64,000 nt of DNA, taken from the NCBI GenBank assembly GCA_022826645.1, contig JAJDUM010000027.1, positions 12,033 to 76,032 of the forward strand. The letters are read 5' to 3'. Positions 1 to 64,000 of the stretch are shown here, piece after piece. Source of the stretch: Candidatus Poribacteria bacterium. GTDB taxonomy: Bacteria > Poribacteria > WGA-4E > PCPOR2b. The position numbers and the translations under genes were made by a program. Under the pieces are notes generated by a model. That model was not told the origin of the DNA and did no database searches. It saw nothing but the letters and a program-made list of their open reading frames with translations. Positions within the stretch are counted from its first letter, which is position 1, and every line of letters begins with the position of its first letter.

Positions 1-2
1 AT

Positions 3-509
3 GTGGCGATGACACAAATTTGGGGGATTATGGCGCTACGGCTTGCAGATGCGGATATCTTGCCATTCGATTATGCAACCTACGCTGACGAATTACTAAG
101 TTATTTGAAAGCACTGCAAAATGAAAATAAGCATAGCATCATCACTAAGGACAACCCGGAACGACTCCGCACACTACTTCGACAGTGGGAAAAAGCTGCA
201 GCCACGGTCCACCGTACGCTCCGCATTCGGCTGGAAAATGGAGAGATCGGTGAAACAGCAGAAATTAATCGCAGTTTACAAGGCTTAGAAAAAATATTAA
301 CTTCTGAATCGGGATTACCGATGCGCCCGTGGTTTAAGCATCTTGCTTATGCGCCGGGTCTTTATAGCGGATATGCTGCAACTATTTTTCCAGGAATCCA
401 AGATGCGTTAGAAATGAAGGATGAAAAACAGGCGGCGATCGAAGTAGAGCGGTTGGCAGAGGTGTTTCAGCGGATGATTGAATCACTTGAACGGATTGCG
501 TTGATGTGA
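3..509 (+). CDS. M28-family peptidase, C-terminal transferrin-receptor-like dimerisation domain (5'-partial, continues upstream of window)
   Basis: ORF open to the window edge. The motif 'RPWFKHLAYAPGLYSGYAATIFPGIQDAL' resembles the TfR/PSMA-type dimerisation domain C-terminus of M28 peptidases. Confidence 0.55.
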   Translation: MAMTQIWGIMALRLADADILPFDYATYADELLSYLKALQNENKHSIITKDNPERLRTLLRQWEKAAATVHRTLRIRLENGEIGETAEINRSLQGLEKILTSESGLPMRPWFKHLAYAPGLYSGYAATIFPGIQDALEMKDEKQAAIEVERLAEVFQRMIESLERIALM

Positions 510-566
510 TAGCTTGTAACGTTTCCGTCAAGAGAATATGCAGAACACAAGCCCCAACGGAATAAG

Positions 567-1484
567 TTAAGTAGATCTATAATCCGTGAGGGCTTCATCA
601 ATTGCGCGGCGGGCTATTGAAGCAAGTACCGGGTTGGTAGTTTGATAGTAGGGCAGCGCGATCAGCCCAAAAGACAACGCCCAGCCACGCGCTCGCGTCC
701 AAGTTGCATCATCCACCTGTAGCGCTGCACGGAATGCCCCCCTGTTTTCGGTAGAAAGGAACACCCACGCAGCCATCACGTCACATGCCGGATCTCCTAC
801 GCCAAGACCACCGAAATCGATAACCCCGCTAAGTCTACCCTTCCGCACAAGCAAATTACCAGCGTGTAAATCGCCGTGCAACCATACAGGTGGATCGGTC
901 CACACTGGTGTCTCAATGGCTGACTCCCACATCCGAGTCACTTCGTTCGGATCGAGCACATCATGCAGATCTGCGATGGCAGCACGAGTCTCTTGGTCCC
1001 GCGTTGCCAGTGGTACGCCGCGGTAGAAGTTGTGTTGCCCCGGCGGTGGCCCATCAATATCCTTAATTTGCTGGAGAGCAGCTATGAATTGAGCCAGATC
1101 GGTCGCCGCTTGGAGTGGATTAACGATAGGTTCAATCGTGGCGTCCCTACCTTTGAGCCACCGATATACAGACCAATGCCACGGATAGTCTTCGTTAGGT
1201 TTCCCGCTCCCAAGCGGGATCGGAATGCTAAGGGGTAAGCGCGGCGCAAGTATAGGCAGCCATTTCTGCTCCTTGTCTACTTGCCCGACAGCGGAGGGGA
1301 TGCGAGGTAGGCGAACGACCATGTCATCGCCAAGTCGATAGAGCACGTTGCCGGTGCCGGCGGAACGGGCTGGCTCAATGGGCAGGTTCGCCCATTGCGG
1401 AAACTGTGCGTGGAGCAACCGGACAACAAGCGATACGCTGATATCAATCTCGTCGTCATGCATCTTGGTTGTCGTCATGTGCAT
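567..1484 (-). CDS. aminoglycoside/choline-kinase-like phosphotransferase (APH family)
   Basis: 305-aa ORF with the Brenner motif 'HGDLHAGNLLV' and 'VIDFG' (DFG-like), typical of the APH phosphotransferase family. Confidence 0.85.
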   Translation of the reverse strand: MHMTTTKMHDDEIDISVSLVVRLLHAQFPQWANLPIEPARSAGTGNVLYRLGDDMVVRLPRIPSAVGQVDKEQKWLPILAPRLPLSIPIPLGSGKPNEDYPWHWSVYRWLKGRDATIEPIVNPLQAATDLAQFIAALQQIKDIDGPPPGQHNFYRGVPLATRDQETRAAIADLHDVLDPNEVTRMWESAIETPVWTDPPVWLHGDLHAGNLLVRKGRLSGVIDFGGLGVGDPACDVMAAWVFLSTENRGAFRAALQVDDATWTRARGWALSFGLIALPYYQTTNPVLASIARRAIDEALTDYRST

Positions 1485-1507
1485 CTCCCGGGACAGGCAA
1501 TTCCTTG

Positions 1508-2407
1508 CTACAACACCTTACTTCCCTGCATAAACGTCGCGCAGATCCTTGCGCAGGCGGTGTGAGCATAGAAAGAGATGGGACCAACCCAACCAATTTC
1601 ACAACGCTGATAACCACACACTTTCATATCTCGGAGACAGCGAAGAAAGAGGACTTTCCCAATGCCTAAACCGCGCAACGATTCTTCCACGCCTGTAGGT
1701 CCGAATCCCCCGCGAAACATCGTTACATCGTAAGTAGCAAAACCACGGATATTGTCCCTTGAATCAAGGGCAATAAAGGTCGTTACCGGTGTATTTTTCA
1801 GCGAATTGCACGCCTCCGTCGTCCAGTTCTGGCTCCAAGTCCCCAGCATCCACTCGTAAAACGTCTGCTCTTCTTCGGGCTCCAGTCGTCTTATCTTAAA
1901 GCCGTTCTTCGCAAGTCTCGACTCTGCCTGCGCGGTGTCAAAATCATCTGTCGTAAGGTCTACTGCCATGTTGTGGACATAACGCTCAAGGTTGTAACCG
2001 CACGATTGGAGAAAGCAGAATGCCTCAGTATAGCGTGGGTCTAAGCCCGGCATAAAATAGTACGGCGAGGAATTCAGAATACGCACACGCTCTGCACCTC
2101 CCGACCGAAATAGTACTTCCAATTCTTCCAACATCATGCTCCCAATCCCTGATCTACGATGTTCCCGATCTACAGCGAAAAGTTTCAGCCACCCCTCATT
2201 GCCACGCAACACGCCGACCATAAAGCCGATTGTTTTTCCGTTGTCTCGCAGGAGAAAGGCGTGGTCAGGCGAGTGATCAGGGTCGTCGAAAATCCGCCTT
2301 TGTAGAATCTCTGCCTCAAACTGACCCGAATGAAATTCAAAATTTCCGTTGCAAAAATCGGTCAATTCATCAAGATGCTGCGGTTGAAGTTCGACAAAGT
2401 ATGGCAT
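1508..2407 (-). CDS. GNAT family N-acetyltransferase (tandem GNAT fold)
   Basis: 299 aa with 'RRSGIGSMMLEELE' and 'LRGLGIGKVLF', both acetyl-CoA-binding R/Q-x-x-G-x-G/A motifs. Confidence 0.8.
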   Translation of the reverse strand: MPYFVELQPQHLDELTDFCNGNFEFHSGQFEAEILQRRIFDDPDHSPDHAFLLRDNGKTIGFMVGVLRGNEGWLKLFAVDREHRRSGIGSMMLEELEVLFRSGGAERVRILNSSPYYFMPGLDPRYTEAFCFLQSCGYNLERYVHNMAVDLTTDDFDTAQAESRLAKNGFKIRRLEPEEEQTFYEWMLGTWSQNWTTEACNSLKNTPVTTFIALDSRDNIRGFATYDVTMFRGGFGPTGVEESLRGLGIGKVLFLRCLRDMKVCGYQRCEIGWVGPISFYAHTACARICATFMQGSKVL

Positions 2408-2467
2408 TAGGTTTTCCTAGCAATCGGTTTTCAATTTCGAAGTTACAGTCATATTCAGATTTGGGGG

Positions 2468-3916
2468 CTAAATCTCAGGAAAGACGTTACAATCGTCGGG
2501 AGCTGTCCAAAGATCGGGAGCAGCCTCTGTGGAAATGTGTGCATTTCTGTCAAATTCCTCAAGCACCTGATAATCATTTTGAGTTGTTTCGAGCGTGTTA
2601 AGCACCGTTTCACCAGACCAACCCGCCTTGACTTCGGCAAGCAGCTCATCTCGAATCGCCGAATGAGAGGTATCCTCCCCAAGGTCGTTCCATTCACCGG
2701 GGTCGGTTTCAAGATTAAACAGTTGTGGACGATCATACCCGTGATAGTAGTTCAGTTTCCAAGGCCCGCGGCGAATCATCCGAGCGGGCGGGTCGTTCTG
2801 GAGAGCACCCAACTCTGCAAGCGCTGTATTGTGCCAATCAGGAACCCTCCCGTCACCAACGAGAAATTCTCTGAGGCTGCGTCCACGCACCCCGACCATC
2901 GGTTCGCTCTCTGCCAGGTCAACAAGCGTGGGCCCAATATCAAGTAGGCTGATCACATCAGAGATGGTCCGACCTTCGGCAAATTGTCCGGGTAAAGAGA
3001 AAACGAGGGGTACGCCGACGGAGTCTTGATAGAAGCTCGACTTCCACCACATTCGATGCTCGCCTGCCATTTCGCCGTGATCAGACGTGTAGATAATCAG
3101 TGTGTTGTCGCCAAAATGGGTGTCCGCGAGCGTGGATAGAAGTTTTCCAATCAGTTCATCCATTAATGTTACCAGACCGTAGTATGCGGCACGAGCAATT
3201 CGTACCTCCTCGTCTGTCAGTTCATCTACTCCCCGGTGTTCCCGCCACGCCTTCATGAACGGGTGAAGCGAATCGTGATACCCTGGAGGTAGTTGTGGCA
3301 CACTAATCTTTTCAAGATATTCGTCGAAAAGCCGTTTGGGAGCGATAAACGGACAGTGCGGCAGCACGTATCCAACCGTCATAAAGAAGGGACGATCCCC
3401 CGGATTTTTGTCCAGCGATTCCAGAAAGTCGCATCCAACCTGCGTGACATCTTCATCATAGCGGGTGTAGGCAGTGCGTCCGGGACCTGCAACCTTGACG
3501 CCGGCAGCGGTTTGACCGGTTGTGGCAGCGGGAATATGTCCCAGCTGTGGGCTGATATCTCCAATAATTCGCCGTTCAAAACCGTGCCGCTGGTCGGGAC
3601 CATTAAAGTGCATACGTCCACACAAAATTGTTTCGTATCCAGCATTGACAAGGTGATGGACGAAAGTGGGGATATCGGATTGGAGCCGACAACGGTTGGT
3701 CCAAACACGGATATCTGAGCTATGCCGGCTTGTCAGGAATGTCATCCGCGAAGGTACGCAAAGGGGATTAGCACAATGATTGTTAGCAAAGCGAACACCC
3801 CTCGCCGCCAATTGGTCAAGTACTGGTGTTCGCACGATTCTGTCTTCTGCACACCCAAGGAAACGTGGGCTATGCTGGTCGGACATAATTAACAGAATAT
3901 TTGGCGTGTCTGCCAT
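2468..3916 (-). CDS. sulfatase (formylglycine-dependent arylsulfatase family)
   Basis: 482 aa. N-terminal 'ILLIMSDQH' and the C-x-P-x-R signature 'CVPSRMTF' are present, with sulfatase core similarity throughout. Confidence 0.9.
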   Translation of the reverse strand: MADTPNILLIMSDQHSPRFLGCAEDRIVRTPVLDQLAARGVRFANNHCANPLCVPSRMTFLTSRHSSDIRVWTNRCRLQSDIPTFVHHLVNAGYETILCGRMHFNGPDQRHGFERRIIGDISPQLGHIPAATTGQTAAGVKVAGPGRTAYTRYDEDVTQVGCDFLESLDKNPGDRPFFMTVGYVLPHCPFIAPKRLFDEYLEKISVPQLPPGYHDSLHPFMKAWREHRGVDELTDEEVRIARAAYYGLVTLMDELIGKLLSTLADTHFGDNTLIIYTSDHGEMAGEHRMWWKSSFYQDSVGVPLVFSLPGQFAEGRTISDVISLLDIGPTLVDLAESEPMVGVRGRSLREFLVGDGRVPDWHNTALAELGALQNDPPARMIRRGPWKLNYYHGYDRPQLFNLETDPGEWNDLGEDTSHSAIRDELLAEVKAGWSGETVLNTLETTQNDYQVLEEFDRNAHISTEAAPDLWTAPDDCNVFPEI

Positions 3917-3967
3917 ATCAAAACCTCAATTGGAAGTTGAACCTTGGAGTGGGTGGGAAGTTCTCTG

Positions 3968-4819
3968 TCAAACGCTATCTCCCGCCAACACGAATCGTTC
4001 CAAAGCCGCTGCAACACCGTCCGAGTCATTTGAGGACGTCACGTGGAACCCTTCCTGTTTAAGTGCGTCGTCTGCATTCTCCATGACTACGCCCGTTCCC
4101 GCAAATTGCAACATGTCCAAATCGTTATAGTTGTCGCCTATGGCAAGGATTTCGGACGCGTCTATCTTCATCTGTTCAGCGAGATAGCGTAGCGGTAGAT
4201 CTTTACCAACCTTAGCGTGTGAGAGACCGAGAAAGGCGTGCCGCCCGTTATTGATGATTACAAGGATTGGTTTGACCTGTCCGTTTAAGCGCGTTTGAAA
4301 AAGTGCAGCAATTTCATGCGCCTTTTCTGCGGGAACAACAGAGATGACCTCAATCACATCACCCGGCAGATCGGTTGCAAGATTATTGACCCAATTCAGG
4401 TGGGCTTTATTTTCCTCAAGATACCCGCGTTCCCAACCATCAAGTTGGTCGCCATAGTTCTCAACGAAGAGATTCGCGGAATCCTGCGTTCCTTCAAAAG
4501 CAACGGGGCGGAGTCCTAATTCCTTCGATATCTGGACAACCTTTTTGGCAACGGCACAAGGCAGCAGTTGGTGGTGAAGTAGCTCCCCGTTGAGACGTTT
4601 GAGGATTGCACCGTTATGTGCCGCCAACAACACCTCTGGGAACTGAAGTTGTAAAACCCTCGGTTTTGCCGTGATGAAACGCCGCCCGGTTGCAACAACA
4701 ATAATGGCGCCCGTCTCGGCGACGCGGTGTACAACCTCTTTTGTGCGTGTTGTAATCTTTCCGGCCGAATTGGCGAGTGTGCCGTCAATGTCAAGGGCGA
4801 TCAGTTTGTATTTTGGCAT
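3968..4819 (-). CDS. Cof-type HAD-IIB family hydrolase
   Basis: 283 aa with 'LIALDIDGTL' (HAD motif I), 'GDNYNDLDML' (motif IV) and the Cof-like cap. Confidence 0.88.
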   Translation of the reverse strand: MPKYKLIALDIDGTLANSAGKITTRTKEVVHRVAETGAIIVVATGRRFITAKPRVLQLQFPEVLLAAHNGAILKRLNGELLHHQLLPCAVAKKVVQISKELGLRPVAFEGTQDSANLFVENYGDQLDGWERGYLEENKAHLNWVNNLATDLPGDVIEVISVVPAEKAHEIAALFQTRLNGQVKPILVIINNGRHAFLGLSHAKVGKDLPLRYLAEQMKIDASEILAIGDNYNDLDMLQFAGTGVVMENADDALKQEGFHVTSSNDSDGVAAALERFVLAGDSV

Positions 4820-4820
4820 C

Positions 4821-5756
4821 TTAATTTGCTTGGTTGAGCAACTCCGCTTGTGCTGTCAATACTGTTTCAGCCAACAGTTCTTCGTCCCCTTTGGCGGTAC
4901 TACATTTGGTGCCAAGGAATATCGGCTGAGGACTTGACGCTAGCACCGAGGCACAGGACAGTGCATCCTCTTCAGTAAAGCCACTTTCGGGATCGAGGTG
5001 GGAATTGTGAGAGTCCGTGAATCCATCTGCCGAGGGACCGGCTCCGGACAGAATCACGCCTGACAGAGGCACGTCCGACTCCAGAATCTGATTTAGGCTC
5101 GATAGTGGCACATCGCCGTTGACCAGCAGGCGTCCCCAGTTCACCATGAGCGCAATGGGAGGTCCTGATACGCTTTCTCGGTTCACAAAGGATAGGACTT
5201 GGATAAGATCGGTTAGCGTCAACGAAGCCTTCTTCGCTGCAGGAAACGGTATCGGATGGTCAGAAGGGAGCCAGTCCGTTACTTCTACCGCCAATGTGGT
5301 GTCTGGCAGGATAGACGCAGCCAGTTGGTGCAAATGGGTCAAACTCTTGTGGAATGCGATGGCGTGCGGGATGGTTTCGCCGGAGCGTCCCCCGGCGTGG
5401 ACGAAGACACTGCGGACACGGATGCCAGCCTCGGATAACGTCATACATTGCTGCAATGATGAGCAGGCATCCACCACCGCTGTTTGACGGAGCGATTCGT
5501 CCAGTGAGGACAGACCGTACGCGGGATTCTTCTGTCCAGAAGTTGCCCACTGCGCCACAAAGGTTGCCACAATCGAAGCGGACAGTTCGGTAAGCACGTC
5601 AACGACCTCCGGCACCACCGGTACGCCAGCCAAAATCGGAACTTCAAAGGTATTGATATTCCACTCTTCCACCGCTTTGCGATACCAATTCGCCTGCTCG
5701 GACGGCGAAAGCGTTCCAACTATGGTATACGCGCCTAGAACTTTTTCGGTAATCAT
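4821..5756 (-). CDS. hypothetical protein (possible TIM-barrel/sugar-phosphate isomerase-like)
   Basis: 311-aa ORF with a 1-nt gap to the downstream HAD gene. An AAAGGA RBS and a candidate promoter lie upstream. No diagnostic motif was recognised. Confidence 0.5.
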   Translation of the reverse strand: MITEKVLGAYTIVGTLSPSEQANWYRKAVEEWNINTFEVPILAGVPVVPEVVDVLTELSASIVATFVAQWATSGQKNPAYGLSSLDESLRQTAVVDACSSLQQCMTLSEAGIRVRSVFVHAGGRSGETIPHAIAFHKSLTHLHQLAASILPDTTLAVEVTDWLPSDHPIPFPAAKKASLTLTDLIQVLSFVNRESVSGPPIALMVNWGRLLVNGDVPLSSLNQILESDVPLSGVILSGAGPSADGFTDSHNSHLDPESGFTEEDALSCASVLASSPQPIFLGTKCSTAKGDEELLAETVLTAQAELLNQAN

Positions 5757-5804
5757 TCTGATGTCCTTTCATCATAGGGGTAGGTCATGTTAGGAAGATG
5801 AAAA

Positions 5805-5833
5805 ATCGTAGCAGACTCCCGTCTTTTTGTCAA
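5805..5833 (-). promoter_or_regulatory. candidate sigma70-type promoter (TTGACA-N17-TACGAT) for the 4821..5756 gene
   Basis: On the minus strand, TTGACA (complement of 5828-5833), a 17-nt spacer, and TACGAT (complement of 5805-5810), about 45 nt upstream of the ATG. Confidence 0.45.
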
Positions 5834-5854
5834 GTGTTTTCACACGAATGCGGC

Positions 5855-5883
5855 TTGACAAAACGCCGTGTTTTTGCTATGAT
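5855..5883 (+). promoter_or_regulatory. candidate sigma70-type promoter (TTGACA-N17-TATGAT) facing the antisense of the PhyH gene
   Basis: A consensus -35 at 5855-5860 and -10 at 5878-5883 with a 17-nt spacer. It lies back-to-back with the minus-strand promoter. Confidence 0.4.
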
Positions 5884-5988
5884 AACATGAGTTGCCAGAC
5901 AACCTGCAGATCGATTTTTCTGTGCACAAAGTTTATCAGGAACAACCTAATTCATGGCTTGGGCTTTTCACACAACCTCCTTTTCTGG

Positions 5989-6780
5989 TCAAGGGATGTT
6001 TGCCCAATTTCCGTCGGCATCGACGCCACAACAGAGGATGCTGTTCTGATTCCACCCTTCGTGAGCAATCACATCCGTGGAAGCGTAGCGCATCGTCAGT
6101 CCACAACGACGACGATTGGAGTTGTTCCGCGGAGAGCCGTGGAGTAGCAGGTCCGAATGTAGTGACATCTCACCAGCCTTTAGTTCAACATGAACGGGCT
6201 CGGCACGAATCTCTGTGGCTTCGGCAGTTCGGTTTAGCACATTGTCCTCAGCGGGATCACTGGTGTGGTGTTTTAGCTCGCCGCGGCGATGGGATCCGGG
6301 GATAAACTGCATACAGGCGTTTTCGATATCCGCATCGTCGATGGCAAGCCAAACAGTGACAGTCTTTGAGGGGGTTAGGGGCCAGTAATGTGCGTCCTGA
6401 TGCCATGAGACGGTTTTTCCATCGCCGGGCATCTTGCAGAAATAGTGCGTTCCCCAGCAGACGAAGTTGGGTCCGAGTAGATCCTGAACATATTCTAAGA
6501 TGATCGGATTCACGACGAGGTCGTAGAGGCCTTGGCAGTGTTTGTGATAGCCGTTGATTGAGTAGCTATTTTTCTCAGGTTCAAGGTTCGCGAGTAACTT
6601 ATCAAGATATTCTCGGTTTGCAACCGTCTCCTTGTTTCTGAAGATACGAAATCCTTTTAGGTAGCCATTCTGATTGTAAAGTTCAATCTGTTCTTGGGAA
6701 AGCCGACGTGGCTGGCTACATTTCGATGGATAGAATCTTAAATCTCTCTGGAGATGGGGCCATGTGCTGTCGTTTGCCAT
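5989..6780 (-). CDS. phytanoyl-CoA dioxygenase (PhyH) family Fe(II)/2OG oxygenase
   Basis: 'WHQDAHYWP' (the HxD iron ligands) with PhyH-like architecture. The start was chosen at 'MANDSTWPH'. Confidence 0.85.
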   Translation of the reverse strand: MANDSTWPHLQRDLRFYPSKCSQPRRLSQEQIELYNQNGYLKGFRIFRNKETVANREYLDKLLANLEPEKNSYSINGYHKHCQGLYDLVVNPIILEYVQDLLGPNFVCWGTHYFCKMPGDGKTVSWHQDAHYWPLTPSKTVTVWLAIDDADIENACMQFIPGSHRRGELKHHTSDPAEDNVLNRTAEATEIRAEPVHVELKAGEMSLHSDLLLHGSPRNNSNRRRCGLTMRYASTDVIAHEGWNQNSILCCGVDADGNWANIP

Positions 6781-6879
6781 AGTGTGTATAACCTCTTTTA
6801 TCGGGTGAGTTTTTTTATTTTGCCGCACACCAAAGTATACAGGATGGACCATTTAATCGGAAGTGTATTTTAAACATAG

Positions 6880-7164
6880 ATGACTATTCAAGAATTTCAG
6901 AATCTGATTGAACAGATATACTATAATCGAGATGCTGAGCGCGGTGTAGAGGGCACATTTGTTTGGTTTACTGAAGAGGTTGGCGAACTTGCCAAAGAGA
7001 TTCGGCGTGAGGAACGGGATATAGAACGACTTCGCGCTGAGTTCGCTGACGTGTTTGCGTGGATGTCAACACTCGCCAGTTTACTCGGTGTCGATCTAAC
7101 CGAAGCTGCAAAAATTTATGCCGATGGCTGTCCCAAGTGCCATTCTACACCCTGCGATTGTTAG
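6880..7164 (+). CDS. MazG-like nucleotide pyrophosphohydrolase (small single-domain)
   Basis: 94 aa with 'EEVGELAKEI...ELADVFAW', the EExxE...D MazG metal-binding helix pair. Confidence 0.72.
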   Translation: MTIQEFQNLIEQIYYNRDAERGVEGTFVWFTEEVGELAKEIRREERDIERLRAEFADVFAWMSTLASLLGVDLTEAAKIYADGCPKCHSTPCDC

Positions 7165-7241
7165 ATAAACTGGCAATTCTGTCTTAACTCACTGGCTCTA
7201 TGAATCAAAATCTATTTTGAGGAATCCTCAAGGAGGTCGCC

Positions 7242-8078
7242 GTGGACATAGCTCCATTAATCGAAGGACAGGAAAGTGTCTTAACCGATAAACAGAAGAA
7301 ACAGTGGAAAGAAGATGGCTATCTCGTTCTGAAAGGCATCCTGTCTCCAGAGGAGATTGAGAACCTGACAGCCGTCGTGGATCAGATGTACGAGGAACAT
7401 CTACAACAACCGGACGTGAAGCCGGACGCAGGATTGGATCGACGAAACGTCATGGAAGAACACGACATCTTTGTTGATCTAATGGATCATCCCGTGACGT
7501 TTCCGATCGTGCTTGAACTGATGAGCCCCTATATACACCTAAGTATGTCGGAGGTAATTGTCCGACCGACCGACCCCGAAGGCAAGGGACTGCTGCACAC
7601 AGATGGCGGTCAGGCGATGCGCCAGATACGGGTGAGTGAGAGCAGTCTCCCATTCCAGATAAAGTTCCAATATTTCCTGACCGATCTACCCGAACCGGAT
7701 ATGGGAAATTTCACGGTCGTTCCCGGCAGCCACAACCGCCTCTTCCCAGACGGCGGTTTTGAAGAGGGACCGTATATCCCTGAAGCGTTGCCACTATGTG
7801 TAGAGGCAGGCGATCTGGCTATCTTTCCTCACGCGATGTGGCACGGTTTTGTTGCAAACAGATCGGACAAGCCCCGCAAAACGCTGATTTATTGTTACGT
7901 CCATCAATGTATGCGGGCGTTTGATTTTGAAAAGCCCTCGTCGGAACTATTGGAGCGGTGCACACCACGACAACGGCGTTTGGTTGGAGATATTGGTGAT
8001 TGGAAGGCTGGCTCCTACTTCTACTCACCGCCAGATCAGGTAGAAATCATGCTCGGCAATGAATCTTCAGGTGAATAG
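7242..8078 (+). CDS. phytanoyl-CoA dioxygenase (PhyH) family protein
   Basis: 'LHTDGGQ' (HxD) and a C-terminal 'HAMWHGF' His. GTG start with an AAGGAGG RBS 6 nt upstream. Confidence 0.82.
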   Translation: MDIAPLIEGQESVLTDKQKKQWKEDGYLVLKGILSPEEIENLTAVVDQMYEEHLQQPDVKPDAGLDRRNVMEEHDIFVDLMDHPVTFPIVLELMSPYIHLSMSEVIVRPTDPEGKGLLHTDGGQAMRQIRVSESSLPFQIKFQYFLTDLPEPDMGNFTVVPGSHNRLFPDGGFEEGPYIPEALPLCVEAGDLAIFPHAMWHGFVANRSDKPRKTLIYCYVHQCMRAFDFEKPSSELLERCTPRQRRLVGDIGDWKAGSYFYSPPDQVEIMLGNESSGE

Positions 8079-8095
8079 ATCCCGACTTGGCGGGA

Positions 8096-9244
8096 TTAAT
8101 CGCTGGATGCATTTGGCAGGATGGTGGCTTTGACGCAACGCATCTCTAACGCGCTCTGCACCGCGTCTGCCACCCCCGCTTGAGTGAAGGGAAATTCTGT
8201 TTGCATCCGACGCCAAGGGTAACGGTCGCGGGCTCGATCAAGCATGTCGATGCCAGCGGGAAGGTCGTTGGCGGTAATTCCCCAACTTCCCACCAACTTT
8301 ATGTCCTTGATGCAGATGCGGTGCCAGTTCGTTTCAATGGATCCCGCGTCGGTGAACTGCCCCATTTCTACATAGGTTCCCCCGTCCCGAAGCATTTCGA
8401 TCCCCTCTGGACCCGCTGAGGGGTGACCGCTGCAATCAATTACAAGGTCAGCACCAAAACCGCCGACGATCTCGCGAACAGCGTCAATCCGAGCCTGTGG
8501 TGTCGTATGCTCCTCGATCGACACGGTCGCCTCTGCACCAAACTCACGACACAACGCCAGTCTCGGATTCTCAGGTGCGCCTACCATGATGACACGCCCC
8601 GCCCCCATCTCCTTGGCGGCGGTAATCATTAACACCCCGATCGGACCTGAACCTTGGATGACGACGGTATCCCCGAACCGGAAACCGTTGATAGATGCGG
8701 CGCGGTTAAGCGCACGGATGCAGCAGGCTAAGGGTTCCGTCAGTGCCCCCAACATCAACGACATGTCGCCCGGCAAACGGTAGATTTTTGTGGCGGGTAA
8801 CATCTCTAAGTCAACATAGACCATCTCTGCCCATCCGCCCCACAAGTGAGGTGGCTTGTCAAAGGGCAGATAGCGACCATAGTAGGTAGGGTTGAGGCAG
8901 CGGTTGGCGTGCTCCGGGTAGTGGGCACAATAGTAGCATTCCCCACACGGCATCAGCGGCGGCAGCATGACCTTGCTCCCAACTTCCAGCGGGTTTCCCA
9001 TGAAGTCCACCTCCAAGGCAGGCCCCTTTTCGACAACCACGCCAGCCAATTCATGCCCCAGCGTAAAGGGCCAAGGGAGGGGTTTGGGCCAATGCCCTTT
9101 GAGGATGTGTAGGTCGGTACCGCACACGCCGCAGGCACCAATCTCGATTAGCGCCGCTTTGTCGGGAACATTTGGTCGGGGAACAGTCTGGATCTGGGGT
9201 TCCGCGCCAGGACCATCAAAGGTTGCCACACGCACTGTTTGCAT
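8096..9244 (-). CDS. zinc-dependent alcohol dehydrogenase (MDR family)
   Basis: 'GACGVCGTDLHILKGHW' (catalytic Zn) and 'GSGPIGV' (Rossmann). The start was taken at 'MQTVRVATF' with a GGAG RBS. Confidence 0.9.
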   Translation of the reverse strand: MQTVRVATFDGPGAEPQIQTVPRPNVPDKAALIEIGACGVCGTDLHILKGHWPKPLPWPFTLGHELAGVVVEKGPALEVDFMGNPLEVGSKVMLPPLMPCGECYYCAHYPEHANRCLNPTYYGRYLPFDKPPHLWGGWAEMVYVDLEMLPATKIYRLPGDMSLMLGALTEPLACCIRALNRAASINGFRFGDTVVIQGSGPIGVLMITAAKEMGAGRVIMVGAPENPRLALCREFGAEATVSIEEHTTPQARIDAVREIVGGFGADLVIDCSGHPSAGPEGIEMLRDGGTYVEMGQFTDAGSIETNWHRICIKDIKLVGSWGITANDLPAGIDMLDRARDRYPWRRMQTEFPFTQAGVADAVQSALEMRCVKATILPNASSD

Positions 9245-9371
9245 AGGAAACTCCAATTCTATGAGATGTTAACATAATGAAGCCTTCGCATCAGTTATGA
9301 TTTCGTTGGACAATCGGCACAGTGTACAGTACAATTTAGGGTTACTAAACTGAAATGTGAGGTGAATCGTA

Positions 9372-9629
9372 ATGCTTCTGACCGTGGAAGGGGATTATCG
9401 TGACGGGGAAATCAAGCTGGCAGAAATTCCCGATAACGTTGAGCAAGCTGATGTGCTTGTTATCTTCCTAAAGACAAAAAAGAATCCTAGCACTCCTCTG
9501 TCTTCAGTTCATTCGCCGCAATCCCGAATAATGACTTTCGGTCAGTTCGCCGGGGAAACGAAAACTAATGAAGATGATTTCCGTCTAGCTGAGTGGCGAG
9601 GCGAACCGGAGTTTGAAGATGCGGAGTAA
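9372..9629 (+). CDS. putative VapB-like antitoxin
   Basis: An 85-aa ORF overlaps the start of the downstream PIN-domain gene. 'GDYRDGEIKLAEIP' resembles small antitoxins paired with PIN toxins. Confidence 0.55.
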   Translation: MLLTVEGDYRDGEIKLAEIPDNVEQADVLVIFLKTKKNPSTPLSSVHSPQSRIMTFGQFAGETKTNEDDFRLAEWRGEPEFEDAE

Positions 9630-10023
9630 ATATGTTGTAGATACACACGCAATGGTCTGGTTTATCGCGGGTGATTCCCGCCTTGGACCAAATGCTATGC
9701 AAATCTTATCCAACTTTGATAGTGAATTAATCCTTCCCATTACAGCTCTCGCCGAAGTATGCTGGATTATCGAACGCGGTAGAACGAGCATTCCGAGTGT
9801 TGCCGCCTTCCTCCTAATGATCGATACAGATCCCCGCGTGACCGTTACTCCGCTTGACCGTACCATCCTTGACAGAACTTTATCGCTAACTGAAATCAAT
9901 GAGATGCATGACCGACAAATTGCTGCAACTACTTTGGTTCTGATTGACCAAGGAGAAAGCGTCGCTCTGCTCACCTACGACGAGAATATCCGCGAAGCGG
10001 ATCTTGTGCCTGTTATCTGGTGA
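9613..10023 (+). CDS. vapC: PIN-domain toxin (VapC family)
   Basis: 'YVVDTHAMVWF' (the first acidic PIN residue) and a later 'LLTYDENI' (conserved D). Gene order and overlap with the upstream small ORF are typical. Confidence 0.78.
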   Translation: MKMRSKYVVDTHAMVWFIAGDSRLGPNAMQILSNFDSELILPITALAEVCWIIERGRTSIPSVAAFLLMIDTDPRVTVTPLDRTILDRTLSLTEINEMHDRQIAATTLVLIDQGESVALLTYDENIREADLVPVIW

Positions 10024-10089
10024 CTTGTTACGTATGACGGCTGCCCCCAATACGGATTATGTGGAGCAAGGGCTAACTTCATTTTCCGT

Positions 10090-12000
10090 TCACCAGGGAA
10101 TGATAGGCAGAACGATGTGCGAAGGATGGTTGCAGTCAAGGTACACCGTATTCTGTGCCACGACGGTATGCGTATGCCGTCCCATCGGCTCGCCGGTGTT
10201 CGGGTTGATATCAAATCGCGGGAAGTTGCTGCTCGATATATCGACCCGAATCCGGTGCCCTGCCTTGAAGAGATTACAGGTCGGCGGCAGGGCGATTTGG
10301 ACCTGATAAACCTCACCCGGTTCCATCAACTGTTCTCGCTCCCAACCCTCCCGGTAACGGATACGGAGGATAGAATCAACAAGGTTCATGTGGTAGCCAG
10401 CGGGATAATCCTCGTTTGATGGATAAACATCAATCAGCTTAGCCGTGAAGTCGGTATCCACCGCCGAAGATGAGATCCACAGTTTCACCATCATCGCCCC
10501 GGTCACCTCAATATCTTCATCCAGTGGTGGTGTTTGAAATACGAGGACATCCGACCGCACCGCAAGAGGGAGATACGGCGGTTTAGCCCCTACGATACCG
10601 GGTTCTTCCTTCTGGTGCGCTGCGCCATCCATAATGATACTACGCATCCGTGCTCTGGGCGGCGTGTACTGTGGGGCCATTCCTTCGCCCAACGCTACCT
10701 GCTCGTAAAACCCAGTGACGTTTGCAGCGATCGTCGGCACCGGATTGTCTGGATCGTGGCTGAAACGGACCGGTGGGTCAGTCGCGCCGGGCATATCCGG
10801 CTTCAGCTCTCCACCTGCATGGAGGTAATATGTGACATGTTTCGTGCGGGCTGGGGGCCACTCCTTTTCTGATCGCCACTCACCGCCATGATTCAAACGT
10901 CCCTCGCTGTTACGTCTGCCATCACCACCACCCATCACAAAGATGCGCACCGGCGGGTCATCTTCCAAGCCGTTGGGCGCATCCTTCAGCCAACGATCGA
11001 ACCAGCAGAGACGTTCCTGATTGTATATCTCGTCGCCCCACGCAGCATCGGCTCCGAAGTCAACGTCACCCACATAAGACGCTCCCGCGCCCCGCATGGC
11101 ACCGTGATTCCAGGGGCCCATCACCAAGCATTGGGGGGTCTTGTTTTGGTTGTGCATCGTCGTAAAGTAGTTGGTCGTGGCAACTGAAAAAGGATCATAC
11201 CAACCGCCGCTGAACACTGAAGGCGCATCTATGTGTCGATCAAAGTAGCGCTCTTGGTCACAGCATTCCTGCTGCCAAAATTCATCATATTCGCCACGAT
11301 AGTAGTAGTTGAAAAGCGTCTGTTCAAGGTTGGGAACCGACGCAAGCGGCGTGTGGCCCGGCTTGAAGGGGGTCGAATAGACCAATTCACGCATACGCTC
11401 CATCGCCTGTGCGATCGAATCCTTCGCTACAGGGTTGTCGCGAATCTCTTGTGAATCGTGGGCGTGGAGGAATAGTGCACCGAACATGTGGAGTGCCATT
11501 GCCCCACCTTCACGCGCCTCGTGTGCGTAAATGTTGGTGGGACCTACATCCTGCCACATTGCGGTCAAGTGGGGCGGCTGGTGCAACGCCATCACGCTCT
11601 GGACAATTGCGCCGTGTGAGCTGCCCACGGTCCCGACACGTCCATTCGACCAAGGTTGGTCGGCGATCCATTCCACAGTATCGTAGCCATCGGGGCCTTC
11701 AGTAGGATTGGCTGTGTGGAAGTATTGCCCCGTGCCTTCGGAACGCTGGCGACCCCGTAAGTCTTGGATGACGGTCACGTATCCGTGGCGGGTAAAAAAC
11801 TCAGCTACCGGTTCTACCCACATTTGCGGGCTGTTCTTGTCGTATGAGGTACGTCCGAGGATAGTGGGAAACGCGCCTGGTACTATCTCTCCGTTGAGGA
11901 TAGGTCGATAGATGTCAGTCGCCAGCCGTACGCCATCGCGCATCGATACCATCACGTCCTTGAATATGGCGATTCCGTATTTTGGTTCGGATCTACTCAT
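10090..12000 (-). CDS. CocE/NonD family hydrolase (X-Pro dipeptidyl-peptidase S15-like)
   Basis: An alpha/beta hydrolase N-terminus with 'GSSHG' (G-x-S-x-G) and a large C-terminal beta-sandwich domain. The start was set at 'MSRSEPKYG'. Confidence 0.78.
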   Translation of the reverse strand: MSRSEPKYGIAIFKDVMVSMRDGVRLATDIYRPILNGEIVPGAFPTILGRTSYDKNSPQMWVEPVAEFFTRHGYVTVIQDLRGRQRSEGTGQYFHTANPTEGPDGYDTVEWIADQPWSNGRVGTVGSSHGAIVQSVMALHQPPHLTAMWQDVGPTNIYAHEAREGGAMALHMFGALFLHAHDSQEIRDNPVAKDSIAQAMERMRELVYSTPFKPGHTPLASVPNLEQTLFNYYYRGEYDEFWQQECCDQERYFDRHIDAPSVFSGGWYDPFSVATTNYFTTMHNQNKTPQCLVMGPWNHGAMRGAGASYVGDVDFGADAAWGDEIYNQERLCWFDRWLKDAPNGLEDDPPVRIFVMGGGDGRRNSEGRLNHGGEWRSEKEWPPARTKHVTYYLHAGGELKPDMPGATDPPVRFSHDPDNPVPTIAANVTGFYEQVALGEGMAPQYTPPRARMRSIIMDGAAHQKEEPGIVGAKPPYLPLAVRSDVLVFQTPPLDEDIEVTGAMMVKLWISSSAVDTDFTAKLIDVYPSNEDYPAGYHMNLVDSILRIRYREGWEREQLMEPGEVYQVQIALPPTCNLFKAGHRIRVDISSSNFPRFDINPNTGEPMGRHTHTVVAQNTVYLDCNHPSHIVLPIIPW

Positions 12001-12005
12001 AGCTG

Positions 12006-12641
12006 CTACAGTCCTTGAAGAAATGGGTTTTCCCGCTTTTCCCTGCCGATCGTGGTACGAGCCCCGTGTCCGGGGCAAACAACCGTATCGTCGTCAAGCT
12101 GCCAGAGCTTTTGGCAGATTGAATCTAACAACTGTTGATAATCACCACCCCACAGGTCAGTGCGGCCGATACTATCCTGAAAGAGCGTATCCCCTGCGAA
12201 AAGGATTTTCTCGTTTTCAAGATTCAGACAGATCCCGCCGGGGCTATGTCCGGGGGTTTCAATCACAGACAGGATATACCCTGCCCAATCAATCTTATCC
12301 CCTTCACAGATGTACCTGTCTATCGTTGGTGGTTCTGGTGCTGCGAGTCCAAACATGTTACCCTGTAATTCCAGATTATCCAAAAGAATCTGATCTGCTC
12401 TATGGATAAGTACCGGCGCCTCTGTCTGTTGCTGAATCACAGCGGTAGCGGAAACATGGTCGAGGTGCCCATGCGTGTGTATCAAGTATTTGACCGTTAA
12501 TTTATGCGCTTGCAGCATTTGAAGGACCCCATCCGCGTCGCCCGGATCAATAACGACCGCTACGTGCGTTTCACTGCAACCGAGAATCCAACAGTTCGAT
12601 TGAAAAGGTGGAACAGTTAGACATTTTAATATTAAACTCAT
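12006..12641 (-). CDS. MBL-fold metallo-hydrolase (glyoxalase II-like)
   Basis: 'HTHGHLDH' (HxHxDH) and later 'PGHSPG'. The start was set at 'MSLILKCL'. Confidence 0.85.
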   Translation of the reverse strand: MSLILKCLTVPPFQSNCWILGCSETHVAVVIDPGDADGVLQMLQAHKLTVKYLIHTHGHLDHVSATAVIQQQTEAPVLIHRADQILLDNLELQGNMFGLAAPEPPTIDRYICEGDKIDWAGYILSVIETPGHSPGGICLNLENEKILFAGDTLFQDSIGRTDLWGGDYQQLLDSICQKLWQLDDDTVVCPGHGARTTIGREKRENPFLQGL

Positions 12642-12788
12642 CCGATTCACCCCAATGAATTTTATCACACCGGTGCTTCGATTGTCTATATTGATATCGG
12701 TCTGGTGCATAAATGGTGAGTAATTGCGCTTTGTGTCTTCAAGTGCCCGGTAGTGTCTCTCGCTTTCCCCTGTTTCTTGGCTGAGAGA

Positions 12789-13020
12789 TTTCTTTTAATG
12801 AATTCTAAAAATGAACAGACACCTTCGCTCCTCGGTTTCGATCCCGCCTGCCTGCCCCGATCCTATCGGGGGATTCATCGGGGATTCATCGGGGATGTAT
12901 CGGGTCCGGTAGGTGCGGTTTCTAACCGCACCGGTGCCGACTTAGCCTGCCCCGATTCATCAGGATCCTCGGAACGGGACTCGATAAATCGGGATTTGGA
13001 GCGTCTCATTAATTCTAAGG
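12789..13020 (+). repeat. modular intergenic repeat element (family A copy): 'gaattctaaaaatgaacagacac' terminus, 'ggtgcggtttctaaccgcacc' hairpin, 'cgataaatcggg' hairpin
   Basis: The same modules recur at 14474, 43317-43488 (inverted), 57686-57851 and 59333-59459. ORF 12753..13091 over this region is judged spurious. Confidence 0.7.
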
Positions 13021-13127
13021 CCCACTATTTGATAGCAGCCACATTGACCGCATTGAAATTGGACCCTAAAATGGGAACCCCTTTTTTATAGACATATTGT
13101 AATAAAAATATTACAATTTAGGCTGTT

Positions 13128-13469
13128 ATGGAAATAATCCCTCAAGATGTACGCAATTGCGTGACGCTAGATGGACGCGAACCTTATGAGGAATGGGTCA
13201 ACTCTTACCGGAATAGAAAGACCCGTGCCATCATACGGAAACGAATTAACAGGTTACATCTGGGAAATTTTGGAGATTATAAACGATTGACCGCGGACCT
13301 GTACGAACTGCGAATTCATTACGGACCGGGCTATCGTCGGATGTACTTTTGGGTAGTGGACCGTGTGATAGTAGTCCTGCTTTGCGGTGGATCTAAGAAA
13401 ACACAAAGGCGAGACATTCAAAGAGCAAAAGACTATTGGAAAGAACTAAGGAAACAAATTGATGAATAG
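13128..13469 (+). CDS. type II TA system killer protein (RelE/ParE-superfamily addiction-module killer, HigB-like)
   Basis: 113 aa. 'LHLGNFGDYKRL...LYELRIHYGPGYRRMYF' matches the addiction-module killer family, which always precedes an HTH antidote. Confidence 0.78.
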   Translation: MEIIPQDVRNCVTLDGREPYEEWVNSYRNRKTRAIIRKRINRLHLGNFGDYKRLTADLYELRIHYGPGYRRMYFWVVDRVIVVLLCGGSKKTQRRDIQRAKDYWKELRKQIDE

Positions 13470-13809
13470 AGAAACGGTACTGAAACACACAACAATCTTC
13501 AAAAAGAATCTGCTAAAAGCACTTGCTGACCCAAACGAGGCACAAGCCTATCTGGAAGCAGCACTCATGGCATATGAAGCGGATAGCAACACAGATGCCT
13601 TGCTATTGGCAATGCGCGATGTCGCTCAGGCACAAGGGGGTATCGGACAGCTTGCCAAGCGTGTAGGTATCAGTCGTGAACACCTGTACAATGTGTTAGC
13701 GAGCAAGCACAACCCTCGTTTGGATAACCTGCTGAGTATCCTTTCAGGCTTAGGTTTCCAGGTGCGGTTGGAACCCAAAAGCGATCTAAAGAGAGCAGTG
13801 GGAGTTTAA
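13462..13809 (+). CDS. addiction-module antidote protein (HigA-like HTH antitoxin)
   Basis: An HTH 'LAKRVGISREHLYNVLASKHNP' partner, overlapping the killer gene stop by a few nucleotides. Confidence 0.78.
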   Translation: MNRETVLKHTTIFKKNLLKALADPNEAQAYLEAALMAYEADSNTDALLLAMRDVAQAQGGIGQLAKRVGISREHLYNVLASKHNPRLDNLLSILSGLGFQVRLEPKSDLKRAVGV

Positions 13810-13876
13810 AGTAAATATCAACACGTCCAGCAACGTGCGTTAAATTTAATGTAAAACAGATTGGAGAAGGTCAAGC

Positions 13877-14461
13877 GTGTTAAGGGAAGAACGAAAGAAA
13901 ATTGTGATACGCTGTGCGAAAGCGGTCTTTTCGCAGAAGGGGTATCATCAAGCGAGTATCTCAGATATCATCCAGCGAGCAGGTATCGCTAGGGGTACGT
14001 TTTATCTCTATTTTCAAAGCAAAAGGGATATCTTTAATAACATTCTCGACGAGCTCGTTAGAGAACTTGAAGGGGTTATAAAGCGGCTTGATTTAGATCC
14101 TTCAGCCACTTCATTAGAACAGTTGAAAAGTATCCTGCGATCGATTATCATGCTTGCATTAGAAGATCGGGACATGACCCAGATTGTATTGAATTGCACC
14201 GGCGGTTTGGACAGTGAGTTTGACGGTAAGTTGCGAGAATTTTATGAGACGGCGCTAGGCATGATCGAATCTAGTCTCCAACACGGAATTGAACTCGGTT
14301 TAGTGAGAAAATGCAACACGAAGGTGATTGCCTGCTGCGTTCTAGGCTGCATGAAAGAGGTGGTCAATCACGTTTTTTCAGACGCGGAAGCTATTTCTCA
14401 ACTGGATCAAATCTTAGATGAAGTTTTAAATTTCGGATTGCAAGGAATTTTAACCGCTTAG
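13877..14461 (+). CDS. TetR/AcrR family transcriptional regulator
   Basis: N-terminal HTH 'ASISDIIQRAGIARGTFYLYFQSKRDIF', the TetR signature. GTG start. Confidence 0.85.
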   Translation: MLREERKKIVIRCAKAVFSQKGYHQASISDIIQRAGIARGTFYLYFQSKRDIFNNILDELVRELEGVIKRLDLDPSATSLEQLKSILRSIIMLALEDRDMTQIVLNCTGGLDSEFDGKLREFYETALGMIESSLQHGIELGLVRKCNTKVIACCVLGCMKEVVNHVFSDAEAISQLDQILDEVLNFGLQGILTA

Positions 14462-14473
14462 ATGGTTTATGGT

Positions 14474-14540
14474 GAATTCTAAAAATAAATAGACACTTTT
14501 CCCGCAGCGAACCGTTGCGTTGACCGGGAACCCGTCGCCC
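14474..14540 (+). repeat. short copy of family-A intergenic repeat ('gaattctaaaaataaatagacac' + hairpin cgcagcgaaccgttgcg)
   Basis: The 23-bp terminus is identical to that at 57686-57708. Confidence 0.6.
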
Positions 14541-14602
14541 GAACATGAAGCCTTTCTTAGAGAGTATATCGGCACACAAAAACATTGAGAGAAGGAGGAA
14601 TA

Positions 14603-14956
14603 ATGACTATTGATGTCAAAAATAGAGATGGTGTTATCGTCTTAAAGCCTCAGGGCACACTCGTCGGTCCGGCAGGCAATGAGCTCAAACAGGTGATTGA
14701 AACCCATCTACAAGATGCCGTTGAATCAACCAATTTTCTGTTTGATTTTGCCGATTGCCTGCGGATAGATAGTTCCGCTGTGGGCGTGATAATAGGGTTG
14801 CATGTATCCATCGCACAACAGGGCGGAGTCGTCGGGGTCACGAACCTCAGCACCAGCCTCAAAAATTACTTTGTGATGGCGAAACTGATTACGGCGTTCA
14901 AACATTTCAACAGTGAGAACGAAGCGATCGTCAATCTTCGAGCGATAGGAAGCTAG
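14603..14956 (+). CDS. STAS-domain anti-sigma-factor antagonist (SpoIIAA-like), paralog 1
   Basis: STAS fold with the conserved phospho-Ser context 'IDSSAVGVIIGL'. The RBS GGAGG is 6 nt upstream of the ATG at 14603. Confidence 0.78.
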   Translation: MTIDVKNRDGVIVLKPQGTLVGPAGNELKQVIETHLQDAVESTNFLFDFADCLRIDSSAVGVIIGLHVSIAQQGGVVGVTNLSTSLKNYFVMAKLITAFKHFNSENEAIVNLRAIGS

Positions 14957-15267
14957 AACAACTTTTAAGGCGTAGGGCAGGTAAAACTGCCCTAAGGAAT
15001 CGGGGATTTCTGATGGGGGATACCCCCGCAGGGAAAATAGATGGGGTGTCTTTCGGGGCACCCCCACCGTTTCAAAGCAAACAGACACACCGTTATTACC
15101 GCACCCATCAACCTGAATTGAGTCTCATCTTGAGATTCCTAACAAACGTCGGTGATTCAGAATTGTCAGATCAATGACAAAGCATCATTGATTCACCCGG
15201 CGAGCCATAACACAGTTGAAAATCGTCCTATAAGTCCTCTTATCGAATTGTCTGCAAGGAGGAGCCG

Positions 15268-15612
15268 ATGGAGATTCATATCAAAAACAGAGATGGCGTC
15301 ATTGTCATGAAACCAATCGGAAGCATCATTGGACCAGCAAGCAATGCGTTCAAACACGCAATTATCGACGAAATAAAAGGCAGCACTGAATCGCCCAACT
15401 TCGTATTTGACTTTGCCGGTGTCTCCCGGATAGATAGCGTCGGCATCGGCGCGTTGGTGGGATCCCATTTATCAATCGCACAAAGAGGTGGACAGGTCGG
15501 TATAATCAACATCAGTAAGAACATCAGTAACCCCTTTGTCATGGCGAAACTGATTACGACGTTCAAACATTTCAACAGTGAGAACGAAGCGATCGTCAAT
15601 CTACGGGGATGA
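15268..15612 (+). CDS. STAS-domain anti-sigma-factor antagonist, paralog 2
   Basis: 'IDSVGIGALVGS'. The last ~65 nt are nearly identical to paralog 1 (15540-15609 vs 14876-14945). Confidence 0.78.
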   Translation: MEIHIKNRDGVIVMKPIGSIIGPASNAFKHAIIDEIKGSTESPNFVFDFAGVSRIDSVGIGALVGSHLSIAQRGGQVGIINISKNISNPFVMAKLITTFKHFNSENEAIVNLRG

Positions 15613-15709
15613 GCAGCAGAGATGTCTGATAATGGGGCTTATAGGATATTTCGCAAATCGAGTTTCTGCGGAAAAGGGGAGCAATTTGTGAAAAAGGAGG
15701 CGATCAGCT

Positions 15710-15991
15710 ATGGAGGTCGTGCGTCGGAAGCAAATCGCTAAACGTGCTTTGACTGATTTAGAAGAGGTGGTGTTAGATGTTTTGCATGAGGCGGGCGTAC
15801 CCCTCCGGGGCGGGGAAATTAGTAGGCGGATAGATATTCCTGCTTCACAAATCGCTAGTGTTTCATATCCGCTGATTCATGGTGTTCTGGAGTCCCTTGC
15901 ACGTAAAGGTCTTGTCTTTCAACCTATGGCTGATATAGGCAAACGCGAATGGGGGCTTACAGAGAAGACGACTGAAAGAATGAAAGATTAA
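15710..15991 (+). CDS. hypothetical small protein (possible winged-helix)
   Basis: 93-aa ORF with an RBS-like 'aaggagg' upstream. No recognisable motif. Confidence 0.4.
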   Translation: MEVVRRKQIAKRALTDLEEVVLDVLHEAGVPLRGGEISRRIDIPASQIASVSYPLIHGVLESLARKGLVFQPMADIGKREWGLTEKTTERMKD

Positions 15992-16154
15992 AAAAGGGAT
16001 CTTTATGACAAAGGCAATGACGCGCCTTGAAGGTTATATCGTCGCTGTGCTCCTGCTATCGGCGGTCCTATATGACACGAATTTTGCGATGTTCACCCAA
16101 ATCAACCCCTACGGCATATCAGATGGGCGTATCATCGAGTAGACTGTCGAAGAT

Positions 16155-16445
16155 ATGCCTATCATAGGCGTAGCGGTGCTGCTCGCATCGGATAATCCGA
16201 GGGAAGTCTTCGTGTGGGTGTCCGGGGACGTGGGCGGGAGCCGCACCGAGCATCATGAGACCCTTCAAAAGCAGGAAGGCGATACGATTACTATTCACCT
16301 CACAACACTAACGACGATACGAGACGGTGTGGGGTGCACTCAGGCGGCGAGAGCCTATTACGAGACGTTTTATCTTGGAATCTTGTCGCCGGGCGATTAT
16401 AAAATCAGCGTCAACGGCGTGGAGAAGCAACTTCGTATTGACTAA
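16155..16445 (+). CDS. hypothetical protein (possibly the 3' part of a gene interrupted by an in-frame TAG at 16140)
   Basis: The ORF is in the same frame as upstream ORF 16005..16142, which has a signal-peptide-like N-terminus. Confidence 0.3.
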   Translation: MPIIGVAVLLASDNPREVFVWVSGDVGGSRTEHHETLQKQEGDTITIHLTTLTTIRDGVGCTQAARAYYETFYLGILSPGDYKISVNGVEKQLRID

Positions 16446-16573
16446 CTCGAATTATGGGACATTCCCACCTTATGGCAGTCAGCTTGACAACACGTTGAGG
16501 TACCTTTGAGCCTCCTGTGGTTTGTCAATGCAGAGGCTGACTGCCGCCAACTTTGATTAAGGAGGATTTACCA

Positions 16574-17134
16574 ATGAAAAGCAGTTTAGTCCGTTTTAGT
16601 AAGCCGTTACTGTTGCTGGTATTCGTTTGTCTCACTTTTGTCAGTTGCGATGCAATAGACGAAATACTCACCCTAACCACGTTAACCGAGGCGGTAGCTA
16701 TCATCGGTGCTGCGAGCGGTAGCGACCTAACTGGTATAGCGATGTTCATGCAAGAAGGCGATGCAATCACGGTCTTCATTGAGATTGAGGGAGTCTCTCC
16801 GGGGCTCCACGCCGTTCATATTCACGAAACCGGCGATTGCAGCGCACCTGATGGTTCATCCGCTGACGGTCATTGGAATCCGACGGACGCCCCTCACGGC
16901 AAATGGGGTGTAGGGGAGTTTCATCTCGGCGACTTGGGCAATATAGAAGTCGATGAAGACGGGATAGGAACGTTTGAGTTGACGACGAACCTATGGGAAA
17001 TAGGAACAGGCTCTGACCTTGATATTGTAGGCAAGGGTATCATCGTCCACGCGGGCGCTGATGATTTTACCTCACAGCCATCGGGTAACGCCGGCGCACG
17101 GATCGGTTGCGGGGTAATAGAGTTAATAAAATAG
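16574..17134 (+). CDS. sodC: superoxide dismutase [Cu-Zn], lipoprotein-type
   Basis: 'HAVHIHETGDC', 'GHWNP', 'GDLGN' and 'HAGADD' are Cu/Zn SOD copper and zinc ligands. A lipobox 'LTFVSC' and an AAGGAGG RBS are present. Confidence 0.9.
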   Translation: MKSSLVRFSKPLLLLVFVCLTFVSCDAIDEILTLTTLTEAVAIIGAASGSDLTGIAMFMQEGDAITVFIEIEGVSPGLHAVHIHETGDCSAPDGSSADGHWNPTDAPHGKWGVGEFHLGDLGNIEVDEDGIGTFELTTNLWEIGTGSDLDIVGKGIIVHAGADDFTSQPSGNAGARIGCGVIELIK

Positions 17135-17588
17135 CTTAGAACCTGTTATAAAAAGCAAGAATCTGTCCTAAAGTGCTGTAAAATTGTCAACCCACAGCGA
17201 GCCGCGTTGGGGGATAGAGGGTGGGTCTACCGGTCCGTCGGTGGAACCAAACCCTTACCATGACACGGTTTGCTGAATACAGTGATAATATGTCGTTGAA
17301 TAGTATATGCCCTTCTGAATTGGCGAAGAAACCGAGTTTTGAAGTCTGTCCCCCCGATGAATTGAGACAGGCGGGACAGGCGAGACCAAGAAAAAAACTC
17401 GGTTTCAGGGTAAATTATGTTACCCAAAATGACTTTTCAAACAGGCTCTTAGATACAGACTTATGGCGGTCAATTTGCACCGGTTCTCTAGTGAGTCACG
17501 GCACCCACCATAGCCAGAGGGTGATTGCCGCCAATACTTATGATAGTCAATCTCACAAGTGGTAGCTCTTATCTGTTAGGGAGATTTT

Positions 17589-18815
17589 ATGATATTGCGT
17601 TTAGTGCTGCTAATCAATTTGCTACTGACTGTTGGGGTGGGCTTTACATCTGCCCAAACTGTATCTATTACTGACCCCAATCTCCGCGCCGCTATTGAGG
17701 ACACCTTGGGCAAACGGGGCGGTGCACCCATCACTCAGACGGAGATGGCAACCTTGACCGAACTTAGAGCCCCTAACGCCGACATTACCGATCTGGCTGG
17801 ACTTGAAGCCGCGACGAATTTAGCACGACTTGATTTGGGTGATGCGTATGTAGCGTTAGAAGGTCGTTTTATCAACAGTAATTCTATTTCAAATCTCTCG
17901 CCGCTGGAGGGCTTAACTCAGCTCACCCGGCTGGACCTCGAGGGGAACCAGATCAGAGACCTCTCGCCCTTAGCAGGACTTATCAATTTGGTCATATTGG
18001 AACTTGGGACCAACGCCATATCCGACATCACGGTTCTATCAGGACTGACCAACCTGTTCTCTGTGAGGCTTTGGAACAACAACATCTCTGACATCTCACC
18101 TTTGGTTGCCAATAGCGGGCTTGGACAAGGCGAAGAAGTGAATGTGAGTGAAAACCCCCTCAGCGACACATCGATAAACATCCACATCCCCGCGCTCCAG
18201 AGCCGAGGGGTTGAAGTCCACTTTTCCAACCTCAAGCCGGTGCTAGCAGAATATCTGTTAGCACTGCCTGCGGGGTTGAGCTTGATCCATATTCCTTTGA
18301 AAGTGGTAACCGTTGACGGGCTGACAAAAACTATTATTACAATCGGTGATCTTTACGATGCGCTGGGGGGATCGACCGTCAACTTCCTTATCACCTACGA
18401 TCCCGTCGCCCAAGAGTGGTTTGCGTATTTCGGTGATGCCGCCAAAAATGGTCCCGGCGACCGAGCCTTGACCGACGGCATGGGGATTTTGGTCGGTATG
18501 TTGGTGCCTGTCTCGGTTCGTCTCAACGGCAACCCGCTGTTGATGGGTAAAAAAGAAGGCACCGTTGTCCTGTACGCTGGGCTTAACCTCTTGGGACTGC
18601 CCTTGAAAGATGAAAGGATAACCCGTGTGAGTGACCTGTTGACACTTGATGGATTTTTGGACAACACCCTTGCGATTGTACTGACCGAAGCGGGAGAGTT
18701 TAAGCTGGTCGCACGGGCGAACGATCCTGGTGATATTGAGGTCAAGGAGGGGCAAGGCTTTATCGTTATCGTTGAACGCGCGGCGAGGGTTAGTATTTCT
18801 GGTGATGGCTGGTAA
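17589..18815 (+). CDS. secreted leucine-rich-repeat (LRR) protein
   Basis: A signal peptide is followed by repeated 22-aa LxxLxxLxLxxNxIxDISPL units. Confidence 0.78.
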   Translation: MILRLVLLINLLLTVGVGFTSAQTVSITDPNLRAAIEDTLGKRGGAPITQTEMATLTELRAPNADITDLAGLEAATNLARLDLGDAYVALEGRFINSNSISNLSPLEGLTQLTRLDLEGNQIRDLSPLAGLINLVILELGTNAISDITVLSGLTNLFSVRLWNNNISDISPLVANSGLGQGEEVNVSENPLSDTSINIHIPALQSRGVEVHFSNLKPVLAEYLLALPAGLSLIHIPLKVVTVDGLTKTIITIGDLYDALGGSTVNFLITYDPVAQEWFAYFGDAAKNGPGDRALTDGMGILVGMLVPVSVRLNGNPLLMGKKEGTVVLYAGLNLLGLPLKDERITRVSDLLTLDGFLDNTLAIVLTEAGEFKLVARANDPGDIEVKEGQGFIVIVERAARVSISGDGW

Positions 18816-18824
18816 TAGTTCTGG

Positions 18825-19475
18825 ATGTTTTTGACAACCGTAGCCTTTCGAGAGGTCAGCCTTGCCACAAGCGATGACGTTTATTCACAAAGTGCCGACG
18901 CTATCTTTGCCGAATCGCTTAACTCACTCGGTGTTGAGGTCTTAACTACTGAAACGGTCCCCCTCCGCGCCAGCAATTATACCGAATCACTGACACGCAT
19001 CAAGGCACTCGCTCCGGATGCCATCATGGTCTCAGTGCAACCGTTTGATATGCCGGAGATTATGGTTCAGGCACGTCAGGTGGGCATAGATACATCTGTT
19101 CCCATAATTCTGCCGTTGCTCAGTTCGACCGAGGGGCAGAAAGCGGGCGATGCCGCCGAAGGAGTTATCACCGTTGCCGCATGGTCTATCGAGGCGGACA
19201 CCCCATACAATCAGGCGTTTGTTCGCAACTTCCGTGCAAAATATGAATCGGACCCTAACCTGTTCGGCGCGTTGGCTTACACCTCGGTCTATCTCCTGAC
19301 GAATGCAATCTCCAGTGCCGGCTCAATCGAATCGGACGCGGTTCGTGATGCACTCGCTGAGACGGAGGGCTTTGATACAGTGTTGGGCAGCTTCTCTTTT
19401 GACGCGGTGGGCGATCCGGTGTATGATCCGGTCACGTTGATAGTAGAAAATGGCGTATTGGAAGCGTTTGAGTAG
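18825..19475 (+). pseudogene. C-terminal fragment of a LivK-type (branched-chain amino acid, type I periplasmic-binding fold) ABC substrate-binding protein
   Basis: The 216 aa match only the C-terminal lobe of PBP type I proteins. There is no signal peptide, and stop codons lie upstream in frame. Confidence 0.5.
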
Positions 19476-19501
19476 ACAACATTCGACAAAACGGAGGACT
19501 T

Positions 19502-22500
19502 ATGCAACAGCAATCTGTCTTATTTCACATAAAAAAGTCGATTCGGGCTTTACCGATAGTGTTGGCACTCTGTGTAGTGTTGGTATCTATTCCATCAGGG
19601 GTCTATGCCAAAACGGGTGCAAGACAAGAGCTTCAACTCAAAGCGGCATCGACATTACAGCGAATAAGATCCGCTTCAGCCACCGGAGTTCGCGTTCGCT
19701 GGCATCAGGACAGAGGGACGGTGCGGAGCCTCTACAATCTGACCGTACCCGCACCCGTGGGGACGCCAGAAACATCGGCGCGCCAATGCCTTAGCGACTA
19801 CTGCGACCTGTTTGCGATGACCGATCCGACGGTCGAGTTACGGTTAAAAGCGGTCCAGAACAGTTTAACGGGCAGGCATATCCGATTCCACCAATACCAT
19901 AGAGGGGTCGAAGTGTATGGCGCATCAATCTCCGTCCATACCAATCGTAGTGATCAGATCCGGGTTATCCACAACAACTACTTCCCCCAAATCGACATAA
20001 GCACATCGGCATCACTTTCAGCGGAACAGGCGATAAGCATCGCCCTCGCCGAGTCGGGTGCGATTGATTTGCGGAAGCCGTCGCAGGCGGGGTTGGTCAT
20101 TTTCCCTGCTCGCAATGGTGCGTATCACCTCGCTTACCGCGTGATCGTGCACCTCCATCGCCCGTTAGCGGGTTGGGAGTATATCATAGACGCCCACACC
20201 GGTGCGCCGTTACATCGACGGAGTGTGCTTCGGTTTGCGGACGGACGGGGTCGCGTGTTTAACCCGAATCCCGTTGTCGCGCTTAAAGACTTGACACTGA
20301 TGGATCAGGACGATTCTGCCGATGCGATCCCCGATGAAGCCTACACCGATGTGATACTCCCCGAACTGGACGGGACCGGTTTTCTGGATGGGCGATACGT
20401 GAGCACGCGATTGACCCCCGAACGTGCCAACGAACCGCCCTTGGAATACAACTACCTGCGCGACGATCCCCGATTCGAGGAAGTGATGGTCTACTATCAC
20501 GTCGATGCGGTGGGTCGTTATCTGAAAGGGCTCGGCTTCGATTTCGTAGACGATTGGCAGCTCCCGACCAATGTCCACGTCAATGAATCAAACAATGCGT
20601 TCTACGACGACAGCGACGGCTCAATAAACTTCGGGGATGGCGGTGTCGATACCGCCGAAGATGCCGAAGTGATTATCCACGAATACGGTCATGCGGTTCT
20701 GGATCGACAGGTGTCCGGCATCTACATCGGCGAAGGGGGTGCGATACACGAAGGGTTTAGCGATTTTCTGGCAGCCAGTTTTTTCAGCGCGGTCAGCGAC
20801 GGTTTCGGTGATACGCTTGTTTTTGACTGGGCGGGTTTAGAAGCTCCTGAGTATTTAACCCGTCCCGTAGATGGTCACAAGCACTACCCCGAAGATCTGG
20901 TAGGGCTCCCCCACGACGACGGCGAGATGTGGTCTGCGTCGTTATGGGAGCTTTTCCAAGCACTCGGACGCGACGGGTCGATACGGTTGGTTATCGAAAG
21001 CCATTTCTATCTATCGTCCGACACAGAATTTGTCGATGGTGCATCCGCACTCTTTACAGCGGATCAGGAGCTAAACGGCGGCGTCAATTCAGATCTCATC
21101 TTGGGAGTTATGGAGAATCGCGGCTTCCTTACGCCACCGACATTGGCATCGGACGACTTCGAGACAAACGACACCGCGGACACCGCTGCTGCTGTTGAGC
21201 TTCCGTTTATCAACGGGGAGGTGTCTATCCACACAGGCGACGATGTGGATTACTATCAATTTGAGTTAACCGACCCGATGCAGGTGGGGGTGGGCATAGA
21301 TTTCCAACCGATCTACGGAGAGTTGATGCTCACCTTGACCGGACCCACGGGTGTCGCGCTGGTTAGCTTTGAGACAAAAGCGGTCACATCGCTTGAACTG
21401 GAACCGGGCAATTATCTAATTGCTGTTTCAGGCGTCAACGGTGCAACCAACGATTATCAGCTCGCGCTTATCATCGACAACCACGGCGATACACCGGAAT
21501 CGGCAACCGCTGTAGCGATTGGTGATACGGTAGAGAGTTTCATTGAGTTCAGTGGCGATACCGATTTCTTCTCATTTGACGGTGAACAAGGGGAACTGAT
21601 CAACATCACAGTTAAGACGGACGATTCCGACCTCGATTCGCTCCTGGTCGTTTATGGACCGGATGGTGTTCTGCTTGCCAAAAACGACGATGTCGCCTCT
21701 CTTTTTGGACCGTTCCCCGAACGCAATCCGAGTGGGATAGATTCCCGCGTGAATGAAGAACTACCCGCCGATGGGACATATCTGCTCGCAGTGAGTAACA
21801 TCGCCCCGCCGAAACTGAACGCCCCTTTTGGTGGGGTCAACTATTCTTATACGTTGTCGATAAAAGAAAATGTTGACGACCATGCGCCGTGCGGTAGCGG
21901 CGAGGAGACGCCATTAGTCCGGGACGAACCTGTAACGGGAGTGATCAATCTATTTACCGATCCAGAGAATCCCTTTGACGAAGATGCCGACGGGTTTCGG
22001 TTCGATGCCGCTGCGGGCGATGTCATCAGCTTGCACCTTGCCGTCGAAAGCAGCAGCGAGTTTGCATTTACAACCCTCCGCCTGTTAGATGAATTGGGTA
22101 ATGAGTTACTCTCTACCCAGACCCCTTTCGATGGCTCAGACGTGCAGATTGAGGGCTTTGAAATCGGTGTCGATGGCGGCTATTGTGTCGAAGTCAGCGG
22201 TAGGGGTTCCCCGACAGACGAGGATTACACCTATACGCTCACCCTCTCTGAAGGCGAACTCCAGGACGATGATCACGATGGTCTGAGGGGCGATCCGACG
22301 CCTATCACATCGGGTGTGCCTGTTGAGGGGATCATCAGTTTTGACGGGGATGCCGATGCGTTTCAGTTTGACACGATAGCGGGCGCAATCGTTACGTTAA
22401 ATGTGGAGTTAAACCCCCAAGCCCCGTTCTTCGGTGTGATGGTGACGCTGTATGACTCCGACTTAGAGCGGTTGACGGCGTCTTTCTGGAGCGGGTTTGA

Positions 22501-23515
22501 TGAACCGGCGGATGATATTTTCGATTTTGATGAGCTACGAAACGGATTTACGATCCCTGCGACCGGCACTTACTATGTTGAGGTCACCTCTTTTTTCGGA
22601 GAGAGTGACGAGGATTCTAGCTACACGCTCACCTTAACGATCGAGGGGGGCAGCGAACTCGGACTGTTTCCGCCCTATGATGTGAATCAAGATGGGGTGG
22701 TGGACATCTTTGATCTGGTGCTTGTCGGTCAACATTTCGGCGAGACATTCATTAACGCCACGCCCATCGCTGATTTTGGACAGCTCCGATCGGTCTCGCC
22801 CGAAGGGGAGTTGCGGCTTCTGATGACGCCGAGTGCAACCGATAGACGACAGTTGACAGTCTCAATCGACGCCACAGCGATTGCTGATCTCTACGGCTAC
22901 CATTTCTCAATCCAGTATGATTCGACGGTGTTGGAACTTCTGACCGCCTCACCAAGCCCGCAGCTGGCAGATGCGCTGCAACAGAGTTATTGGAATGTCT
23001 CCCAACAAGGAACACAACTGGAACTAATGCAGACGCGGCAAGGCGTAACCGAAGGGGTCGCGGCTGAAGGGGCATTGGCGACACTCGTTTTTGATGTCAA
23101 ACAGACCCAACTACCGACCTTGCCCGTCCAGTTGGTTTCGGTCCAACTGGCGGATTCGCGGCCACGCGCGATTCCGGTCAATCTTGTTGCGGAACGGATC
23201 TTGATGACGGAACTGTTCCCTGATAAGCCGATGTTAATGCAAAACTATCCCAACCCGTTTAACCCCGAAACGTGGATCCCATATCAACTCTCTACCGATT
23301 CGGAGGTGGTTCTCTCAATTTACGATTCAAACGGTGAGCCCGTCCGTCGGTTCGATTTGGGGTATCAGCACGTCGGGACATACGCCACTCGCGGCAGAGC
23401 GGTTCACTGGAACGGCAGAAATGAGTTCGGTGAAAATGTGGTAAGCGGTGTCTATTTCTATCACCTCAATGCTGGTGATTATTCCCAAACACGGAAGATG
23501 CTGATACTCAAGTGA
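19502..23515 (+). CDS. secreted zinc metalloprotease (M4/M36 thermolysin-fungalysin clan) with propeptide, multiple PPC-like domains, a dockerin-like segment and a T9SS C-terminal sorting domain
   Basis: Signal peptide. 'HEYGHAVLD' (HExxH) plus 'HEGFSD' (third ligand Glu). Repeated 'GDxDxDYYxF' PPC-like motifs. 'DVNQDGVVDIFDLV' is dockerin-like. The C-terminus 'NYPNPFNPETWIPYQL...VYFYHL' has the T9SS CTD signature. Confidence 0.85.
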   Translation: MQQQSVLFHIKKSIRALPIVLALCVVLVSIPSGVYAKTGARQELQLKAASTLQRIRSASATGVRVRWHQDRGTVRSLYNLTVPAPVGTPETSARQCLSDYCDLFAMTDPTVELRLKAVQNSLTGRHIRFHQYHRGVEVYGASISVHTNRSDQIRVIHNNYFPQIDISTSASLSAEQAISIALAESGAIDLRKPSQAGLVIFPARNGAYHLAYRVIVHLHRPLAGWEYIIDAHTGAPLHRRSVLRFADGRGRVFNPNPVVALKDLTLMDQDDSADAIPDEAYTDVILPELDGTGFLDGRYVSTRLTPERANEPPLEYNYLRDDPRFEEVMVYYHVDAVGRYLKGLGFDFVDDWQLPTNVHVNESNNAFYDDSDGSINFGDGGVDTAEDAEVIIHEYGHAVLDRQVSGIYIGEGGAIHEGFSDFLAASFFSAVSDGFGDTLVFDWAGLEAPEYLTRPVDGHKHYPEDLVGLPHDDGEMWSASLWELFQALGRDGSIRLVIESHFYLSSDTEFVDGASALFTADQELNGGVNSDLILGVMENRGFLTPPTLASDDFETNDTADTAAAVELPFINGEVSIHTGDDVDYYQFELTDPMQVGVGIDFQPIYGELMLTLTGPTGVALVSFETKAVTSLELEPGNYLIAVSGVNGATNDYQLALIIDNHGDTPESATAVAIGDTVESFIEFSGDTDFFSFDGEQGELINITVKTDDSDLDSLLVVYGPDGVLLAKNDDVASLFGPFPERNPSGIDSRVNEELPADGTYLLAVSNIAPPKLNAPFGGVNYSYTLSIKENVDDHAPCGSGEETPLVRDEPVTGVINLFTDPENPFDEDADGFRFDAAAGDVISLHLAVESSSEFAFTTLRLLDELGNELLSTQTPFDGSDVQIEGFEIGVDGGYCVEVSGRGSPTDEDYTYTLTLSEGELQDDDHDGLRGDPTPITSGVPVEGIISFDGDADAFQFDTIAGAIVTLNVELNPQAPFFGVMVTLYDSDLERLTASFWSGFDEPADDIFDFDELRNGFTIPATGTYYVEVTSFFGESDEDSSYTLTLTIEGGSELGLFPPYDVNQDGVVDIFDLVLVGQHFGETFINATPIADFGQLRSVSPEGELRLLMTPSATDRRQLTVSIDATAIADLYGYHFSIQYDSTVLELLTASPSPQLADALQQSYWNVSQQGTQLELMQTRQGVTEGVAAEGALATLVFDVKQTQLPTLPVQLVSVQLADSRPRAIPVNLVAERILMTELFPDKPMLMQNYPNPFNPETWIPYQLSTDSEVVLSIYDSNGEPVRRFDLGYQHVGTYATRGRAVHWNGRNEFGENVVSGVYFYHLNAGDYSQTRKMLILK

Positions 23516-23848
23516 GCTTTGTTGCTTACGGCAACCATTAAAAAAAGCAAGATGCGTTTGAAAATCTCAAAACGGCGGCTTAATGATGAAGCAAAAGCGA
23601 TTCAAAAGGCAGCACCGCCGCCCACACCACAGAGAAGAAGGAGTGAGTAGACCGTTTTTGTTAAAAAAAAAGCTAAAGATTTTGGTATGAAACCGATATA
23701 ATATATAGCGACTTGCATTTTTGGAGGCAAACCGCAAACGTTTATAGGTACACTTTCCTCACAACGCACTGTTCAGCTGTTAGATGAGCAGCGCTTAACA
23801 GGCTTGTTACATATCGTTAGATGTAACCGCCACGACGGAGGAATAGCG

Positions 23849-24478
23849 ATGACACCTCACCGCGGTCCCCACTATTCTAAAAATTGTCCCTTCCATATCA
23901 CCAAAAACCAACCGCTGAGCGCAGCCGAGTCGGTGGTCCGATGCGTCGATTGCGTCACCTGTGGTTCAGACCGACTTAAACCCGCCAAAGCGGATCTGCA
24001 TCAACTCGCCTATCTTACCATCGTTGAAAACGATCCAAAATATGACCAAAACCACCCAAGCGGTGCGAGCCTCGGCACGTTTATCCGGTCCCGTGTGTGT
24101 GCCACGCTCTGGAACGAGCGCGATAAAGACCTGAAAGCCATACCCTATTCTGCCCTTGAAGGCGATGACGGTGCACAACACCAGAAGGTCAATCGATTGA
24201 TCGACGAGCTAGTCGCCGAGTCCCTTTTGCGCGAGAGCGTCGAAGATACTGCCATACGGCATCTGGATCTCGAGATTTTCAAGATGGCACTCCCCCAACT
24301 GCTAGAGTGTTTATCCGAAAAAGAGCGGATGGTCCTGGAGATGAAGTTTTATCAAGGACTCAGAGCTGTTGAGATAGCTGACAGGCTTGGTCTCAGTGAG
24401 GGTCGGGTCAGCCAGCTGTCCCGCAAAGCACTCGCGAAGTTGGGTAAAGCCTACCTGTTTGGAACCACCCCATCATAA
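23849..24478 (+). CDS. sigma-70 family RNA polymerase sigma factor (FliA/SigB-like) with N-terminal Cys-rich segment
   Basis: The region-4 HTH 'RAVEIADRLGLSEGRVSQLSRKAL' and a region-2-like 'LAYLTIVEN'. The N-terminus has CxxH...CxxC...C. The GGAGG RBS is 7 nt before the ATG at 23849. Confidence 0.72.
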   Translation: MTPHRGPHYSKNCPFHITKNQPLSAAESVVRCVDCVTCGSDRLKPAKADLHQLAYLTIVENDPKYDQNHPSGASLGTFIRSRVCATLWNERDKDLKAIPYSALEGDDGAQHQKVNRLIDELVAESLLRESVEDTAIRHLDLEIFKMALPQLLECLSEKERMVLEMKFYQGLRAVEIADRLGLSEGRVSQLSRKALAKLGKAYLFGTTPS

Positions 24479-24541
24479 TGAACCACTGAAAATCTTAACA
24501 ATCTTGTCTGTAACAAGCCAAACCGAAGAAAGCGAGGGATC

Positions 24542-25111
24542 GTGATGAATTACAAGCAGAAGTTAGGATACATGGTGCTGGGTGCGGCGATGCCCTTGGT
24601 GGGGATGGCAGTGTCAATCTTTTCCCCGTCGTTGAACGCACAGAAACGCGGCGAGTATATTGTGTATACAGGGCTGACGGTGGTTGACGGTAAAGGGAAT
24701 GATGCGATTCGCTTTACCGTCGGTGAGAATCGGAATCTTATAGTTGTCTACGATAAGAAGGGCAAAAGGGCGATTGGCTTACACACCGGTGAGACAGGTA
24801 CCGGCATAATCGTCTTTGACAAGGCGGGGAATGCAGCCATTGGACTCGGCTTCGATGAGACAAGGGGGAATGAGATACGCCTGTCTGATAAGGCGGGGGG
24901 TGCAACGATTGGTCTACGCGCCGATCAGACGATTAATCGCATATCTGTCTATGATAAAACAGGGAAAAAAGGGGTTAGCACATTATACGCTGACGAGATA
25001 GGCAGTAACCTAATCATCTATGACCAGCCAACTAACGTCACCAGGTTTATAAACAGAAGGATTAAAGATCTTCAGGAAGATTCTCTAACAACTGAGGAGG
25101 AAATACGATGA
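24542..25111 (+). CDS. hypothetical secreted repeat protein (4x ~23-aa 'YDKxGKxAIGL' repeats)
   Basis: GTG start after a GAGGGA RBS. A hydrophobic N-terminus and internal tandem repeats are visible in the translation. Confidence 0.5.
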   Translation: MMNYKQKLGYMVLGAAMPLVGMAVSIFSPSLNAQKRGEYIVYTGLTVVDGKGNDAIRFTVGENRNLIVVYDKKGKRAIGLHTGETGTGIIVFDKAGNAAIGLGFDETRGNEIRLSDKAGGATIGLRADQTINRISVYDKTGKKGVSTLYADEIGSNLIIYDQPTNVTRFINRRIKDLQEDSLTTEEEIR

Positions 25112-25383
25112 GATCGACTAACGGCATACCCAAACAAGGTGTAAGAGTCTTGGTCAGATATTCGTACGGACTCGCTGTCGCAGAGTCCGGCGATACGATG
25201 ATGATGCTATCCAGAGGCAACCTCATTAATCACATCACCTGTAAGACGGAAACGCAAAGGCATCAGGCGGTAGAACTGATGTGCGCGTTCGCCGAAGGCA
25301 GAGTCAGACGAAGGATCGCTCCCGTTACTTGGATTGACCCTGAAATCCTATCGTTCCACCCGGCACTCGCACTGCAAAGGTGA
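25108..25383 (+). CDS. hypothetical small protein
   Basis: The ATGA overlap with the upstream stop suggests translational coupling. Confidence 0.35.
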   Translation: MRSTNGIPKQGVRVLVRYSYGLAVAESGDTMMMLSRGNLINHITCKTETQRHQAVELMCAFAEGRVRRRIAPVTWIDPEILSFHPALALQR

Positions 25384-25411
25384 GCGGTGCTTAAGTGAAG
25401 GAGGTTCAAAT

Positions 25412-25957
25412 ATGTTAGTTCGTATCTCATTCACCATAACGATGGCTATCTTTGGAATCGCGCTTATCTGTTTCTTTATGTTCGGTTGTAGCGTATCACC
25501 GCCACTGTATGTCATTGATGTGCAGAAACTCGCCGGCGCAGAACCCAAAGCGGCGGATCAGTTGCTGCAAAAGATGGTCCCGTGCGAGTTAAGACATGAG
25601 GATCGGTGGGAAGAAGGGCAGGGTGATGTCGAAAACATCATCGGCAAGCTCCATAACAGGATGTATGAGATAGAGAACGGGCAGATTAATAAATGGGAAC
25701 GGAAGCCGATGGTAAAACTGTTCTTCGACGCGGACTACGAGGAGCAGGTCAATGGGGTTACGATACATTTTATCGAATATGTCGAAGAAATAGCTGCGCT
25801 CCATCAGCTTGGGTATTCACCAGAGGATCGGATAAAACATCGCTACTCGCCCAATGCGTGGCACTTTATCACGCAGGAATATCTGCATCAGGTCTATTTG
25901 CAGGATGCAGGAGAATCAACCGCGGTCACGATTCATTTAGATGCGTTGACCCATTAG
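25412..25957 (+). CDS. hypothetical membrane-anchored or lipoprotein
   Basis: GGAGG RBS. The N-terminal TM segment 'MAIFGIALICFFMFGCS' includes a lipobox-like 'FGCS'. Confidence 0.45.
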   Translation: MLVRISFTITMAIFGIALICFFMFGCSVSPPLYVIDVQKLAGAEPKAADQLLQKMVPCELRHEDRWEEGQGDVENIIGKLHNRMYEIENGQINKWERKPMVKLFFDADYEEQVNGVTIHFIEYVEEIAALHQLGYSPEDRIKHRYSPNAWHFITQEYLHQVYLQDAGESTAVTIHLDALTH

Positions 25958-26148
25958 GTATTTTATGCGTTGAATACTACACACAACGACAAAAAAGCCC
26001 TCCACCCCGACTGGTCTCCCGATGGGAAGCTGATAGCCTTCGACCGAATCGTGGCGGACGACCTTCCCCACCATGCCAATATCTACATAGTGGATCCTGT
26101 TACCAGATCTGTGAAAATTGAGAAGCAATCCCTCCATCGGTTGCAACC

Positions 26149-26727
26149 TTAGAATTGCCAATTGGCGATCAAGAGGTGCATTGCAAAGCCTGAAGCTAAA
26201 GGCATCGTTATGTTATCATCTACTCCAACGGGCAAGAGTTCCACAACGGTCGCGACAAGCGCGCCAGTAATTGCGACGGCTGGGTGGAGTCTCATCAGTA
26301 GTGCAACCGCAGCGCACACGACGAAACAGGCGAGGCTGCCTTCTAAACTTTTTCGGGAAAAGAGTTTAATTCGCCCCCACTGCTTACCGATTAACGCTGC
26401 GCAGAGGTCTCCAAGGGTAAGGAAACAGAGACATACGATTGCCAACGTTTTATCGAAGAAAAGTACGCAGAGGAAGGATCCGATAAGAAAGTATGTGGCA
26501 CCCGTAGGTCCTCCCTTCTGTTCTTGCGAACGTAGTATCGGGGAAAAAATACGCAGAAATATGGCTCGGACAGATGGGACTAGAACCTTGAGCAGTTCGG
26601 TTCCAAGAGCGAGGGCAACAAGCCCGCCAACGCCGATGATGGCAAAGTCCCGCGATGTAAAGAGATACAGGATAGGAACAACTAACCCCAAAAGATGGAT
26701 ACTTTTGCGCGTTAATTCTCGTGCCAT
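26149..26727 (-). CDS. integral membrane protein, CTP-dependent polyprenol/phytol kinase or CDP-alcohol-related family (uncertain)
   Basis: It has 5-6 predicted TM helices. It loosely resembles dolichol/phytol kinase (DUF92/CTP_transf_1). Confidence 0.45.
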   Translation of the reverse strand: MARELTRKSIHLLGLVVPILYLFTSRDFAIIGVGGLVALALGTELLKVLVPSVRAIFLRIFSPILRSQEQKGGPTGATYFLIGSFLCVLFFDKTLAIVCLCFLTLGDLCAALIGKQWGRIKLFSRKSLEGSLACFVVCAAVALLMRLHPAVAITGALVATVVELLPVGVDDNITMPLASGFAMHLLIANWQF

Positions 26728-26964
26728 GATATCACCGCCTACTTTCACATTAGTGTTGTCAGACGATGAAACCGTGGCAAGAACTGTACCAACTGGCACA
26801 ATACCCGATAAACGCAAGCGTAGGCGGCAAAACCAGACACGGCACTGCGCTATTCGTCATGCAGATTTTACCGGGCGGTGCAGAATTTGCACACACAAAT
26901 AAGGGCGAGAACGCTCACATATCGCAGCGTTGAATCCGCCAGTTTCCTGTGTGCATTTTACATA

Positions 26965-27783
26965 TCACGCTGCTTCAAGCACATTTTCTGGTAGATTTTC
27001 GAGCCGCCCCATCCAATATCCCACATCAAACTTGTCATCCCCAATCAAGAATCGCCAGAACTTAATCCGGTTGACAATCTCAAGGCGGACATCATTGCCG
27101 TACCATTTGTGGTTCTTGTTCAAAATGCCCGGAATTGATGGGTCATCAAGATCGTCGGTATTCCAGAGACACATCTGGCGCACGGTTGGATTTAGCCTTA
27201 ACTTGAACATATACCGCATACGGTCAGTCTGATTGGGTTGGGCACAATGCCAGATACCGTGGTGAACCACCAGTATGGTGCCGGCTTTGCACACGACAGG
27301 CAGCTGCTCCAGAAAGTTCTGGTATCGAGCGATGTCTGACTCGCAGACACGACGGTAGTGGCTGCCCGGTAGAATCATTGTCCCACCCATCTCACGCGGC
27401 GTGTCGTGCGCGAAATAGAAGAACTGAATGTCAAAATGCATGCGCGTGTCGATAATCGCGTCTGCATGCCAGTGTTGTCCTACATCTCTACCGGCGTTGA
27501 CGGTATGAACAGCGTGGTGGTCGTAAAGCGGATCGGGTCCAACCAGACTGTGGATGATCCCTTGAACTTCAGGTTGCCGAAAGACAGCGCCGATAGGCGA
27601 AGGCTCAGGCCAAACTTCGCTTAGAGGGTCTCCCGCGGTTCCACGTCCAATGCCTTGATCTTCCATCTCGGCATGGACAGCTTCATTCAGGGCCGTAGGG
27701 ATTAATTCATCAAAGCGCAGGTATCCATCGGCGACAAAATGTGCCATCTGTTTGGAGTCCAACAGATACGTTTTATCAATCAT
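26965..27783 (-). CDS. phytanoyl-CoA dioxygenase (PhyH) family protein
   Basis: 'QHWHADA' (HxD) and a C-terminal 'HHGIWHCAQ'. The start was taken at 'MIDKTYLL' with a GGAG RBS. Confidence 0.8.
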   Translation of the reverse strand: MIDKTYLLDSKQMAHFVADGYLRFDELIPTALNEAVHAEMEDQGIGRGTAGDPLSEVWPEPSPIGAVFRQPEVQGIIHSLVGPDPLYDHHAVHTVNAGRDVGQHWHADAIIDTRMHFDIQFFYFAHDTPREMGGTMILPGSHYRRVCESDIARYQNFLEQLPVVCKAGTILVVHHGIWHCAQPNQTDRMRYMFKLRLNPTVRQMCLWNTDDLDDPSIPGILNKNHKWYGNDVRLEIVNRIKFWRFLIGDDKFDVGYWMGRLENLPENVLEAA

Positions 27784-28060
27784 CAATTTTCTCCATTTTT
27801 TCGAGGATGTATTCAAACCTGAGGTACGAAGTACTGTATTCCATGCCCGGATAGGCAGGAAATTGCTGTGGAAATTGAACGACACGCCACCCATGCTGCA
27901 TAGCTTCAACTACGGAATTATAGGGAGGTTTGTCGCTATCACCAGTTGTGGGGTTCGTGCCTCCCGTCCCATCATACATCGACCACGCCACAACATTGCT
28001 ATCCAAAGCCGGTGTATGGAGATAAAGCACGAGGATTTTCTGTCGTAACTGCGGCATCAC
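27776..28060 (-). CDS. hypothetical small protein, 8-nt overlap with downstream PhyH gene
   Basis: 94-aa ORF with an operon-like arrangement. Confidence 0.4.
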   Translation of the reverse strand: MMPQLRQKILVLYLHTPALDSNVVAWSMYDGTGGTNPTTGDSDKPPYNSVVEAMQHGWRVVQFPQQFPAYPGMEYSTSYLRFEYILEKMEKIDD

Positions 28061-28174
28061 TCTACCTTTCTAGGGCGTGTTGACATTTTACTATCGCCAA
28101 TGCGGTACCGGCCAATACGATTGTCTCAAAATGCTTCAAGGCCTACCAGATGGGTTCAATTTGTCAAATTGACA

Positions 28175-28207
28175 CACAGAATCTAACAGAATTTAACAGA
28201 ATCTAAC
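28175..28207. repeat. 3x 10-bp tandem repeat (cagaatctaa / cagaatttaa / cagaatctaa) in upstream region
   Basis: Read directly from the sequence. It may be operator-like. Confidence 0.5.
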
Positions 28208-28395
28208 ACTTTTTGCAAAATTTCTATAAAAACTTAGGGGTCCGTTAATCGGGCAGTTGAGCCTGTAGAGATTCATACCTTGATCTGCCAATCCCGATTT
28301 AGGACAAGAAATTTGCAGAAATCTGGTGTCTCCTCAAATACACCGGGCTAGTTCAATTGGTCAAATGTCGACCGAACCTACCTATTTTGAGATGT

Positions 28396-29553
28396 TTAGC
28401 CGATACGCCGAGAAGCAAGTACATCTTCATTCAGCTTTGATCCCAGTCCGGGCAGATCCGATGGGATGAGTTCGCCGTTCTCAATCTGGAGGGGCGGATC
28501 GATGAAGTCATGTTCCCACGCGGCCTCCGGCGCGGTGCCGGCATACTCCATATAGAGCAGATTGGGTATCGTCGCGGAGACGTGGGAGGTCGCCCGGGTG
28601 AGCACGGGACCACACCAGTTGTGGGGTGCTAATTTGACATCGTGAACCTCCGCCATCGCTGCAACCTTGAAGGTTTCCAGAATACCGCCATTATTGCCTA
28701 CCTCTGACTGAAGAATCTGGATGCCGCTGTCGGCGAGGACTTTTTCGGCGCTCCGCCGTTCGGAGAGTAGTTCCCCTGTGGCAATAGGTATCGAGGTTGA
28801 ATCCGCGACCTGCTTGATGAGGTTGGGTTGATCAGGCGGATTGGTCGGTTCTTCAAAGAAGAAAGGATTTAAGGGTTCCAGTGCCTTGACGGTCATCAGC
28901 GCACCTTCGAGGCTAAACCTCGCGTGTGCATCAATTGCCATGTTGAAATCTGCGCCGAGCGCATTCCGCATTGCTTCCACCTCTTTAATGGCTCCGTCTA
29001 GCTGCGCCGTCTCCGGTGTACCTTGAATCCCGTAATATCCAAACGGATCCCATTTGAACATATCGAAGCCCATCTCTTTTGTGCTTACTGCCCGTTCGAC
29101 CCGTTCTTCAACAGTCTTGGATTCACCGAAAACACCATGGTTAGCGTAGAGTGGGATTCGCTCCCGGACACGTCCGCCAAGCAGGGTATAGATAGGAAGC
29201 CCTGCCACCTGTCCCAAAATGTCCCACATCGCAATCTCAATGGCGCTGACCGCCGCGAACCACTCCCAACCCGAACCACCCTGAGCGGCTCGGTTTAGGA
29301 AGGCTTCAATCTCCAAGGGATTAGCGCCTTCAAGCTCTCTTGACATTGAATCCACAAAGTCTCGAATCGCCAATGATCGTGCCTCCCCAGAGGCGTGACA
29401 TTCTCCGATTCCGTCAATCCCTTGATCTGTCCGAATCCTGACGATCAGAAATGCGTAGCCACGAGTGTTTGGCTTAATCAAAATCGGCTCTACTGTTTCA
29501 ATTTTTATGGGGTGACTTGCTTTCGATGCTGCTTCTGAATGAGGTCCTTCCAT
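28396..29553 (-). CDS. enolase-superfamily enzyme (mandelate racemase/muconate lactonizing, sugar-acid dehydratase-like)
   Basis: An N-terminal capping domain and a barrel with 'DAHARF', 'FFEEP' and 'ATGE' (metal ligands D/E/D). Confidence 0.85.
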   Translation of the reverse strand: MEGPHSEAASKASHPIKIETVEPILIKPNTRGYAFLIVRIRTDQGIDGIGECHASGEARSLAIRDFVDSMSRELEGANPLEIEAFLNRAAQGGSGWEWFAAVSAIEIAMWDILGQVAGLPIYTLLGGRVRERIPLYANHGVFGESKTVEERVERAVSTKEMGFDMFKWDPFGYYGIQGTPETAQLDGAIKEVEAMRNALGADFNMAIDAHARFSLEGALMTVKALEPLNPFFFEEPTNPPDQPNLIKQVADSTSIPIATGELLSERRSAEKVLADSGIQILQSEVGNNGGILETFKVAAMAEVHDVKLAPHNWCGPVLTRATSHVSATIPNLLYMEYAGTAPEAAWEHDFIDPPLQIENGELIPSDLPGLGSKLNEDVLASRRIG

Positions 29554-29736
29554 CGTTTTCCCTTTCTTCAAGAATTGTACGAGCTTGAACCATAAACGGT
29601 ATTATATCGTTATCTATCTGGATTGTAAAGTGTATTTTGCCAACTGAAGATAACCCCTTCGGCAATAGTCTGGGACGCTGCTATGTCACTCCTTAAATTC
29701 TTTTTTTTGTTTTCTGCTAATTTTTTCGCATTTTTC

Positions 29737-29771
29737 CTTGACACCCCTCTTTATGCCTGCTAAAATATTAG
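29737..29771 (+). promoter_or_regulatory. candidate promoter TTGACA-N17-TAAAAT with overlapping palindrome gctaaaatattagc (possible BlaI-type operator)
   Basis: -35 at 29737-29742, -10 at 29760-29765. The 14-bp near-palindrome at 29758-29771 overlaps the -10. Confidence 0.45.
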
Positions 29772-29863
29772 CACTTTATCAAAAAAGATTCGATTGGTAA
29801 GCAAAAGTCCCTGAATTTTGATGTCATTGAGGCTGACATTTACGCACCCCAAGAGAGGATAGC

Positions 29864-30253
29864 ATGGAAGATTATGGTACCGTAAAATTGAGCCGTCGCG
29901 AGCGGCAGATTATGGACATCATTTATCAACAGGGCCAGGTGTCGGCAGCCGATGTACTGGCAAATCTCCCAGATGCGCCCAGCTATTCGACAGTACGGGC
30001 ATTGTTGCGGATTTTGGAGGAGAAGGGGCATCTCACCCACCAAAAAGATGGACCTCGCTACATCTATCGTCCGACACAGCCGCGCCATGAGGCGGGACAG
30101 TCTGCGCTCAAACAGATTGTTCAGACCTTCTTTGATAAATCGATCGAAAAAACGGTTGCAGCGTTAGTGGCTGATGAGGAAGTTTCAGACGAGGAACTTA
30201 ACCGTTTAAGCCAACTCATTGAGCAAGCGAAAAAAGGAGGACCTCCATCATGA
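29864..30253 (+). CDS. BlaI/MecI/CopY family transcriptional repressor
   Basis: 'LSRRERQIMDIIYQQGQVSAADV...STVRALLRILEEKG' is a winged helix, with a C-terminal dimerisation helix. Confidence 0.88.
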   Translation: MEDYGTVKLSRRERQIMDIIYQQGQVSAADVLANLPDAPSYSTVRALLRILEEKGHLTHQKDGPRYIYRPTQPRHEAGQSALKQIVQTFFDKSIEKTVAALVADEEVSDEELNRLSQLIEQAKKGGPPS

Positions 30254-33081
30254 TCCCTTTGATTGAAACCCTCGAAATAAACGCATGGCTGAAATTCTTG
30301 ATTGACGCAACGATGAAAAGTTTCGTGATTCTCGCCGTTGCAGGGCTATTCGGGTTCATTCTGCGTCGTCGCTCGGCGGCGGTGCGCGGTTGGGTTTGGA
30401 GTTTGGCGATAGTGGGCTGCCTGACTATACCGTTATTTTCGCTGATACTTCCGCAGTGGGAAGTTGGCGTTCTACCGTCAACGTCGGAGAGATTTGAGGG
30501 GGACCGCCGGGTAGATAGCAGGCAGTCAGCCAGATTACCTGTTCCAGTTGTATCGCATCCGTTAGCATCCACTACTGCGTCATCAACCCAAACCACACCA
30601 ACACAGATTCCACCAGCAGCCGTAACTAATGAGAGTGGTGCTCCTCAATCCACTATGTTAGGAACAGGTGTCCCTTCGCTTCATTGGACCGATTGGTTAG
30701 CGGTGTGCTGGGTAGCAGGTGCACTACTTTTTATCGCTCGATTGTGTGTGGGAATCGGTGCTGTCTGGCACCTCTCTGCCCGTAGCGATGATTTCAACGT
30801 TTCAGTTCCGTATGTGCCTTCTGGTTGGAAGCGGTCAGTCAGTGTCCGTCAGGGCAACGCGGTCACAGTACCGATGGTGTGGGGGTTGTTTCATCCGGTG
30901 ATTTTATTGCCTGCTGATGCGGAGGAGTGGAGTCATGAACAGCAACGCGCTGTATTGCTTCACGAATCAGCACATATTCAACGGCAGGATTGGTTGATGC
31001 AAACATTGGCACAGATAACGTGTGCGGTGTACTGGTTTAACCCACTCGTTTGGTTTGCCGCGCGTCGGCTGCGGACGGAGGTGGAGCGTGCATGTGACGA
31101 CCATGTGCTTAACGCGGGGTATCAATCAACGGACTACGCCCAACATCTACTCGATATTGTAAGGAATATCAAAGCAGGGCGCTCCATTTCGCGGGCGGCT
31201 GTGGCGATGGCACGTCCCTCTAAAATTGAAGGGAGGCTCCGAGCAATTCTGGCAAAAAACCAGAATCGGCGGTCCGTGACGAAGGTCGCATTAGTGCTGA
31301 TCCTATTCGGCTGCATCTGTTTTGTCGTCTTGATAGGAATGATGCAGTTAACAGAAACGAGGAACCCAACTGATGACCCGGCATTACTGGACGAAGCGTA
31401 CGAACACAAAGAACAGATTTACGGCATAATAGACGACGGACCGAGATGGAGAGTATACGATCTGCTTCGTGCCGAACTTGTTCTAGGGAAACCTGCGCCT
31501 GACTTTTCGAGCATCAGCCTAGACGGCGTCCCGATATCGCTGAATGATTTGCGAGGCAAAGTGGTCGTACTCCACTATTGGTCAATACAATACGACGAGA
31601 CGGATATAGCGAAAGTCAAACGACTATACAGCAGGCACGGTGACGATTCCAATTTCGTCTTAATCTCTATCTGTGTACAGAGTAGGGCAGCTGAAGGGGA
31701 AGCGGAAGTAAAACAGTTGGTCGAGACACACGCGATGCCGGGGGTCCATCTGCTCTTTGAATCCAAGATGGTGCCGTACCCGTTCGCTGTGCAGGGTTGG
31801 CCCTATTATGTGGTCATCGATAAGGCGGGAATCGTCCGCGAGAGTGATCGTGGCTACGCACTAAGAGGGCATGCGCTGAGAGATTTGGAGGTGGAACAGT
31901 TGGTCACAGCACTGCTGGCAGAGGATATAGACACCTCTGGCGAGCGTATTATCCCTCGAATCAGTCAAATCCGTTCTGAGTTCTACATATCTCAAGACCA
32001 GAAGGAAAAAGCACTCGCTGAATATGAAAAGCTCCTCGATTTCCTCTATCAAGAACCAGAGCAAACGGGTGAGGCGGCGGCATTAATGGATCGGGCATAT
32101 GACCGGATGGTTGAAGCCAGGAATTTGTCAGGTTCGGGTCTCGATTTCCGCCGTTATAGACCCAGTTCAAGGCAATTGTCCTCTCAATACAAAGAAGAAT
32201 TGAGACAAATCTTCTCCCAGCAATTTGACAGAGAAAAGACACTCGGGGTGTACGAACAAACAGGTAAGGTACAAATACAACGAAGACTATCCTTAGAACA
32301 GTTAGCGCAGCAACCTTTGACTGTTGATCAACAACGCCTTTTAACCCAGCTCCTCAAAAACGACGAGGACTTAGCACAAGTCTTGTCGAGTGAACCGTAT
32401 TTAGCCTATCTGAAGGCTCAGGCTCGACATGGACAGGTGTATAAAGATTTTTCTGCTTATGTCGCCGCCGTGCCGACACCGAAGCAGAAAACCGCTATCC
32501 GTTCCGCACTTAAATTGGTGCTATCCCCAATAACAGATTTGTCCGCGCTACCCCCAGCGACAAAGGCAGAGCAACTAGAGATATGTGTCGATTCATATTT
32601 CCGTGCACGCGAGTGGTTACTCACCAAGGCTGACACACCACCCATAATAGATGGCATGGAAGAGTTTCATAATATTCAGAAGTATACCAGATTCTTCAGT
32701 ACATACTTTGAGTCCTCAATGGGAGAGATGTATAGGGATACACTACTCAGCATTGATAATAGCTGGACGGATTCGTATATCCTCGGTTTGTATCGGAATG
32801 AGTCGCAACTGTACGCAATCGGTGAGGCTGTGTATTTTATGGCAAACATCGACGCGGCAGTGTATCAGGATGGGTTCCGCGAGCGTTTGGAAAAGTTTGG
32901 CTCGCGAGAGGGTTTACTCCGGTGCGCGATTGGGTTCCCTGACGAATTTGCGTTTATGCGTTCGCTTTTTGAGGATACCGATGCACTCGAAAAATGGATT
33001 TTAGAACCCCCATCTCTCTCTCAAGAAAAAGGGATTTTACTCCGACCAGTTCCTCTTGAGAGGGGAATCGAAATAGAGTAA
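30250..33081 (+). CDS. BlaR1/MecR1-like M56 peptidase signal transducer fused to a thioredoxin-like (TlpA/redoxin) domain and a long helical C-terminal extension
   Basis: A 4-nt overlap with blaI. TM helices, 'LLHESAHIQRQD' (the HExxH M56 motif) and 'LRGKVVVLHYWS' (thioredoxin-fold beta1). Confidence 0.82.
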   Translation: MIPLIETLEINAWLKFLIDATMKSFVILAVAGLFGFILRRRSAAVRGWVWSLAIVGCLTIPLFSLILPQWEVGVLPSTSERFEGDRRVDSRQSARLPVPVVSHPLASTTASSTQTTPTQIPPAAVTNESGAPQSTMLGTGVPSLHWTDWLAVCWVAGALLFIARLCVGIGAVWHLSARSDDFNVSVPYVPSGWKRSVSVRQGNAVTVPMVWGLFHPVILLPADAEEWSHEQQRAVLLHESAHIQRQDWLMQTLAQITCAVYWFNPLVWFAARRLRTEVERACDDHVLNAGYQSTDYAQHLLDIVRNIKAGRSISRAAVAMARPSKIEGRLRAILAKNQNRRSVTKVALVLILFGCICFVVLIGMMQLTETRNPTDDPALLDEAYEHKEQIYGIIDDGPRWRVYDLLRAELVLGKPAPDFSSISLDGVPISLNDLRGKVVVLHYWSIQYDETDIAKVKRLYSRHGDDSNFVLISICVQSRAAEGEAEVKQLVETHAMPGVHLLFESKMVPYPFAVQGWPYYVVIDKAGIVRESDRGYALRGHALRDLEVEQLVTALLAEDIDTSGERIIPRISQIRSEFYISQDQKEKALAEYEKLLDFLYQEPEQTGEAAALMDRAYDRMVEARNLSGSGLDFRRYRPSSRQLSSQYKEELRQIFSQQFDREKTLGVYEQTGKVQIQRRLSLEQLAQQPLTVDQQRLLTQLLKNDEDLAQVLSSEPYLAYLKAQARHGQVYKDFSAYVAAVPTPKQKTAIRSALKLVLSPITDLSALPPATKAEQLEICVDSYFRAREWLLTKADTPPIIDGMEEFHNIQKYTRFFSTYFESSMGEMYRDTLLSIDNSWTDSYILGLYRNESQLYAIGEAVYFMANIDAAVYQDGFRERLEKFGSREGLLRCAIGFPDEFAFMRSLFEDTDALEKWILEPPSLSQEKGILLRPVPLERGIEIE

Positions 33082-33167
33082 TAAAATCCACCAATCAAGA
33101 TTTTACCAACCCCCGCACTTCCTCCCTGTATTTCCAATCTCAATTCTCGTATAATTTTAAAAAAAGT

Positions 33168-33196
33168 ATTACGATTTTTGACTTTTCGAGAGGCGT
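33168..33196 (+). promoter_or_regulatory. candidate promoter TTGACT-N17-TATACT for the giant surface protein gene
   Basis: The hexamers are read directly. An AAGGAG RBS precedes the ATG at 33279. Confidence 0.45.
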
Positions 33197-33278
33197 GATA
33201 TATACTCTTACCGCTTGCTTTTCCTTAGAGTGTATTCAAACAGATCGTGTCTCACAGTTGTAAGGAGATCTGACGCCT

Positions 33279-36200
33279 ATGATAAAGTATCTGATACTCG
33301 GCGGAAGTGCCCTGCTTCTCGGATTCCTATTCTTTCCGCGTGGAGAGGAGGCGGTCGTTGACGGTCAAGATTTTATCGCCCCTGTTCGTACCGTCGAAGA
33401 TGAACCCCTCCACTACACCGGTATTCTGCGTACAGATCCCATCGTCACAACATACGATTTAGGATATGTGTATAGGATTGATAAAGCGGAAATTCGCTTT
33501 GAGAATCCCGATGAGGCGGGACCTCGGCAGTATGATATCCTTGTTCACACGGATCGTGTAGGGCAGCGATTTGAGCGTGCTTTCTCTTATACAGGCAGTT
33601 CCCGCGAATATACATACCCACGCCAAGCATTTCCCCTTCCAATTGAAGCGCGATGGATCCAAGTCGTCATTAATGACTGGTTCAGCAGCAAGCCACAACT
33701 TGAAGAAGGTACGTTCCGCGTTGGTCTCCGCTATCAATCCCACAGTCCGATCATGGCTCTTGACGCAAACTACAACGATGCCGGACTCGAACGACTTACA
33801 GATTTGCTTCGCTCTGAGAACTCTAAATGGATTGCGGCAGCACGGATAGAGAAAGAGGTAAACCAGGGAGATGGGAAAAAAGCGATAGAAATCTCCTATG
33901 AGGCACCGGCAAGCGCGATTCAGGTGATCGGCGATCTCGGATCGAATCAGAAAATCTACGGCGTGCGTCTGACAACGGATGGTCCCGGAAACAATCTCAA
34001 ACGGTATCGCTTCTCCGTCAGCAATGATGGACAGGAATACACGGAAGTATATGTCTCCCACACGCTCGTTGATGAAGTGGTTACCCATGTCCGTCAATTC
34101 AAACCGCCAATATCGGGACGTTATATCCGCTTGCAGATTGAACATGGGGATTGGTACGGTGATTATCCTGAGATTCGTGAGCTTGAAATTTTCACGGACA
34201 CCTATCGGCTGCTGCCTCCCAGCGATAACAGATTAGATGAATACAACGCAGTGCAGATGCACTACGAAAATCTCGGTGAGGGAGGAAATGCACTGGCACC
34301 ACATCTGGCGCAAGGCTTTGCATTTGATAGAGACACGGGAGATGAAGATCGTTACTGGTTACTGGAAGGTGGCACACCGGATGGGGTAGATGTGGGAAAC
34401 ACACCGAGCGAGCGGAGCTTCGCTTACCACTACGATACGGTTAGCATGAGATTTACCGATCTGCAGCCATCGCTGTTATACTGGATGAAAGTGACCTATC
34501 TTCAGAATAGGAGCGGTACCCGGATCCAGAATCTTGACGTTGATGGATTTCTACTGCACGATGCAATCGCAATTCCGACAAGCAGGGCAGAGTACCACAC
34601 CTTCGCACTTCCAAGTCAGGCGTATGCCGACGGTGAGATCGTGCTCAATTTTAACCGTTTGGCAGGTCCAAATGCAGCGGTTTCGGAAGTCTCTATCTTC
34701 GAAGCGAATCCCACCACTGGAGTGGTCAACGGATCCGCTGAATCAGAGAAACTGAATGACCAAAGGGTTGGGCGAGCGATTCGCGTGAGCAAGCAGATTG
34801 TAATTGACGGGACACCAGATGAGTGGCCACTGCTCTACCCAATGCTTCCTCAACACTACGATCGTCCTGTCGATTCACCTGTGGCACTCTACGCACAGTG
34901 GGATGACGAGAACTTCTATATTGCGGGTATTATCAACCGGCACGCTGAACCGCGTCCGACTTCTCGAAAATCCAGCGGCAACGAGGAGCTGCATCTGTTT
35001 GTAGATACGGCACTGACCCGTTCCCCGGGAATGTACACTCCAACTGAACATCACTTCGTCTTTACAATCCACAATCCAGATCGTCCTCAACCTCGCGTAC
35101 AGCCCTCGCAGATACACCATCACCTTGATGCAATCCCGAAAAACATCGACTTTCACGAGTCGATCGAAGTGCGCGCTACAAAAACAGAGATTGGATACAG
35201 CCTTGAAGCCAGAATCCCTAAAGATCAGGCATTAAATGCGTTTCGACCAGCAATCGACAGCTCTATCGGTTTGAATTACATCATGACTCACCTTAAATTG
35301 ATGAATGATCAGTCTGGACGATTTGCTTACGCTTCGGACGAATTCACCGCCCCGCCAAGCCGCTGGAACGAGGTCGAACTTGTAAGCCGGATCAGCGGAC
35401 AGCCTGTGTTAATGGATGAATTTGCAACCCAGTCGATTTCGTCCTTTAACGCTGGCGACACACTGACCCTCTGCGTGTGGGACACTGATCGAAATACAGA
35501 TCGCTACCGAGTCGAATCCATACAAGTGGAATTACGAAATGATACGACCGGACAACTGCTACCAGTTCTCCTTCATGAGTCCGACTTTGCTGCGCTCGCT
35601 GACGCGAATCCGACAAACGATTTCAGCCAAAACAGTTCCGTATTTGCTGCGAAGGTTTCCACCGCATTTGGCGGAACCGCAGAAAATAGTACTGAACCAG
35701 ATAGCTCAGGGGTGGCAGATCTGCAAACACTTTTCGTTCGTGGTGAGGAGACAGTGTCCCTAATATACATCGATCCGTACTATAGTAACACCGCACGAAA
35801 CCGCGCTGTGGATATCAGTGCACGGGTCAATACTGGAATGACCGGAACAATTGCAATCACGACAGAATCTGGGATACTAATCGAGTCCTTCCGACTTGGT
35901 GAACCCCTGTACATACAGGTTAAGGATACGGATTTACTTAGACCAGTGAATGAGCTTGTGCGTGAAAACGAATCTACAGATCAAGAGGTTGATGCGCCAC
36001 TACCTCGCAACATGCAGATAACTGTCAAGTGTATTGTACCAGAAATGCAAGAGGTTGAACCTGTGAAACTCACCTATCAGCCGGAACAGGAATACTATGT
36101 TGGATCGGTTTCTACAGGTTACAGTGAAGCTCCAACGCCAGATAACGGTCGTTTGGAGGCGTTGGGCGCGCAGAGAGTGGTAGCGATTTATTTGGAGGAG

Positions 36201-39200
36201 ATTCAAACCACCGGCAAAACAGACGTTCCGGTCAGCGCACAAGTAAGCGCTGCCGTCGGTGACACCGGACGGATCGAGTTAATCGGGATAGATCGGGACT
36301 TGTCTTCAAACGATCAGAAATTTATCAAGGCAGGCAGTACACTCACTGTAGTATTACGGGATGCAGATTTGAACCGTGACGAAGATCAGCGGGAAACAGT
36401 TGATGTGCTGGTATACGGTAACCGGCTTAACGACCGGTACCAATTCACTCTGAAAGAGGCGCACGATGTCTCGGGTCAATTCACCGGGACATTTGGGACT
36501 CGTTATGCGAGCGAGGCAAACTCCGCCAACAGCGTACTTGAGGTCACAGGTAACGAAGTAGTAACAATCAGCTATATTGATGCCCTATCCGGTTCAGGTA
36601 ATACCCAGGTTACGGTCACAGATACGGCACAGGTCAGTGCCGGTAAAAATGGGGCACTCGACATCCTCAAAGCGAATTACGTTACCGATTTGGAGAACTT
36701 TAAAGCAGGTGACAGACTCTATTTTCGTCTTCATGACACGGATATTACTGATGAATTTATTGAAATCACGCTCACTGGGGACACGTTGAAAGATCAAGAA
36801 ACGGTGCAGCTGTTCCAATCGATGGAGGAAGATACCCGCATCTACCCCGTCGAGGGGACATTCTTCGGATTAATCCAAACCGCGTATGGCACCCAGCATC
36901 AAGAGAACGATGGCATCTTACAGGTAAAAGGCGCGGAACAGGTAAAAGCCATTTACATGGATGAACTGCAATCCACAGGCGAAACTAACGTCGCATTTTA
37001 TGATACCTGTGAGGCGAACGTTGGGATCACGGGAAAGCTTAAAGTTTATAACAAGGCAAATTTCGATTATGCCTTGGCTCAGAACTTTGAGGCATCGAGT
37101 TTTCGAGCCGGTGACACCTTGATTTTGGAAGTTCAAGATGCCGATCTCGACACCACGACTGTAACTGTAGAACTGCTTGAATCCGATTTTACGGAGGGCA
37201 CAGTTCGGGATAGAACCGGTGTGATTTTGGCTAAAACGGAAGACAGTGTAGATATCTTCCGTGGTGAGATTAGAACTGCCTACGGCAATGCCCCTATTCC
37301 AAACGACGATATTTTGCAGGTCCAAGGCGAAGGCGTTGTTACATGCAGCTATATTGATGTGCTACAAAATACGGGGGCAACGTCAGTACCTATTCAGAAG
37401 AGCCTTTCAATAGAAACGGGGGATAAAGGTGAGCTGGAAATCTATAGCGCAGACAGTGGTGTGATTATCAGTGGATCTGCTGTGGGTACTGGGAGTTTCA
37501 GCGTAGGTGAAAGACTAAGGATACGGTTAGCAGATAAGGACATGAACCTCTTCCCAAAGGTATCTGACAGCGCAATAGTGTCGGTCTGGGGCAATGTCGT
37601 CGCTGACACAGTTCAGGTCATTTTGCGCGAAACATCAACTAACACCGCGGTTTTTGAAGGCGACCTGCTGACTCAAAAAGGGGAACCGATAATCGCCGAA
37701 GGCACTGCACCAGCCACCACAGATAAGGCTCTGGAGATTACGGATAAAGAGGTTATTACCGCCGAATATATTGACGAAATTACCACTACCGGCGAAACGG
37801 ACGTGCGGACTCAGCTCCAAGCGGTTGTATTGGGCAGCAGTGCAGGTATGTTACGCATCGTTGATGCCCATGTCGTAGATCCACTGCTTAATCCGGCAGA
37901 AACAATTCCAAGTTTCACAGCTACGCCAACAGATTTCGCTTCCGTCCATGAATTAGGCAGCTTTAACGCTGGTGAAACCGTCTACTTCTGGCTCGAGGAT
38001 TTGCTGCTTAGCACAGTTGTCGAAGCCGACGAAGTCAAGATTACGGTTACCGGTGACAAAACAAAAGATGGGGTCGAAGTTATACTCCGTAGAAAGTTGG
38101 GAACTGAAGGGATTTTTACCGGCTCTGTTCCCACCCGCTACGGCACAACACCGGTTGCGGATGAAACTCTGGACGTGCAAGGCGACGAAGATATACGGGC
38201 GATCTATACACCGAATTTTTTGGGCGTGAACTACCCCGTCGTCGAAGATTCCGCTTACACCAATAAAGGCGTCCGGGGATATCTCACAGTCACCCGTGCA
38301 GACGGGACATCGGTTCGGCACTTTAACATAGGGCGTCCCCTTTACTTTCGCGTAGAGGACGCCGACCTGAATCTCGATTTCTTTAAGGTCGAATCGACCA
38401 CCCTCACGGTTGTGACAGAAGCGCAGGAACTGTCAATTATACTGCGTGAGGAAAACTCCAATTCGCATATTTTCCGTGGGCAGGTGCCCACGCAGTATGG
38501 GCGTATGATCAGTCAGAAATCGATCCCCTCTTTGAGGGAGAATGATCAATCCGCCCTACTTGGCCTGCTTGGCGGGGATATTGTCAGGGCAACCTATGAA
38601 GATGGACTGACCGATACTGGGGAAACAAATGTGGAAATAAGTGTGAGCTGTCGCGCAAACTCTATCGCTTGGGCACCCTTCACAGATCGCCCCGTACTGA
38701 TTGATGGACATGAGGATGGCTGGCCCCTTGAGAGAGCGCTCAAAACCTCTCAAGATGCAGGAATTCTCTGGTTACAGTGGGATCGGGACCATCTCTACCT
38801 TCTTGCTCAAATTTATGATGAAGATATCGTTGTGCCAGATGTGATCGAGTATTATCGAGGTGCAGACGCGCTAGAATTGCATATAGATCTGCAACCGGAC
38901 TCCGTCAAAAAGCCAAGCTATTTGCAGACGGAGAACAATCCAGATCGGCATGTCATCTGGATATGTCCAAAAGGCGGTGGTTTTCACGGAGATCGACCCT
39001 ATATCGGGCAAGGTGCGCCGGAATTTATCCCCAACTATCAGGCGGCTAATCTTGATGTTGCGGTGAGGCAGCAAGCGAATTATTACGTTATGGAAGCGCG
39101 CATCCCTTTCTTCCCTGTGCTTCGTGGATTTCATCCGTTGAAAACGAAACAGCAGAACCGCATCGGCTTCAACTTTGTTATCCACCGATCTAATAACCAG

Positions 39201-39290
39201 GCGATTTATTGGGCATCACAGATACCAGAGGCGGTCCCGGTATTTCCCAGTGATTTGGGATTGCTGATTTTGGAGTCACCGGTGCCTTAA
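33279..39290 (+). CDS. giant (2003 aa) membrane-anchored surface protein with N-terminal discoidin-like domains, CBM9/DOMON-like domains and ~9 tandem ~130-aa repeats
   Basis: An N-terminal TM helix. Repeats of the form 'VxAxxGxxGxLxI...FxAGDxLxxxLxDxDxN...VxGxExVxxxYxDxLxxTGxTxV'. CBM9-like 'DGxxDEWP...WDxxxLYxxAxIxD' segments near aa 500 and aa 1800. Confidence 0.8.
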   Translation: MIKYLILGGSALLLGFLFFPRGEEAVVDGQDFIAPVRTVEDEPLHYTGILRTDPIVTTYDLGYVYRIDKAEIRFENPDEAGPRQYDILVHTDRVGQRFERAFSYTGSSREYTYPRQAFPLPIEARWIQVVINDWFSSKPQLEEGTFRVGLRYQSHSPIMALDANYNDAGLERLTDLLRSENSKWIAAARIEKEVNQGDGKKAIEISYEAPASAIQVIGDLGSNQKIYGVRLTTDGPGNNLKRYRFSVSNDGQEYTEVYVSHTLVDEVVTHVRQFKPPISGRYIRLQIEHGDWYGDYPEIRELEIFTDTYRLLPPSDNRLDEYNAVQMHYENLGEGGNALAPHLAQGFAFDRDTGDEDRYWLLEGGTPDGVDVGNTPSERSFAYHYDTVSMRFTDLQPSLLYWMKVTYLQNRSGTRIQNLDVDGFLLHDAIAIPTSRAEYHTFALPSQAYADGEIVLNFNRLAGPNAAVSEVSIFEANPTTGVVNGSAESEKLNDQRVGRAIRVSKQIVIDGTPDEWPLLYPMLPQHYDRPVDSPVALYAQWDDENFYIAGIINRHAEPRPTSRKSSGNEELHLFVDTALTRSPGMYTPTEHHFVFTIHNPDRPQPRVQPSQIHHHLDAIPKNIDFHESIEVRATKTEIGYSLEARIPKDQALNAFRPAIDSSIGLNYIMTHLKLMNDQSGRFAYASDEFTAPPSRWNEVELVSRISGQPVLMDEFATQSISSFNAGDTLTLCVWDTDRNTDRYRVESIQVELRNDTTGQLLPVLLHESDFAALADANPTNDFSQNSSVFAAKVSTAFGGTAENSTEPDSSGVADLQTLFVRGEETVSLIYIDPYYSNTARNRAVDISARVNTGMTGTIAITTESGILIESFRLGEPLYIQVKDTDLLRPVNELVRENESTDQEVDAPLPRNMQITVKCIVPEMQEVEPVKLTYQPEQEYYVGSVSTGYSEAPTPDNGRLEALGAQRVVAIYLEEIQTTGKTDVPVSAQVSAAVGDTGRIELIGIDRDLSSNDQKFIKAGSTLTVVLRDADLNRDEDQRETVDVLVYGNRLNDRYQFTLKEAHDVSGQFTGTFGTRYASEANSANSVLEVTGNEVVTISYIDALSGSGNTQVTVTDTAQVSAGKNGALDILKANYVTDLENFKAGDRLYFRLHDTDITDEFIEITLTGDTLKDQETVQLFQSMEEDTRIYPVEGTFFGLIQTAYGTQHQENDGILQVKGAEQVKAIYMDELQSTGETNVAFYDTCEANVGITGKLKVYNKANFDYALAQNFEASSFRAGDTLILEVQDADLDTTTVTVELLESDFTEGTVRDRTGVILAKTEDSVDIFRGEIRTAYGNAPIPNDDILQVQGEGVVTCSYIDVLQNTGATSVPIQKSLSIETGDKGELEIYSADSGVIISGSAVGTGSFSVGERLRIRLADKDMNLFPKVSDSAIVSVWGNVVADTVQVILRETSTNTAVFEGDLLTQKGEPIIAEGTAPATTDKALEITDKEVITAEYIDEITTTGETDVRTQLQAVVLGSSAGMLRIVDAHVVDPLLNPAETIPSFTATPTDFASVHELGSFNAGETVYFWLEDLLLSTVVEADEVKITVTGDKTKDGVEVILRRKLGTEGIFTGSVPTRYGTTPVADETLDVQGDEDIRAIYTPNFLGVNYPVVEDSAYTNKGVRGYLTVTRADGTSVRHFNIGRPLYFRVEDADLNLDFFKVESTTLTVVTEAQELSIILREENSNSHIFRGQVPTQYGRMISQKSIPSLRENDQSALLGLLGGDIVRATYEDGLTDTGETNVEISVSCRANSIAWAPFTDRPVLIDGHEDGWPLERALKTSQDAGILWLQWDRDHLYLLAQIYDEDIVVPDVIEYYRGADALELHIDLQPDSVKKPSYLQTENNPDRHVIWICPKGGGFHGDRPYIGQGAPEFIPNYQAANLDVAVRQQANYYVMEARIPFFPVLRGFHPLKTKQQNRIGFNFVIHRSNNQAIYWASQIPEAVPVFPSDLGLLILESPVP

Positions 39291-39619
39291 ATTGTTTTTT
39301 GTTGACGTGGCCGATCCGAAGTGATATGATTGGAAATACTATACAGTGCAAATGTCGTGCGTATTGAAAACCACAGAATTTATGGGGATTCATTGGGCGT
39401 TGGGAACGATGACCTGTAGGCGGGGCATCTTGCCCCGCATCCTCCTACCGATGAATTGCCGAACTATCCCCTGATAAGGAGAGCAGGAGGTTGACTTTAA
39501 CCGTTCAACTGCGTAACTCCTATTATTTTTAGAATCCACTATAGCTATCGAGATAATTTATGGCGGTGTGGATGTGTGTTCATTTCAGTCAAAACACAAG
39601 CAGAATCTCATAAGGCATC

Positions 39620-40258
39620 ATGGAAACTACTAATGTTCCCGTCACAGGTGTTATACTTGCCGGTGGGCGAAGCCGCCGGATGGGGCAAAACAAAGCGTTG
39701 ATGCCTTTAGGAGATGAACCACTAATCGCACACGTCATCCGTCAAATGGAATCAGTTACGGACGAACTCCTTTTGATCACGAATGAACCCGAGTTATACA
39801 CTGCCCTGAAGTTGCCGATGTACAGAGACATACTACCGGACACGGGGGCATTGGGCGGTATCTACACAGGGCTGACGTACGCTGCAAACCGCACCGTGAT
39901 CTGCGTTGGCTGCGATATGCCGCTGTTACAGCCGAATCTCCTATCTCACCTGACCACCCTCCTTGACAATTATGATGCTGTAGTCCCGTGTGTTGAAGTG
40001 GAAGAGCGTTCTGCAAACGTGCTGCAAACCCTTGCCGCCATTTACACGAAACGGTGCTTGCCCATCATTGACCGTATGTTGGCTGGGGGCGAATTGCGCG
40101 TTCATGCGCTGTACGATCGTATTGATACACGTATCGTCCAACCACAGGAATGGCGGCGGTTTGACCCGCGGGGACTTTCGTTTTTCAATATCAATACACC
40201 TGAAGACTTTGAAATAGCTAACAGATATATCGGAGAAAATTATCATGTTAACAGTTGA
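39620..40258 (+). CDS. mobA: molybdenum cofactor guanylyltransferase
   Basis: 'GVILAGGRSRRMG' and 'DMPLL', MobA family. Confidence 0.9.
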   Translation: METTNVPVTGVILAGGRSRRMGQNKALMPLGDEPLIAHVIRQMESVTDELLLITNEPELYTALKLPMYRDILPDTGALGGIYTGLTYAANRTVICVGCDMPLLQPNLLSHLTTLLDNYDAVVPCVEVEERSANVLQTLAAIYTKRCLPIIDRMLAGGELRVHALYDRIDTRIVQPQEWRRFDPRGLSFFNINTPEDFEIANRYIGENYHVNS

Positions 40259-41447
40259 AGAAGCACGCCAGCAAATGTTAGATACCATTACCGTGCTGCC
40301 CGACGAAGCCGTCGGAATCTTAGACAGCCTCGGTACAGTCCTCGCAGAAGACGTGTACGCCAGTGAGAACATACCACCTTTTCACAACTCCGCTATGGAT
40401 GGCTTTGCTGTGGTTGCGGCAGATGTGTTAAACGCATCTGAGGCGCGCCCGGTCCGGCTTTCGATAGTAGAGACAATTCAAGCGGGCCATGCCCCCACAA
40501 CCTGCATTCAGCGCGGGAGTGCTGCACGCATTATGACGGGCGCGATGATGCCTGAAGGTGCGGACGCTGTCGTTATGAAGGAAGTGACGGAATCGGAAGG
40601 GGAGCAGGTCACAATTTTTGAAGGAGTAGAGGTAGATGAGAACGTCCGGTTCACCGGCGAGAGTGTAAAGCAGGGCGATCTGGTCATGTCGCAAGGGAAA
40701 CTTATTCGCCCACAAGAAATTGCCATGTTTGCCTCGCTGAATCGATCTGAGGTCGCGGTTTACAAGCGTCCGAAAGTTGCCGTGGTTTCCACAGGTGATG
40801 AACTCACACCACTCGGCGAACCACTTGCAGCTGGCAAAATCCGGGACAGTAACCGTTACGGCATCTGCGCTCAGATTGAAGAGGCTGGCTGCGATCCCAT
40901 TGACATGGGAATTGCACGTGACGATGAGGCTGAGACAGAGCGGAAGTTCCGCAAAGCGTTGGAAGGAGCGGATGCTCTCATTACCAGTGGCGGGGTTTCT
41001 GTGGGGGAGTTCGACGTTGTGAAGACAGTGCTATCCAAGCTGGGTGAAATCAACTTCTGGCGAGTGGCAATGAAGCCCGGGAAGCCACAAGCCTACGGTA
41101 TCGCTGACGGCAAACCTATCTTTGGATTGCCCGGGAATCCGGTTTCGTCGTTGGTCGTGTTTGAACTCTTTGTCCGTCCCGCGCTCCTCAAAATGGCGGG
41201 ACATTCGGAGCTGCTTCGTCCGACTTTCAGGGCGATTTTGGAGGAAGAGGTTTCCAACAAAGACGGTCGCGTTAGCTTTATGCGCTCAGTTATCACATCG
41301 CGGGATGGAAAGTATTATGCTAAGACAACGGGACCCCAAGGATCGGGCATCCTTCATTCGCTTGTCTTAGCCAACGGTTTTATCGTTATTCCAGCAGGCA
41401 CAACGATAGCCGCCGGTGAAACAGTAGAAGCACAGTTTATGGGGTGA
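40245..41447 (+). CDS. moeA: molybdopterin molybdotransferase
   Basis: MoeA N-terminal, MoCF_biosynth ('TSGGVSVGEFD') and C-terminal domains. Overlaps mobA. Confidence 0.9.
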   Translation: MLTVEEARQQMLDTITVLPDEAVGILDSLGTVLAEDVYASENIPPFHNSAMDGFAVVAADVLNASEARPVRLSIVETIQAGHAPTTCIQRGSAARIMTGAMMPEGADAVVMKEVTESEGEQVTIFEGVEVDENVRFTGESVKQGDLVMSQGKLIRPQEIAMFASLNRSEVAVYKRPKVAVVSTGDELTPLGEPLAAGKIRDSNRYGICAQIEEAGCDPIDMGIARDDEAETERKFRKALEGADALITSGGVSVGEFDVVKTVLSKLGEINFWRVAMKPGKPQAYGIADGKPIFGLPGNPVSSLVVFELFVRPALLKMAGHSELLRPTFRAILEEEVSNKDGRVSFMRSVITSRDGKYYAKTTGPQGSGILHSLVLANGFIVIPAGTTIAAGETVEAQFMG

Positions 41448-41510
41448 GTAGGGGATAGCGATTATCATCCCCTCTCCTGAGATTCCACTGTTCCCCTGAA
41501 TGCAACCGGC

Positions 41511-42656
41511 TTAGGTGTCTATTCGGTTGGCTTCAATATAATCCCAATCATACTCTATACCCAATCCGGGCTTCTGAGAGACGATCACATTACCTTCAGA
41601 ATCGATTGGATCTGTAATCGTTTTTAGCTCGGGCGAAGGCTGTTCATAATCAACACCGGGACGTAGGAGTCCCCTCTCGTAATACCGACAGGTAGCTTCG
41701 GGCGCAGCGCAGGCAAGATGGACGTGGGGTGCACCTGTGCCGTGCAGTTCGCACTGTATACCGTAAGCCTGACAAAGATTGATTAACTTCCAGCAACCGG
41801 TGATCCCACCATAGAAGATGTCGATACGCATCATGTCGGACGCCCCCTGTAGTATCCACTCCGCTCGGCTGAACACGCCGCCGGGGACGTGTTCCGGGGA
41901 ACAGATGGCGATATCCACCTCGCGGGTGAGTCGCCGGTACGCTTCGACACGGGTCTCAATCATAGGGTGCTCCAACCAGTAGTAATCGAGTTTCTCCAAC
42001 TCTCGCCCCACCCAGATCGCTTCATCCAAGGTATAAACACCGAACGGGTCAAGCATCAGCACCATATCATCCCCTACCGCGTCGCGCACTGCTTTGCATA
42101 CCTCGACATCTTCCTTTGGGAAGCCCGGGAGCTGCGGTGCAGGCTCCTCGGTGTGTGGGTTCCAGCAGATGTAGGCATGGACTTTGTATGCCTTATAGCC
42201 TTTCGCTTTACAAGCTTTCGCGTGCTCGGCATAAACTTCGGGACCACCTAAGTTGGGAAAAGTACTTGCATAGGCTCGGACCTTATCACGTGCCCCACCC
42301 AAGAGTTGGTAGACCGGGACGCCAGCCTTGTTACCCAATAGGTCCCACAGTGCGCAATCAGCTATCCCCATCTCACCCTCCGACGGCCTATGACTGAAAG
42401 TGGACATCTGGTCCATCCAGTGCCAGATCTGCTCCCGGTGTAATGGGTTTTCGCCCAAGATGAGTGGCTTGATGACCCCCTCCATTGTGGCTTTGTCACC
42501 CCCAAGCATGTGTCCGTTGATACCTTCGTCAGTAGAAATCTTGGTGATTGAACCGATACTCTCCACTTCATCTCCCCAGACACCATACCCCCACTTGGTC
42601 GGGTGCCCCCGGGTCGTTGTCCGAAACTGAATGACCTCCACATCAGTTATTTTCAT
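41511..42656 (-). CDS. enolase-superfamily enzyme (mandelate racemase/muconate lactonizing family)
   Basis: Barrel-domain metal ligands ('MLDPFG', 'WLEHP'). Confidence 0.85.
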   Translation of the reverse strand: MKITDVEVIQFRTTTRGHPTKWGYGVWGDEVESIGSITKISTDEGINGHMLGGDKATMEGVIKPLILGENPLHREQIWHWMDQMSTFSHRPSEGEMGIADCALWDLLGNKAGVPVYQLLGGARDKVRAYASTFPNLGGPEVYAEHAKACKAKGYKAYKVHAYICWNPHTEEPAPQLPGFPKEDVEVCKAVRDAVGDDMVLMLDPFGVYTLDEAIWVGRELEKLDYYWLEHPMIETRVEAYRRLTREVDIAICSPEHVPGGVFSRAEWILQGASDMMRIDIFYGGITGCWKLINLCQAYGIQCELHGTGAPHVHLACAAPEATCRYYERGLLRPGVDYEQPSPELKTITDPIDSEGNVIVSQKPGLGIEYDWDYIEANRIDT

Positions 42657-43242
42657 GTTTTTCCTCCTCAGATAGCGGCGGCTTGGAAGTTCAAGACTGC
42701 CTCTTTTTCCGTGCTTTATCCGTGAGACAAAATCGTAGTAAGAATATAAGTCGTATGATATACTGGATACACCGATTTGTCGACAGGAAACGTATCTTGA
42801 TCCAAGTTGATTGCAAGGTTAGTCCCCTTATTCCCCTGTCCCGCCAGTTTGGGATTTCGCTTATGCAGAACAAGCAGAGGGACAGTGATATCGGTTTATC
42901 ATCAGGTACAGGAAGTCCCTCCTACAAGCCCCTCAACCTGCGGGAAGAGAGGCGATTCGATCTGAATCACGGACTAAACAGATGAAGCGGATAACGCGGA
43001 TAAGAATGCGTAAAACGTGATGCGTGAAAGCAGATTGTAATGTATAGGGTTCATTAGTTCAATCAACCAATGTAGCTCTAGAGGGCGACATGTAGGTGAT
43101 TTTAACTTATATAGGACTTACGTACTTGAACACGCAAAGCTTTGTAGTTCGGTGATTCATCACCGCAGTACGCCATTTCCAACGCCCGATGAATCCCCGA
43201 TAAATCGGGATTAAGAAACGGGCAACTACAGTAAGGTCTTAG

Positions 43243-43302
43243 GTTTGTAGTAGCGCAATTCATTGCGCGTCCGGACGGGCGATAAATCGCCCTACTACAA
43301 AC
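43243..43302 (+). repeat. double-hairpin repeat (family B) gtttgtagtagcgcaattcattgcgcgtccggacgggcgataaatcgccctactacaaac
   Basis: A near-identical copy at 58851-58912. gtagtag/ctactac arms flank two internal palindromes. Confidence 0.75.
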
Positions 43303-43316
43303 TGAACTGCGTAACT

Positions 43317-43488
43317 CCTATTATAGTAAAGTTTAGAATTAATTGAACACTCTGTACCGGCGAGGTTAGGAAACCTCGCCTACCGCGGATGGAAAAATCC
43401 GGGCTCTCACCCCGGTAGGTGCGGTTTCTAACCGCACGGCACGGGACAGAACATGGGCAGCGAAAGTGTCTATCTGTTTTTAGAATCC
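43317..43488 (-). repeat. family-A modular intergenic repeat, inverted copy (left boundary of defense island)
   Basis: It is the reverse complement of 57686-57851. It shares 'ccggtacag..ttgaattaattctaaactttactataat', the 'gtgcggtttctaaccgcac' hairpin and the 'gtgtctat..tttttagaat' end. Confidence 0.75.
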
Positions 43489-43504
43489 ACTATAATTAAA
43501 ATTA

Positions 43505-44731
43505 ATGAGAATCACAATGCCAGATTTTACAGACAAAGAATTGCTACAAATCGTCGAATTCGGCGAAGCGGACCGCGTTGAGTTGAAGGAATCTTTGTCC
43601 GGCAGTGCTACGGAAAGAATCAGGGAAGCCGTATGTGCGTTTGCCAACGATCTGCCACGCCACCAAAAACCGGGCTTGGTTTTCGTGGGGGTGAGAGACG
43701 ACAAAACCATTACAGGTCTATCGGTCACGGACGAGTTGCTCCAGCAGTTGGCTGATATGAAAACCGATGGGAATATTGTGCCGCCGCCCTCGTTGAACGT
43801 TGAAAAGCGCGTGCTGCAAGGTAAAGAGATTGCCGTCGTCACGGTACAACCCTCCGACTCGCCGCCGGTTCGATTTAGAGGTGCTATTTATATCCGTACC
43901 GGCCCGCGTCGAGGCATCGCTACAGCACAGGATGAAAGGATTCTCAACGAAAAGCGGCGATATGGAGATGTCCCCTTCGACCTACACCCCATCCTTGCAT
44001 CGGGCATCTCCAATCTTAACCTCGCCCGGTTCGAGAATGAATATCTGCCACAGGCTGTTACCGCCGAGATCCTGGAAGCCAATGATCGCACTTCCGAAGA
44101 ACGACTTGTCGCAACGAAGATGATTGCCCCGGGCGATGAACGAATCGCGACGGTATTGGGAGTACTAGTGATCGGCAGAAACCCACAAGATTTTCTTCCA
44201 GGTGCTTACGTGCAGTTCCTCAGAATTGATGGTAACGCATTAACCGATAATATTCTTGACAGCGAAGAGATACGCGGCGCAATCCCAGAACTCCTCCGCC
44301 GTTTGGATGAGAAGCTAATCGCTCACAATCGTACTGCTGTTGATTTCACAACCAGCGTCCTTGAACAACGGACGGAACTTTATCCCATCCCAGCGTTACA
44401 ACAGATCACCCGGAATGCCGTTATGCACAGAACCTACGAAGCAACCCATGCGCCGATTCGTGTGTCTTGGTTCAATGACCGCATTGAGGTTTTTAGTCCC
44501 GGTGGCGCGTTCGGGGTGATAACGGAGGCAAATTTCGGACAGCCCGGACTAACCGATTATCGCAACCCCAATCTGGCGGAGGCGATGAAGAATCTCGGTT
44601 ATGTGCAACGTTTTGGCGTGGGAATACCGACCGCGAAAAGACTCCTGACCGAGGCAGGGCACTCGGAACCGGAATTTAAAATTAACGACAATTACGTGGT
44701 CGTTACCATAAAAGCAGCGCAAAAATCCTGA
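43505..44731 (+). CDS. Schlafen/AlbA_2 DNA-binding domain + HATPase_c_4 (RecG-C-terminal-like) protein, defense-island associated putative regulator
   Basis: N-terminal 'ADRVELKESL...FANDL' (AlbA_2 E..K motif). C-terminal 'RNPNLAEAMKNLGYVQRFGVGI' (HATPase_c_4). Confidence 0.72.
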   Translation: MRITMPDFTDKELLQIVEFGEADRVELKESLSGSATERIREAVCAFANDLPRHQKPGLVFVGVRDDKTITGLSVTDELLQQLADMKTDGNIVPPPSLNVEKRVLQGKEIAVVTVQPSDSPPVRFRGAIYIRTGPRRGIATAQDERILNEKRRYGDVPFDLHPILASGISNLNLARFENEYLPQAVTAEILEANDRTSEERLVATKMIAPGDERIATVLGVLVIGRNPQDFLPGAYVQFLRIDGNALTDNILDSEEIRGAIPELLRRLDEKLIAHNRTAVDFTTSVLEQRTELYPIPALQQITRNAVMHRTYEATHAPIRVSWFNDRIEVFSPGGAFGVITEANFGQPGLTDYRNPNLAEAMKNLGYVQRFGVGIPTAKRLLTEAGHSEPEFKINDNYVVVTIKAAQKS

Positions 44732-44737
44732 GAGGAG

Positions 44738-45742
44738 ATGGCAATGCCCGTTCCAGTGCTAACGTTCTTCAACAATAAAAGCGGTGCTGGCAAGACATCC
44801 CTTGTCTATCATCTGGCGTGGATGCTATCCGATATGGATTATCAAGTGCTCGCTTGTGACCTCGATCCGCAGGCGAACCTCACCCGCATGTTTATCAATG
44901 AGGAACGTCTAGAAATACTGTGGCCTGACGATGGAGAGAGGAAAACCATCTATAATGCCCTCCAACCGCTTTTGGACGGGACCGGAGACATTGAGCAACC
45001 TTACCTAGAACGGATAGCACCGAAGTTGAGCCTCATCGTAGGGGATCTCTCGTTATCCGCTACCGAAGATGAATTTTCGAGCCAATGGCAAGCGTGTCTT
45101 GACCGTCGCCCACGTGCTTTCCGTGTGATTTCAGCACTATGGCGCATTTTACAAACAGCAGCGAACGATAGTGGTGCTGAGATTGTCTTGGTAGATGTGG
45201 GGCCCAATCTAGGGGCTTTGAATAGAGCGGTGTTGGTTGCGACGGATTACGTTATCGTTCCGCTTGGAACAGATCTGATTTCACTTCAAGGACTGCGGAA
45301 CCTTGGTCCGATGCTACGAGATTGGCACAGTGGATGGAAAGATAGATGCGACCGCAACCCCATCCCTGACCTATGTATACCCAATGGATGGATTCAACCC
45401 ATCGGCTATCTGGTACGGCAACCTGATATCCGTTTGAATCGCCCTATAACGGTTGATGACAAATGTTTCAACCGTATGCCAGAGGAATATGCCCGAAACC
45501 TACTAGGCGATAACAATGGCCCCTATCCTGAGACACCGGCACAAGATGAAAAACACGCCCTCGCTATTGTCAAGCACTATCGAAGCCTAGTACCGATGGC
45601 ACAGGAGGCACGAAAGCCCATGTTCCATCTCACTCCGGCCGATGGGGCCATCGGCAGCCATGCCGCCGCCGCCAATGGGGCTCGTGCGGATTTCAAGGCT
45701 TTGGCTGAGAAGATAATCGCAAGGATTGAACTTGGGATATGA
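44738..45742 (+). CDS. ParA/MinD-family ATPase
   Basis: Deviant Walker A 'NNKSGAGKTS' and 'ACDLDPQANL'. It is 334 aa, with a C-terminal extension. Confidence 0.82.
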   Translation: MAMPVPVLTFFNNKSGAGKTSLVYHLAWMLSDMDYQVLACDLDPQANLTRMFINEERLEILWPDDGERKTIYNALQPLLDGTGDIEQPYLERIAPKLSLIVGDLSLSATEDEFSSQWQACLDRRPRAFRVISALWRILQTAANDSGAEIVLVDVGPNLGALNRAVLVATDYVIVPLGTDLISLQGLRNLGPMLRDWHSGWKDRCDRNPIPDLCIPNGWIQPIGYLVRQPDIRLNRPITVDDKCFNRMPEEYARNLLGDNNGPYPETPAQDEKHALAIVKHYRSLVPMAQEARKPMFHLTPADGAIGSHAAAANGARADFKALAEKIIARIELGI

Positions 45743-45795
45743 ACCAATGAACTAATGAACTAATGAACCAAAACAACCTGAGATAGGTATAAATT

Positions 45796-48700
45796 ATGTC
45801 CAATCGTAACACCCGAATCCGAGACAATCACGATCGTGGAACGGTCGGCGATTTTCTGAAAGCCAACATCGAAAACGGTTCGGCACTCTCAGTTGTATCG
45901 GCATACTTCACAATCCACGCCTTTGAAGGACTCAAAGAACATCTGTGGAAAATTGACGGCCTTCGATTCCTGTTCGGTGAACCCGACTTTATCAAAAATC
46001 TCGACGCAAGGGACACCGATCCGAAAGCCTTCAAAATTGAGGACGAGGGGTTGCAGCTTGACCAGACGCTTCAACAGAGACCGATTGCAAAAGCGTGCGC
46101 TGAGTGGATAGACAAGAAGGTGGAGATTAAGTCAACCCGACAATCGAATCTACTCCATGGGAAAATGTATCACATCGCCAACAACGACGCAGAAAAAGCC
46201 ATCATGGGCAGTTCTAATTTTACCGTGCAGGGACTCGGGTTGAGTCAGTCCAACAATAACATTGAGCTCAACTTAGAGGTGGAGAACGACCAAGACCGTC
46301 GGGACCTGAAAGCGTGGTTTGATGACCTCTGGAACGACGATAAACGGGTCGAAGATGTCAAGAAAAAGGTAATTGACAGGTTAGAGAAGCTGGGGGACGA
46401 TCAGGCACCAGAGTTCATCTATTACAAGACCCTTTACGAGTTGTTCCGGGATGAATTAGAAACCCGCATGAACAACGAGCAGAAAATAGAGGACACGCAC
46501 CTATACGACACACAAATTTGGGATACGTTGTACGCCTTTCAGAAAGATGGTGTAAAAAGCGTCATCGCCCGTCTGTTGCGTCACAACGGCTGCATCCTCG
46601 CTGATAGCGTGGGATTGGGCAAGACCTACACAGCGTTGGCGGTTATCAAGTTCTTTGAATTAAGGAATGAGCGTGTACTGGTGTTGTGTCCCAAAAAACT
46701 GCGCGAAAACTGGGCACTATATCCAGTGTATTACAGTCAACTCAACAACCCGTTCGAGGAAGACAAATTCGGCTACTCGCTGCTATCGCATACCGACCTA
46801 TCCCGCTACGAAGGCGACGCCGACGGCACCGGTTTGGAGGGGTTTAACTGGAGTAATTTTGACTTGGTGGTGATCGACGAATCGCACAACTTCCGCAACG
46901 ACACCAAACCCACCCTTGATGATGCGGGTAATATCACCCGCCACAGTCGCTACACACGGTTGTTAGAGGAGGTTATCAAGGAGGGCGCCCAAACGAAGGT
47001 GCTGATGCTTTCAGCGACGCCGGTCAATACGTCCCTCATTGACCTGCGGAATCAGATCTACCTGATGACCGGAAAGCGCGAAGAGGTCTTCCAGAAAAGT
47101 TTGGGGATCAGCAATATCCGCGCTTTGTTGGGGCAGGCACAAAAGGAGTTTAAGGCATGGGAAGATGATAAGGACAGTGGTAGAGATAAATCGAAATTGC
47201 TGGCTAAATTGGGAGCCGACTTCTTCCAGTTACTCGGCGGCGTTTCTATCGCCCGCTCTCGACGGCACATTGAGACTTTCTACGCCGATGAAATCGATAG
47301 AATCGGCGAGTTCCCCGAACAACTGAAACCGGAAAACCATCACCCACCCACCGACCTGACCGGCGCACTCTCCTATAAATATTTGGCGGATCAGATAGAG
47401 AAATTCTCCCTGTCTGTCTACACGCCGTCCAGTTACGTCATCGGTGAAGCAGCAAAACAGCGATTGGCACAAGAGAAACAGGACTTCCGTTTCAACCAGT
47501 TGGACCGTGAGAAGTTCCTGATTGGAATGATGCAGACCAACTTTCTCAAGCGTCTGGAGAGTTCCGCACACTCCCTCACAGAAACGCTCCAACGCACAAT
47601 CGGCAAAATTGACACCTTGTTGGAAAAGATCGAACGTTATGAACAAAACCAGCAGATGCCGGAAACAGAAAGTGACCGCCTCGCAGAGACCGACATCCTT
47701 CCGGAGGACGACGAAGACGATGAGGAGTTTCTGGTAAATAAGGCGCGTTACCCCTATCACTTGGGAGAATTGGATTGCGTCCGTTGGAAAGAAGATCTCA
47801 TAAAGGACAAAGGGACGTTGGGGGAGGCGTTGGAGAGCGTCAAAGGGATCACGCCGGAGCGAGACGGCAAACTTCAAGCGATTAAGGCGCATATTCGCGA
47901 CAAGGCAGCACACCCCCCGACCGACAAGGACGGAGAGATCAATCGCAAGCTCTTAGTATTCACCACCTTCAAGGACACGGCGGAGTACCTCTATGATAAC
48001 CTCTCGGATCTGGCAGCGGAACTGAACCTGAAGGTGGCGATGGTCTCCGGTGACGTGACGCGCACCCAATCCCGACCAAACAACTTCAACGCCATCCTCA
48101 CCAATTTCGCGCCACGAGCCCGGGGACGCGCCGATAACGACGGCGATGAAATTGACCTGCTAATCGCCACCGATTGCATATCGGAGGGACAAAATCTACA
48201 GGATTGCGACACGGTGCTGAACTATGACATCCACTGGAATCCGGTGCGTATCATCCAACGCTTCGGCCGTATTGACCGCATCGGCAGCCGCAACCTCTCG
48301 GTGCGAATGATTAACTATTGGCCCACCGAGGATATGGAGGTCTATCTGCGCCTGCAAAGCCGTGTCGAGGCTCGCATGGCACTCGCGGACGCGGCGGCAA
48401 CCGGCAGTGAGGACCCGTTGAACGAATCGGCTTATGAACAAGCCCAAATGGAACTGAATTTCCGCGACCAGCAGCTGAAACAACTGCGCGAAGAGGTGTT
48501 AGATTTCGACGACCTCTCCGACGGGGTTGTTCTGAGCGATTTTACGCTCGACTACTTCTTCACCCAACTATTGCGGTATCTGGAAAAGAACAAAAAGGAG
48601 TTGGAAGCGGCACCCAACGGCGTGTATGCTGTCACCCACGATGAAAGCCATCCGACAGAAACCGGGGTCATCTTTTTTCTCCGCCAGCGGAATGCCAACA

Positions 48701-49089
48701 CAGATATACAGAGAAAAACAGCCAGTCCTATCCACCCCTTTTATGCGGTCTATATCCGCAACAGTGACGACATCCGCTACGGTTGTGCAAACACCAAACA
48801 GGTGCTCGATCTGTTTGAATCGGCGGCGGTCGGTAAGATCGATCCGTTGCATGACCTATGTATCCAGTTTGACACCGAAACCCAAAATGGCAAGGACATG
48901 ACGCTCTACAACAAACTATTGAAAACGGTCATCGCTCACATCAGCAGAGCGCACACAACAACACAAACCAGAAATCTGAAGCGTGGGGGTCCACGCGACT
49001 TAAAACTAACTCCGAGATCCGAAACCCCCAGAGACACCAGCGATTTTGAGTTAGTAACGTGGCTGGTTATCACAACCCCGCAATCATAG
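45796..49089 (+). CDS. PLD-family (single HKD) nuclease domain fused to SNF2-family helicase
   Basis: The N-terminal 'HGKMYHIANND...GSSNFTVQG' is an HxK...GSxN motif. Helicase motifs 'DSVGLGKT', 'VVIDESHNFRN', 'LSATPVNT' and 'QRFGRIDRIG'. Confidence 0.85.
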   Translation: MSNRNTRIRDNHDRGTVGDFLKANIENGSALSVVSAYFTIHAFEGLKEHLWKIDGLRFLFGEPDFIKNLDARDTDPKAFKIEDEGLQLDQTLQQRPIAKACAEWIDKKVEIKSTRQSNLLHGKMYHIANNDAEKAIMGSSNFTVQGLGLSQSNNNIELNLEVENDQDRRDLKAWFDDLWNDDKRVEDVKKKVIDRLEKLGDDQAPEFIYYKTLYELFRDELETRMNNEQKIEDTHLYDTQIWDTLYAFQKDGVKSVIARLLRHNGCILADSVGLGKTYTALAVIKFFELRNERVLVLCPKKLRENWALYPVYYSQLNNPFEEDKFGYSLLSHTDLSRYEGDADGTGLEGFNWSNFDLVVIDESHNFRNDTKPTLDDAGNITRHSRYTRLLEEVIKEGAQTKVLMLSATPVNTSLIDLRNQIYLMTGKREEVFQKSLGISNIRALLGQAQKEFKAWEDDKDSGRDKSKLLAKLGADFFQLLGGVSIARSRRHIETFYADEIDRIGEFPEQLKPENHHPPTDLTGALSYKYLADQIEKFSLSVYTPSSYVIGEAAKQRLAQEKQDFRFNQLDREKFLIGMMQTNFLKRLESSAHSLTETLQRTIGKIDTLLEKIERYEQNQQMPETESDRLAETDILPEDDEDDEEFLVNKARYPYHLGELDCVRWKEDLIKDKGTLGEALESVKGITPERDGKLQAIKAHIRDKAAHPPTDKDGEINRKLLVFTTFKDTAEYLYDNLSDLAAELNLKVAMVSGDVTRTQSRPNNFNAILTNFAPRARGRADNDGDEIDLLIATDCISEGQNLQDCDTVLNYDIHWNPVRIIQRFGRIDRIGSRNLSVRMINYWPTEDMEVYLRLQSRVEARMALADAAATGSEDPLNESAYEQAQMELNFRDQQLKQLREEVLDFDDLSDGVVLSDFTLDYFFTQLLRYLEKNKKELEAAPNGVYAVTHDESHPTETGVIFFLRQRNANTDIQRKTASPIHPFYAVYIRNSDDIRYGCANTKQVLDLFESAAVGKIDPLHDLCIQFDTETQNGKDMTLYNKLLKTVIAHISRAHTTTQTRNLKRGGPRDLKLTPRSETPRDTSDFELVTWLVITTPQS

Positions 49090-49165
49090 CTGTAGGAGGG
49101 ATTTCCGAATTCCGATATATCGTTCAGGATTGAAGATGGGAAAACAAAAAACGGGAAGCGGATCT

Positions 49166-49611
49166 TTAGCCCCAACGGTGCGACAGGTTTATAGCTGTGG
49201 GAGGGGCATCCTTGCCCCGATCTCCGTGCGCTCCCAAGCCCCAGCGGGGCGGCATGTGTTGGAGTGATGCGTGATGCGTAAATAGTTCATTGGTTTAATT
49301 CTTGTCTGAATCAGGATTTGCAGGATTAAAGAATTTACAGGATAGAAAACGAAACGTGAAACGGGATGTGCGTTGGTTCATTTAGCACCAGAGAGGCGAC
49401 ATGTTTATAGCCGGGTGATAGGACCCTTCTTCCAAGCCCCAGCGGGGCGACATGTGCCATTTGTCTGAATCGCAGATTAAAACGGATTTAACGGATTTAA
49501 CGGATAAGGCAAAGAAAATGGGAAAATCAGCTTTTAGCCCCAGCGGGGCGACATGTTTATAGTACGCGGAATACGCAAATAACCAAAGCCCCAGCGGGGC
49601 GACATGTTAGA
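49166..49611 (+). repeat. cluster of REP-like hairpin repeats, unit ~ 'agccccagcggggcgacatgt(ttatag)' (stem GCCCC/GGGGC, loop AGC), 5-6 copies with irregular spacing
   Basis: Copies at 49166, 49236, 49392, 49434, 49535 and 49586. Inverted copies at 59111, 59157, 60722 and 60767. Confidence 0.75.
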
Positions 49612-49680
49612 ACTTATACAGTTCAGGTTGTAGGGAACAACGATCGTTGTTCCCTACGGACATAACAAGGGATAAAGCAC

Positions 49681-52600
49681 ATGACCAACGAAGAAATCAG
49701 AAAGAAGGAAGAAATCGAATCCGCCTTGGCTGCGATGATTGATGGCGATTTTTTGGAAACCGCAAATAACCTACTTGAGGTGTTAGATTACCACGCGCCA
49801 CTTACTGAGGAACTTCTGGAAACGGTGGATAACTTTATTCAGGAATACCCGGCTGAAAATGAAAACACCAAGACGGAACAAGAATTCCGTGAGAATGCCA
49901 AATCAATAGAATTAGTATCTCAAGTTGGGAGCGATGGAATTGCTGACAGGCAGCCAGACCGCTTGGAGTCAAAAACCTTCGACGGGGGACTTATACAGAG
50001 TTTTGTTTTCTGTGCTGTCGAATTAAAAGATAACGACTACTCCCGGAGCAAATACGCCCAATTCACACGAGAGATCAACAAACGGCTCCCCCTTGCGACT
50101 GTGGTGTTTTTTCGGGTTCAAGACCGTTTAACCATAGGTTTTGTCGGTCGCCGCCAACACAAGCGTGACCCAAATCTCGACGTACTGGAACAGGTCAGCC
50201 TAATCAAGGACATTCGACTAAATAAGCCACACCCGGCGCATAGAGAGATTCTGTATGAACTTTCGTTGGACGAATGCGCGAAGTGGATGGACGCCAAGGA
50301 CCAACCGGAAAACTTCGATGGCTTGCTCGCGGCGTGGCTTGCCCGACTGGACACCTCCGAACTCAACAAACGCTTCTTCAACGAACTCGCCAACTGGTAT
50401 TTCTGGGCTGTCGATCAGGTGACGTTCCCAGACGACGCGGGGGAAGACGTCGAAGTCCGCAACGCCACCAGCGTCATCCGCCTGCTCACACGACTAATTT
50501 TTGTGTGGTTCGTCAGGGAAAAGGGACTGGTGCCGGACGCGCTCTTTAACCCAAACGATCTCGATGACATCCTCAATAATCTCGATCCGGGGGAAAGCAC
50601 CTACTACAAAGCAATCCTTCAAAACCTGTTCTTTGCCACGCTCAATCAGGAGATGAACACCGAGCAGTATCCCAATAACCGCAAATTTCGCGGTGAGGGA
50701 CGGCAGCACTACAACATCACATCGTTCTATCGTTACAAAGACTGTTTCATTGACCCGGACGATGCCTTACGACAGTTTGAGGCAATCCCTTTTCTGAATG
50801 GCGGGCTATTTGAGTGCTTGGATGGGCAATCTAAAGATGATCCTACAGAGATTCTACGGATTGACGGCTTTTCCGACAGGAACGACATTCCGCTGCATGT
50901 CCCTAATGAACTGTTCTTTTCGGAGGAACGGAGCGTTGACCTCAATGCCGCTTACGGCACAAGAGGGAAACGACATAAAGTACGCGGCCTGATTCACATT
51001 CTCAGCAGCTACAAATTCACGATTGCCGAGAACACCCCGATTGAGGAGGAGGTCGCTCTGGACCCCGAACTGCTCGGCAAGGTGTTTGAAAACCTCCTCG
51101 CCGCCTACAACCCCGAAACCAAAGTAACCGCCCGCAAACAGACCGGCTCCTACTACACCCCCCGCGAGATTGTCAACTACATGACCGACGAGTCGTTGAT
51201 TGCCTATCTAAAAAATGAGCTCATCCGCCCCGTTGAGTCCGATGCACAAAAAGCGGAGATCGAGAAGAAACTTCGCGGGCTGCTCGCCTATAACGATGCC
51301 CCAAACCCATTCGATGAGGCGGAAACCGAGGTGCTAATCAAAGCCATTGACGCCCTCAAGATCCTTGATCCCGCCTGCGGTTCGGGCGCGTTTCCGATGG
51401 GGGTGCTGCATAAACTGGTATTCATTCTCGGAAAATTGGATCCGCGCAATGAGCAGTGGAAGCAACGGCAAATCGCCAGAGTCGAAAGTACCATTGAGAG
51501 GGCGGAGGACATTGACGATAGCACATTTCGGGAAAATACTATCCGCGAACTTGAGGGGGAAATTGAGAACATCAACGAGGCATTTGAACGGAACGAACTG
51601 GACTACGGGCGGAAACTCTACCTGATTGAAAACTGCATCTACGGCGTGGACATTCAGCCCATCGCCACCCAGATTGCCAAGCTCCGCTTCTTTATCTCCC
51701 TCATCGTAGATCAGCAGATTGACGGATCACGGGAGAATCACGGGGTACGCCCGCTGCCGAACCTGGAAACGAAGTTTGTCGCGGCGAATACGCTCATCGG
51801 CGTGGATAAACCGTTGCAAACACAAATCCGCAGCCCGCAGGTTGACCGCAAGGAGAAGGAACTGGAGGATGTGCGCCGCAGACACTTCACCGCTCGCACC
51901 CCAAGCACCAAAGCCAAATACCGTGCCCTCGATGCCCAAATCCGCACCGAAATTGGTGAATTGCTCAGAGACCTCGGCTTTCCCGATGAGACGACTGAGA
52001 AAATCGCTAATTGGGACCCCTACAATCAGAACGCAAGTGCGGATTGGTTCGATTCGGAATGGATGTTTGGGGTCAGGGATGGGTATGATATTACGATTGG
52101 CAATCCGCCGTATATTCAATTGCAAAGCGATGGTGGACAATTAGGGCGTTTGTATGTACCGTGCAATTTTGATAGCTTTATCAGGACAGGGGATATTTAT
52201 TGCCTGTTCTATGAAAAAGCGAATCAACTGTCGAAAAAGAGCGGGCATGTCTGTTTTATTACTTCTAACAAATGGATGCGCGCAGCGTATGGCAAAAAGC
52301 TGAGAGATTATTTTATCTCACATACCCAACCGATTCAACTGCTAGATATGGGACCAGATGTATTTGATGCCACCGTGGACACCAACATCCTGCTACTGCA
52401 AAACGCCCTATCCGATGGCAGTACACACCTCCCCTTCACAGCTACAACTATCAAATCTGATTTCGACAAACATGCTGGCGACATAGCCAAATACCTGAAG
52501 GATAACGGTGTGACTATGGAACTGCCCTCTAAAGGCGAACCGTGGGCGATACTCTCACCGACTGAACTTGCCCTGAAACGCAAGATAGAAGAGGTTGGCA

Positions 52601-53409
52601 AACCGCTCAAAGACTGGGATATAAACATCTATCGTGGAATTGTAACAGGTTTCAATGAAGCATTTGTCATAGACGAAGCCAAGCGTGAAGAATTGATAGC
52701 GGTTGACCCAAAGTCAGCCAAAATCATCAAACCACTTCTGCGCGGACGAGACATCAAACGCTATCATGCCCAATGGGTGGGATTGTATTTGATAAGTACT
52801 TTTCCTGTGCTTGATTTGAACATTGACGATTATCCTGCGGTTAAAAGTCATCTTCTGGAGTTTGGCAGAGATCGATTGGCACAGGTTGGTAAAACACTTG
52901 CTGACGGCACTAAATCTCGTAAGAAGACAGGAAATAAATGGTTTGAGTTACAAGATCAAATCGCTTACTACCCCGAGTTTGCAAAGGAGAAAGTTATTTA
53001 TCCAGAGATAACAAAGTTTCTCCCATTTGTTTACGACCCAAATGAGTTCTACATCAATAATAAGAGTTTTATCATTACGGGTGGAAATTATTTGAAATAT
53101 CTTACAGGATATCTTAACTCTCGGATCGCAGCAAAGTGGATTCGTGAAAACTGTCCAGAATTGGGTGATGACAGAAGAGAGTTGAGAAAAGTATTCTTTG
53201 AGAATATTTTAATTCCTCCTGTTACGGAAGCGAACCAACACCTTGTCACGCAGATAGAAACGCGGGTGGACCAAATCCTCGACGCCAAAGACACGAATCC
53301 AGACGCGAATGTATCCGAACTTGAAAAAGAGATTGATCAGATAGTATACTTGTTATACGATCTCACCGATGAAGAAATTAAAATTGTGGAGGCTGCGGAA
53401 ACTGTCTGA
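49681..53409 (+). CDS. Type IIG/IIL restriction-modification enzyme (PglX/DrmMI-like N6-adenine methyltransferase with putative N-terminal PD-(D/E)xK nuclease and C-terminal TaqI_C-type TRD)
   Basis: 'DPACGSGAFPMG' (motif I) and 'ITIGNPPYIQ' (motif IV NPPY). N-terminal 'DGG..FVFCAVELK' (D...ExK). The C-terminal target-recognition domain is homologous to the next gene's C-terminus. Confidence 0.85.
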   Translation: MTNEEIRKKEEIESALAAMIDGDFLETANNLLEVLDYHAPLTEELLETVDNFIQEYPAENENTKTEQEFRENAKSIELVSQVGSDGIADRQPDRLESKTFDGGLIQSFVFCAVELKDNDYSRSKYAQFTREINKRLPLATVVFFRVQDRLTIGFVGRRQHKRDPNLDVLEQVSLIKDIRLNKPHPAHREILYELSLDECAKWMDAKDQPENFDGLLAAWLARLDTSELNKRFFNELANWYFWAVDQVTFPDDAGEDVEVRNATSVIRLLTRLIFVWFVREKGLVPDALFNPNDLDDILNNLDPGESTYYKAILQNLFFATLNQEMNTEQYPNNRKFRGEGRQHYNITSFYRYKDCFIDPDDALRQFEAIPFLNGGLFECLDGQSKDDPTEILRIDGFSDRNDIPLHVPNELFFSEERSVDLNAAYGTRGKRHKVRGLIHILSSYKFTIAENTPIEEEVALDPELLGKVFENLLAAYNPETKVTARKQTGSYYTPREIVNYMTDESLIAYLKNELIRPVESDAQKAEIEKKLRGLLAYNDAPNPFDEAETEVLIKAIDALKILDPACGSGAFPMGVLHKLVFILGKLDPRNEQWKQRQIARVESTIERAEDIDDSTFRENTIRELEGEIENINEAFERNELDYGRKLYLIENCIYGVDIQPIATQIAKLRFFISLIVDQQIDGSRENHGVRPLPNLETKFVAANTLIGVDKPLQTQIRSPQVDRKEKELEDVRRRHFTARTPSTKAKYRALDAQIRTEIGELLRDLGFPDETTEKIANWDPYNQNASADWFDSEWMFGVRDGYDITIGNPPYIQLQSDGGQLGRLYVPCNFDSFIRTGDIYCLFYEKANQLSKKSGHVCFITSNKWMRAAYGKKLRDYFISHTQPIQLLDMGPDVFDATVDTNILLLQNALSDGSTHLPFTATTIKSDFDKHAGDIAKYLKDNGVTMELPSKGEPWAILSPTELALKRKIEEVGKPLKDWDINIYRGIVTGFNEAFVIDEAKREELIAVDPKSAKIIKPLLRGRDIKRYHAQWVGLYLISTFPVLDLNIDDYPAVKSHLLEFGRDRLAQVGKTLADGTKSRKKTGNKWFELQDQIAYYPEFAKEKVIYPEITKFLPFVYDPNEFYINNKSFIITGGNYLKYLTGYLNSRIAAKWIRENCPELGDDRRELRKVFFENILIPPVTEANQHLVTQIETRVDQILDAKDTNPDANVSELEKEIDQIVYLLYDLTDEEIKIVEAAETV

Positions 53410-53465
53410 ATCACGGATTAGACGGATTTAGCGGATAGCGCGGATTTTTTAATCCGTGTCCTTCG

Positions 53466-53507
53466 TTAATCCGCGATAATCATCGATTCTGACAGTGAGA
53501 GGATTGG
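53466..53507 (+). repeat. family-D repeat 'taatccgcgataatca(t/g)cgattctgacagtgagaggattg'
   Basis: Copies at 58694-58736 and 58939-58974. The flanking 'tctgaatcacgga' is also at 42961 and 58981. Confidence 0.7.
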
Positions 53508-53589
53508 AATTGTGGAGGAAGCTATCCAACTGAAAGTGGGGTTGGGTTAAATAATATTTGACAGGTACGGAATTAAGGAGACCAAGGGA

Positions 53590-56253
53590 ATGAATAAAGT
53601 TTTTATCTCCTATGTTAGGGAAAATATAGAAATAGTTGACCGGCTCTACCAAGAACTCACAGCACACGGGATCGAAGTCTGGCTGGATCGGGAAAATATT
53701 GATCCAGGATCTCGCTGGGAGCAAGCAATTCGGAGAGCTATTCAACAAGGAGCTTTTTTCATTGCCTGTTTCTCCGAGGAATATCATAATCGTGGTCAGA
53801 CCTACATGAACCAAGAACTTACGTTCGCAATTGATGAGCTGCACCAACGCTCCCCTGATCAAATATGGTTTATTCCCGTAAAATTAAACGAATGCGAGAT
53901 TCCTGACCGTGACATTGGTGGCGGGAAAACCTTACAAGCCCTACAGTATGTCAATCTCTATGAAAACTGGGACGATAGTATCCAACGTATTCTTAAAGTC
54001 ATTCAACCCGGATTATCTGAACCTGTTATAAACGCAAATGCTGTAGAGCAATCCGAAACGCAAGTTCAGCCACAGGAGGCAAACGCCTATTTCGATCAAG
54101 GCAATGTTTACCAAAGCAAGGGTGATTATGACCATGCCATCGAAGCTTTTAACACAGCAATAGAACTCAAACCTGATTTTGCCGAAGCCTATACCAATCG
54201 CGGTCTAGCTCACCAGAACAAAGGTGATTTTGACCTTGCCTTTAAAGACCACGCCAAAGCGATAGATCTGAATCCCGATTATGCCGAAGCCTATTTCAAT
54301 CGCGGTGGTGCTCATAAGAGCAAAAACAATTATGTTCATGCCCTTGTAAACTTTAACACAGCAATAGAACTCAAACCCGATTTTGCCGGGGCCTATAACC
54401 ATCGTGGCGTAGTTTACCTTGATAGAGGTGATGATGATTGTGCCATCGCAGATTTTACCAGAGCGATAGATCTGAATCCCGATTTTATTGCCGAAGCCTA
54501 TACCAATCGCGGACTTGCTTACCATAAAAAAGGTGAAATTGACAATGCCCTCAAAGACTATACCAAAGCGATAGACCTGAATCCTAATTTTGTTGCCGAA
54601 GTCTATTACAATCGCGGGTCCGCTTACGGGAACAAAGGGGATTTTGACCGCGCTATTGGGGATTTGAACAAAGCAATAGAGCTCAAACCCGATGATGCCA
54701 AAGCCTATAGCAATCGTGGAGTTGCTTACCACGGCAAGGGCGATTTTGACCATGCTATTACAGACTATACCAAAGCAGCAAAACTCAACCCCGATTCTAC
54801 TGAAATCTATTACAATCGCGGAGTTGCTTACGGGGCAAAAGGCGATTTTGACCGCGCTATTATAGATTATACCAAAGCGATACAACTCAACCCCGATTCT
54901 CCCATAGCCTATAATAATCGCGGGGTAGCTTACCACGGCAAAGGCGATTTTGACCGCGCTATTACAAACTATACCAAAGCGATAAACCTGAATCCCGTTT
55001 TTGTCAATGCCTATTGCAATCGTGGTGAGACGTGGTTACACCTAGAAGAGTGGGATAAAGCCAGGGCAGACCTGAGTGTCGCCAGAAAGATGGGGATAGA
55101 TATCGTTGCTTTATTTCATAATGAATACAAGAACGTTGAGGCGTATGAACGGGCAAATCGTGTTAAATTGCCCGAAGATATCGCCGCGATGCTGACGCAG
55201 CGGCGGCGGAGCCGTTTCCCCAAAACCGAAAAGTTCTTGAGTGCTGACGGCACCCCCCTTGAATCGCCCGATATATTGAATCTGCTTGCAAAACTCCGCA
55301 ACGCGGGACCACCCCTGTCGCAATACCTTCAGACGCGCCCCACTTTTGGACTCAAGACCGGTGCGAGCGGAGCCTTTGTCGTGGATAGTGCGACGCGAGA
55401 TCAACTCATTGCGGATCACCCTGCATCTGCTGATATTTTGAAACCGTTTCTGCACGGACGGGACATCAGACGCTGGGGGGTGGAGAGCCCCGATTCATGG
55501 TTAATTTTTGTCCACCGTCGCATAGAGATAGACCGTTATCCTGCCATCCGAAAACACCTGGAACAATATAGATCGGTCTTGAGCAAAAGGGCGGGTAAAC
55601 AGAAATGGTACGAACTGCCAACCACCAAAAAAGGCACCGAGCGCTTTACACAAACAAAACTCATTTGCCCAAATAACTACAATCACCAAACCTTCGCTGT
55701 TGATACGGACGGGTTTTACTGTGGAGATACATGCTACCTGATTCCGACTGAGGAGACATGGTTATGCGGTCTCCTCAATTCCCGCGCTGTGGAGTGGTTC
55801 TATTCGCAGGTGTCAAAACAGTTGACGGGGGATTATCTTCGGGCGCGCAGCCGCCATATCCAAGAAATCCCTATCCCCGAGCTCACGTCAACACAGAAAT
55901 CCCTAATCGGCAAAATCGTTGATTATCTCATCTTTCTTCAGGGACAACCGACGACGAGGAGCGGGGATTTAGCACATGCCCGCGATGCTGTGATGCTCGG
56001 GTATTTTGAGCGGATCATTGACGGACTGGCTTATGAGTCCTATCTACGTGAAGAACTGCATCAAGGGGAAAAACAGTTCTTCAACCCGTTGTTGGATGAG
56101 CGGTTGCCGCAACTTGAAGAAATTCGGGGCGATAAAATGGCCGCGTTACAAGAAATCTTCGAGCGATTGTATGAAAGAATGCATCCGATCCGGCGAAACC
56201 TTTTCTTTCTGAACAGTGTAAAACCGATCCGCATCATTGAGGACAGAACGTGA
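53590..56253 (+). CDS. TIR-domain protein with ~10 TPR repeats and a C-terminal TaqI_C-like DNA target-recognition domain (candidate defense effector/sensor)
   Basis: N-terminal 'KVFISYVREN...GIEVWLD...IDPGSRW...FIACFSEEY...MNQELTFAI' is a bacterial TIR_2 pattern including a candidate catalytic Glu. Then 34-aa 'AEAYxNRGxAYxxKGDFDxAIxDYTKAIxLNPD' repeats. The C-terminal 'FGLKTGASGAFVVD...ILKPFLHGRDIRRW...YPAIRKHL...KWYEL...LLNSRAVEWF' aligns with the TRD of the upstream RM enzyme. Confidence 0.8.
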   Translation: MNKVFISYVRENIEIVDRLYQELTAHGIEVWLDRENIDPGSRWEQAIRRAIQQGAFFIACFSEEYHNRGQTYMNQELTFAIDELHQRSPDQIWFIPVKLNECEIPDRDIGGGKTLQALQYVNLYENWDDSIQRILKVIQPGLSEPVINANAVEQSETQVQPQEANAYFDQGNVYQSKGDYDHAIEAFNTAIELKPDFAEAYTNRGLAHQNKGDFDLAFKDHAKAIDLNPDYAEAYFNRGGAHKSKNNYVHALVNFNTAIELKPDFAGAYNHRGVVYLDRGDDDCAIADFTRAIDLNPDFIAEAYTNRGLAYHKKGEIDNALKDYTKAIDLNPNFVAEVYYNRGSAYGNKGDFDRAIGDLNKAIELKPDDAKAYSNRGVAYHGKGDFDHAITDYTKAAKLNPDSTEIYYNRGVAYGAKGDFDRAIIDYTKAIQLNPDSPIAYNNRGVAYHGKGDFDRAITNYTKAINLNPVFVNAYCNRGETWLHLEEWDKARADLSVARKMGIDIVALFHNEYKNVEAYERANRVKLPEDIAAMLTQRRRSRFPKTEKFLSADGTPLESPDILNLLAKLRNAGPPLSQYLQTRPTFGLKTGASGAFVVDSATRDQLIADHPASADILKPFLHGRDIRRWGVESPDSWLIFVHRRIEIDRYPAIRKHLEQYRSVLSKRAGKQKWYELPTTKKGTERFTQTKLICPNNYNHQTFAVDTDGFYCGDTCYLIPTEETWLCGLLNSRAVEWFYSQVSKQLTGDYLRARSRHIQEIPIPELTSTQKSLIGKIVDYLIFLQGQPTTRSGDLAHARDAVMLGYFERIIDGLAYESYLREELHQGEKQFFNPLLDERLPQLEEIRGDKMAALQEIFERLYERMHPIRRNLFFLNSVKPIRIIEDRT

Positions 56254-57671
56254 GAATTACTGAGATTGAAATCAAAAACTTCAAAGCCTTTTATGGCACC
56301 TACCGAATCGACCTACGCAAGACTGGAAAGAACCTATTGGTTTACGGTGAAAATGGGAGCGGAAAATCGTCCCTGTATTTTGCGTTAAAGTTGTTCTTGG
56401 AATCCGGCGATAATCCTTCACATAGATTTGAAAACGATCAGAACATCTTTATCGGAGATCCGGGCTATATCAAGCTGTGTCTCCGCGCTGACCGGCGGTC
56501 AAATCAGATGACCTACGAATGGTCGGAGAGCGTTAGAGAGACGGATGACGAACTGATTATTGAGGCATCAAGGGCAAAGGGCTTCCTCGATTATAAGGAC
56601 CTTCTGGAGACGCACTACGTCCATCGTGAAAGTAATACTGTCAATGTATTCAATTTGCTGGTTGAGACACTCTTGGCAAACACCGTCAACCCCCGGACAA
56701 ATCGAACCCTTGCGCAGGATTGGGCTGTTATTCAGCCACCGTATCCACGCCGAAACGCAACAAGTCAAATTGCGGACCTTGAAAGCTGGATAGAGATTTT
56801 CAACACTGAATTAGCAAACAGATTAGCAGAGCTGCAGCCAAAAGTATCCGAAATCCTTGGCAAGTTTGGACACAACGTTGCCCTTAATTTCGATTTTCCG
56901 GGGGTTAAATATAACCGTGAGGACAGAACGCTTGATAATCAGGGGATTTTCCTAACGGTTGAGCTCTTCGATAGAAATATTCCCGAACATCACCGCTTCC
57001 TGAACGAAGCGAGGCTATCGGCAATCGCTATCGCTATCTACTTTTCGTCAATCCTGATTCAGCCAGAAGGTGCCCTGAAGATTCTCGCCTTAGATGATGT
57101 GCTGATCGGCTTAGACATGTCAAACCGACTGCCGGTGCTTGATATGCTAGCCGAGTATTTTTCAGACTACCAAATCTTTTTGACGACGTACGATAAGGCG
57201 TGGTATGAGATTGTCAGACAACGGACATCTGATGCCGATTGGGAATACACCGAATTCTATACTTCAGAGTCCAACGAACACGAGATTCCCATTCATGTGC
57301 AAGATAAGCCGTATCTTGAAAAGGCGAAAGTGTATTTTAACGACAACGACTACAAAGCCTGCGTCATCTACCTTCGCACCGCCTTTGAAGCAGCTATCAA
57401 GAAATTCTGCGATAGGAAAAACCTCCGAGTTAGATACCGTGAAAATCCGAAAGAACTACAAAGCAACGACTTCTGGGAACCGATAAAAAAGATGGAGTTA
57501 GACGATGGTACACCCTTTTTAGGGCAGGAGCTCATTGACGAGATTGAACTGTACCGAAGTATTATCCTAAACCCACTCAGCCATGCTCGTATTGTCCCCG
57601 TCGTCAAAAAGGAAGTTTCTGAAGCAATAGAAGCGGTGGAAAAACTTGAAGATAAATTAGCAGGAAATTAA
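56250..57671 (+). CDS. ABC/SMC-type (RecF/OLD-like) AAA ATPase, translationally coupled to the TIR-TPR-TRD gene
   Basis: Walker A 'GENGSGKSS', a signature-like 'EARLSAIAIA', Walker B 'ILALDDVLIGLD' and H-loop-like 'FLTTYD'. The start overlaps the upstream stop by 4 nt. Confidence 0.8.
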   Translation: MRITEIEIKNFKAFYGTYRIDLRKTGKNLLVYGENGSGKSSLYFALKLFLESGDNPSHRFENDQNIFIGDPGYIKLCLRADRRSNQMTYEWSESVRETDDELIIEASRAKGFLDYKDLLETHYVHRESNTVNVFNLLVETLLANTVNPRTNRTLAQDWAVIQPPYPRRNATSQIADLESWIEIFNTELANRLAELQPKVSEILGKFGHNVALNFDFPGVKYNREDRTLDNQGIFLTVELFDRNIPEHHRFLNEARLSAIAIAIYFSSILIQPEGALKILALDDVLIGLDMSNRLPVLDMLAEYFSDYQIFLTTYDKAWYEIVRQRTSDADWEYTEFYTSESNEHEIPIHVQDKPYLEKAKVYFNDNDYKACVIYLRTAFEAAIKKFCDRKNLRVRYRENPKELQSNDFWEPIKKMELDDGTPFLGQELIDEIELYRSIILNPLSHARIVPVVKKEVSEAIEAVEKLEDKLAGN

Positions 57672-57685
57672 AGGAGTGCTATAGC

Positions 57686-57851
57686 GGATTCTAAAAATAA
57701 ATAGACACTTTCGCTCCCCATGTTTGGTAGGCGCTGTTTCCAACTGCGCCGATGCGGTGCGGTTAGAAACCGCACCTACCGGGGTGATAGCCCGGATTTC
57801 CCCCCCCCCCCCGGTACAGAATGTCCAATTAATTCTAAACTTTACTATAAT
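57686..57851 (+). repeat. family-A modular intergenic repeat (right boundary of defense island), includes a 12-nt poly-C tract
   Basis: 'ggattctaaaaataaatagacac', 'gcggtgcggttagaaaccgcacc' and 'ccggtacagaatgtccaattaattctaaactttactataat'. It is the inverse of 43317-43488. Confidence 0.75.
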
Positions 57852-57859
57852 TACTGCCT

Positions 57860-58651
57860 TTGATGCGGAAAGGCGATTACTCGATGAATACGACAGCAGA
57901 AGAAGTGGAATTTGATTATCAAGCGTATATGAAGGACTACGTGCCGGATCCAGACAAAATTCATTGGGGCCCCGAGGCACGTCAAAAACGACGAGAGGCA
58001 GCAATCCATAACAATCGCGGTCTTGCTTATCGGGAGGAAGGGGATTTTGGCCGTGCCATTGAAGCCTTTACCAAAGCGATAGAACTGAATCCTAACTATG
58101 CCGTAGCCTATAACAATCGTGGTTTGGCTTACAACAATGTAGGCGAATTTGACCGTGCCATTACGGACTATACCAAAGCGATAGAACTCAAACCCGATTT
58201 TGTTGAAGCCTACAATCATCGCTATGATGCTTACTATGCTAAAGGCAATTGTGACCGCGCTATCATAGAATACAGGGATATCGTCCAAAAGGTTATTGGG
58301 GCTGCGCTTGAGGTGCATAGGTCCTTAGGCAACGGCTTTCAAGAGGTGATTTACCAGCAAGGATTGGCGTTTGAATTAGAACAAGCCGGTTTGACATTTG
58401 CCCGTGAAGTTAAGCGCGACATTTTCTATAAGGAATTGCCGGAGCCTATAGGCACGCGTCGAGCGGATTTCGTGGTCGAAGAAAAGGTATTGGTGGTATT
58501 GAAGGCTATTTCTCGATTGGATAAGGTACACATAGTTCAGGTATTCAACTACTTAAAGGCATATCGGCTAGAAGTAGGATTACTGCTCAATTTCGGTTCA
58601 AAAAGTTTGACATTCCAAAGATTGGTTCTTTCGCAACCGGATCGTCGCTGA
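57860..58651 (+). CDS. TPR-repeat + GxxExxY-family (PD-(D/E)xK-fold) protein
   Basis: Three TPR units nearly identical to those in the TIR protein. The C-terminus 'VIGAALEVHRSLGNGFQEVIYQQ...RADFVVEEKVLVVLKA...QVFNYLKAYRLEVGLLLNFG' matches the GxxExxY family. Confidence 0.7.
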   Translation: MMRKGDYSMNTTAEEVEFDYQAYMKDYVPDPDKIHWGPEARQKRREAAIHNNRGLAYREEGDFGRAIEAFTKAIELNPNYAVAYNNRGLAYNNVGEFDRAITDYTKAIELKPDFVEAYNHRYDAYYAKGNCDRAIIEYRDIVQKVIGAALEVHRSLGNGFQEVIYQQGLAFELEQAGLTFAREVKRDIFYKELPEPIGTRRADFVVEEKVLVVLKAISRLDKVHIVQVFNYLKAYRLEVGLLLNFGSKSLTFQRLVLSQPDRR

Positions 58652-58850
58652 TGCAGATTGCACCGTTTTAATTCCGCGTTATCCTTAAATCCGCGATAAT
58701 CAGCGATTCTGACAGTGAGAGGATTGTAGTGGTGTATCGGGGCAGGTCCCGATTTATCGGGATCCTCGCGTTGCGGGAGATGCCTCTCCCACGTCCAACG
58801 GCGTAGATAACGCAGATTTTTTGCATCGGTGTCCGCCGCACGGTTTCGTG

Positions 58851-58912
58851 GGTTTGTAGTAGCGCAATCCATTGCGCGTCCGGACGGGCGATAAATCGCC
58901 CTACTACGAACC
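58851..58912 (+). repeat. family-B double-hairpin repeat, second copy
   Basis: ~95% identical to 43243-43302. Confidence 0.75.
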
Positions 58913-59110
58913 AGAGCATTCTCAATCCGTGTAATCCCTGAATCCGCGATAATCAGCGATTCAGACAATGGGGGACACCGTCTGAATCACGGATCCTCAG
59001 GATAAGGCACGCAACGTCTCTTAATCCTGATAATCCTTTAATCCTGTAAATCTTGGTTCAGACAATATAGGTAATTTCCTCAATATATCAGGTATGATTC
59101 CAATGTAACA

Positions 59111-59184
59111 CATGTCGCCCCGCTGGGGCTTTGGGCTGTTTGGTGTGTAGCACTAGCTATAAACATGTCGCCCCACTGGGGCTA
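59111..59184 (-). repeat. two inverted REP-like hairpin units (acatgtcgccccgctggggc)
   Basis: Reverse complement of the 49.2-49.6 kb unit. Confidence 0.7.
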
Positions 59185-59332
59185 AATACGACGCTGTTAC
59201 GTACGTGGGTAAATACTTATCACATATCACGCCCCGCCCCGATAAATCCCCGATGAATCGTCCGATAAATTGAGACCAGGGGGACAGGCGGGATTCCTCC
59301 GATATATCGGGAGATGCTCGACGAGTCGGCAC

Positions 59333-59459
59333 CGGTGCGGTTGGAAACCGCACCTACCGGGTTGGAGTGAATGCGGTGCGGTTGGAAACCGCACCTACCG
59401 GCCCCGATAAATCGGGATCGAAACCGAGGGGCGAAGGTGTCTATTCATTTTTAGAATTC
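59333..59459 (-). repeat. family-A repeat copy with tandem duplicated 'gcggtgcggttggaaaccgcacctaccgg' hairpin and 'gtgtctattcatttttagaattc' end
   Basis: Same orientation and module order as 43317-43488. It lies directly upstream of the hydrolase gene. Confidence 0.7.
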
Positions 59460-59491
59460 ACCATAAATTGACAGTAGAGAAGGAGATCCAG

Positions 59492-60517
59492 ATGGCAAAG
59501 ACAACTCCTCGGTTTTTGACTGCGGAACTTGGCGTTGAACACCTACTGAAGCAAGTACCGCCCCTGCATTTTACCGGAACCTCCAAGGCAGAGTGGCAGG
59601 CGTGGCGTAAAGCCTTTCGACGTAAACTGATTACGGATCTGGGTCCAAAGCCAGAAGCAATCCCGTTAGACGTCGAGGTATTAGAACGGACAGAGATGGA
59701 CGGATATGTGCGCGAGAAGATTATATTTAATCCTGACCCTTTCTCTTCTATCCCCGCTTATGTCCTTAGTCCTGAAGGAGCAGGCCCGAACAACCGCTGC
59801 CCAGCGGTGCTCTGTGCACACGGACACGGCATCGGAAAAGACCCGCTCGCCGGCATAGGTGAGGACTACCAGAAACAGTTCGCTGTGAAGTTAGCGCGGC
59901 AAGGATTCGTTACAATCACACCCGATTGGCGCACCTTTGGTGAACGTAAAGATCGCGATGAATGGGTCCGACGCCCCGGACGCGATGGATGCAATGTCGC
60001 CTATATGGCGTATGGGTATTTTGGCTATCAGCTACTCCAGCTTCATATATGTGATGCCCAGCGCTGCTTGGACTATCTGCAATCCCGACCCGACGTAAAC
60101 GGGAGCCAGCTTGGGTGTATGGGCTGCTCGTTCGGCGGAACGATGACCACCTATGTTTCCGCATTAGATCGACGGATCAAGGCAGCGGTGATTGTCTGCT
60201 ACCTCAGCACCTTGACCGATGCGCTCAACGATCGCGGACGCGGAAATACCTGTGGTTCTCAGTTTATGTTCGGGCTGCGTGGACACGGAGATATATCAGA
60301 TGTTGCCGGCTTGATTGCTCCACGTCCCTGTATGGCACAAATCGCATCGGACGATAACTGCTTCATCGCGGCGGATGCCAAGAACGCGTTCAATCATCTT
60401 GAGCAAATTTATGCTGCGGCGGATCGTCCAGAGAACCTTGAGCTGGACTACTTTGAAGGTGGACATGAGGTTGACGTTGAGCCGGGGCTTGCGTTTCTGA
60501 AAAAACATCTGATGTAA
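59492..60517 (+). CDS. alpha/beta hydrolase (dienelactone hydrolase / acetyl-xylan esterase-like)
   Basis: 'GCMGCSFGG' (GxSxG nucleophile elbow). An AAGGAG RBS is 6 nt before the ATG at 59492. Confidence 0.8.
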   Translation: MAKTTPRFLTAELGVEHLLKQVPPLHFTGTSKAEWQAWRKAFRRKLITDLGPKPEAIPLDVEVLERTEMDGYVREKIIFNPDPFSSIPAYVLSPEGAGPNNRCPAVLCAHGHGIGKDPLAGIGEDYQKQFAVKLARQGFVTITPDWRTFGERKDRDEWVRRPGRDGCNVAYMAYGYFGYQLLQLHICDAQRCLDYLQSRPDVNGSQLGCMGCSFGGTMTTYVSALDRRIKAAVIVCYLSTLTDALNDRGRGNTCGSQFMFGLRGHGDISDVAGLIAPRPCMAQIASDDNCFIAADAKNAFNHLEQIYAAADRPENLELDYFEGGHEVDVEPGLAFLKKHLM

Positions 60518-60721
60518 AACTTTGAAACACATCTCCTCATTTAGGAAAAGAGCAGATAAGAGGCTTTAATTTCCCACATCGTAACAGTTAATAACCTTTG
60601 GTGCTAGCGAGTGAGCAAGTTGTTTCCACATTGTTCAAGTCGCTTTGGATCCCGATGTATCAGGGGGTTCATTGATTCATTAGTTGGTTCATCCATGCTT
60701 CTTGTGTTCCGCCCTTCGGTT

Positions 60722-60796
60722 ACACCTGTCGCCCCTCTGGGGCTTTGGGGTATGGGGCTATCCGTATTCTATACACCTGTCGCCCCGCTGGGGCTA
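60722..60796 (-). repeat. two REP-like hairpin units (acacctgtcgcccc(t/g)ctggggc)
   Basis: Variant of the same family, with cctgt in place of catgt. Confidence 0.65.
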
Positions 60797-60917
60797 TAAT
60801 GAAGCGATGCACCGATGCTTTTGAGTTTCACGCATCACGTTATCAACAACTGCAAACTAGCACCATTGGTTTAATATTCTTTGAAAGGTTATCTTGACGA
60901 AACTACAAATTCGCCCG

Positions 60918-62513
60918 ATGGTGGTTATCATACGGGATGGGTGGGGACACAACCCCTATCCAGAGTGGAATAGCGCCAATGCGATCCATCTCGGCAAAAC
61001 GCCGGTTGACGATTCGCTTAGGCGGGAATACCCGCATGTCTGCATTCATACGTCCGGTGAAGATGTCGGTCTGCCGACAAGTACAATGGGAAACAGCGAG
61101 GTAGGACACCAGAATATCGGCGCGGGTCGAATTGTTGATCAGGAACTCCTGCGAATCAGTAAAATGGTTCAATCGGGTGAGTTCTCAAGAAACCGATCAC
61201 TGATCGCTGCCATGGAGGGTGTCAAAGCACGGGGAACCAACCTGCATATCATCGGTTTAGCAAGCGACGCCGGTGTGCACAGCTCATTAGACCACCTCTA
61301 TGCACTGCTTGCATTGGCGAAAGAAACAGGAGTCTCGGCTGACCGTGTGCTGGTTCATAACTTTAGCGACGGGCGCGACTGCTCACCCATGAGCGGCATC
61401 AACTTCTGTAGGCAGATCGAAGCCAAGATGAAGGAGATTGGGGTTGGACAGATTGCTTCAGTCGTGGGGCGATACTATGCTATGGACCGTGATGATCGTT
61501 GGGATCGGGTAGAGAAAGCCTACCGGCTGCTGACCGAGGGCGTGGGAAACCGTGTGGGGACCGCGGTGGCAGGATACCAGCACTACTATGACTCCCCGAC
61601 CCAAGCCAACCAAATCGGGGATGAATTCATTGAACCGACGGTTGTTATTGATCACAAGGGGAATCCGTTACCGCGCATCTCTCACGGCGACGCGGTCATC
61701 TTCTACAACTTTCGAGGCGATAGACCGCGCGAACTCTGTAACGCTTTCTGCGCCCCAGAGTTTCCATTTGAAGCAATGGGTAAAGACGGAACTGTTCGGG
61801 AAATGGGTTTTGAACGCGGAGAGCAATTGGAGATCCAGTTCGTCGTAATGAGTGAATATGAACGAGGGCTTCCTGTAGAAGTCGCCATTCCGAAACCGCC
61901 CAAGATGCACAATATTCTGGGAGCGTATGCAAGCGATGTCGGGTTGGCACAATTTCGCTGTGCCGAAACAGAGAAATTCCCTCACGTCACCTTTTTCTTC
62001 AACGATTATCAGGACGAACCATTCGATGGAGAAGATCGACAGATAATTCCGTCCCCACGCGATGTATCAACGTACGATCAGAAACCCGAAATGTCGGCAC
62101 CAGCGGTCACCGAAGAGATGCTACGTCGAATAGCCTCGGACAAATACGACCTGTGCATCTTGAACTACGCCAACGGTGATATGGTTGGTCACACCGGATC
62201 ATTGCCTGCCTCAATTAAGGCGGTAGAGACTGTAGACGCATGTGTAGGGAGAGTCGTTGACGCCGTGATAGCAAAGGGCGGAGCGTTAATCGTGACCGCC
62301 GATCACGGGAACTGTGAACAGTTGATCGATCCTGAGATCGGCGGTCCTCACACCGCACATACAACATATCCTGTAAATCTGATCGTTGTAGATGATCGCT
62401 TTAAGGGTTGTCAGTTAAGGACAGACGGCAGGTTAGCAGATATTGCCCCGACTGCGCTCCGACTCCTGGGGTTAGATCAACCGACTGAAATGAGTGGCAA
62501 ATCACTGATATGA
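60918..62513 (+). CDS. gpmI: 2,3-bisphosphoglycerate-independent phosphoglycerate mutase
   Basis: 'VVIIRDGWG', 'SEVGHQNIGAGR' and 'DGRD', with iPGM transferase and phosphatase domains. The ATG is at 60918. Confidence 0.9.
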   Translation: MVVIIRDGWGHNPYPEWNSANAIHLGKTPVDDSLRREYPHVCIHTSGEDVGLPTSTMGNSEVGHQNIGAGRIVDQELLRISKMVQSGEFSRNRSLIAAMEGVKARGTNLHIIGLASDAGVHSSLDHLYALLALAKETGVSADRVLVHNFSDGRDCSPMSGINFCRQIEAKMKEIGVGQIASVVGRYYAMDRDDRWDRVEKAYRLLTEGVGNRVGTAVAGYQHYYDSPTQANQIGDEFIEPTVVIDHKGNPLPRISHGDAVIFYNFRGDRPRELCNAFCAPEFPFEAMGKDGTVREMGFERGEQLEIQFVVMSEYERGLPVEVAIPKPPKMHNILGAYASDVGLAQFRCAETEKFPHVTFFFNDYQDEPFDGEDRQIIPSPRDVSTYDQKPEMSAPAVTEEMLRRIASDKYDLCILNYANGDMVGHTGSLPASIKAVETVDACVGRVVDAVIAKGGALIVTADHGNCEQLIDPEIGGPHTAHTTYPVNLIVVDDRFKGCQLRTDGRLADIAPTALRLLGLDQPTEMSGKSLI

Positions 62514-62562
62514 AAGTCCGCCGTCATACCTCCTCACCCTTTCCATTTCATATTTCATAACA

Positions 62563-63630
62563 ATGGCGCACATTCCGCTGATAACCACAACCGGCAGGAC
62601 GGATGATAATCCGGGTGACACCTTCATCGGGGTGGGACTCCAATATCTTTTTGAACAGGCACTGGGACCTCAGGTGTGGGTGCTTGTAGATCGTTTCGGT
62701 CCGAAGGGTTTCCGGGACTATGAAGATGTTATTCGAGAAGCCCCGTTTCTGGTCTATGGCGGGATGCCGCAATACAATAACTACGACGACTGGAAGCACT
62801 GGTACGACGATGCGATGTGGTGTGATTTTATCATTAAGTGGGGGCTAAAAATCTTTACAATGGCAGGAGGGGCAGGTTTTTCTCATCCCGACATCGACGT
62901 TGATGCCTACGTTGCACATTGCATGAAGAGCAAAAAAACCGTACGGATCATTCGTCAGCGGGTGGAAAATAGCCTCTGCTTCACCGTTCGTGATTCGTAC
63001 GCACATGCACTGTTGAATACGCTCGAAATACCGAACAGCTACCTTCCGTGTTCCGCGGTATGGGCGAGTAAAATGTGGAATATCGAACCTTCAAGGCAGA
63101 GACCTTATCTTATACTTGTTCCCCCATCACCACGGCACACACCAAAGCGAGTAGGACGTAGACGCATTCCCCGGCGTCGTAGACTCCAACAATTCGCGGA
63201 TAGTTGGACGAACCTTTACACAACACTCAAGCGGAGCGGTCATAACGTTCGGGTGCTCTGCCATGCTCACAGAGAATATACCGCTCTCCGAGGCGCGATT
63301 CCGTCTAACGCGCTCTGGTTTCACGGAGATCCCTACACGTTATTGCGACAGTATGCCGCAGCCCATACAGTCGTCTCTGCACGGCTCCATGGCAGCCTCC
63401 CTGCGTATGGCATTTCCGGCACGCGAGTATTAAACCTCTCAGTGGATGTACGAGGCTCCGCTGTTGAGATCTTTCCAAGGATACGGAATCTCCGTATCAG
63501 CGATGCGACGCCAGATGTACTTGTCTCAATGATAGATCAACTCGAACCGTCAACACCAGAAGACTTTCGAAATCCAGAAGCGGCATATCGGGAATTAATT
63601 GAATCATCTCTGCCCAGAAAGATGAAATAA
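62563..63630 (+). CDS. polysaccharide pyruvyl transferase family protein (putative)
   Basis: The 'VVSARLHGSL' motif is typical of the PS_pyruv_trans family. Remaining similarity is weak. Confidence 0.55.
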   Translation: MAHIPLITTTGRTDDNPGDTFIGVGLQYLFEQALGPQVWVLVDRFGPKGFRDYEDVIREAPFLVYGGMPQYNNYDDWKHWYDDAMWCDFIIKWGLKIFTMAGGAGFSHPDIDVDAYVAHCMKSKKTVRIIRQRVENSLCFTVRDSYAHALLNTLEIPNSYLPCSAVWASKMWNIEPSRQRPYLILVPPSPRHTPKRVGRRRIPRRRRLQQFADSWTNLYTTLKRSGHNVRVLCHAHREYTALRGAIPSNALWFHGDPYTLLRQYAAAHTVVSARLHGSLPAYGISGTRVLNLSVDVRGSAVEIFPRIRNLRISDATPDVLVSMIDQLEPSTPEDFRNPEAAYRELIESSLPRKMK

Positions 63631-63660
63631 AAAAGGGGCAGGTGTGGAACCTGCCCCCTC
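63631..63660. terminator. bidirectional intrinsic terminator hairpin (GGGGCAGG-tgtggaa-CCTGCCCC) between convergent genes
   Basis: An 8-bp GC-rich stem. A run of five A's precedes it on the plus strand (a T-tract for the minus-strand gene), and TCTCTGG follows on the plus strand. Confidence 0.6.
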
Positions 63661-63715
63661 TCTGGTTAGACTATATTTTCGACGAAATTCTCTATAGGTA
63701 CGAATTGGACAACTG

Positions 63716-64000
63716 CTACCCTGTCAAGGAAGCATGCCAGTCTGTCCAATCCTCAAGATTGTTGAGATTCACAGCGTCTAAGATGGAACCGTCGTCGCCA
63801 ACTCCGGCTGCGCCCAGAATAGCCCCACGGGTATCATCATCGTGATTGTAACCTGTGATAGCTGCGTTTAATTCATTGACCGCTGCTTGATCAAGGCTCC
63901 CGCCTTTCTTGTCCAGAATCCATTGCTCAAACTCGGTATAGCTTGGACGGTTCTCGTTGATATATGCGAGTGTTTCTTCCTTATCAAGACCAAGCCCATC
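63716..64000 (-). CDS. 3' end of an unidentified gene (continues beyond window end)
   Basis: A 95-codon open frame on the minus strand running to the window edge. Its TAG stop is the complement of 63716-63718. It is not in the ORF track because there is no in-window start. Confidence 0.4.
   Translation of the reverse strand, partial: DGLGLDKEETLAYINENRPSYTEFEQWILDKKGGSLDQAAVNELNAAITGYNHDDDTRGAILGAAGVGDDGSILDAVNLNNLEDWTDWHASLTG

Follow-up and report, generated by a model that had tools for sequence, protein, structure and literature searches.

The DNA examined is a 64-kb window, by which we mean the whole stretch analysed, from Candidatus Poribacteria, an uncultivated and ecologically important phylum of marine and sponge-associated bacteria. 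On its forward strand, the genes of a BlaI-type repressor and of an M56 sensor-protease are followed by that of a giant surface protein. The repressor and protease genes present the following features.

29715-29730: candidate BlaI operator 1, TGCTAATTTTTTCGCA, 1 mismatch to TGCTAA-N4-TTAGCA, 5' of the -35 box
29738-29766, + strand: blaI promoter-like site TTGACA-17-TAAAAT, 11/12 matches, extended TG
29758-29773: candidate BlaI operator 2, TGCTAAaataTTAGCA, perfect palindrome overlapping the -10 box
29864-30253, + strand: blaI-type repressor gene, 129 aa
30250-33081, + strand: M56 (BlaR1-like) sensor-protease gene, 943 aa
30961-30975, + strand: HESAH zinc-binding motif, aa 238-242, opposite HEYAH of S. 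aureus BlaR1 in the 8exs alignment
31486-31863, + strand: TlpA/ResA-like thioredoxin-fold domain, aa 413-538, without catalytic cysteines
32200-33024, + strand: C-terminal helical domain of the sensor, aa ~651-925, matching no known family

The two genes overlap by 4 nt (ATGA) and the giant gene starts 197 nt beyond the M56 gene, behind its own TTGACT-N17-TATACT promoter; an earlier sequence-only reading had described both the overlap and a gap of about 200 bp correctly. The pair is flanked in the window by a gene for an MR_MLE enzyme and by the giant gene, with no linked beta-lactamase or PBP2a gene beside it. Neither Rfam families nor tRNAs were found in the entire 64-kb window. Looking up the exact sequences of the three encoded proteins gave no names.

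The repressor matches Penicillinase_R (PF03965) over its full length in Pfam (2.7e-32) and the MecI structure 1sd6 (E 2.8e-05), and is of the BlaI/MecI/CopY-family winged-helix type. CopY identity was rejected, with a TIGR02698 score of 68 bits below the cut-off of 122 and no C-terminal cysteine motif in the 129-aa protein. At its promoter, operator 2 is the sole perfect copy of TGCTAA-N4-TTAGCA within the window, and operator 1 sits 43-44 bp 5' of operator 2 at each blaI-bearing locus (16/16). Over 1.42 Mb of Poribacteria loci, pairs of this element were found at blaI promoters only. Its palindromy, position and conservation point to TGCTAA-N4-TTAGCA as a candidate BlaI operator, and the presence of two dyads at the module's own promoter implies autoregulation. 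The canonical TACAnnTGTA operator of the BlaI/MecI/CopY type was also tried and discarded, with 17 matches against 15 expected in the window and none at the blaI promoter.

The 943-aa protein carries Peptidase_M56 (PF05569) at 5.4e-34 in Pfam. Its HExxH motif is intact, as HESAH at the residues listed above, and the downstream Glu region also aligns to BlaR1 8exs. It scores 92.7 bits against NCBIfam blaR1_generic (cut-off 400), and Pfam returns no transpeptidase/PBP-like sensor domain (PF00905). The two genes are adjacent and co-oriented, an arrangement repeated in all related loci. The pair, already recognised from the letters alone as a BlaI repressor with an M56 BlaR1-like protease bearing HESAH and now confirmed by Pfam and structure alignments, belongs, as a non-canonical member, to the BlaI/BlaR1-type (M56) signalling modules.

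Four strong hydrophobic segments (aa 20-38, 49-67, 151-169 and 346-364) and the positive-inside rule would place aa 367-943 of the M56 protein on the extracytoplasmic side. This placing is supported by separate proteins of ~270-290 aa that are homologous to the C-terminal helical domain and bear N-terminal signal or lipoprotein-like leaders. In the structure model, whose C-terminal half is predicted with low confidence in parts (mean pLDDT of 65), the helical tail covers ~385 aa instead of the ~500 aa first proposed. The top PDB Foldseek matches of the model all concern the thioredoxin domain and include none to the helical domain. The sequence-only reading had placed a TlpA/redoxin-like domain where a beta-lactam sensor would be expected, and the fold matches agree: the VVVLHYW stretch lies at aa 438-444, and the modelled domain reaches Foldseek TM-scores (target-length normalised) of 0.72-0.79 to ResA/TlpA-type structures including 4nmu and 3or5. 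It keeps the cis-proline loop and has the N-terminal beta-hairpin extension. Cysteines elsewhere in the ectodomain include C475, C779 and C892.

The giant gene and its upstream region present the following features.

33178-33206, + strand: promoter-like site of the giant gene, TTGACT-17-TATACT, sigma70-like
33207-33278, + strand: conserved leader of the giant gene, ~70 nt, with a GGAG ribosome-binding site
33279-39290, + strand: giant surface-protein gene, 2003 aa
33381-34193, + strand: two tandem discoidin (F5/8 type C, CBM32-like) domains, aa ~35-165 and 181-305
34236-34718, + strand: highly conserved beta-sandwich domain, aa ~320-480, from invariant residues and the structure model
34791-35378, + strand: internal CBM9-like domain, aa 505-700
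35376-38663, + strand: eight tandem Ig-like repeats, aa ~700-1795, ~125-150 aa each
38676-39287, + strand: C-terminal CBM9-like domain, aa 1800-2003

The product is strongly acidic (pI 4.6, net charge -130), and its sole hydrophobic segment is an N-terminal helix (aa 1-19) that may either be cleaved off as a signal peptide or anchor the protein in the membrane. The discoidin region matches PF00754 F5_F8_type_C in two stretches (2.5e-18, 66.8 bits) and PF22633 (44.5 bits), with modelled folds resembling factor V/VIII C domains, neuropilin b1b2 and CBM32. The beta-domain at aa 320-480 has no Pfam or PDB sequence match. At the C-terminus, CBM9_1 (PF06452) is found at aa 1829-1971 (9.5e-09, 35.8 bits, cut-off 23.4). 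The internal CBM9-like domain resembles this terminal one in BLASTP (E 9e-07), and its model matches the Caldicellulosiruptor CBM9 7nwn with a target-length-normalised TM-score of 0.62. The internal copy bears an invariant His cluster, HHF...Q.HHHLDAIP, a feature not known to occur in CBM9. By Pfam and fold the domains match CBM9 and CBM32/discoidin lectin modules; here no glycoside hydrolase is joined to them. The description of discoidin and CBM9-like ends around some nine repeats was right as to both domain types; the repeats are eight in number and the second CBM9-like domain is internal.

The repeats were delimited with an HMM seeded on one of them (aa 718-833, 847-988, 985-1117, 1112-1245, 1271-1374, 1373-1513, 1556-1644 and 1655-1791). 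Self-BLASTP of the protein did not detect them and the gene holds no DNA-level tandem repeat, the repetition being visible in the protein only, at 26-38% mutual identity with a recurring D-x-D-L-N motif. The repeat unit matches no Pfam family. Its profile does match the S-layer protein of N. maritimus in sequence (NmSLP, E 1.2e-07), and the best fold match of the giant-protein model is the same S-layer protein (8c8m, E 1.2e-18). The AF2 model, which covers aa 1-1200, is all-beta with a mean pLDDT of 78.8. The repeats thus correspond to a solved S-layer protein, which answers the earlier remark that they fit no characterised family and agrees with its suggestion of an S-layer-like surface protein. 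We conclude that the giant protein is, most probably, a structural protein of the cell surface, either S-layer-like or glycan-binding.

Fifty-three Poribacteria loci with the giant gene were recovered. Throughout the phylum the protein keeps its full length, with identities as low as 33%, and is apparently single-copy. The blaI/M56 pair occurs upstream of it only in the near clade, defined by giant proteins at least 72% identical. There, 14 of 18 closely related species representatives carry the pair upstream on the same strand, above random-neighbour expectation, an observation that speaks against independence, and four lack it (L012, L015, L020 and L021), these four belonging to the genomes OY764061.1, OZ244042.1, OY282444.1 and JAJEAL01. 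None of the 30 distant loci has it, each with at least 4.8 kb of upstream sequence searched by tblastn at E <= 1, and Pfam-annotated gene contexts concur with this pattern of presence and absence. The number of M56 genes that separate blaI from the giant gene is zero, one or two, depending on the species. The window has type A by itself; other loci have type B then type A in tandem, or type B only. A different M56 type is found upstream of the giant gene in L023. In L057 a 3.4-kb insertion separates type A from the giant gene, and at the type-B-only loci the interval contains ~1 kb of unrelated sequence. In L021, blaI operator 1 and its -35 box are joined to the spacer and -10 box of the giant gene; this hybrid promoter is a precise deletion scar in front of an intact giant gene. 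The adjacency of blaI/M56 and the giant gene is lineage-specific and evolutionarily unstable, and no gene neighbour of the giant gene conserved phylum-wide was found.

Of 20 related loci, 19 keep the giant gene's promoter, among them L012, L015 and L020, all devoid of blaI/M56; the sequence 5' of its -35 box is unconserved. In the leader, an invariant CAGATC/GATCTG hairpin adjoins the GGAG site; it displays no covariation and no Rfam match. A search for a BlaI operator near the giant gene had been suggested. No TGCTAA-N4-TTAGCA with up to three mismatches occurs in 33082-33278, and none of the operator pairs in the Poribacteria loci comes closer than 200 bp to the giant gene, the L021 scar excepted. 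A diverged half-site may be present near the giant promoter.

We consider it probable that the blaI/M56 module and the giant gene are two independent functional units that are merely adjacent. This view draws on direct observations: which domains are present, which motifs are lost, where the operators occur, how the promoters are conserved and how synteny varies. The first unit (29715-33081) would be an autoregulated, non-canonical proteolytic signalling module of the BlaI/BlaR1 type. Its protease would span the membrane by four predicted helices, expose a cytoplasmic M56 zinc-protease domain and carry, as an extracytoplasmic sensor, a pseudo-thioredoxin of TlpA/ResA fold without catalytic cysteines, followed by the helical domain. 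By analogy with BlaR1/MecR1, a periplasmic ligand or an envelope condition, rather than thiol-disulfide chemistry, would activate the protease, which, judging from the same analogy and from homology, would then cut the BlaI-like repressor. Loss of the repressor would derepress the blaI-M56 promoter, whose -35 and -10 boxes the two dyads surround. Any other BlaI targets would be located outside the 64-kb window. The second unit (33178-39290) is a gene found phylum-wide in Poribacteria, preceded by a conserved leader and a sigma70-like promoter of its own that is likewise conserved, its predicted product combining two discoidin domains, one beta-domain and eight Ig-like repeats between two CBM9-like domains.

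The sequence-only reading had instead proposed a switch sensing redox or envelope stress and controlling the giant protein. Its redox part, in which the M56 protein would perceive redox or oxidative envelope stress through the thioredoxin-like domain, appears very improbable. It can call upon the TlpA/ResA fold with its cis-proline loop, weak ResA matches and the AhpC-TSA and Redoxin profile matches. Against it, AhpC-TSA stands just over its cut-off (27.7 bits against 26) and Redoxin below (22 against 26.6). The CXXC-equivalent in the sensor is Y448-D-E-T451 (nt 31591-31602), the WCGPC of Etrx2 aligning to QYDET in a sequence match at E 9e-07, and none of 120 orthologues and paralogues has a cysteine at that site. 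Without an active-site cysteine in the family, thiol-based redox sensing is unlikely, and with Y-D-E-T for CXXC no oxidoreductase chemistry is expected of the domain, whose fold probably acts as a binding module. The regulatory part, a BlaI/M56 proteolytic switch for the giant surface protein in the near lineage, is unlikely too, yet less so. Control would be exerted either by transcription running on from the blaI promoter or by a BlaI site, as yet unrecognised, at the promoter of the giant gene. The genes lie on one strand 197 nt apart, and the stretch from the M56 stop codon to the giant promoter holds no intrinsic terminator or stable hairpin, which makes read-through into the giant gene possible. 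The pair's position upstream in 14 of 18 near-clade species also fits, as does the frequent regulation by BlaIR systems of a closely linked exported or envelope protein, e.g. blaZ, mecA and CDR_0474 (PMC13492132). Against this, the giant gene stands alone, yet fully conserved, in 4 of 18 near and 30 of 30 distant species, an outcome named beforehand as telling against the switch, and its promoter and 5'UTR are conserved regardless. The missing operator in 33082-33278, the unconserved sequence 5' of the giant gene's -35 box, the variable number and type of M56 genes, the 3.4-kb insertion and the ~1 kb of unrelated sequence weigh in the same direction. Since the pair and the giant gene are neighbours in one sub-lineage only, the attractive story of a sensor controlling a giant adhesin is unsupported and was set aside.

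A further alternative agrees with the two-unit reading on regulation and departs from it solely on the function of the giant protein, which would be a glycan-binding adhesin or polysaccharide-capture scaffold rather than an S-layer-like structural protein. An Ig-like stalk would carry its discoidin and CBM9 lectin domains out from the cell, where they would bind host matrix or marine polysaccharides. We regard this as possible, if doubtful. Two discoidin (CBM32-like) and two CBM9-like domains, a single N-terminal hydrophobic helix that could anchor the stalk, and the description of Poribacteria as carbohydrate degraders all favour it, and tandem Ig-like arrays occur in adhesins too. However, the protein is found at full length and apparently in single copy throughout the phylum, including pelagic, sediment and hot-spring MAGs (habitats taken from record titles), and such conservation is more in keeping with a core component of the envelope than with a niche adhesin. 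In addition, the repeats match a single protein in sequence, a true S-layer protein, and the strong acidity resembles that of NmSLP (PMC11153153). Quite improbable, finally, is a joint reading in which the giant protein forms the S-layer or envelope lattice of Poribacteria and the BlaIR module has been recruited for its expression by envelope-signal-dependent read-through. Lectin domains would have been added to a kind of repeat whose other documented occurrence is the S-layer of marine ammonia-oxidising archaea, and in one genus-level clade up to two pseudo-thioredoxin sensors sharing one repressor would have been recruited upstream.

Taken as an independent unit, the blaI/M56 module shares with BlaI/BlaR1 and MecI/MecR1 of Staphylococcus and Bacillus a Penicillinase_R repressor gene translationally coupled to the M56 protease gene, a sensor domain after the last transmembrane helix and two dyad operators at the module's promoter. 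It differs from them by the lack of a transpeptidase/PBP-like beta-lactam domain and of a linked beta-lactamase or PBP2a gene, by a candidate operator of TGCTAA-N4-TTAGCA in place of TACA/TGTA, and by an A-L pair in the repressor where the canonical N-F scissile pair of BlaI/MecI aligns. With TlpA/ResA/Etrx oxidoreductases the sensor domain has in common the thioredoxin fold, the beta-hairpin extension, the cis-proline loop and a predicted extracytoplasmic location, but not the CXXC. The fusion had been thought to match no characterised family, whereas non-beta-lactam sensors form the majority of M56 proteins, among which ~6% carry a beta-lactam sensor domain, 254 domain architectures are known and 96% are BlaI-linked (PMC13492132). 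CenIR of C. difficile likewise joins a BlaI-like repressor to an M56 protein with a non-beta-lactam C-terminus (PMC13492132), and the same pairing is seen in the non-canonical BlaIR systems of M. tuberculosis and M. abscessus and the atypical one of P. aeruginosa (bioRxiv 10.64898/2026.08.03.742534). These systems, like the Poribacteria module, are suspected to act in envelope physiology. The latter stands apart by its large, folded ectodomain (577 aa, thioredoxin fold plus helical domain) and, in some relatives, by two paralogous sensors after a single blaI. Our search of the literature on M56 and thioredoxin found nothing specific. The module adds to the recently recognised diversity of BlaIR sensors an example with a catalytically dead thioredoxin fold, a helical domain and a clear candidate operator.

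The giant protein, for its part, resembles NmSLP (PDB 8c8k-8c8r; PMC11153153) in its tandem Ig-like array and strong acidity, and its repeat shares with NmSLP domain 9 the pattern D-x-D-[LM]-N ... E-T ... G-x-F-x-G ... Y-x-D. It is bacterial and not archaeal, has eight repeats against ten, and adds the discoidin and CBM9-like domains and an N-terminal hydrophobic helix. The literature on Poribacteria and discoidin or S-layers yielded nothing specific. With its S-layer-type repeats, it is a phylum-wide signature protein of Poribacteria and a reasonable first candidate for their cell-surface layer; it might be used as a marker, and imaging or proteomics could be aimed at it. An S-layer role is suggested by similarity at the level of domains, and the near-consensus conserved promoter and the acidic pI are at most indirect hints of a self-assembled two-dimensional lattice of very high abundance covering the cell.

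The blaI-like repressor gene, the M56 (BlaR1-like) sensor-protease gene and the giant surface-protein gene lie exactly where the sequence-only reading had placed them. That observation is confirmed overall, with corrections, and the HESAH and VVVLHYW motifs, the giant-gene promoter and the blaI/M56 overlap that it reported are all present:

29715-29730, candidate operator copy with one mismatch, 43 bp upstream of the perfect palindrome
29738-29766, blaI promoter TTGACA-17-TAAAAT
29758-29773, candidate operator, the perfect palindrome TGCTAAaataTTAGCA, overlapping the -10 box
29864-30253, + strand, blaI-like gene, 129 aa
30250-33081, + strand, M56 gene, 943 aa, with an ATGA overlap with blaI; its translation holds HESAH at aa 238-242 and VVVLHYW at aa 438-444
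33178-33206, giant-gene promoter TTGACT-N17-TATACT
33279-39290, + strand, giant gene, 2003 aa, starting 197 nt past the M56 stop codon

The blaI-M56-giant-mobA-moeA block is flanked by two MR_MLE (enolase-superfamily) paralogues, ~24% identical (28396-29571 and 41511-42656, both on the - strand), and the same frame occurs in all loci of the near clade, the 18 species representatives close to the window. Elsewhere, the window encodes a sulfatase, PhyH dioxygenases, and LRR and TPR proteins, a content in keeping with a Poribacteria source.

The repressor matches Penicillinase_R (Pfam, 2.7e-32) and the sensor matches Peptidase_M56 (Pfam, 5.4e-34), while the pair stays far under the NCBIfam equivalog cut-offs for true BlaI/BlaR1 (for the sensor, 92.7 bits against a blaR1_generic cut-off of 400). 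The protease domain aligns with that of Staphylococcus aureus BlaR1 (8exs, E 1.8e-08), whose HEYAH stands opposite HESAH and whose downstream Glu-containing segment is also conserved. The M56 protein has four strong hydrophobic segments (aa 20-38, 49-67, 151-169 and 346-364). Given the position of a basic loop, RRRSAAVR, between the first two and the positive-inside rule, the protease domain is predicted to be cytoplasmic and aa 367-943 to lie outside, as in BlaR1. We hold with considerable confidence that this first unit is a BlaIR-type module. Its sensor fusion had been thought to fit no characterised family. In the CenIR study of 2026 (PMC13492132), however, a beta-lactam-binding domain occurs in only ~6% of ~15,000 M56 proteins, the family displays 254 domain architectures, and a BlaI homologue is found near 96% of its members. 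A swapped sensor is therefore the rule and not the exception, and the module joins a known class that is large and for the most part uncharacterised. It is mildly new in combining a cysteine-less thioredoxin-fold sensor with a helical domain that matches no family.

The first outside domain of the sensor matches the extracytoplasmic thioredoxin Etrx2 by sequence (2yp6, E 9e-07). The AF2 model of aa 368-943 (mean pLDDT 65, rising to 80-90 over the thioredoxin-like domain) resembles structures of the ResA/TlpA type (TM-scores 0.72-0.79, normalised by target length). The TlpA/redoxin-like domain proposed earlier thus stands as a fold, AhpC-TSA scoring 27.7 bits for a Pfam cut-off of 26, whereas Redoxin remains below its own (22 bits for 26.6). 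Thiol-based redox sensing is unlikely. QYDET is aligned with the catalytic WCGPC of Etrx2, and in all 120 orthologues and paralogues a cysteine is missing from the CXXC-equivalent site, which reads W-S-I-[EQ]-Y-D-E in orthologues and W-S-T-R-D-G... or W-Q-D-G... in paralogues. The thioredoxin fold is real and its redox chemistry is gone; this pseudo-thioredoxin most likely serves as a binding module.

The helical tail, first put at ~500 aa, covers ~385 aa (helices from aa ~545 to ~930), in which AF2 predicts a helical domain well and the linker ahead of it with low confidence. Only 37 relatives of aa 521-943 were retrieved among 1.84 billion representative proteins, and neither Pfam nor the best PDB fold hits offer a match to the helical domain. 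It also exists (aa ~651-925) as stand-alone proteins of 270-290 aa, whose signal or lipoprotein-like leaders further support an extracytoplasmic placement. Two stand-alone homologues of 283 and 294 aa, with leaders of the same kinds, occur in the loci L062 (3861-8852) and L063 (6967-8885), each directly 3' of an unannotated 351-388-aa gene with overlapping stop and start codons; in L062, two giant genes with ECF-sigma/BNR beta-propeller fusions lie upstream of both. These surroundings hint that the helical domain also serves in transmembrane signalling of other kinds.

Every locus with a blaI gene has a candidate operator pair ahead of it, spaced 43-44 bp. Across 1.42 Mb of Poribacteria DNA such pairs are confined to blaI promoters, with a few isolated one-mismatch sites elsewhere. 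The BlaI operator sought near the giant gene failed to appear, as the 33082-33278 intergenic region contains no copy of the palindrome with three or fewer mismatches. This distribution suggests that blaI-M56 is autoregulated through the candidate pair and gives no sign of BlaI binding at the giant gene. By homology, the module would act as a BlaR1-style relay: the ectodomain, pseudo-thioredoxin and helical, would read a periplasmic ligand or the envelope state, the cytoplasmic M56 protease would next be activated, and cleavage of the BlaI-like repressor would derepress the dyad-controlled blaI-M56 promoter. Any further targets of the repressor would be located elsewhere in the genome.

We searched 53 giant-gene loci from GTDB species-representative genomes with tblastn for BlaI and for the M56, thioredoxin-like and C-terminal domains. 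Matches to blaI/M56 are restricted to the clade in which giant-protein identity is 72% or more and mobA-moeA come next downstream. The pair lies upstream of the giant gene in 14 of the 18 near-clade representatives, where type A denotes the M56 kind of the window and type B a paralogous kind:

L014, L019: blaI-M56(type A)-giant, the window arrangement
L018: type A directly upstream of the giant gene, the contig ending inside the M56 gene
L010, L011, L039: blaI-M56(type B, ~1090 aa)-M56(type A)-giant
L009, L013, L016, L022, L036, L042: type B only
L023: another M56 type
L057: type A, then a 3.4-kb insertion

The C-terminal domain of type B differs from that of type A and is TPR-like in some members. 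Where two tandem M56 paralogues follow a single blaI (L010:2341-8996, L011:3178-9791 and L039:3029-9785), one repressor appears common to two sensors, and two inputs would probably converge on it.

The sequence-only reading had the module govern the giant gene as a stress-sensing switch, and this control is not supported. By tblastn, neither blaI nor M56 is found in four near-clade species (L012, L015, L020 and L021; in L015 and L021 an MR_MLE gene lies immediately upstream of the giant gene), nor in any of the 30 distant loci whose upstream sequence extends to 4.8 kb or more, even at E <= 1. Homologues without the pair thus keep the giant gene as an independent unit, which the sequence-only reading had itself named as a finding that would refute it. 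Pfam-annotated contexts concur: the gene upstream is divergent in L007 and codes for an AAA ATPase in L003-L005. No phylum-wide conserved neighbour of the giant gene was found. In an upstream alignment, TTGACT-17-TATACT and a ~70-nt leader are kept in 19/20 near loci, among them L012, L015 and L020, all devoid of the pair; upstream of the -35 box, sequences are unrelated among loci. L021 (OY282444.1, 9850-9998) carries a hybrid promoter, in which the upstream copy of the blaI operator pair (operator 1) and the blaI -35 box (TGCTAAATTTTTCGCA...TTGACAC) are followed by the giant-gene spacer, -10 box and leader. It is a deletion scar: recombination between similar -35 regions precisely removed blaI-M56 and left the giant gene intact. 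Control by the module retains in its favour the co-orientation of the genes and the failure to find a terminator between them; with a fold of 33060-33200 not stabler than shuffled sequence (z = -0.04), transcription may read through from the module into the giant gene. On balance, the two units are probably independent; the second would have a transcription of its own and encode an acidic surface protein that bears lectin domains, most likely S-layer-like.

The leader (33207-33278) is almost invariant in related species and includes a hairpin (CAGATC/GATCTG), the 3' arm of which is directly adjacent to the GGAG ribosome-binding site; there is neither covariation nor an Rfam match.

As initially described, the giant protein has discoidin and CBM9-like ends: Pfam finds F5_F8_type_C in two stretches (2.5e-18) and CBM9_1 at the C terminus (9.5e-09). 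The two discoidin domains are N-terminal to a strongly conserved beta-domain (aa 320-480, with no Pfam or PDB sequence match) and to the CBM9/repeat region, in which two CBM9-like domains (aa 505-700 and 1800-2003) that align to each other (E 9e-07) bracket the repeats. The tandem protein repeats hold, though an HMM seeded on one repeat counts eight (aa ~700 to 1795) and not about nine. Copies share 26-38% pairwise identity, and no repetition was found in the gene at the DNA level. Within the internal CBM9-like domain, a His cluster (H591, H592, Q611, H613, H614, H615 and D617; 35049-35138, aa 591-620) is invariant in all 35 aligned homologues and may serve to bind a metal or a ligand; to our knowledge, such a cluster is not a CBM9 feature.

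The protein is acidic (pI 4.6, net charge -130) with a single hydrophobic segment, aa 1-19. Its AF2 model (aa 1-1200, mean pLDDT 78.8) is all-beta past the N-terminal helix. Among PDB structures, Foldseek ranks first the S-layer protein of Nitrosopumilus maritimus (8c8m_A, E 1.2e-18), which is built of ten acidic Ig-like domains in a row (PMC11153153); discoidin-containing proteins and the CBM9 7nwn (TM-score 0.62, normalised by target length) come next. A profile of the eight repeats also matches this S-layer protein by sequence (E 1.2e-07), and its Ig-like domain 9 has in common with them the pattern D-x-D-[LM]-N ... E-T ... G-x-F-x-G ... Y-x-D.

All named homologues of the giant protein, and all the named MAGs among the 53 loci, belong to Candidatus Poribacteria. 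The lectin domains would suit an adhesin or glycan-capture protein, which the giant protein may be. Its full-length conservation down to 33-39% identity, the single locus per MAG (53 loci) and habitats that include, by record titles, pelagic, sediment and hot-spring ones are more in line with a core component of the envelope or surface than with a niche adhesin. We consider a surface protein quite probable and a true S-layer a tentative, somewhat doubtful proposition. The giant protein, a signature of the phylum, is uncharacterised, and its repeats have a relative in an archaeal S-layer protein; neither it nor the blaI/M56 module is categorically new.

Upstream of these genes, 19502-24478 (+) encodes a secreted metalloprotease of the M36/M4 (fungalysin/thermolysin-like) kind, 1337 aa long, which carries an FTP propeptide together with PPC, cohesin and FlgD_ig/T9SS-like C-terminal domains; a small protein with sigma-70 region 4 comes after it. 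Downstream, a six-gene defence island occupies 43505-57671 (+), and GC content falls to 0.43 at 52-54 kb:

Schlafen/AlbA_2-HATPase_c_4 protein
ParA-like ATPase
HKD(PLD)+SNF2 helicase, DrmD-like (PADLOC C3a139, 1.5e-109)
type IIG Eco57I-like restriction-methylase (1.3e-149)
53590-56253, + strand, unusual 887-aa fusion of TIR, TPR and a TaqI_C/MmeI target-recognition domain
SMC_N/AAA ATPase

The TIR-TPR protein directly follows the full type IIG enzyme and carries a type IIG target-recognition domain, but neither a methylase domain nor a nuclease one; it may act as a TIR effector that senses DNA sequence.

Follow-up and report, generated by a model that had tools for sequence, protein, structure and literature searches.

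The repeats that crowd two intergenic stretches of a 64,000-nt segment of Candidatus Poribacteria DNA (hereafter the window, meaning all 64 kb analysed) are very probably a pile-up of two families of MITEs, MITE-1 derived from an IS630-family IS and MITE-2 from an IS701-family IS, shaped by insertion, deletion, solo ends and variable hairpins. This reading draws on element structure, target-site duplications, insertion polymorphism, restriction to the lineage and matches to the ends of parent ISs whose transposase families were identified; from these observations we infer mobilisation in trans for both families, and likewise any effect on neighbouring genes. The preliminary description of this DNA had suspected composite MITEs in the intergenic regions, and this proved right: there are two such families, each traced to a parent IS family, and their copies are stacked through insertion next to one another. 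Both families are ordinary selfish DNA, except that the ends of MITE-1 closely resemble the Correia elements of Neisseria.

Repeat modules and their extent

All four modules named earlier (a palindrome, a double hairpin, a single hairpin and a terminal block) were found in both stretches, in the order first reported and far above chance. The terminal module, GTGTCTRTnnnTTTTTAGAATYC, occurs at five sites in the 64 kb (12800 and 14474 on the minus strand, 43466 on the plus, 57686 on the minus and 59437 on the plus; 0.00 expected). The GGTGCGGTTnnnAACCGCAC hairpin is present at five window sites (12912, 43418, 57756, 59334 and 59375), against a chance expectation of 0.12, and CCCGATAAATCGGG-like palindromes at seven, with 11 matches over both strands where 0.43 were expected. 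The double hairpin at 43237-43302 shows 94% identity to that at 58846-58911, and its arms (43243-43272 and 43273-43302) are 83% complementary. The first stretch had been delimited as a mosaic over 42690-43500, which holds for 43101-43497 only: 42657-43100 is nearly matchless, with a single match, over 42960-42999, in the ~0.9 Mb of related DNA compared. The two stretches share the order of modules in part because MITE-1 is a single element comprising both the hairpin and the terminal module; in the first stretch, the palindrome and double hairpin are internal to the other element, MITE-2.

MITE-1, a family of TA-flanked mobile elements

In the window and ~0.9 Mb of related DNA, a partner repeat was found 60-320 nt away for 129 of 157 terminal modules; this second terminal repeat had gone unrecognised in the preliminary description. 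The elements are ~100-350 nt long, with TA duplications on either side and one to five GC-rich hairpins inside, and their imperfect 29-nt terminal inverted repeats are complementary at 21/29 positions. The ends are symmetric (AWY-TA-TRGTGGATC...GAATTCACYA-TA-RWT, with a flank profile of T93/A93 on both sides), and the consensus of 39 short copies measures 102 nt. Pairs of terminal repeats lying farther apart (0.45-3 kb) were considered as candidate autonomous elements and rejected, since all enclose ordinary genes.

A complete copy of 169 nt lies at 43324-43492 (+), recognised by its terminal repeats (TAGTAAAGTTTAGAATTAATTGAACAC at the low-coordinate end, GTGTCTATCTGTTTTTAGAATCCACTA at the other), the end consensus and a TA duplication established through empty sites. 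It contains the hairpins GGCGAGGTTAGGAAACCTCGCC and, inverted, GGTGCGGTTTCTAACCGCAC, and TA duplications at 43322-43323 and 43493-43494 separate it from its surroundings, the next gene starting with the ATG at 43505. A second complete copy of the same subfamily, at 57682-57847 (-), was absent from the copies first listed; it is 72% identical to the first over 195 nt, carries a G13 run, has TA duplications at 57680-57681 and 57848-57849, and begins 9 nt past the stop codon of a convergent ATPase gene. The long form at 59240-59463 (+) retains a terminal repeat at 59437-59463, followed by TA (59464-59465) and the downstream gene's Shine-Dalgarno sequence. Its far repeat is lost, possibly leaving the remnant AATTGAGAC at 59268-59276, and inside it are two tandem GGTGCGGTTGGAAACCGCACC-TACCGG hairpins (59334-59354 and 59375-59395) and a CCCGATAAATCGGG palindrome (59403-59416).

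Three further sites had been listed as partial copies. The first, 12789-13020, is instead a full long-form MITE-1 of ~232 nt (~12796-13027, -) with both terminal repeats, several internal hairpins and degenerate flanking TA, ~85 nt upstream of the start (12710) of a metallo-beta-lactamase-fold gene. The other two are indeed incomplete. The site at 14474-14540 is a solo terminal repeat (14470-14508, -), to which other copies are homologous only ~12 nt inward, with TA at 14468-14469, 7 nt past the stop codon of a TetR gene. That at 39512-39545 is a junction remnant (39506-39543, +) in which a MITE-2 right end (CAACTGCGTAACTCCTA, 39506-39522) runs into the final 15 nt of a terminal repeat of MITE-1 (39527-39541), with TA after it (39542-39543); by its sequence it looks like the arrangement at 43304-43494 minus the MITE-1 interior.

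Insertion polymorphism, between species-level genomes, was seen in three filled/empty orthologous pairs of related DNA (L025/L036, L030/L107 and L036/L025), in which the empty site keeps one TA. The window itself holds an empty site, at 6853-6879, where the syntenic sequences L053 and L067 are filled with MITE-1 plus MITE-2. A 23-nt pattern from the terminal repeat matched at least 115 stretches; among the matches listed, 114 were from Poribacteria MAGs of ~17 assemblies, and the sole stretch from elsewhere, in Tenacibaculum, was dismissed as a chance match. Counted as eight-kb blocks, more than 114 were found in Candidatus Poribacteria, ~20 of them in OZ241983.1 alone, again among the matches listed, and viral contigs gave 0 matches to the terminal repeat. 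Short and non-coding, with terminal inverted repeats, a target duplication, insertion polymorphism and many dispersed copies, MITE-1 has the properties of a MITE, and in the literature searched we found no description linking Poribacteria with REP or MITE-type repeats.

The consensus of MITE-1 folds into one long hairpin (-37.3 kcal/mol) that is strong (z = -4.7), pairing is present in 91.6% of cells against 36-51% when the partners are slid, and the apical hairpin shows a few compensatory changes (UA replaced by CG in six sequences and CG by AU in one). These data speak for a structured RNA, either a non-coding gene or a cis-regulatory cassette; the preliminary description had suggested structured RNA cassettes. 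The pairing, however, is that of the terminal inverted repeats; there is little covariation past subfamily variants, and the pair-type counts are not above those of shuffles. Moreover, Rfam gave 0 matches in the window at the gathering score and only chance-level ones (E = 0.15 and 0.87) at a relaxed threshold, and the occurrence of the elements in both orientations, in all spacer classes and as insertion polymorphisms argues against RNA genes. With no Rfam match and a long hairpin made of paired terminal repeats, the RNA cassettes were not borne out, and such a role is scarcely credible.

The copies at 43324-43492 (+) and 57682-57847 (-) belong to the same subfamily, are inverted and bracket seven defence-type genes. 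In other bacteria, pairs of MITEs have reportedly moved integrons and resistance genes, and the two copies could have acted as a composite transposon and carried along the 14-kb defence gene cluster that they enclose. Against this, both copies are flanked left and right by a TA of their own, and the pair is only 72% identical. With TA invariant, a shared outer duplication would be unreadable. No version of the locus without the defence island turned up; the sole further contig that includes the flanking gene is 3.7 kb long and ends in the repeats. We consider mobilisation by this pair very improbable.

The IS630-family parent of MITE-1

No transposase gene is encoded within the 64-kb window, nor does it contain a copy of the parent IS of either family. 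In related DNA, a 906-bp IS (L096:4456-5361) is missing from the syntenic, 97% identical sequence L016: the filled site reads catc-TA[TAGTAGAC...ATCTACTA]TA-atttcc and the empty one catc-TA-atttcc. The ORFs of this IS match DDE_3 (E = 2e-30), and the fused 277-aa protein scores 144 bits against the NCBIfam model of IS630 family transposases, NF033545 (cut-off 100). An A9 run divides the L096 transposase in two, and this could reflect either programmed frameshifting or a defect; intact relatives of 276-277 aa were found.

The IS lineage that best matches both ends of MITE-1 is represented by two metagenome contigs of unverified taxonomy (L126 and L127), with 23-24/31 identical positions at the right end and 24-25/31 at the left (shuffle p <= 0.0003). 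The poribacterial copy in L096 matches one MITE-1 end at 23/31 positions and the other at 19/31. The left/right asymmetry of the two unequal ends of MITE-1 also agrees with the parent IS, which lacks the internal GC-rich hairpins. Two other IS630-family elements were rejected as partners, their ends being unrelated to MITE-1: the IS in L105 that adjoins two MITE-1 copies (ends AGCAATATTAAATAATAA), a separate IS with copies in L119-L124, and a second element at L119:3053-4207 (ends CAAACTGTATGAAG). The preliminary description had set its proposal against the possibility that the modules were fragments of a known IS terminal repeat; they are indeed IS terminal repeats, but ones carried by abundant, lineage-wide, non-autonomous derivatives.

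Among plasmid records, the best tblastn match to the parent of MITE-1 was ISY100 (ISTcSa) of Synechocystis sp. PCC 6803, of the IS630/Tc1-mariner superfamily. ISY100 is small, about 0.95 kb, as compared with 0.906 kb for the poribacterial IS. Its ends (TA|TAGTCATTTCAATTAACGATGAGAG and, for the right end in reverse complement, TA|TAGTAGTTTCAAATAAAGCTGAGAC) have TA|TAGT and AATTAACGAT in common with the poribacterial IS end TATAGTAGATTTAACAATTAACGATACAT. The proteins are only 42% identical, in two pieces, so the poribacterial IS constitutes a separate lineage; unlike ISY100, which is autonomous and has a transposase gene, the window elements are non-coding derivatives only. A further parallel is the RUP element of Streptococcus pneumoniae, a MITE that has been ascribed to IS630-Spn1 and, like MITE-1, is non-coding, ~100 nt long and inserted at TA. 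RUP terminal repeats match an IS630-family IS of related genomes, and there are hundreds of copies per genome, as for MITE-1 (PMC2229807, PMC3049150). RUP and MITE-1 have no sequence relationship and differ in IS630 subgroup; MITE-1, unlike RUP, comes in many length classes owing to its variable number of internal GC-rich hairpins, and its parent IS is absent from the window.

MITE-2 and its IS701-family parent

In the first stretch, MITE-1 is abutted by a 209-nt MITE-2 (43112-43320, +) with ends TAGGACTTACGTACTTGAAC and GAACTGCGTAACTCCTA, assigned by its match to the parent IS. Inside it are the CCCGATAAATCGGG palindrome at 43196-43209 (the cccgataaatcggg palindrome of this stretch) and the double hairpin at 43243-43302, made of GTAGTA-GCGCAATTCATTGCGC, TCCGGAC and GGGCGATAAATCGCC-CTACTAC. 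Across the family, YAGGACTTACGCA ends were found in 35 paired copies, with variable 5-bp duplications whose flanks match in most copies. An IS of 1073 bp in related DNA (L054:5721-6793) has ends TAGGAGTTACGCAGTTGA and CAACTGCGTAACTCCTA that are identical to those of MITE-2 at 17/18 and 16/17 positions, and encodes an IS701 family transposase (NF049921, 376 bits, cut-off 250; Pfam DDE_5). MITE-2 shares with this IS the ends, the 4-5-bp duplications and the AT-rich targets; it differs in having no coding capacity and an interior of hairpin modules, the double hairpin included.

The MITE-2 copy is flanked by the 5-bp duplication TTATA at 43107-43111 and 43321-43325. The right duplicate overlaps the TA and the first two bases of MITE-1, and MITE-2 was therefore inserted later than MITE-1, at its edge, supporting that the mosaic arose via adjacent insertions.

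Many of the hairpins in the mosaic have GTAG/CTAC flanks (e.g. GGTAG-GTGCGGTTTCTAACCGCAC), the double hairpin is built from a pair of GTAGTA-palindrome units in inverted arrangement, and hairpin number and orientation vary within MITE-1. As intergenic mosaics of GC-rich palindromes with GTAG-like motifs beside the hairpins, the window elements resemble the BIMEs and REP/REPIN sequences of Enterobacteria and Pseudomonas, and the GTAG/CTAC-flanked hairpins could themselves be the mobile units, spread by a RAYT tyrosine transposase. REP/REPIN sequences depend on RAYT and are without long terminal inverted repeats or target duplications (bioRxiv 10.1101/2021.07.10.451892), whereas the window elements end in 29-nt inverted repeats, are flanked by duplications of TA or 5 bp and have parent ISs of the DDE type. 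Furthermore, the GTAG...hairpin / hairpin...CTAC layout of MITE-2 is part of its long subterminal inverted repeat. Once the terminal repeats and duplications had been established, this reading was demoted to a minor rival, and we regard it as improbable.

One point in its favour is the second double hairpin (~58851-58912), 94% identical to the first, which lacks recognisable MITE-2 terminal repeats; at least one module may therefore move or persist by another route. A CCCGATTTATCGGG palindrome also stands isolated, at 58748-58761. The variable GC-rich hairpins may be second-order, REPIN-like mobile units nested in DDE-type MITEs, a suggestion weaker than that of common ancestry with Correia elements considered below.

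On the favoured reading, the pile-up of DDE-type MITEs formed as follows. MITE-1 is a non-coding, internally replaced derivative of the ~906-bp IS630-family IS that kept both unequal ends, and the DDE transposase of the IS presumably moves it in trans, by cut-and-paste into TA, with duplication of the TA and a preference for YTAR in an AT-rich context. MITE-2 is the equivalent derivative of the IS701-family IS, making 4-5-bp duplications. New insertions land next to old ones because the TATA ends of MITE-1 are AT-rich targets, as at 43321-43325, where the target duplicated by MITE-2 was the MITE-1 TA with the first two bases of the element. Nested or adjacent insertion, together with internal deletion, solo ends and variable hairpin numbers, then produce the mosaic.

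Position of MITE-1 relative to genes

In the two stretches, 10 nt separate MITE-1 and its TA from the ATG at 43505, and 26 nt from that at 59492; the preliminary description had proposed that such ends supply outward-facing -10 elements. The geometry is as supposed: the ends are intrinsically YATA+RW, with a mean of 4.5/6 matches to TATAAT; at least five of the six positions are matched in 54% of MITE-1 ends, and a perfect TATAAT lies at 43491-43496. A visual count put the end of ~15% of copies no more than ~45 nt from a Shine-Dalgarno sequence and ATG, so near that transcription must start in the element or cross it. The elements might thus be kept as promoter cassettes whose ends give adjacent genes outward promoters, as Correia elements can in Neisseria, where the 'Black' and 'Snyder' promoters offer a precedent (PMC2649163).

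Promoter function was, however, unsupported by scan, orientation or placement. A sigma-70 consensus scan, a weak test as this may not be the consensus of Poribacteria, found no outward promoter at MITE-1 ends and no canonical -35. Orientation relative to genes is random (52 copies face starts and 57 face ends), and the distribution over tandem, divergent and convergent spacers (60/23/17%) follows that of the available intergenic length (64/25/11%). Likeness to TATAAT is the same at ends facing gene starts (64/115) and gene ends (53/101; p=0.68). Selection as promoter cassettes is therefore unlikely. A conserved 45-nt block had also been considered as a lineage-wide promoter; it was dropped in view of the 52 versus 57 orientation count and the finding of the partner inverted repeat.

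Relation to Correia elements

Correia elements (CREE/NEMIS) have TA flanks and sizes (about 105 and 155 nt) comparable to those of MITE-1, and both have ends that intrinsically form -10-like hexamers. The terminal TATAGTGGAT(T) is common to Correia elements, MITE-1 and the parent IS, the outer 10-11 nt being identical. The similarity of the window end TATAGTGGATTCTAAAAACAG to the Correia end TATAGTGGATTAACAAAAATCAG exceeds that of shuffles (p <= 0.001), and the Correia repeat and the right end of the poribacterial IS agree at 22/31 positions (p about 0.001). In a literature search, the TATAGTGGAT string returned only Neisseria Correia papers and unrelated primers.

Beyond this, the interiors are unrelated, the inner half of the terminal repeat diverges and the host phylum differs; the Correia inverted repeat (26-28 nt) and core are not present in MITE-1, where 14-17/30 ungapped positions match. 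MITE-1 is therefore not a member of the Correia family, which has been described as unique to Neisseria (PMC5039591), though its ends look related. Correia elements are documented to have promoter activity, to bind IHF and to be cleaved by RNase III. Of their promoter features MITE-1 has the -10-like hexamer, with no -35 under a consensus that may not be the host's, and no placement bias. The mechanism that mobilises Correia elements has been described as undetermined (PMC2649163), in contrast to MITE-1, for which a parent IS family has been identified.

Correia elements, MITE-1 and the 906-bp IS could go back to a single IS630 subgroup whose termini are TA|TAGT, the missing Correia transposase being of that type; we advance this tentatively, at somewhat less than even chances. 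ISY100 seems to belong to the same subgroup. If this were true, the Correia transposase would have been lost from Neisseria or would act from outside, the poribacterial or ISY100 transposase should recognise Correia ends, and the Correia parent would be an IS630-family gene flanked by TATAGTGGATTAAC-type ends. The termini common to MITE-1 and Correia elements make the question of what moves the latter concrete and testable.

Implications for Poribacteria

Near accessory genes, the elements take up a large part of the longer intergenic spacers, which matters for annotation of Poribacteria, as they create spurious ORFs (e.g. 12753-13091). They also break short-read assemblies; contig L117 stops within MITE-2. 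Lying 10-30 nt from many start codons, they must be part of the promoters or leaders of those genes. As lineage-specific markers, they provide dated insertion events, in the hundreds, by which the evolution of these sponge symbionts can be traced and, with both parent ISs identified, a tractable example of MITE origin.

Repeat modules in the two intergenic stretches

The two stretches that had been described as sharing hairpin-forming modules in the same order are both intergenic. The first, at 42690-43500, separates a mandelate-racemase-like gene (41511-42656, minus strand) from a Schlafen/AlbA_2 gene (43505-44731); the second, at 58652-59460, separates a PDDEXK_3-TPR gene (57860-58651) from an alpha/beta-hydrolase gene (start codon ATG at 59492). 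All of the named modules were indeed found in both, at counts far above chance expectation: GGTGCGGTTnnnAACCGCAC at five window sites against 0.12 expected, CCCGATAAATCGGG-like palindromes at seven (11 matches over both strands) against 0.43, and GTGTCTRTnnnTTTTTAGAATYC at five against 0.00. The 66-nt double hairpin has two window copies with 94% identity. The first interval proved repetitive over 43101-43497, which recurs elsewhere, but not over 42657-43100, which is unique save one match. This spacer of about 440 nt contains a 100-aa ORF (42683-42985) that no Pfam family matches and that has almost no counterpart in related DNA (one, over 42960-42999); the spacer may be a small or decayed gene or else a long leader.

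MITE-1 is a TA-flanked transposon

Comparisons were made with 8-kb blocks of related DNA, about 0.9 Mb in total, and Logan contigs from run SRR16351679 also matched the window (both carry L-numbers here). Among 124 occurrences of the terminal module, conservation stopped sharply past ...GAATTCACYATA. Alignment of the shortest copies revealed another conserved block 60-80 nt from the first, TATAGTGGATCTTAGAATTAATGAGACAC, which is its imperfect reverse complement, and 129 of 157 terminal modules had a partner repeat 60-320 nt away. These paired, inversely complementary blocks indicate an element bounded by terminal inverted repeats, here called MITE-1, with complete window copies at 43324-43492 (plus strand), 57682-57847 (minus) and about 12796-13027 (minus). 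Its length classes (about 100, 150, 200 nt and above) are set by the number of GC-rich hairpins inside. The 102-nt consensus of 39 short copies, TATAGTGGATCTTAGAATTAATGAGACACTCCAAACCGGTGCGGTTGGAAACCGCACCTACCGGGGGGCGAAAGTGTCTATTTATTTTTAGAATTCACCATA, is predicted to fold into a single long hairpin (-37.3 kcal/mol, z = -4.7). A small number of compensatory variants occur in the apical hairpin.

The flanks of MITE-1 are symmetric, AWY-TA-[TRGTGG...CACYA]-TA-RWT, and at the TA positions the frequencies of T and A exceed 90%. In three clean filled/empty pairs, from syntenic loci of different species, the empty site has one TA and the filled site TA[element]TA; the window itself is empty at 6853-6879, a place occupied in L053 and L067 by MITE-1 and, after it, a second element, MITE-2. 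These duplications and empty sites establish MITE-1 as a transposon. When its 23-nt terminal pattern was scanned over one genome per species, at least 115 stretches matched, and 114 of the 115 matches listed fell in Candidatus Poribacteria MAGs, about 17 in number. The sole other match listed, in Tenacibaculum, was a chance one, the rest of the element being absent around it.

Within the copy at 57682-57847, a tract of 13 consecutive G (57800-57812; C on the plus strand), possibly slippage-prone, occupies the place of a GC-rich hairpin in the 43324-43492 copy. A 112-aa "ORF" at 12753-13091 is spurious, as it passes through a MITE-1 copy. A Gp49/HigB-like toxin and HTH antidote gene pair (13128-13809) lies between that copy and a solo repeat (14470-14508), which fits with repeats accompanying accessory genes.

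An IS630-type parent of MITE-1

Widely spaced repeat pairs, considered as parent candidates, enclosed ordinary genes only. A phmmer search of six-frame ORFs from the sampled DNA, seeded with the Shigella IS630 transposase, matched an IS630-family IS in L105, whose ends are unrelated to MITE-1, and further DDE_3 ORFs in L096 and L008. The match at L096:4456-5361 is a 906-bp insertion missing from the syntenic, 97% identical L016, the filled site reading catc-TA-[TAGTAGACGCAAG...GTTAAATCTACTA]-TA-atttcc and the empty one catc-TA-atttcc. Its two ORFs, joined across an A9 run, give a 277-aa protein scoring 144 bits against NF033545 (IS630 family transposase; cut-off 100), and intact single-ORF relatives of 276-277 aa were found. 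Many Logan contigs, 905-911 nt in length, evidently represent collapsed copies of it.

The right end of the IS, in reverse complement TATAGTAGATTTAACAATTAACGATACAT, shares 23-24 of 31 positions with one MITE-1 repeat, and its left end, TATGGTGAAACCTATAAATAATTAGAC (L126, L127), shares 24-25 of 31 with the other (shuffle p <= 0.0003 for each). As each end matches its own repeat, both unequal ends have been kept in their proper places: the terminal module corresponds to the end of the IS 5' of the transposase start codon, and the other repeat is the end overlapping the stop codon. MITE-1 is a new IS630-derived MITE, standing to its parent as RUP does to IS630-Spn1 (PMC2229807). In our sample the IS is complete in L096 and L125, represented by its 3' half only in L008 and absent from the window, and L076:5945-6256 is an internally deleted remnant (IS positions 1-138 joined to 442-624), a possible IS-to-MITE intermediate. 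The best-supported mechanism for the spread of MITE-1 would be selfish cut-and-paste transposition in trans.

Two other ISs were encountered. The separate IS630-family IS of L105 (reverse strand, about 5405-6675; also L119-L124) has ends AGCAATATTAAATAATAA and TA duplications; in L105 it has inserted into the TA that borders a MITE-1. Its two ORFs (179 aa and 210-218 aa) overlap, and the split is conserved, at 84-98% identity, in many Poribacteria contigs of differing genomic context, a pattern more suggestive of programmed frameshifting than of decay. The other, L039:1913-3030, is bounded by ends TATATGAGGGGTGCTCATAA and encodes an IS982/IS5-like DDE transposase.

MITE-2 and the order of the modules

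In the first stretch the palindrome and the double hairpin lie within the segment 43112-43320, a copy of MITE-2, which has the ends TAGGACTTACG... and ...CTGCGTAACTCCTA. Paired copies of these ends number 35, and their 5-bp duplications are AT-rich and vary in sequence; the window copy has TTATA (43107-43111 and 43321-43325). Screening for ORFs with flanking inverted repeats identified L054:5721-6793 (1073 bp), which has the same ends and codes for an IS701 family transposase (NF049921, 376 bits; Pfam DDE_5); MITE-2 is an IS701-derived MITE. A GTAGTAGCGCAATnCATTGCGC hairpin usually lies 9 nt inward from a MITE-2 end, and the double hairpin is two such units back to back; no MITE-2 ends were recognisable at the second-stretch double hairpin (58851-58912).

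The right-hand copy of TTATA is made up of a single flanking T, the TA of MITE-1 and the first two MITE-1 bases, so MITE-2 inserted later than MITE-1, at its edge. The two also adjoin in L034, L039, L053 and L067, and a junction remnant at 39506-39543 has the window arrangement minus the MITE-1 interior. That MITE-2 repeatedly abuts MITE-1 explains, at least in part, the recurring module order. Logan contig L117 terminates within MITE-2, indicating that short-read assemblies are fragmented by these repeats.

Promoter and RNA readings

Of the two natures proposed in the preliminary description, that of composite MITEs was correct, while that of structured RNA cassettes, like a reading as promoter cassettes, is unsupported. 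Rfam and tRNA scans gave zero matches. The suggestion that element ends could supply outward-facing -10 elements holds as far as motif and position go: MITE-1 ends intrinsically make -10-like hexamers, with a perfect TATAAT at 43491-43496, and the elements end 10 nt before the start codon at 43505 and 26 nt before that at 59492. However, a consensus scan found no outward promoter at these ends, the share of elements in tandem, divergent and convergent spacers is proportional to spacer length, and ends by gene starts are not more TATAAT-like than ends by gene ends (p = 0.68). Terminal modules point toward gene starts in 52 cases and toward gene ends in 57. By analogy with Correia elements of Neisseria, which can donate promoters case by case (PMC2649163), single MITE-1 copies may possibly do so, but promoter donation is not what maintains the family.

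Neighbouring genes and other repeats

Between the repeat clusters (43505-57671), the genes resemble a defence island: Schlafen/AlbA_2 with a HATPase_c_4 domain, a ParA-like ATPase, an SNF2 helicase fused to a PLD nuclease, an Eco57I/MmeI-type methyltransferase, a TIR-TPR protein with a TaqI_C domain and an SMC/AAA_23-like ATPase. GC drops to 0.42-0.44 near 52-55 kb. A further hairpin repeat (..ACATGTCGCCCCGCTGGGGC..) forms clusters of two to seven copies, spaced about 50 nt apart, at 49165-49608, 59105-59188 and 60719-60800, and in related loci (12-17 matches). An AATCC-rich repeat (..AATCCGCGATAATCAGCGATTCTGACA..) is found at 53405-53514, 58653-58734, 58919-58990 and 59024-59066, directly 3' of the PDDEXK_3-TPR stop codon and again nearby, and likewise 3' of a PDDEXK_3 paralogue in L087. 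Tandem repeats of 102-105 nt (54077-55073, 57996-58272) are TPR units in coding genes, unrelated to the intergenic repeats.

Relation to Correia elements

Among plasmid records, the best tblastn match of the MITE-1 parent was ISY100 of Synechocystis (42% identity), whose ends, like those of the Poribacterial IS, begin TA|TAGT and contain AATTAACGAT. Correia elements have been described as unique to Neisseria (PMC5039591), with a mobilising mechanism described as not determined (PMC2649163). Their outermost 10-11 nt equal the MITE-1 termini and the likeness continues inward; the Correia repeat and the right end of the Poribacterial IS are identical at 22 of 31 positions (p about 0.001), in a comparison of short sequences chosen after the resemblance was noticed. 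From these terminal likenesses, Correia elements might derive from an IS630 subgroup with TA|TAGT termini, shared with ISY100 and the Poribacterial IS, a descent that we propose tentatively and hold to be somewhat less probable than its opposite. The Poribacterial elements are new members of a well-known kind; the analysis adds the identification of both parent ISs and a lead, open to testing, as to where Correia elements came from.

What the first reader, a model, noticed from the sequence alone, without database searches (positions are those of the whole stretch)
43317..57851. 14.5-kb defense island bracketed by inverted copies of a ~165-bp modular repeat
Repeats at 43317-43488 and 57686-57851 are reverse complements of one another (shared 'ccggtacag..ttgaattaattctaaactttactataat', the 'gtgcggtttctaaccgcac' hairpin and a 'gtgtctat..tttttagaat' end). 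Exactly between them sit six defense-type genes: an AlbA_2/HATPase_c_4 protein, a ParA-like ATPase, a PLD-SNF2 helicase, a Type IIG RM enzyme, the TIR-TPR-TRD protein and an ABC ATPase. No integrase or transposase is present. The arrangement looks like a MITE-bounded cassette that could be mobilised in trans or by recombination between repeats. The PLD(HKD)+SNF2 protein plus a PglX/DrmMI-like ~1240-aa N6-adenine MTase resembles a DISARM class-1 core (DrmC+DrmD+DrmMI), but no DrmA or DrmB (DUF1998 helicase) is present. This may be a reduced or variant DISARM-like system.
Basis: partly seen in the sequence, partly recalled or inferred. Interest (0 to 1): 0.75.

Follow-up and report, generated by a model that had tools for sequence, protein, structure and literature searches.

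The report
Defence island with two unrelated MITE insertions
The two inverted 170-bp repeats are separate copies of a small mobile element that litters Poribacteria genomes, not the ends of a mobile cassette; the genes between them belong to a larger, variably present phage-defence island whose core is a nuclease-helicase plus DNA-methylase pair that is not DISARM.

Summary
Two ~170-bp repeats (43324-43492 and 57682-57847) are inverted copies, and six defence-type genes lie between them. The interpretation mostly fails.

Each repeat is a complete TA-flanked MITE with its own terminal inverted repeats. The family is scattered through Poribacteria intergenic regions, including those between housekeeping genes: 29 sites in 464 kb, 16 of them in core sequence.

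Eight Poribacteria species have an empty site, with the MR_MLE gene directly next to the alpha/beta-hydrolase gene. This places the true island at about 42812-59465 (16.65 kb), wider than the repeats and including a TPR-PDDEXK_3 gene. A relative (L006) has the same left junction and the same first genes but lacks the left MITE.

DISARM membership fails: there is no DrmA or DrmB, and the HMM matches favour other families.

The core is an HKD(PLD)-SNF2 protein next to an Eco57I/Cj0031-type adenine methylase. This pair was found in 73 of 73 informative metagenome relatives. The methylase N-terminus is weakly DUF4391-like.

A second module pairs a TRD-type protein (here fused to TIR-TPR) with an ABC-type ATPase. 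It recurs in Poribacteria, on a Nostoc plasmid, and within one tight operon. The locus is a modular variant of known methylation-based defence. Interest is moderate.

The parts
41511..42656 (-). Left flanking core gene (MR_MLE / enolase-superfamily enzyme); conserved anchor of the hotspot
   Evidence: Pfam MR_MLE_C 2.4e-42. Orthologues at 89-97% identity in 17 Poribacteria loci.
42657..42811 (.). Conserved intergenic block next to MR_MLE, present in empty and occupied sites, with promoter-like TCGACA-17-TATCAT on the - strand. The island's left junction lies at about 42811/42812.
   Evidence: Alignment of empty sites, occupied sites, promoter scan, coordinates.
42812..59465 (.). The variable island as defined by comparison with eight empty sites (about 16.65 kb)
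   Evidence: tblastn map of 17 orthologous loci, empty-site alignment, junction sequences.
43237..43302 (+). Compound-hairpin repeat; its second copy (94% identical, direct orientation) is at 58846-58911
   Evidence: the repeat finder family D9. No exact copy in any fetched locus.
43324..43492 (+). MITE copy 1 (169 bp), flanked by TA at 43322-43323 and 43493-43494. It has imperfect terminal inverted repeats and internal hairpin modules.
   Evidence: Absent at the orthologous position in L006. Replaced by a shorter, oppositely oriented copy in L001.
43517..44731 (+). g1: Schlafen/AlbA_2 + HATPase_c_4 protein. The ORF can start at 43505, but the conserved start is ATG 43517.
   Evidence: Pfam 3.6e-18 and 2.7e-17. 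Present only in the window and L001/L006 versions of the island.
44738..45742 (+). g2: ParA/MinD-like P-loop ATPase (AAA_31, CbiA); a frequent upstream neighbour of g3 in Poribacteria
   Evidence: Pfam 4.9e-25. Adjacent to g3 in L001/L006, L002, L017 and L172.
45796..49089 (+). g3: HKD(PLD)-SNF2 nuclease-helicase, 1097 aa. Motifs HGK...GSSNFT, GLGKT and DESH are present.
   Evidence: Pfam and PADLOC C3a139 at 1.5e-109, motifs. More than 120 clusters at 76-93% identity in Poribacteria. Upstream of a g4-like gene in 73/80 metagenome loci.
49165..49608 (.). Array of REP-like palindromic repeats (AGCCCCAGCGGGGCGACATGT family) filling the 590-bp g3|g4 spacer
   Evidence: the repeat finder D7/D10. 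The same family occurs in core spacers and other loci.
49681..53409 (+). g4: 1242-aa Eco57I/Cj0031-type N6-adenine methyltransferase with a TaqI_C/MmeI-type TRD, an MmeI-like helical spacer and a DUF4391-like N-terminal domain
   Evidence: Pfam Eco57I 2.2e-34 and TaqI_C 4.2e-10, PADLOC REase_MTase_IIG 1.3e-149, motifs PACGSGAFP and GNPPY. N-terminal domain.
53590..56253 (+). g5: TIR (1-140) - TPR (150-500) - TRD plus C-terminal domain (542-887)
   Evidence: Pfam TIR_2 8e-26 and TaqI_C 1e-15. C-terminal half aligns end to end with the C-terminus of the ATPase-coupled methylase of L101 (33%, 5e-56). Family of more than 330 proteins.
56250..57671 (+). g6: ABC/SMC-type ATPase (Walker A GENGSGKS); its start overlaps g5 by 4 bp
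   Evidence: Pfam SMC_N, AAA_23, AAA_15, motif. Paired with a TRD protein in L005, L087, L088, L089, L090 and L101. 554 cluster representatives at E<=1e-30.
57682..57847 (-). MITE copy 2 (166 bp), opposite orientation, flanked by TA at 57680-57681 and 57848-57849
57863..58651 (+). R1: TPR + PDDEXK_3 nuclease-family protein. It lies outside the repeat pair but is part of the island.
   Evidence: Pfam PDDEXK_3 2.6e-33. No hit in any of the eight empty-site loci. Shares 102-nt TPR repeats with g5 (D1/D2).
58652..59465 (.). Repeat-rich spacer ending in a partial MITE (59333-59463, B end followed by TA 59464-59465) that abuts the right junction
59492..60517 (+). Right flanking core gene (alpha/beta hydrolase), directly adjacent to MR_MLE in empty sites
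   Evidence: Pfam, tblastn map, alignment.

Best explanation
The window comes from a Candidatus Poribacteria (sponge symbiont) genome. In these genomes the short spacer between a divergently transcribed MR_MLE gene and an alpha/beta-hydrolase gene is a recurrent site for defence cargo. It is empty in 8 of 15 informative species genomes and holds different gene sets in the others. Here it holds a 16.65-kb island (about 42812-59465).

The two ~170-bp inverted repeats are two independent insertions of a lineage-specific subfamily of a Poribacteria MITE. The element targets TA, has imperfect ~27-nt terminal inverted repeats, and carries a variable number of internal hairpin modules. Both copies landed in the island's long spacers after the island was acquired. 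They are neither its ends nor, on present evidence, its vehicle.

The cargo is modular.
(i) g3+g4 form an RM-like pair. The Eco57I/Cj0031-type methylase reads a short sequence with its TaqI_C-type TRD and marks host DNA with m6A. The HKD-SNF2 protein is the ATP-driven translocase and PLD nuclease that destroys unmarked DNA. It probably docks through the methylase's DUF4391-like N-terminal domain.
(ii) g5+g6 form a second pair. A TRD-plus-C-terminal-domain DNA reader works with an ABC-type ATPase. In Poribacteria it carries an N-terminal TIR-TPR, presumably an NAD-degrading abortive-infection effector.
(iii) g1, g2 and the TPR-PDDEXK_3 gene are accessory.

Shown here: the repeat anatomy, the island limits, the gene contents, the gene-pair conservation and the catalytic motifs. 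Inferred: the methylation specificity, the division of labour between g3 and g4, the role of DUF4391, and TIR activation.
For: Organism and conservation: g3 homologues are named Candidatus Poribacteria, and the loci are from Poribacteria MAGs.

Empty site: L007, L009, L010, L012, L014, L015, L018 and L048 have MR_MLE next to the hydrolase. L005, L006, L008, L011, L013, L016 and L017 are occupied by different gene sets. Junctions are defined. R1 is absent from all empty sites.

MITE: eight complete copies from five genomes align with conserved ends, TA flanks and variable middles of 105-209 bp. A full copy sits in the MR_MLE|MoeA spacer of L005, which is only 62 bp in L009, L010 and L011 (63 and 68 bp in the window and L017). 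The census gives 16 core and 11 island sites. The end motif occurs only in Poribacteria loci. L006 has the same junction without the left MITE.

g3+g4 pair: adjacent in 9 Poribacteria loci. Adjacent in 73/80 metagenome loci; the other 7 lack upstream sequence. Overlapping genes in L101. The pair was noted before in Bacteroides (PMC9881135). On plasmids, g3 homologues are followed by a free DUF4391 gene and a type III methylase. 13 of 45 g4 N-terminal homologues hit DUF4391.

g5+g6 pair. Motifs.
Against: No function was tested. The methylation motif, nuclease activity and NADase activity are all unknown.

The DUF4391 assignment for the g4 N-terminus is weak. The window's own sequence has no Pfam hit. 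hhalign gives a probability of 2.9%.

The modules occur apart: methylase with TRD protein and ATPase but no g3 (L087, L089, L005); g3+g4 without g5/g6 (L002, L008, L011, L013); TRD protein with ATPase alone (Nostoc plasmid). Coupling between them is therefore not established.

MITE sites are about 2.4-fold denser in island sequence than in core sequence, so some association with islands exists. The whole source genome could not be scanned. How the island itself moves is not explained.
Confidence: 0.72

Rival explanations
1. First reader's model. The two inverted MITE copies delimit a 14.5-kb composite cassette that is moved in trans by a transposase, or inverted or excised by recombination between the repeats.
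For: The copies are each other's closest relatives: they share the TAGTAAAG and AATTAATTG variants not seen in other genomes. They are inverted and enclose six defence genes. IS630-family elements with TA targets exist in these genomes. MITE sites are somewhat enriched in island sequence.
Against: The presence/absence breakpoints lie outside the repeats, and the excluded TPR-PDDEXK_3 gene is island cargo. L006 has the same island junction and genes without the left copy, and L001 has a different copy in the other orientation. The same gene modules at other loci (L002, L003, L087, L172) are not framed by these repeats. Island orientation relative to MR_MLE is the same in all seven occupied loci, so no inversion is seen. 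Each copy has both ends and its own TA flanks, which fits two single insertions.
Confidence: 0.04
2. The locus is a reduced class 1 DISARM system (DrmC+DrmD fused, plus DrmMI) that has lost DrmA and DrmB.
For: The domain types overlap: PLD, SNF2 helicase and a large N6-adenine methylase. PADLOC gives secondary matches to DrmD (6e-33) and DrmMI (1e-21). DISARM-like variants with fused genes are described (PMC9881135).
Against: There is no DrmA or DrmB/DUF1998. The only window ORFs of at least 500 aa outside the island carry peptidase-type (S15, M36, BlaR1/M56), F5/8 type C or iPGM domains. The best HMMs are C3a139 HKD+Snf2 (1.5e-109, full length) and Type IIG (1.3e-149). The DrmD and DrmMI matches cover only the helicase C-lobe and the TRD. 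The g3+g4 pair recurs in 73 loci and on plasmids without DrmA/B.
Confidence: 0.04
3. The island is merely a collection of independent systems with no functional coupling: a self-sufficient Type IIG/IIL enzyme (g4), an autonomous SauUSI-like HKD-helicase restriction enzyme (g3), a TIR abortive-infection pair (g5+g6), and others.
For: The modules occur separately in other genomes. In the window g3 and g4 are separated by a 590-bp repeat-filled spacer. The g4 N-terminus weakly resembles the nuclease-bearing N-terminus of DrdV and BpuSI. SauUSI-type HKD-helicases act alone (10.64898/2026.09.23.753747).
Against: g3-g4 adjacency was found in 73 of 73 informative distant loci. Translational overlap links g3-g4-ATPase in L101. 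Synteny of HKD-SNF2 with DUF4391 holds whether DUF4391 is free or (apparently) fused. g3 has no recognisable DNA-specificity domain of its own.
Confidence: 0.2
4. The TIR-TPR, TPR-PDDEXK_3 and related TPR proteins are eukaryote-like symbiosis factors aimed at the sponge host, not parts of phage defence.
For: The window also encodes an LRR protein and two large putatively secreted proteins (M36 peptidase with a Por secretion tail, 2003-aa F5/8 type C). TPR-effector genes of several kinds (TIR, FRG, Fic-adjacent, PDDEXK_3) follow the methylase in different genomes. From general knowledge, sponge symbionts are rich in TPR and other eukaryote-like repeat proteins, and bacterial TIR proteins can interfere with host signalling.
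Against: g5 is fused to an RM-type TRD and is translationally coupled to an ABC ATPase. That pair also occurs on a Nostoc plasmid and in a plasmid-like operon with GmrSD/HNH nucleases. No signal peptide or secretion signal was looked for or seen. The genes sit in a variable defence hotspot.
Confidence: 0.07

Closest known systems
PLD-SNF helicase gene next to a Cj0031-like Type IIG RM gene (Bacteroides ovatus CP083813.1 and relatives; Milman et al., NAR 2023, PMC9881135)
   Same: The same two-gene arrangement: an HKD/PLD + SNF2 CDS immediately upstream of an Eco57I/Cj0031-type methylase-TRD CDS. The gut metagenome loci recovered here with g4 (L099-L170) are of this kind.
   Different: The gut loci carry an inverted spare TRD cassette and a resolvase, giving phase-variable specificity. 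The Poribacteria locus has none. Instead it is followed by a same-strand TRD protein fused to TIR-TPR and an ABC ATPase. Identity is only about 25% for g3 and 42% for g4.
MANTIS / Gao_RL / BREX-related type 2 (bioRxiv 10.64898/2026.09.23.753747; PMC12839542)
   Same: The same logic: an N6-adenine methylase that marks self, an HKD(PLD)+SF2 helicase-nuclease effector with a single HKD motif, and an additional ATPase.
   Different: There is no DUF499 AAA+ ATPase (MtsA) and no MtsB-type small protein (DUF3780 in PMC12839542, written DUF3870 in the MANTIS preprint). The methylase is Eco57I/TaqI_C-type with a DUF4391-like N-terminus. The ATPase is ABC/SMC-type. g3 matches HmaA only at 2.8e-27, over the helicase.
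DISARM class 1
   Same: It contains PLD, SNF2 helicase and a large adenine methylase.
   Different: The defining DrmA and DrmB (DUF1998) are absent, and the HMM matches to DrmD and DrmMI are partial and secondary.
HKD-SNF2 + DUF4391 + Type III Mod/Res operons on plasmids (E. coli IncF, Desulforapulum, Methanomethylovorans); 'C3a139 HKD+Snf2' cluster of Shah et al. 2018 (PMC6546367)
   Same: The same HKD-SNF2 family: 38% identity over the full length, and the same best PADLOC model. A DUF4391 unit follows the helicase gene.
   Different: There DUF4391 is a free 230-270-aa protein and the methylase is Type III Mod with a Res helicase. Here the DUF4391-like domain appears fused to a Type IIG-like methylase, and no Res is present.
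TA-targeting MITEs such as Neisseria Correia elements and Tc1/IS630-derived MITEs (comparison from my own knowledge, not tested)
   Same: About 100-210 bp, non-coding, with terminal inverted repeats beginning TA|T(A/G)GTG.., TA flanks, intergenic insertion close to gene starts, and many copies.
   Different: The middle is built from a variable number of REP-like hairpin modules. No autonomous partner with matching ends was found. The one IS630-like element seen (L002) shares only the first ~7 nt.

Membership tests
MITE-bounded composite mobile cassette | The repeats coincide with the presence/absence breakpoints of the segment | tested here: not met
   Eight empty sites place the breakpoints at about 42812 and 59465, outside both repeats.
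MITE-bounded composite mobile cassette | The same cassette is found at other sites framed by the same repeats | tested here: not met
   Related modules at other loci (L002, L003, L087, L172) and the orthologous island in L006 lack this framing.
MITE-bounded composite mobile cassette | A transposase that recognises the repeat ends | not tested
   Only one degenerate IS630-like element was seen (L002), with limited end similarity. The source genome could not be scanned.
MITE (TA-targeting, Tc1/IS630-like) | Short non-coding element with terminal inverted repeats | tested here: met
   Eight complete copies of 105-209 bp share conserved ends T(A/G)GT..TTTAGAATTA..ACAC and GTGTCTAT..TTTT.A.AAT.CAC.A.
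MITE (TA-targeting, Tc1/IS630-like) | TA target-site duplication | tested here: inconclusive
   All eight aligned copies are flanked by TA on both sides. No exactly matching unoccupied site was recovered to prove duplication.
MITE (TA-targeting, Tc1/IS630-like) | Multi-copy, with insertion polymorphism between related genomes | tested here: met
   29 sites in 464 kb. The L005 copy lies in a spacer that is 62 bp in three relatives (63 and 68 bp in two more). The left copy is absent in L006.
DISARM class 1 | DrmA helicase and DrmB (DUF1998) | tested here: not met
   Neither is in the island. All other window ORFs of at least 500 aa carry peptidase-type, F5/8 type C or iPGM domains.
DISARM class 1 | DrmD-type SNF2 helicase and DrmMI methylase as the best family assignment | tested here: not met
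   g3: C3a139 at 1.5e-109 against DrmD at 6e-33 (partial). g4: Type IIG at 1.3e-149 against DrmMI at 1e-21 (TRD only).
Type IIG/IIL restriction-modification enzyme (Eco57I/MmeI/Cj0031 type) | Gamma-class N6-adenine methylase motifs and a TaqI_C/MmeI-type TRD in one chain | tested here: met
   Eco57I 2.2e-34, TaqI_C 4.2e-10, motifs PACGSGAFP and GNPPY. The family profile matches BseCI, CamA, PglX, DrdV and MmeI.
Type IIG/IIL restriction-modification enzyme (Eco57I/MmeI/Cj0031 type) | An active endonuclease domain in the same polypeptide | tested here: inconclusive
MANTIS / BREX-related type 2 | DUF499 AAA+ ATPase (MtsA) and the small MtsB protein (DUF3780; DUF3870 in the preprint) | tested here: not met
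   No such domains occur in any island protein. Definitions are from PMC12839542 and the MANTIS preprint.
MANTIS / BREX-related type 2 | HKD nuclease fused N-terminally to an SF2/SNF2 helicase, next to an N6-adenine methylase | tested here: met
   The g3 architecture and motifs fit, and g4 is adjacent. The two proteins belong to different sequence families than MtsD and MtsC.
MADS | mad6-mad8 core genes | tested here: not met
   Only g6 gives a weak mad3 match (1.7e-11). The MADS definition is from 10.1101/2023.03.30.534895.
'C3a139' HKD+Snf2 family (Shah et al. 2018) | Full-length match to the family profile | tested here: met
   1.5e-109 over residues 102-1051 against profile positions 94-921 of 948. 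The origin of the name was checked in PMC6546367.

The most novel reading that the evidence does not exclude
g3-g6 may be one four-part, methylation-based immune system that has not been named. In this reading the Eco57I-type methylase docks an HKD-SNF2 nuclease motor through a DUF4391-type N-terminal domain. Its TRD-type DNA reading is duplicated in a separate TRD-plus-C-terminal-domain protein that works with an ABC ATPase and, in Poribacteria, carries a TIR NADase. The locus would then combine restriction and abortive infection through the same kind of sequence reader. This is the MANTIS/BREX logic built from non-homologous ATPases. The three-gene operon of L101 (HKD-SNF2, methylase with the matching C-terminal domain, ABC ATPase, all overlapping) would be the compact ancestral form.
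Probability: 0.2. Interest if true: 0.7.

Novelty: new variant of a known kind. Interest (0 to 1): 0.38.

Why it matters
For the finding as written, the result is a caution. In repeat-rich genomes a pair of inverted repeats around an island is expected by chance, because MITEs pile up in the long spacers of islands. Only empty-site comparison can tell what the island's ends are.

Three things are of wider use.

1. There is a clearly defined defence hotspot in Poribacteria, between the MR_MLE and hydrolase genes. It has empty and differently filled states across species. This is a handle for studying defence turnover in uncultured sponge symbionts.

2. The HKD-SNF2 nuclease-helicase is a portable restriction effector. 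It is regularly paired with a DUF4391 unit, either free or apparently fused to the methylase. This suggests a testable role for a domain of unknown function.

3. The TRD-protein plus ABC-ATPase pair has at least 554 family clusters for the ATPase and no specific model in PADLOC. In Poribacteria it is armed with TIR. It is a candidate new sensor-effector module.

Tried and rejected
- Rfam (gathering thresholds) and tRNA scans of the window found nothing, so the repeats are not a known RNA and there is no tRNA integration site.
- HIP1 (GCGATCGC) has 0 copies. My first guess of a cyanobacterial origin was wrong.
- An exact look-up of g3 found no record.
- I guessed that PADLOC 'C3a139 HKD+Snf2' was the Gao_RL/MANTIS helicase. 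A literature check showed it is cluster 139 of a Type III CRISPR accessory-gene survey.
- Sequence search of solved structures found no MtsD- or SauUSI-level match for g3, only generic SNF2 remodellers.
- BLASTP of the g4 N-terminus against a DUF4391 protein was negative, and a direct Pfam scan was negative. The link appeared only through homologues and remains weak by hhalign.
- A consensus promoter scan does not call the MITE ends as sigma-70 promoters, so I make no claim that the MITEs drive g1 or R1.
- MADS membership was rejected.
- The short g4 N-terminal homologues looked like free-standing domain genes. L172 showed they are fragments of a split methylase gene, from either a pseudogene or long-read frameshifts.
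- Literature searches for Poribacteria MITEs, for TaqI_C+TIR, and for DUF4391 in defence found nothing relevant.
- Foldseek against the PDB found no match at E<=0.001 for the g4 N-terminal model.

Full report
OBSERVATION

The two repeats are real. Read on opposite strands, 43316-43500 and 57674-57855 align with conserved ends and a shared central hairpin. They differ by whole hairpin modules. The repeat finder reports three inverted blocks of 45-47 nt at 91-96% complementarity (I3-I5). The 25-nt end motif occurs exactly twice in 64 kb, against none in 100 shuffles.

- g1: AlbA_2/Schlafen + HATPase_c_4
- g2: ParA-like AAA_31
- g3: PLD + SNF2 + Helicase_C
- g4: Eco57I + TaqI_C
- g5: TIR_2 + TPR + TaqI_C
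- g6: SMC_N/AAA_23

No Rfam family, tRNA, integrase or transposase is present.

WHAT THE REPEATS ARE

Each copy is a complete small element. Copy 1 is 43324-43492 and copy 2 is 57682-57847. Each is bounded by TA on both sides and has imperfect terminal inverted repeats of about 27 nt. The middle is made of REP-like hairpins such as GGTGCGGTTTCTAACCGCACC.

The parts also occur elsewhere in the window. The hairpin has 5 copies. The GTGTCTAT..TTTTTAGAAT end module lies at 12.8, 14.5, 43.5, 57.7 and 59.4 kb.

In 464 kb of Poribacteria sequence (the window plus 20 loci), blastn finds 29 sites. Sixteen are in core sequence (325 kb) and 11 in island sequence (93 kb). Eight copies have both ends, and three of these lie between housekeeping genes.

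The clearest case is L005. A 173-bp copy, TA-flanked, sits in the MR_MLE|MoeA spacer, which is only 62 bp in L009, L010 and L011, and 63 and 68 bp in the window and L017. The eight complete copies from five genomes align with conserved termini, invariant TA flanks and middles that vary from 105 to 209 bp. The end motif was found only in Poribacteria loci, not in the roughly 148 loci from other phyla.

This is a MITE family of the TA-targeting kind. From memory, its ends resemble Tc1/IS630 and Correia-element termini; that is a lead, not a test. One degenerate IS630-like element, also TA-flanked, interrupts the methylase gene of L002, but it shares only the first few bases with the MITE ends.

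WHERE THE ISLAND REALLY ENDS

The homologue names show the organism is Candidatus Poribacteria. I searched one genome per species with the left flanking MR_MLE protein. This returned 17 Poribacteria loci with 10 kb on each side. A tblastn map gave three kinds of result:
- Empty site in eight species (L007, L009, L010, L012, L014, L015, L018, L048). MR_MLE lies directly beside the alpha/beta-hydrolase that sits at 59492 in the window, followed by the same two downstream genes.
- Occupied site in seven species, with different gene sets: g1-g4 (L006), g2-g4 (L017), g3+g4 plus other genes (L008, L011, L013, L016), and g4+TPR+g5+g6 without g3 (L005).
- Two loci (L004, L019) are cut off too close to MR_MLE to score.

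Alignment of the empty spacers with the window's flanks places the junctions after ...GTATCTTGATCCAAGTTGAT (42811) and before AATTGACAGTAGAGAAGGAG (59466). The island is therefore about 16.65 kb. It reaches 0.5 kb to the left of the left MITE and 1.6 kb to the right of the right MITE.

The TPR-PDDEXK_3 gene (57863-58651) lies outside the repeat pair. It has no counterpart in any empty site, so it is island cargo.

L006 shares the window's left junction sequence for about 420 bp and carries g1-g4, but has no MITE upstream of g1. L001 has a shorter copy there in the opposite orientation. In all occupied loci the island has the same orientation relative to MR_MLE.

So the repeats are later, independent insertions into the island's long spacers. 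Other repeat families frame the genes as well, for example a 66-nt direct repeat at 43237 and 58846. This shows that bracketing is what repeat-rich spacers produce.

THE GENES: NOT DISARM

DrmA and DrmB are absent from the island and the window. g3's best model is 'C3a139 HKD+Snf2' (1.5e-109, nearly full length). DrmD models match only part of the helicase, at 6e-33. g4's best models are Type IIG (1.3e-149). DrmMI matches only the TRD, at 1e-21. C3a139 is a cluster from a survey of genes found near Type III CRISPR loci (PMC6546367).

THE g3+g4 PAIR

g3 is very well conserved in Poribacteria, with more than 120 clusters at 76-93% identity. g4 varies far more (47-85%), especially in its TRD, as expected of a specificity subunit. 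The two genes are adjacent at the hotspot and at a second site next to PhyH genes (L002, L003, L172). One genome (OZ242315.1) has the hotspot empty (L010) but carries the pair elsewhere (L002).

A metagenome scan with g4 returned 80 distant relatives at 39-55% identity, many from the human gut. In 73 of them a g3-like gene lies immediately upstream. The other seven have too little upstream sequence to judge. Many gut loci also hold an inverted spare TRD and a resolvase. This is the arrangement recorded in passing by Milman et al. for Bacteroides ovatus: a Cj0031-like Type II RM CDS with an upstream PLD+SNF CDS (PMC9881135).

On plasmids of E. coli, Desulforapulum and Methanomethylovorans, 38%-identical g3 homologues head operons of HKD-SNF2, DUF4391, Type III Mod and Res.

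The first 280 residues of g4 have no Pfam hit themselves. However, 13 of 45 homologues hit DUF4391 (best 7.6e-6) and 6 hit the MmeI helical spacer. hhalign aligns the same motif block, but only weakly.

g3 has the HxK...GSxN nuclease motif once, so, like MtsD or BfiI, it would have to dimerise. It also has GLGKT and DESH (comparison from the MANTIS preprint).

My reading is that g4 supplies sequence recognition and self-marking, and g3 supplies ATP-driven translocation and cleavage. The DUF4391-type domain would be the link between them. This is inferred from synteny, not shown.

THE g5+g6 PAIR

g6 overlaps g5 by 4 bp. The C-terminal 346 residues of g5 (TRD plus a roughly 110-residue tail) form a family of more than 330 Poribacteria proteins. 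These occur in three forms: TRD only (385-437 aa), TPR-TRD, or TIR-TPR-TRD.

In L087, L088, L089 and L005, such a protein is followed by a g6-type ATPase and preceded by a g4-type methylase, with no g3. On a conjugative Nostoc plasmid, a 338-aa TaqI_C protein and a 48%-identical ATPase overlap by 4 bp with no methylase nearby.

In L101, a plasmid-like contig, HKD-SNF2, a 1296-aa methylase and the ATPase form one overlapping operon. g5 residues 542-887 align end to end with that methylase's C-terminus (33%, 5e-56). This is a better match than to the window's own g4 (29%).

The ATPase family has 554 cluster representatives at E<=1e-30. Its PADLOC matches are only generic ABC N-terminal hits. g5's TIR keeps the glutamate-containing YMNQEL segment.

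I infer that g5 and g6 form a DNA-reading sensor (TRD plus ABC ATPase), armed in Poribacteria with a TIR effector. Whether it cooperates with g4 is unknown.

COMPARISON WITH KNOWN SYSTEMS

The closest described arrangement is the Bacteroides PLD-SNF + Cj0031-like pair. The closest mechanistic model is MANTIS/BREX-related type 2: an AAA+ ATPase, a small co-regulator, a methylase and an HKD-SF2 nuclease. Its defining DUF499 ATPase and small MtsB protein (DUF3780 in PMC12839542, DUF3870 in the preprint) are absent here, and the methylase and ATPase belong to other families. MADS and DISARM memberships fail.

The locus is best filed as a new variant of methylation-based, helicase-nuclease restriction, sitting in an ordinary variable defence hotspot.

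VERDICT

The repeat observation is correct, but its significance is not. The repeats are ordinary MITEs and are not the island's ends. The defence island is real and variable. The DISARM label is wrong.

The modular HKD-SNF2/DUF4391-methylase pair and the TRD/ABC-ATPase(-TIR) pair deserve follow-up, but nothing here is categorically new. Interest is 0.38.

Noticed in passing
window 43237-43302 and 58846-58911: A 66-nt compound-hairpin sequence occurs twice in direct orientation at 94% identity. It also brackets g1-g6, both MITEs and the TPR-PDDEXK_3 gene. No exact copy occurs in any fetched locus. It could mediate deletion by recombination.
   Followed up: partly
window 49165-49608; also 59105-59188 and 60719-60800: A REP-like palindromic family (AGCCCCAGCGGGGCGACATGT) fills the 590-bp spacer between g3 and g4. 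It recurs in a core spacer and in six other Poribacteria loci. In distant relatives g3 and g4 overlap, so this spacer is a lineage-specific expansion.
   Followed up: partly
window 54077-55073 and 57996-58202: The 102-nt TPR-coding repeats of g5 recur in the TPR-PDDEXK_3 gene at 72-76% nucleotide identity. This suggests a shared TPR scaffold exchanged between effector genes (TIR, PDDEXK_3; FRG and Fic neighbours in L003).
   Followed up: no
L002 16672-17575: An IS630-like element (HTH_Tnp_IS630 ORF, TA flanks) interrupts the g4-type methylase gene, separating the catalytic part (1000 aa) from its TRD (230 aa).
   Followed up: partly
L172 10001-13564: The g4-type methylase is split into three ORFs (325, 441 and 385 aa) downstream of an intact ParA + HKD-SNF2 pair. 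This is either a decaying gene or frameshift errors in a long-read assembly. Many short 'homologues' of the g4 N-terminus in the protein database are probably fragments of this kind.
   Followed up: partly
L084 (E. coli IncF plasmid NZ_CP075717.1), L085, L086: A conserved operon of HKD-SNF2, DUF4391, Type III Mod and Res occurs on plasmids of bacteria and an archaeon. DUF4391 has no PADLOC model and almost no literature.
   Followed up: partly
L090 8988-11434 (Nostoc cf. commune plasmid pANSO36B): A stand-alone TaqI_C specificity-domain protein and a g6-type ATPase overlap by 4 bp, beside conjugation genes and with no methylase nearby. This may be an autonomous two-gene module.
   Followed up: partly
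L099-L170 (mostly human gut metagenome contigs), e.g. L143 12780-14314: Downstream of the g4-like gene lie an inverted partial TRD ORF and a resolvase. This is the signature of phase-variable specificity switching by inversion.
   Followed up: partly
window 12000-16000: A low-GC stretch (0.44-0.47) holds a TetR-family gene, two MITE fragments (12802-12933, 14468-14499) and a 219-nt direct repeat (14722-14940 and 15387-15605). It may be another variable segment.
   Followed up: no
window 17589-18815, 19502-23515, 33279-39290: Proteins of a kind I associate with sponge symbionts (own knowledge): an LRR protein, an M36-type metallopeptidase with cohesin/PPC domains and a Por secretion tail, and a 2003-aa F5/8 type C (discoidin) protein.
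   Followed up: no
L087 and L002 (both from chromosome OZ242315.1): One Poribacteria genome carries two separate g4-type methylase loci, one with HKD-SNF2 (L002) and one with TIR-TPR-TRD + ATPase (L087). Its MR_MLE hotspot is empty (L010).
   Followed up: yes
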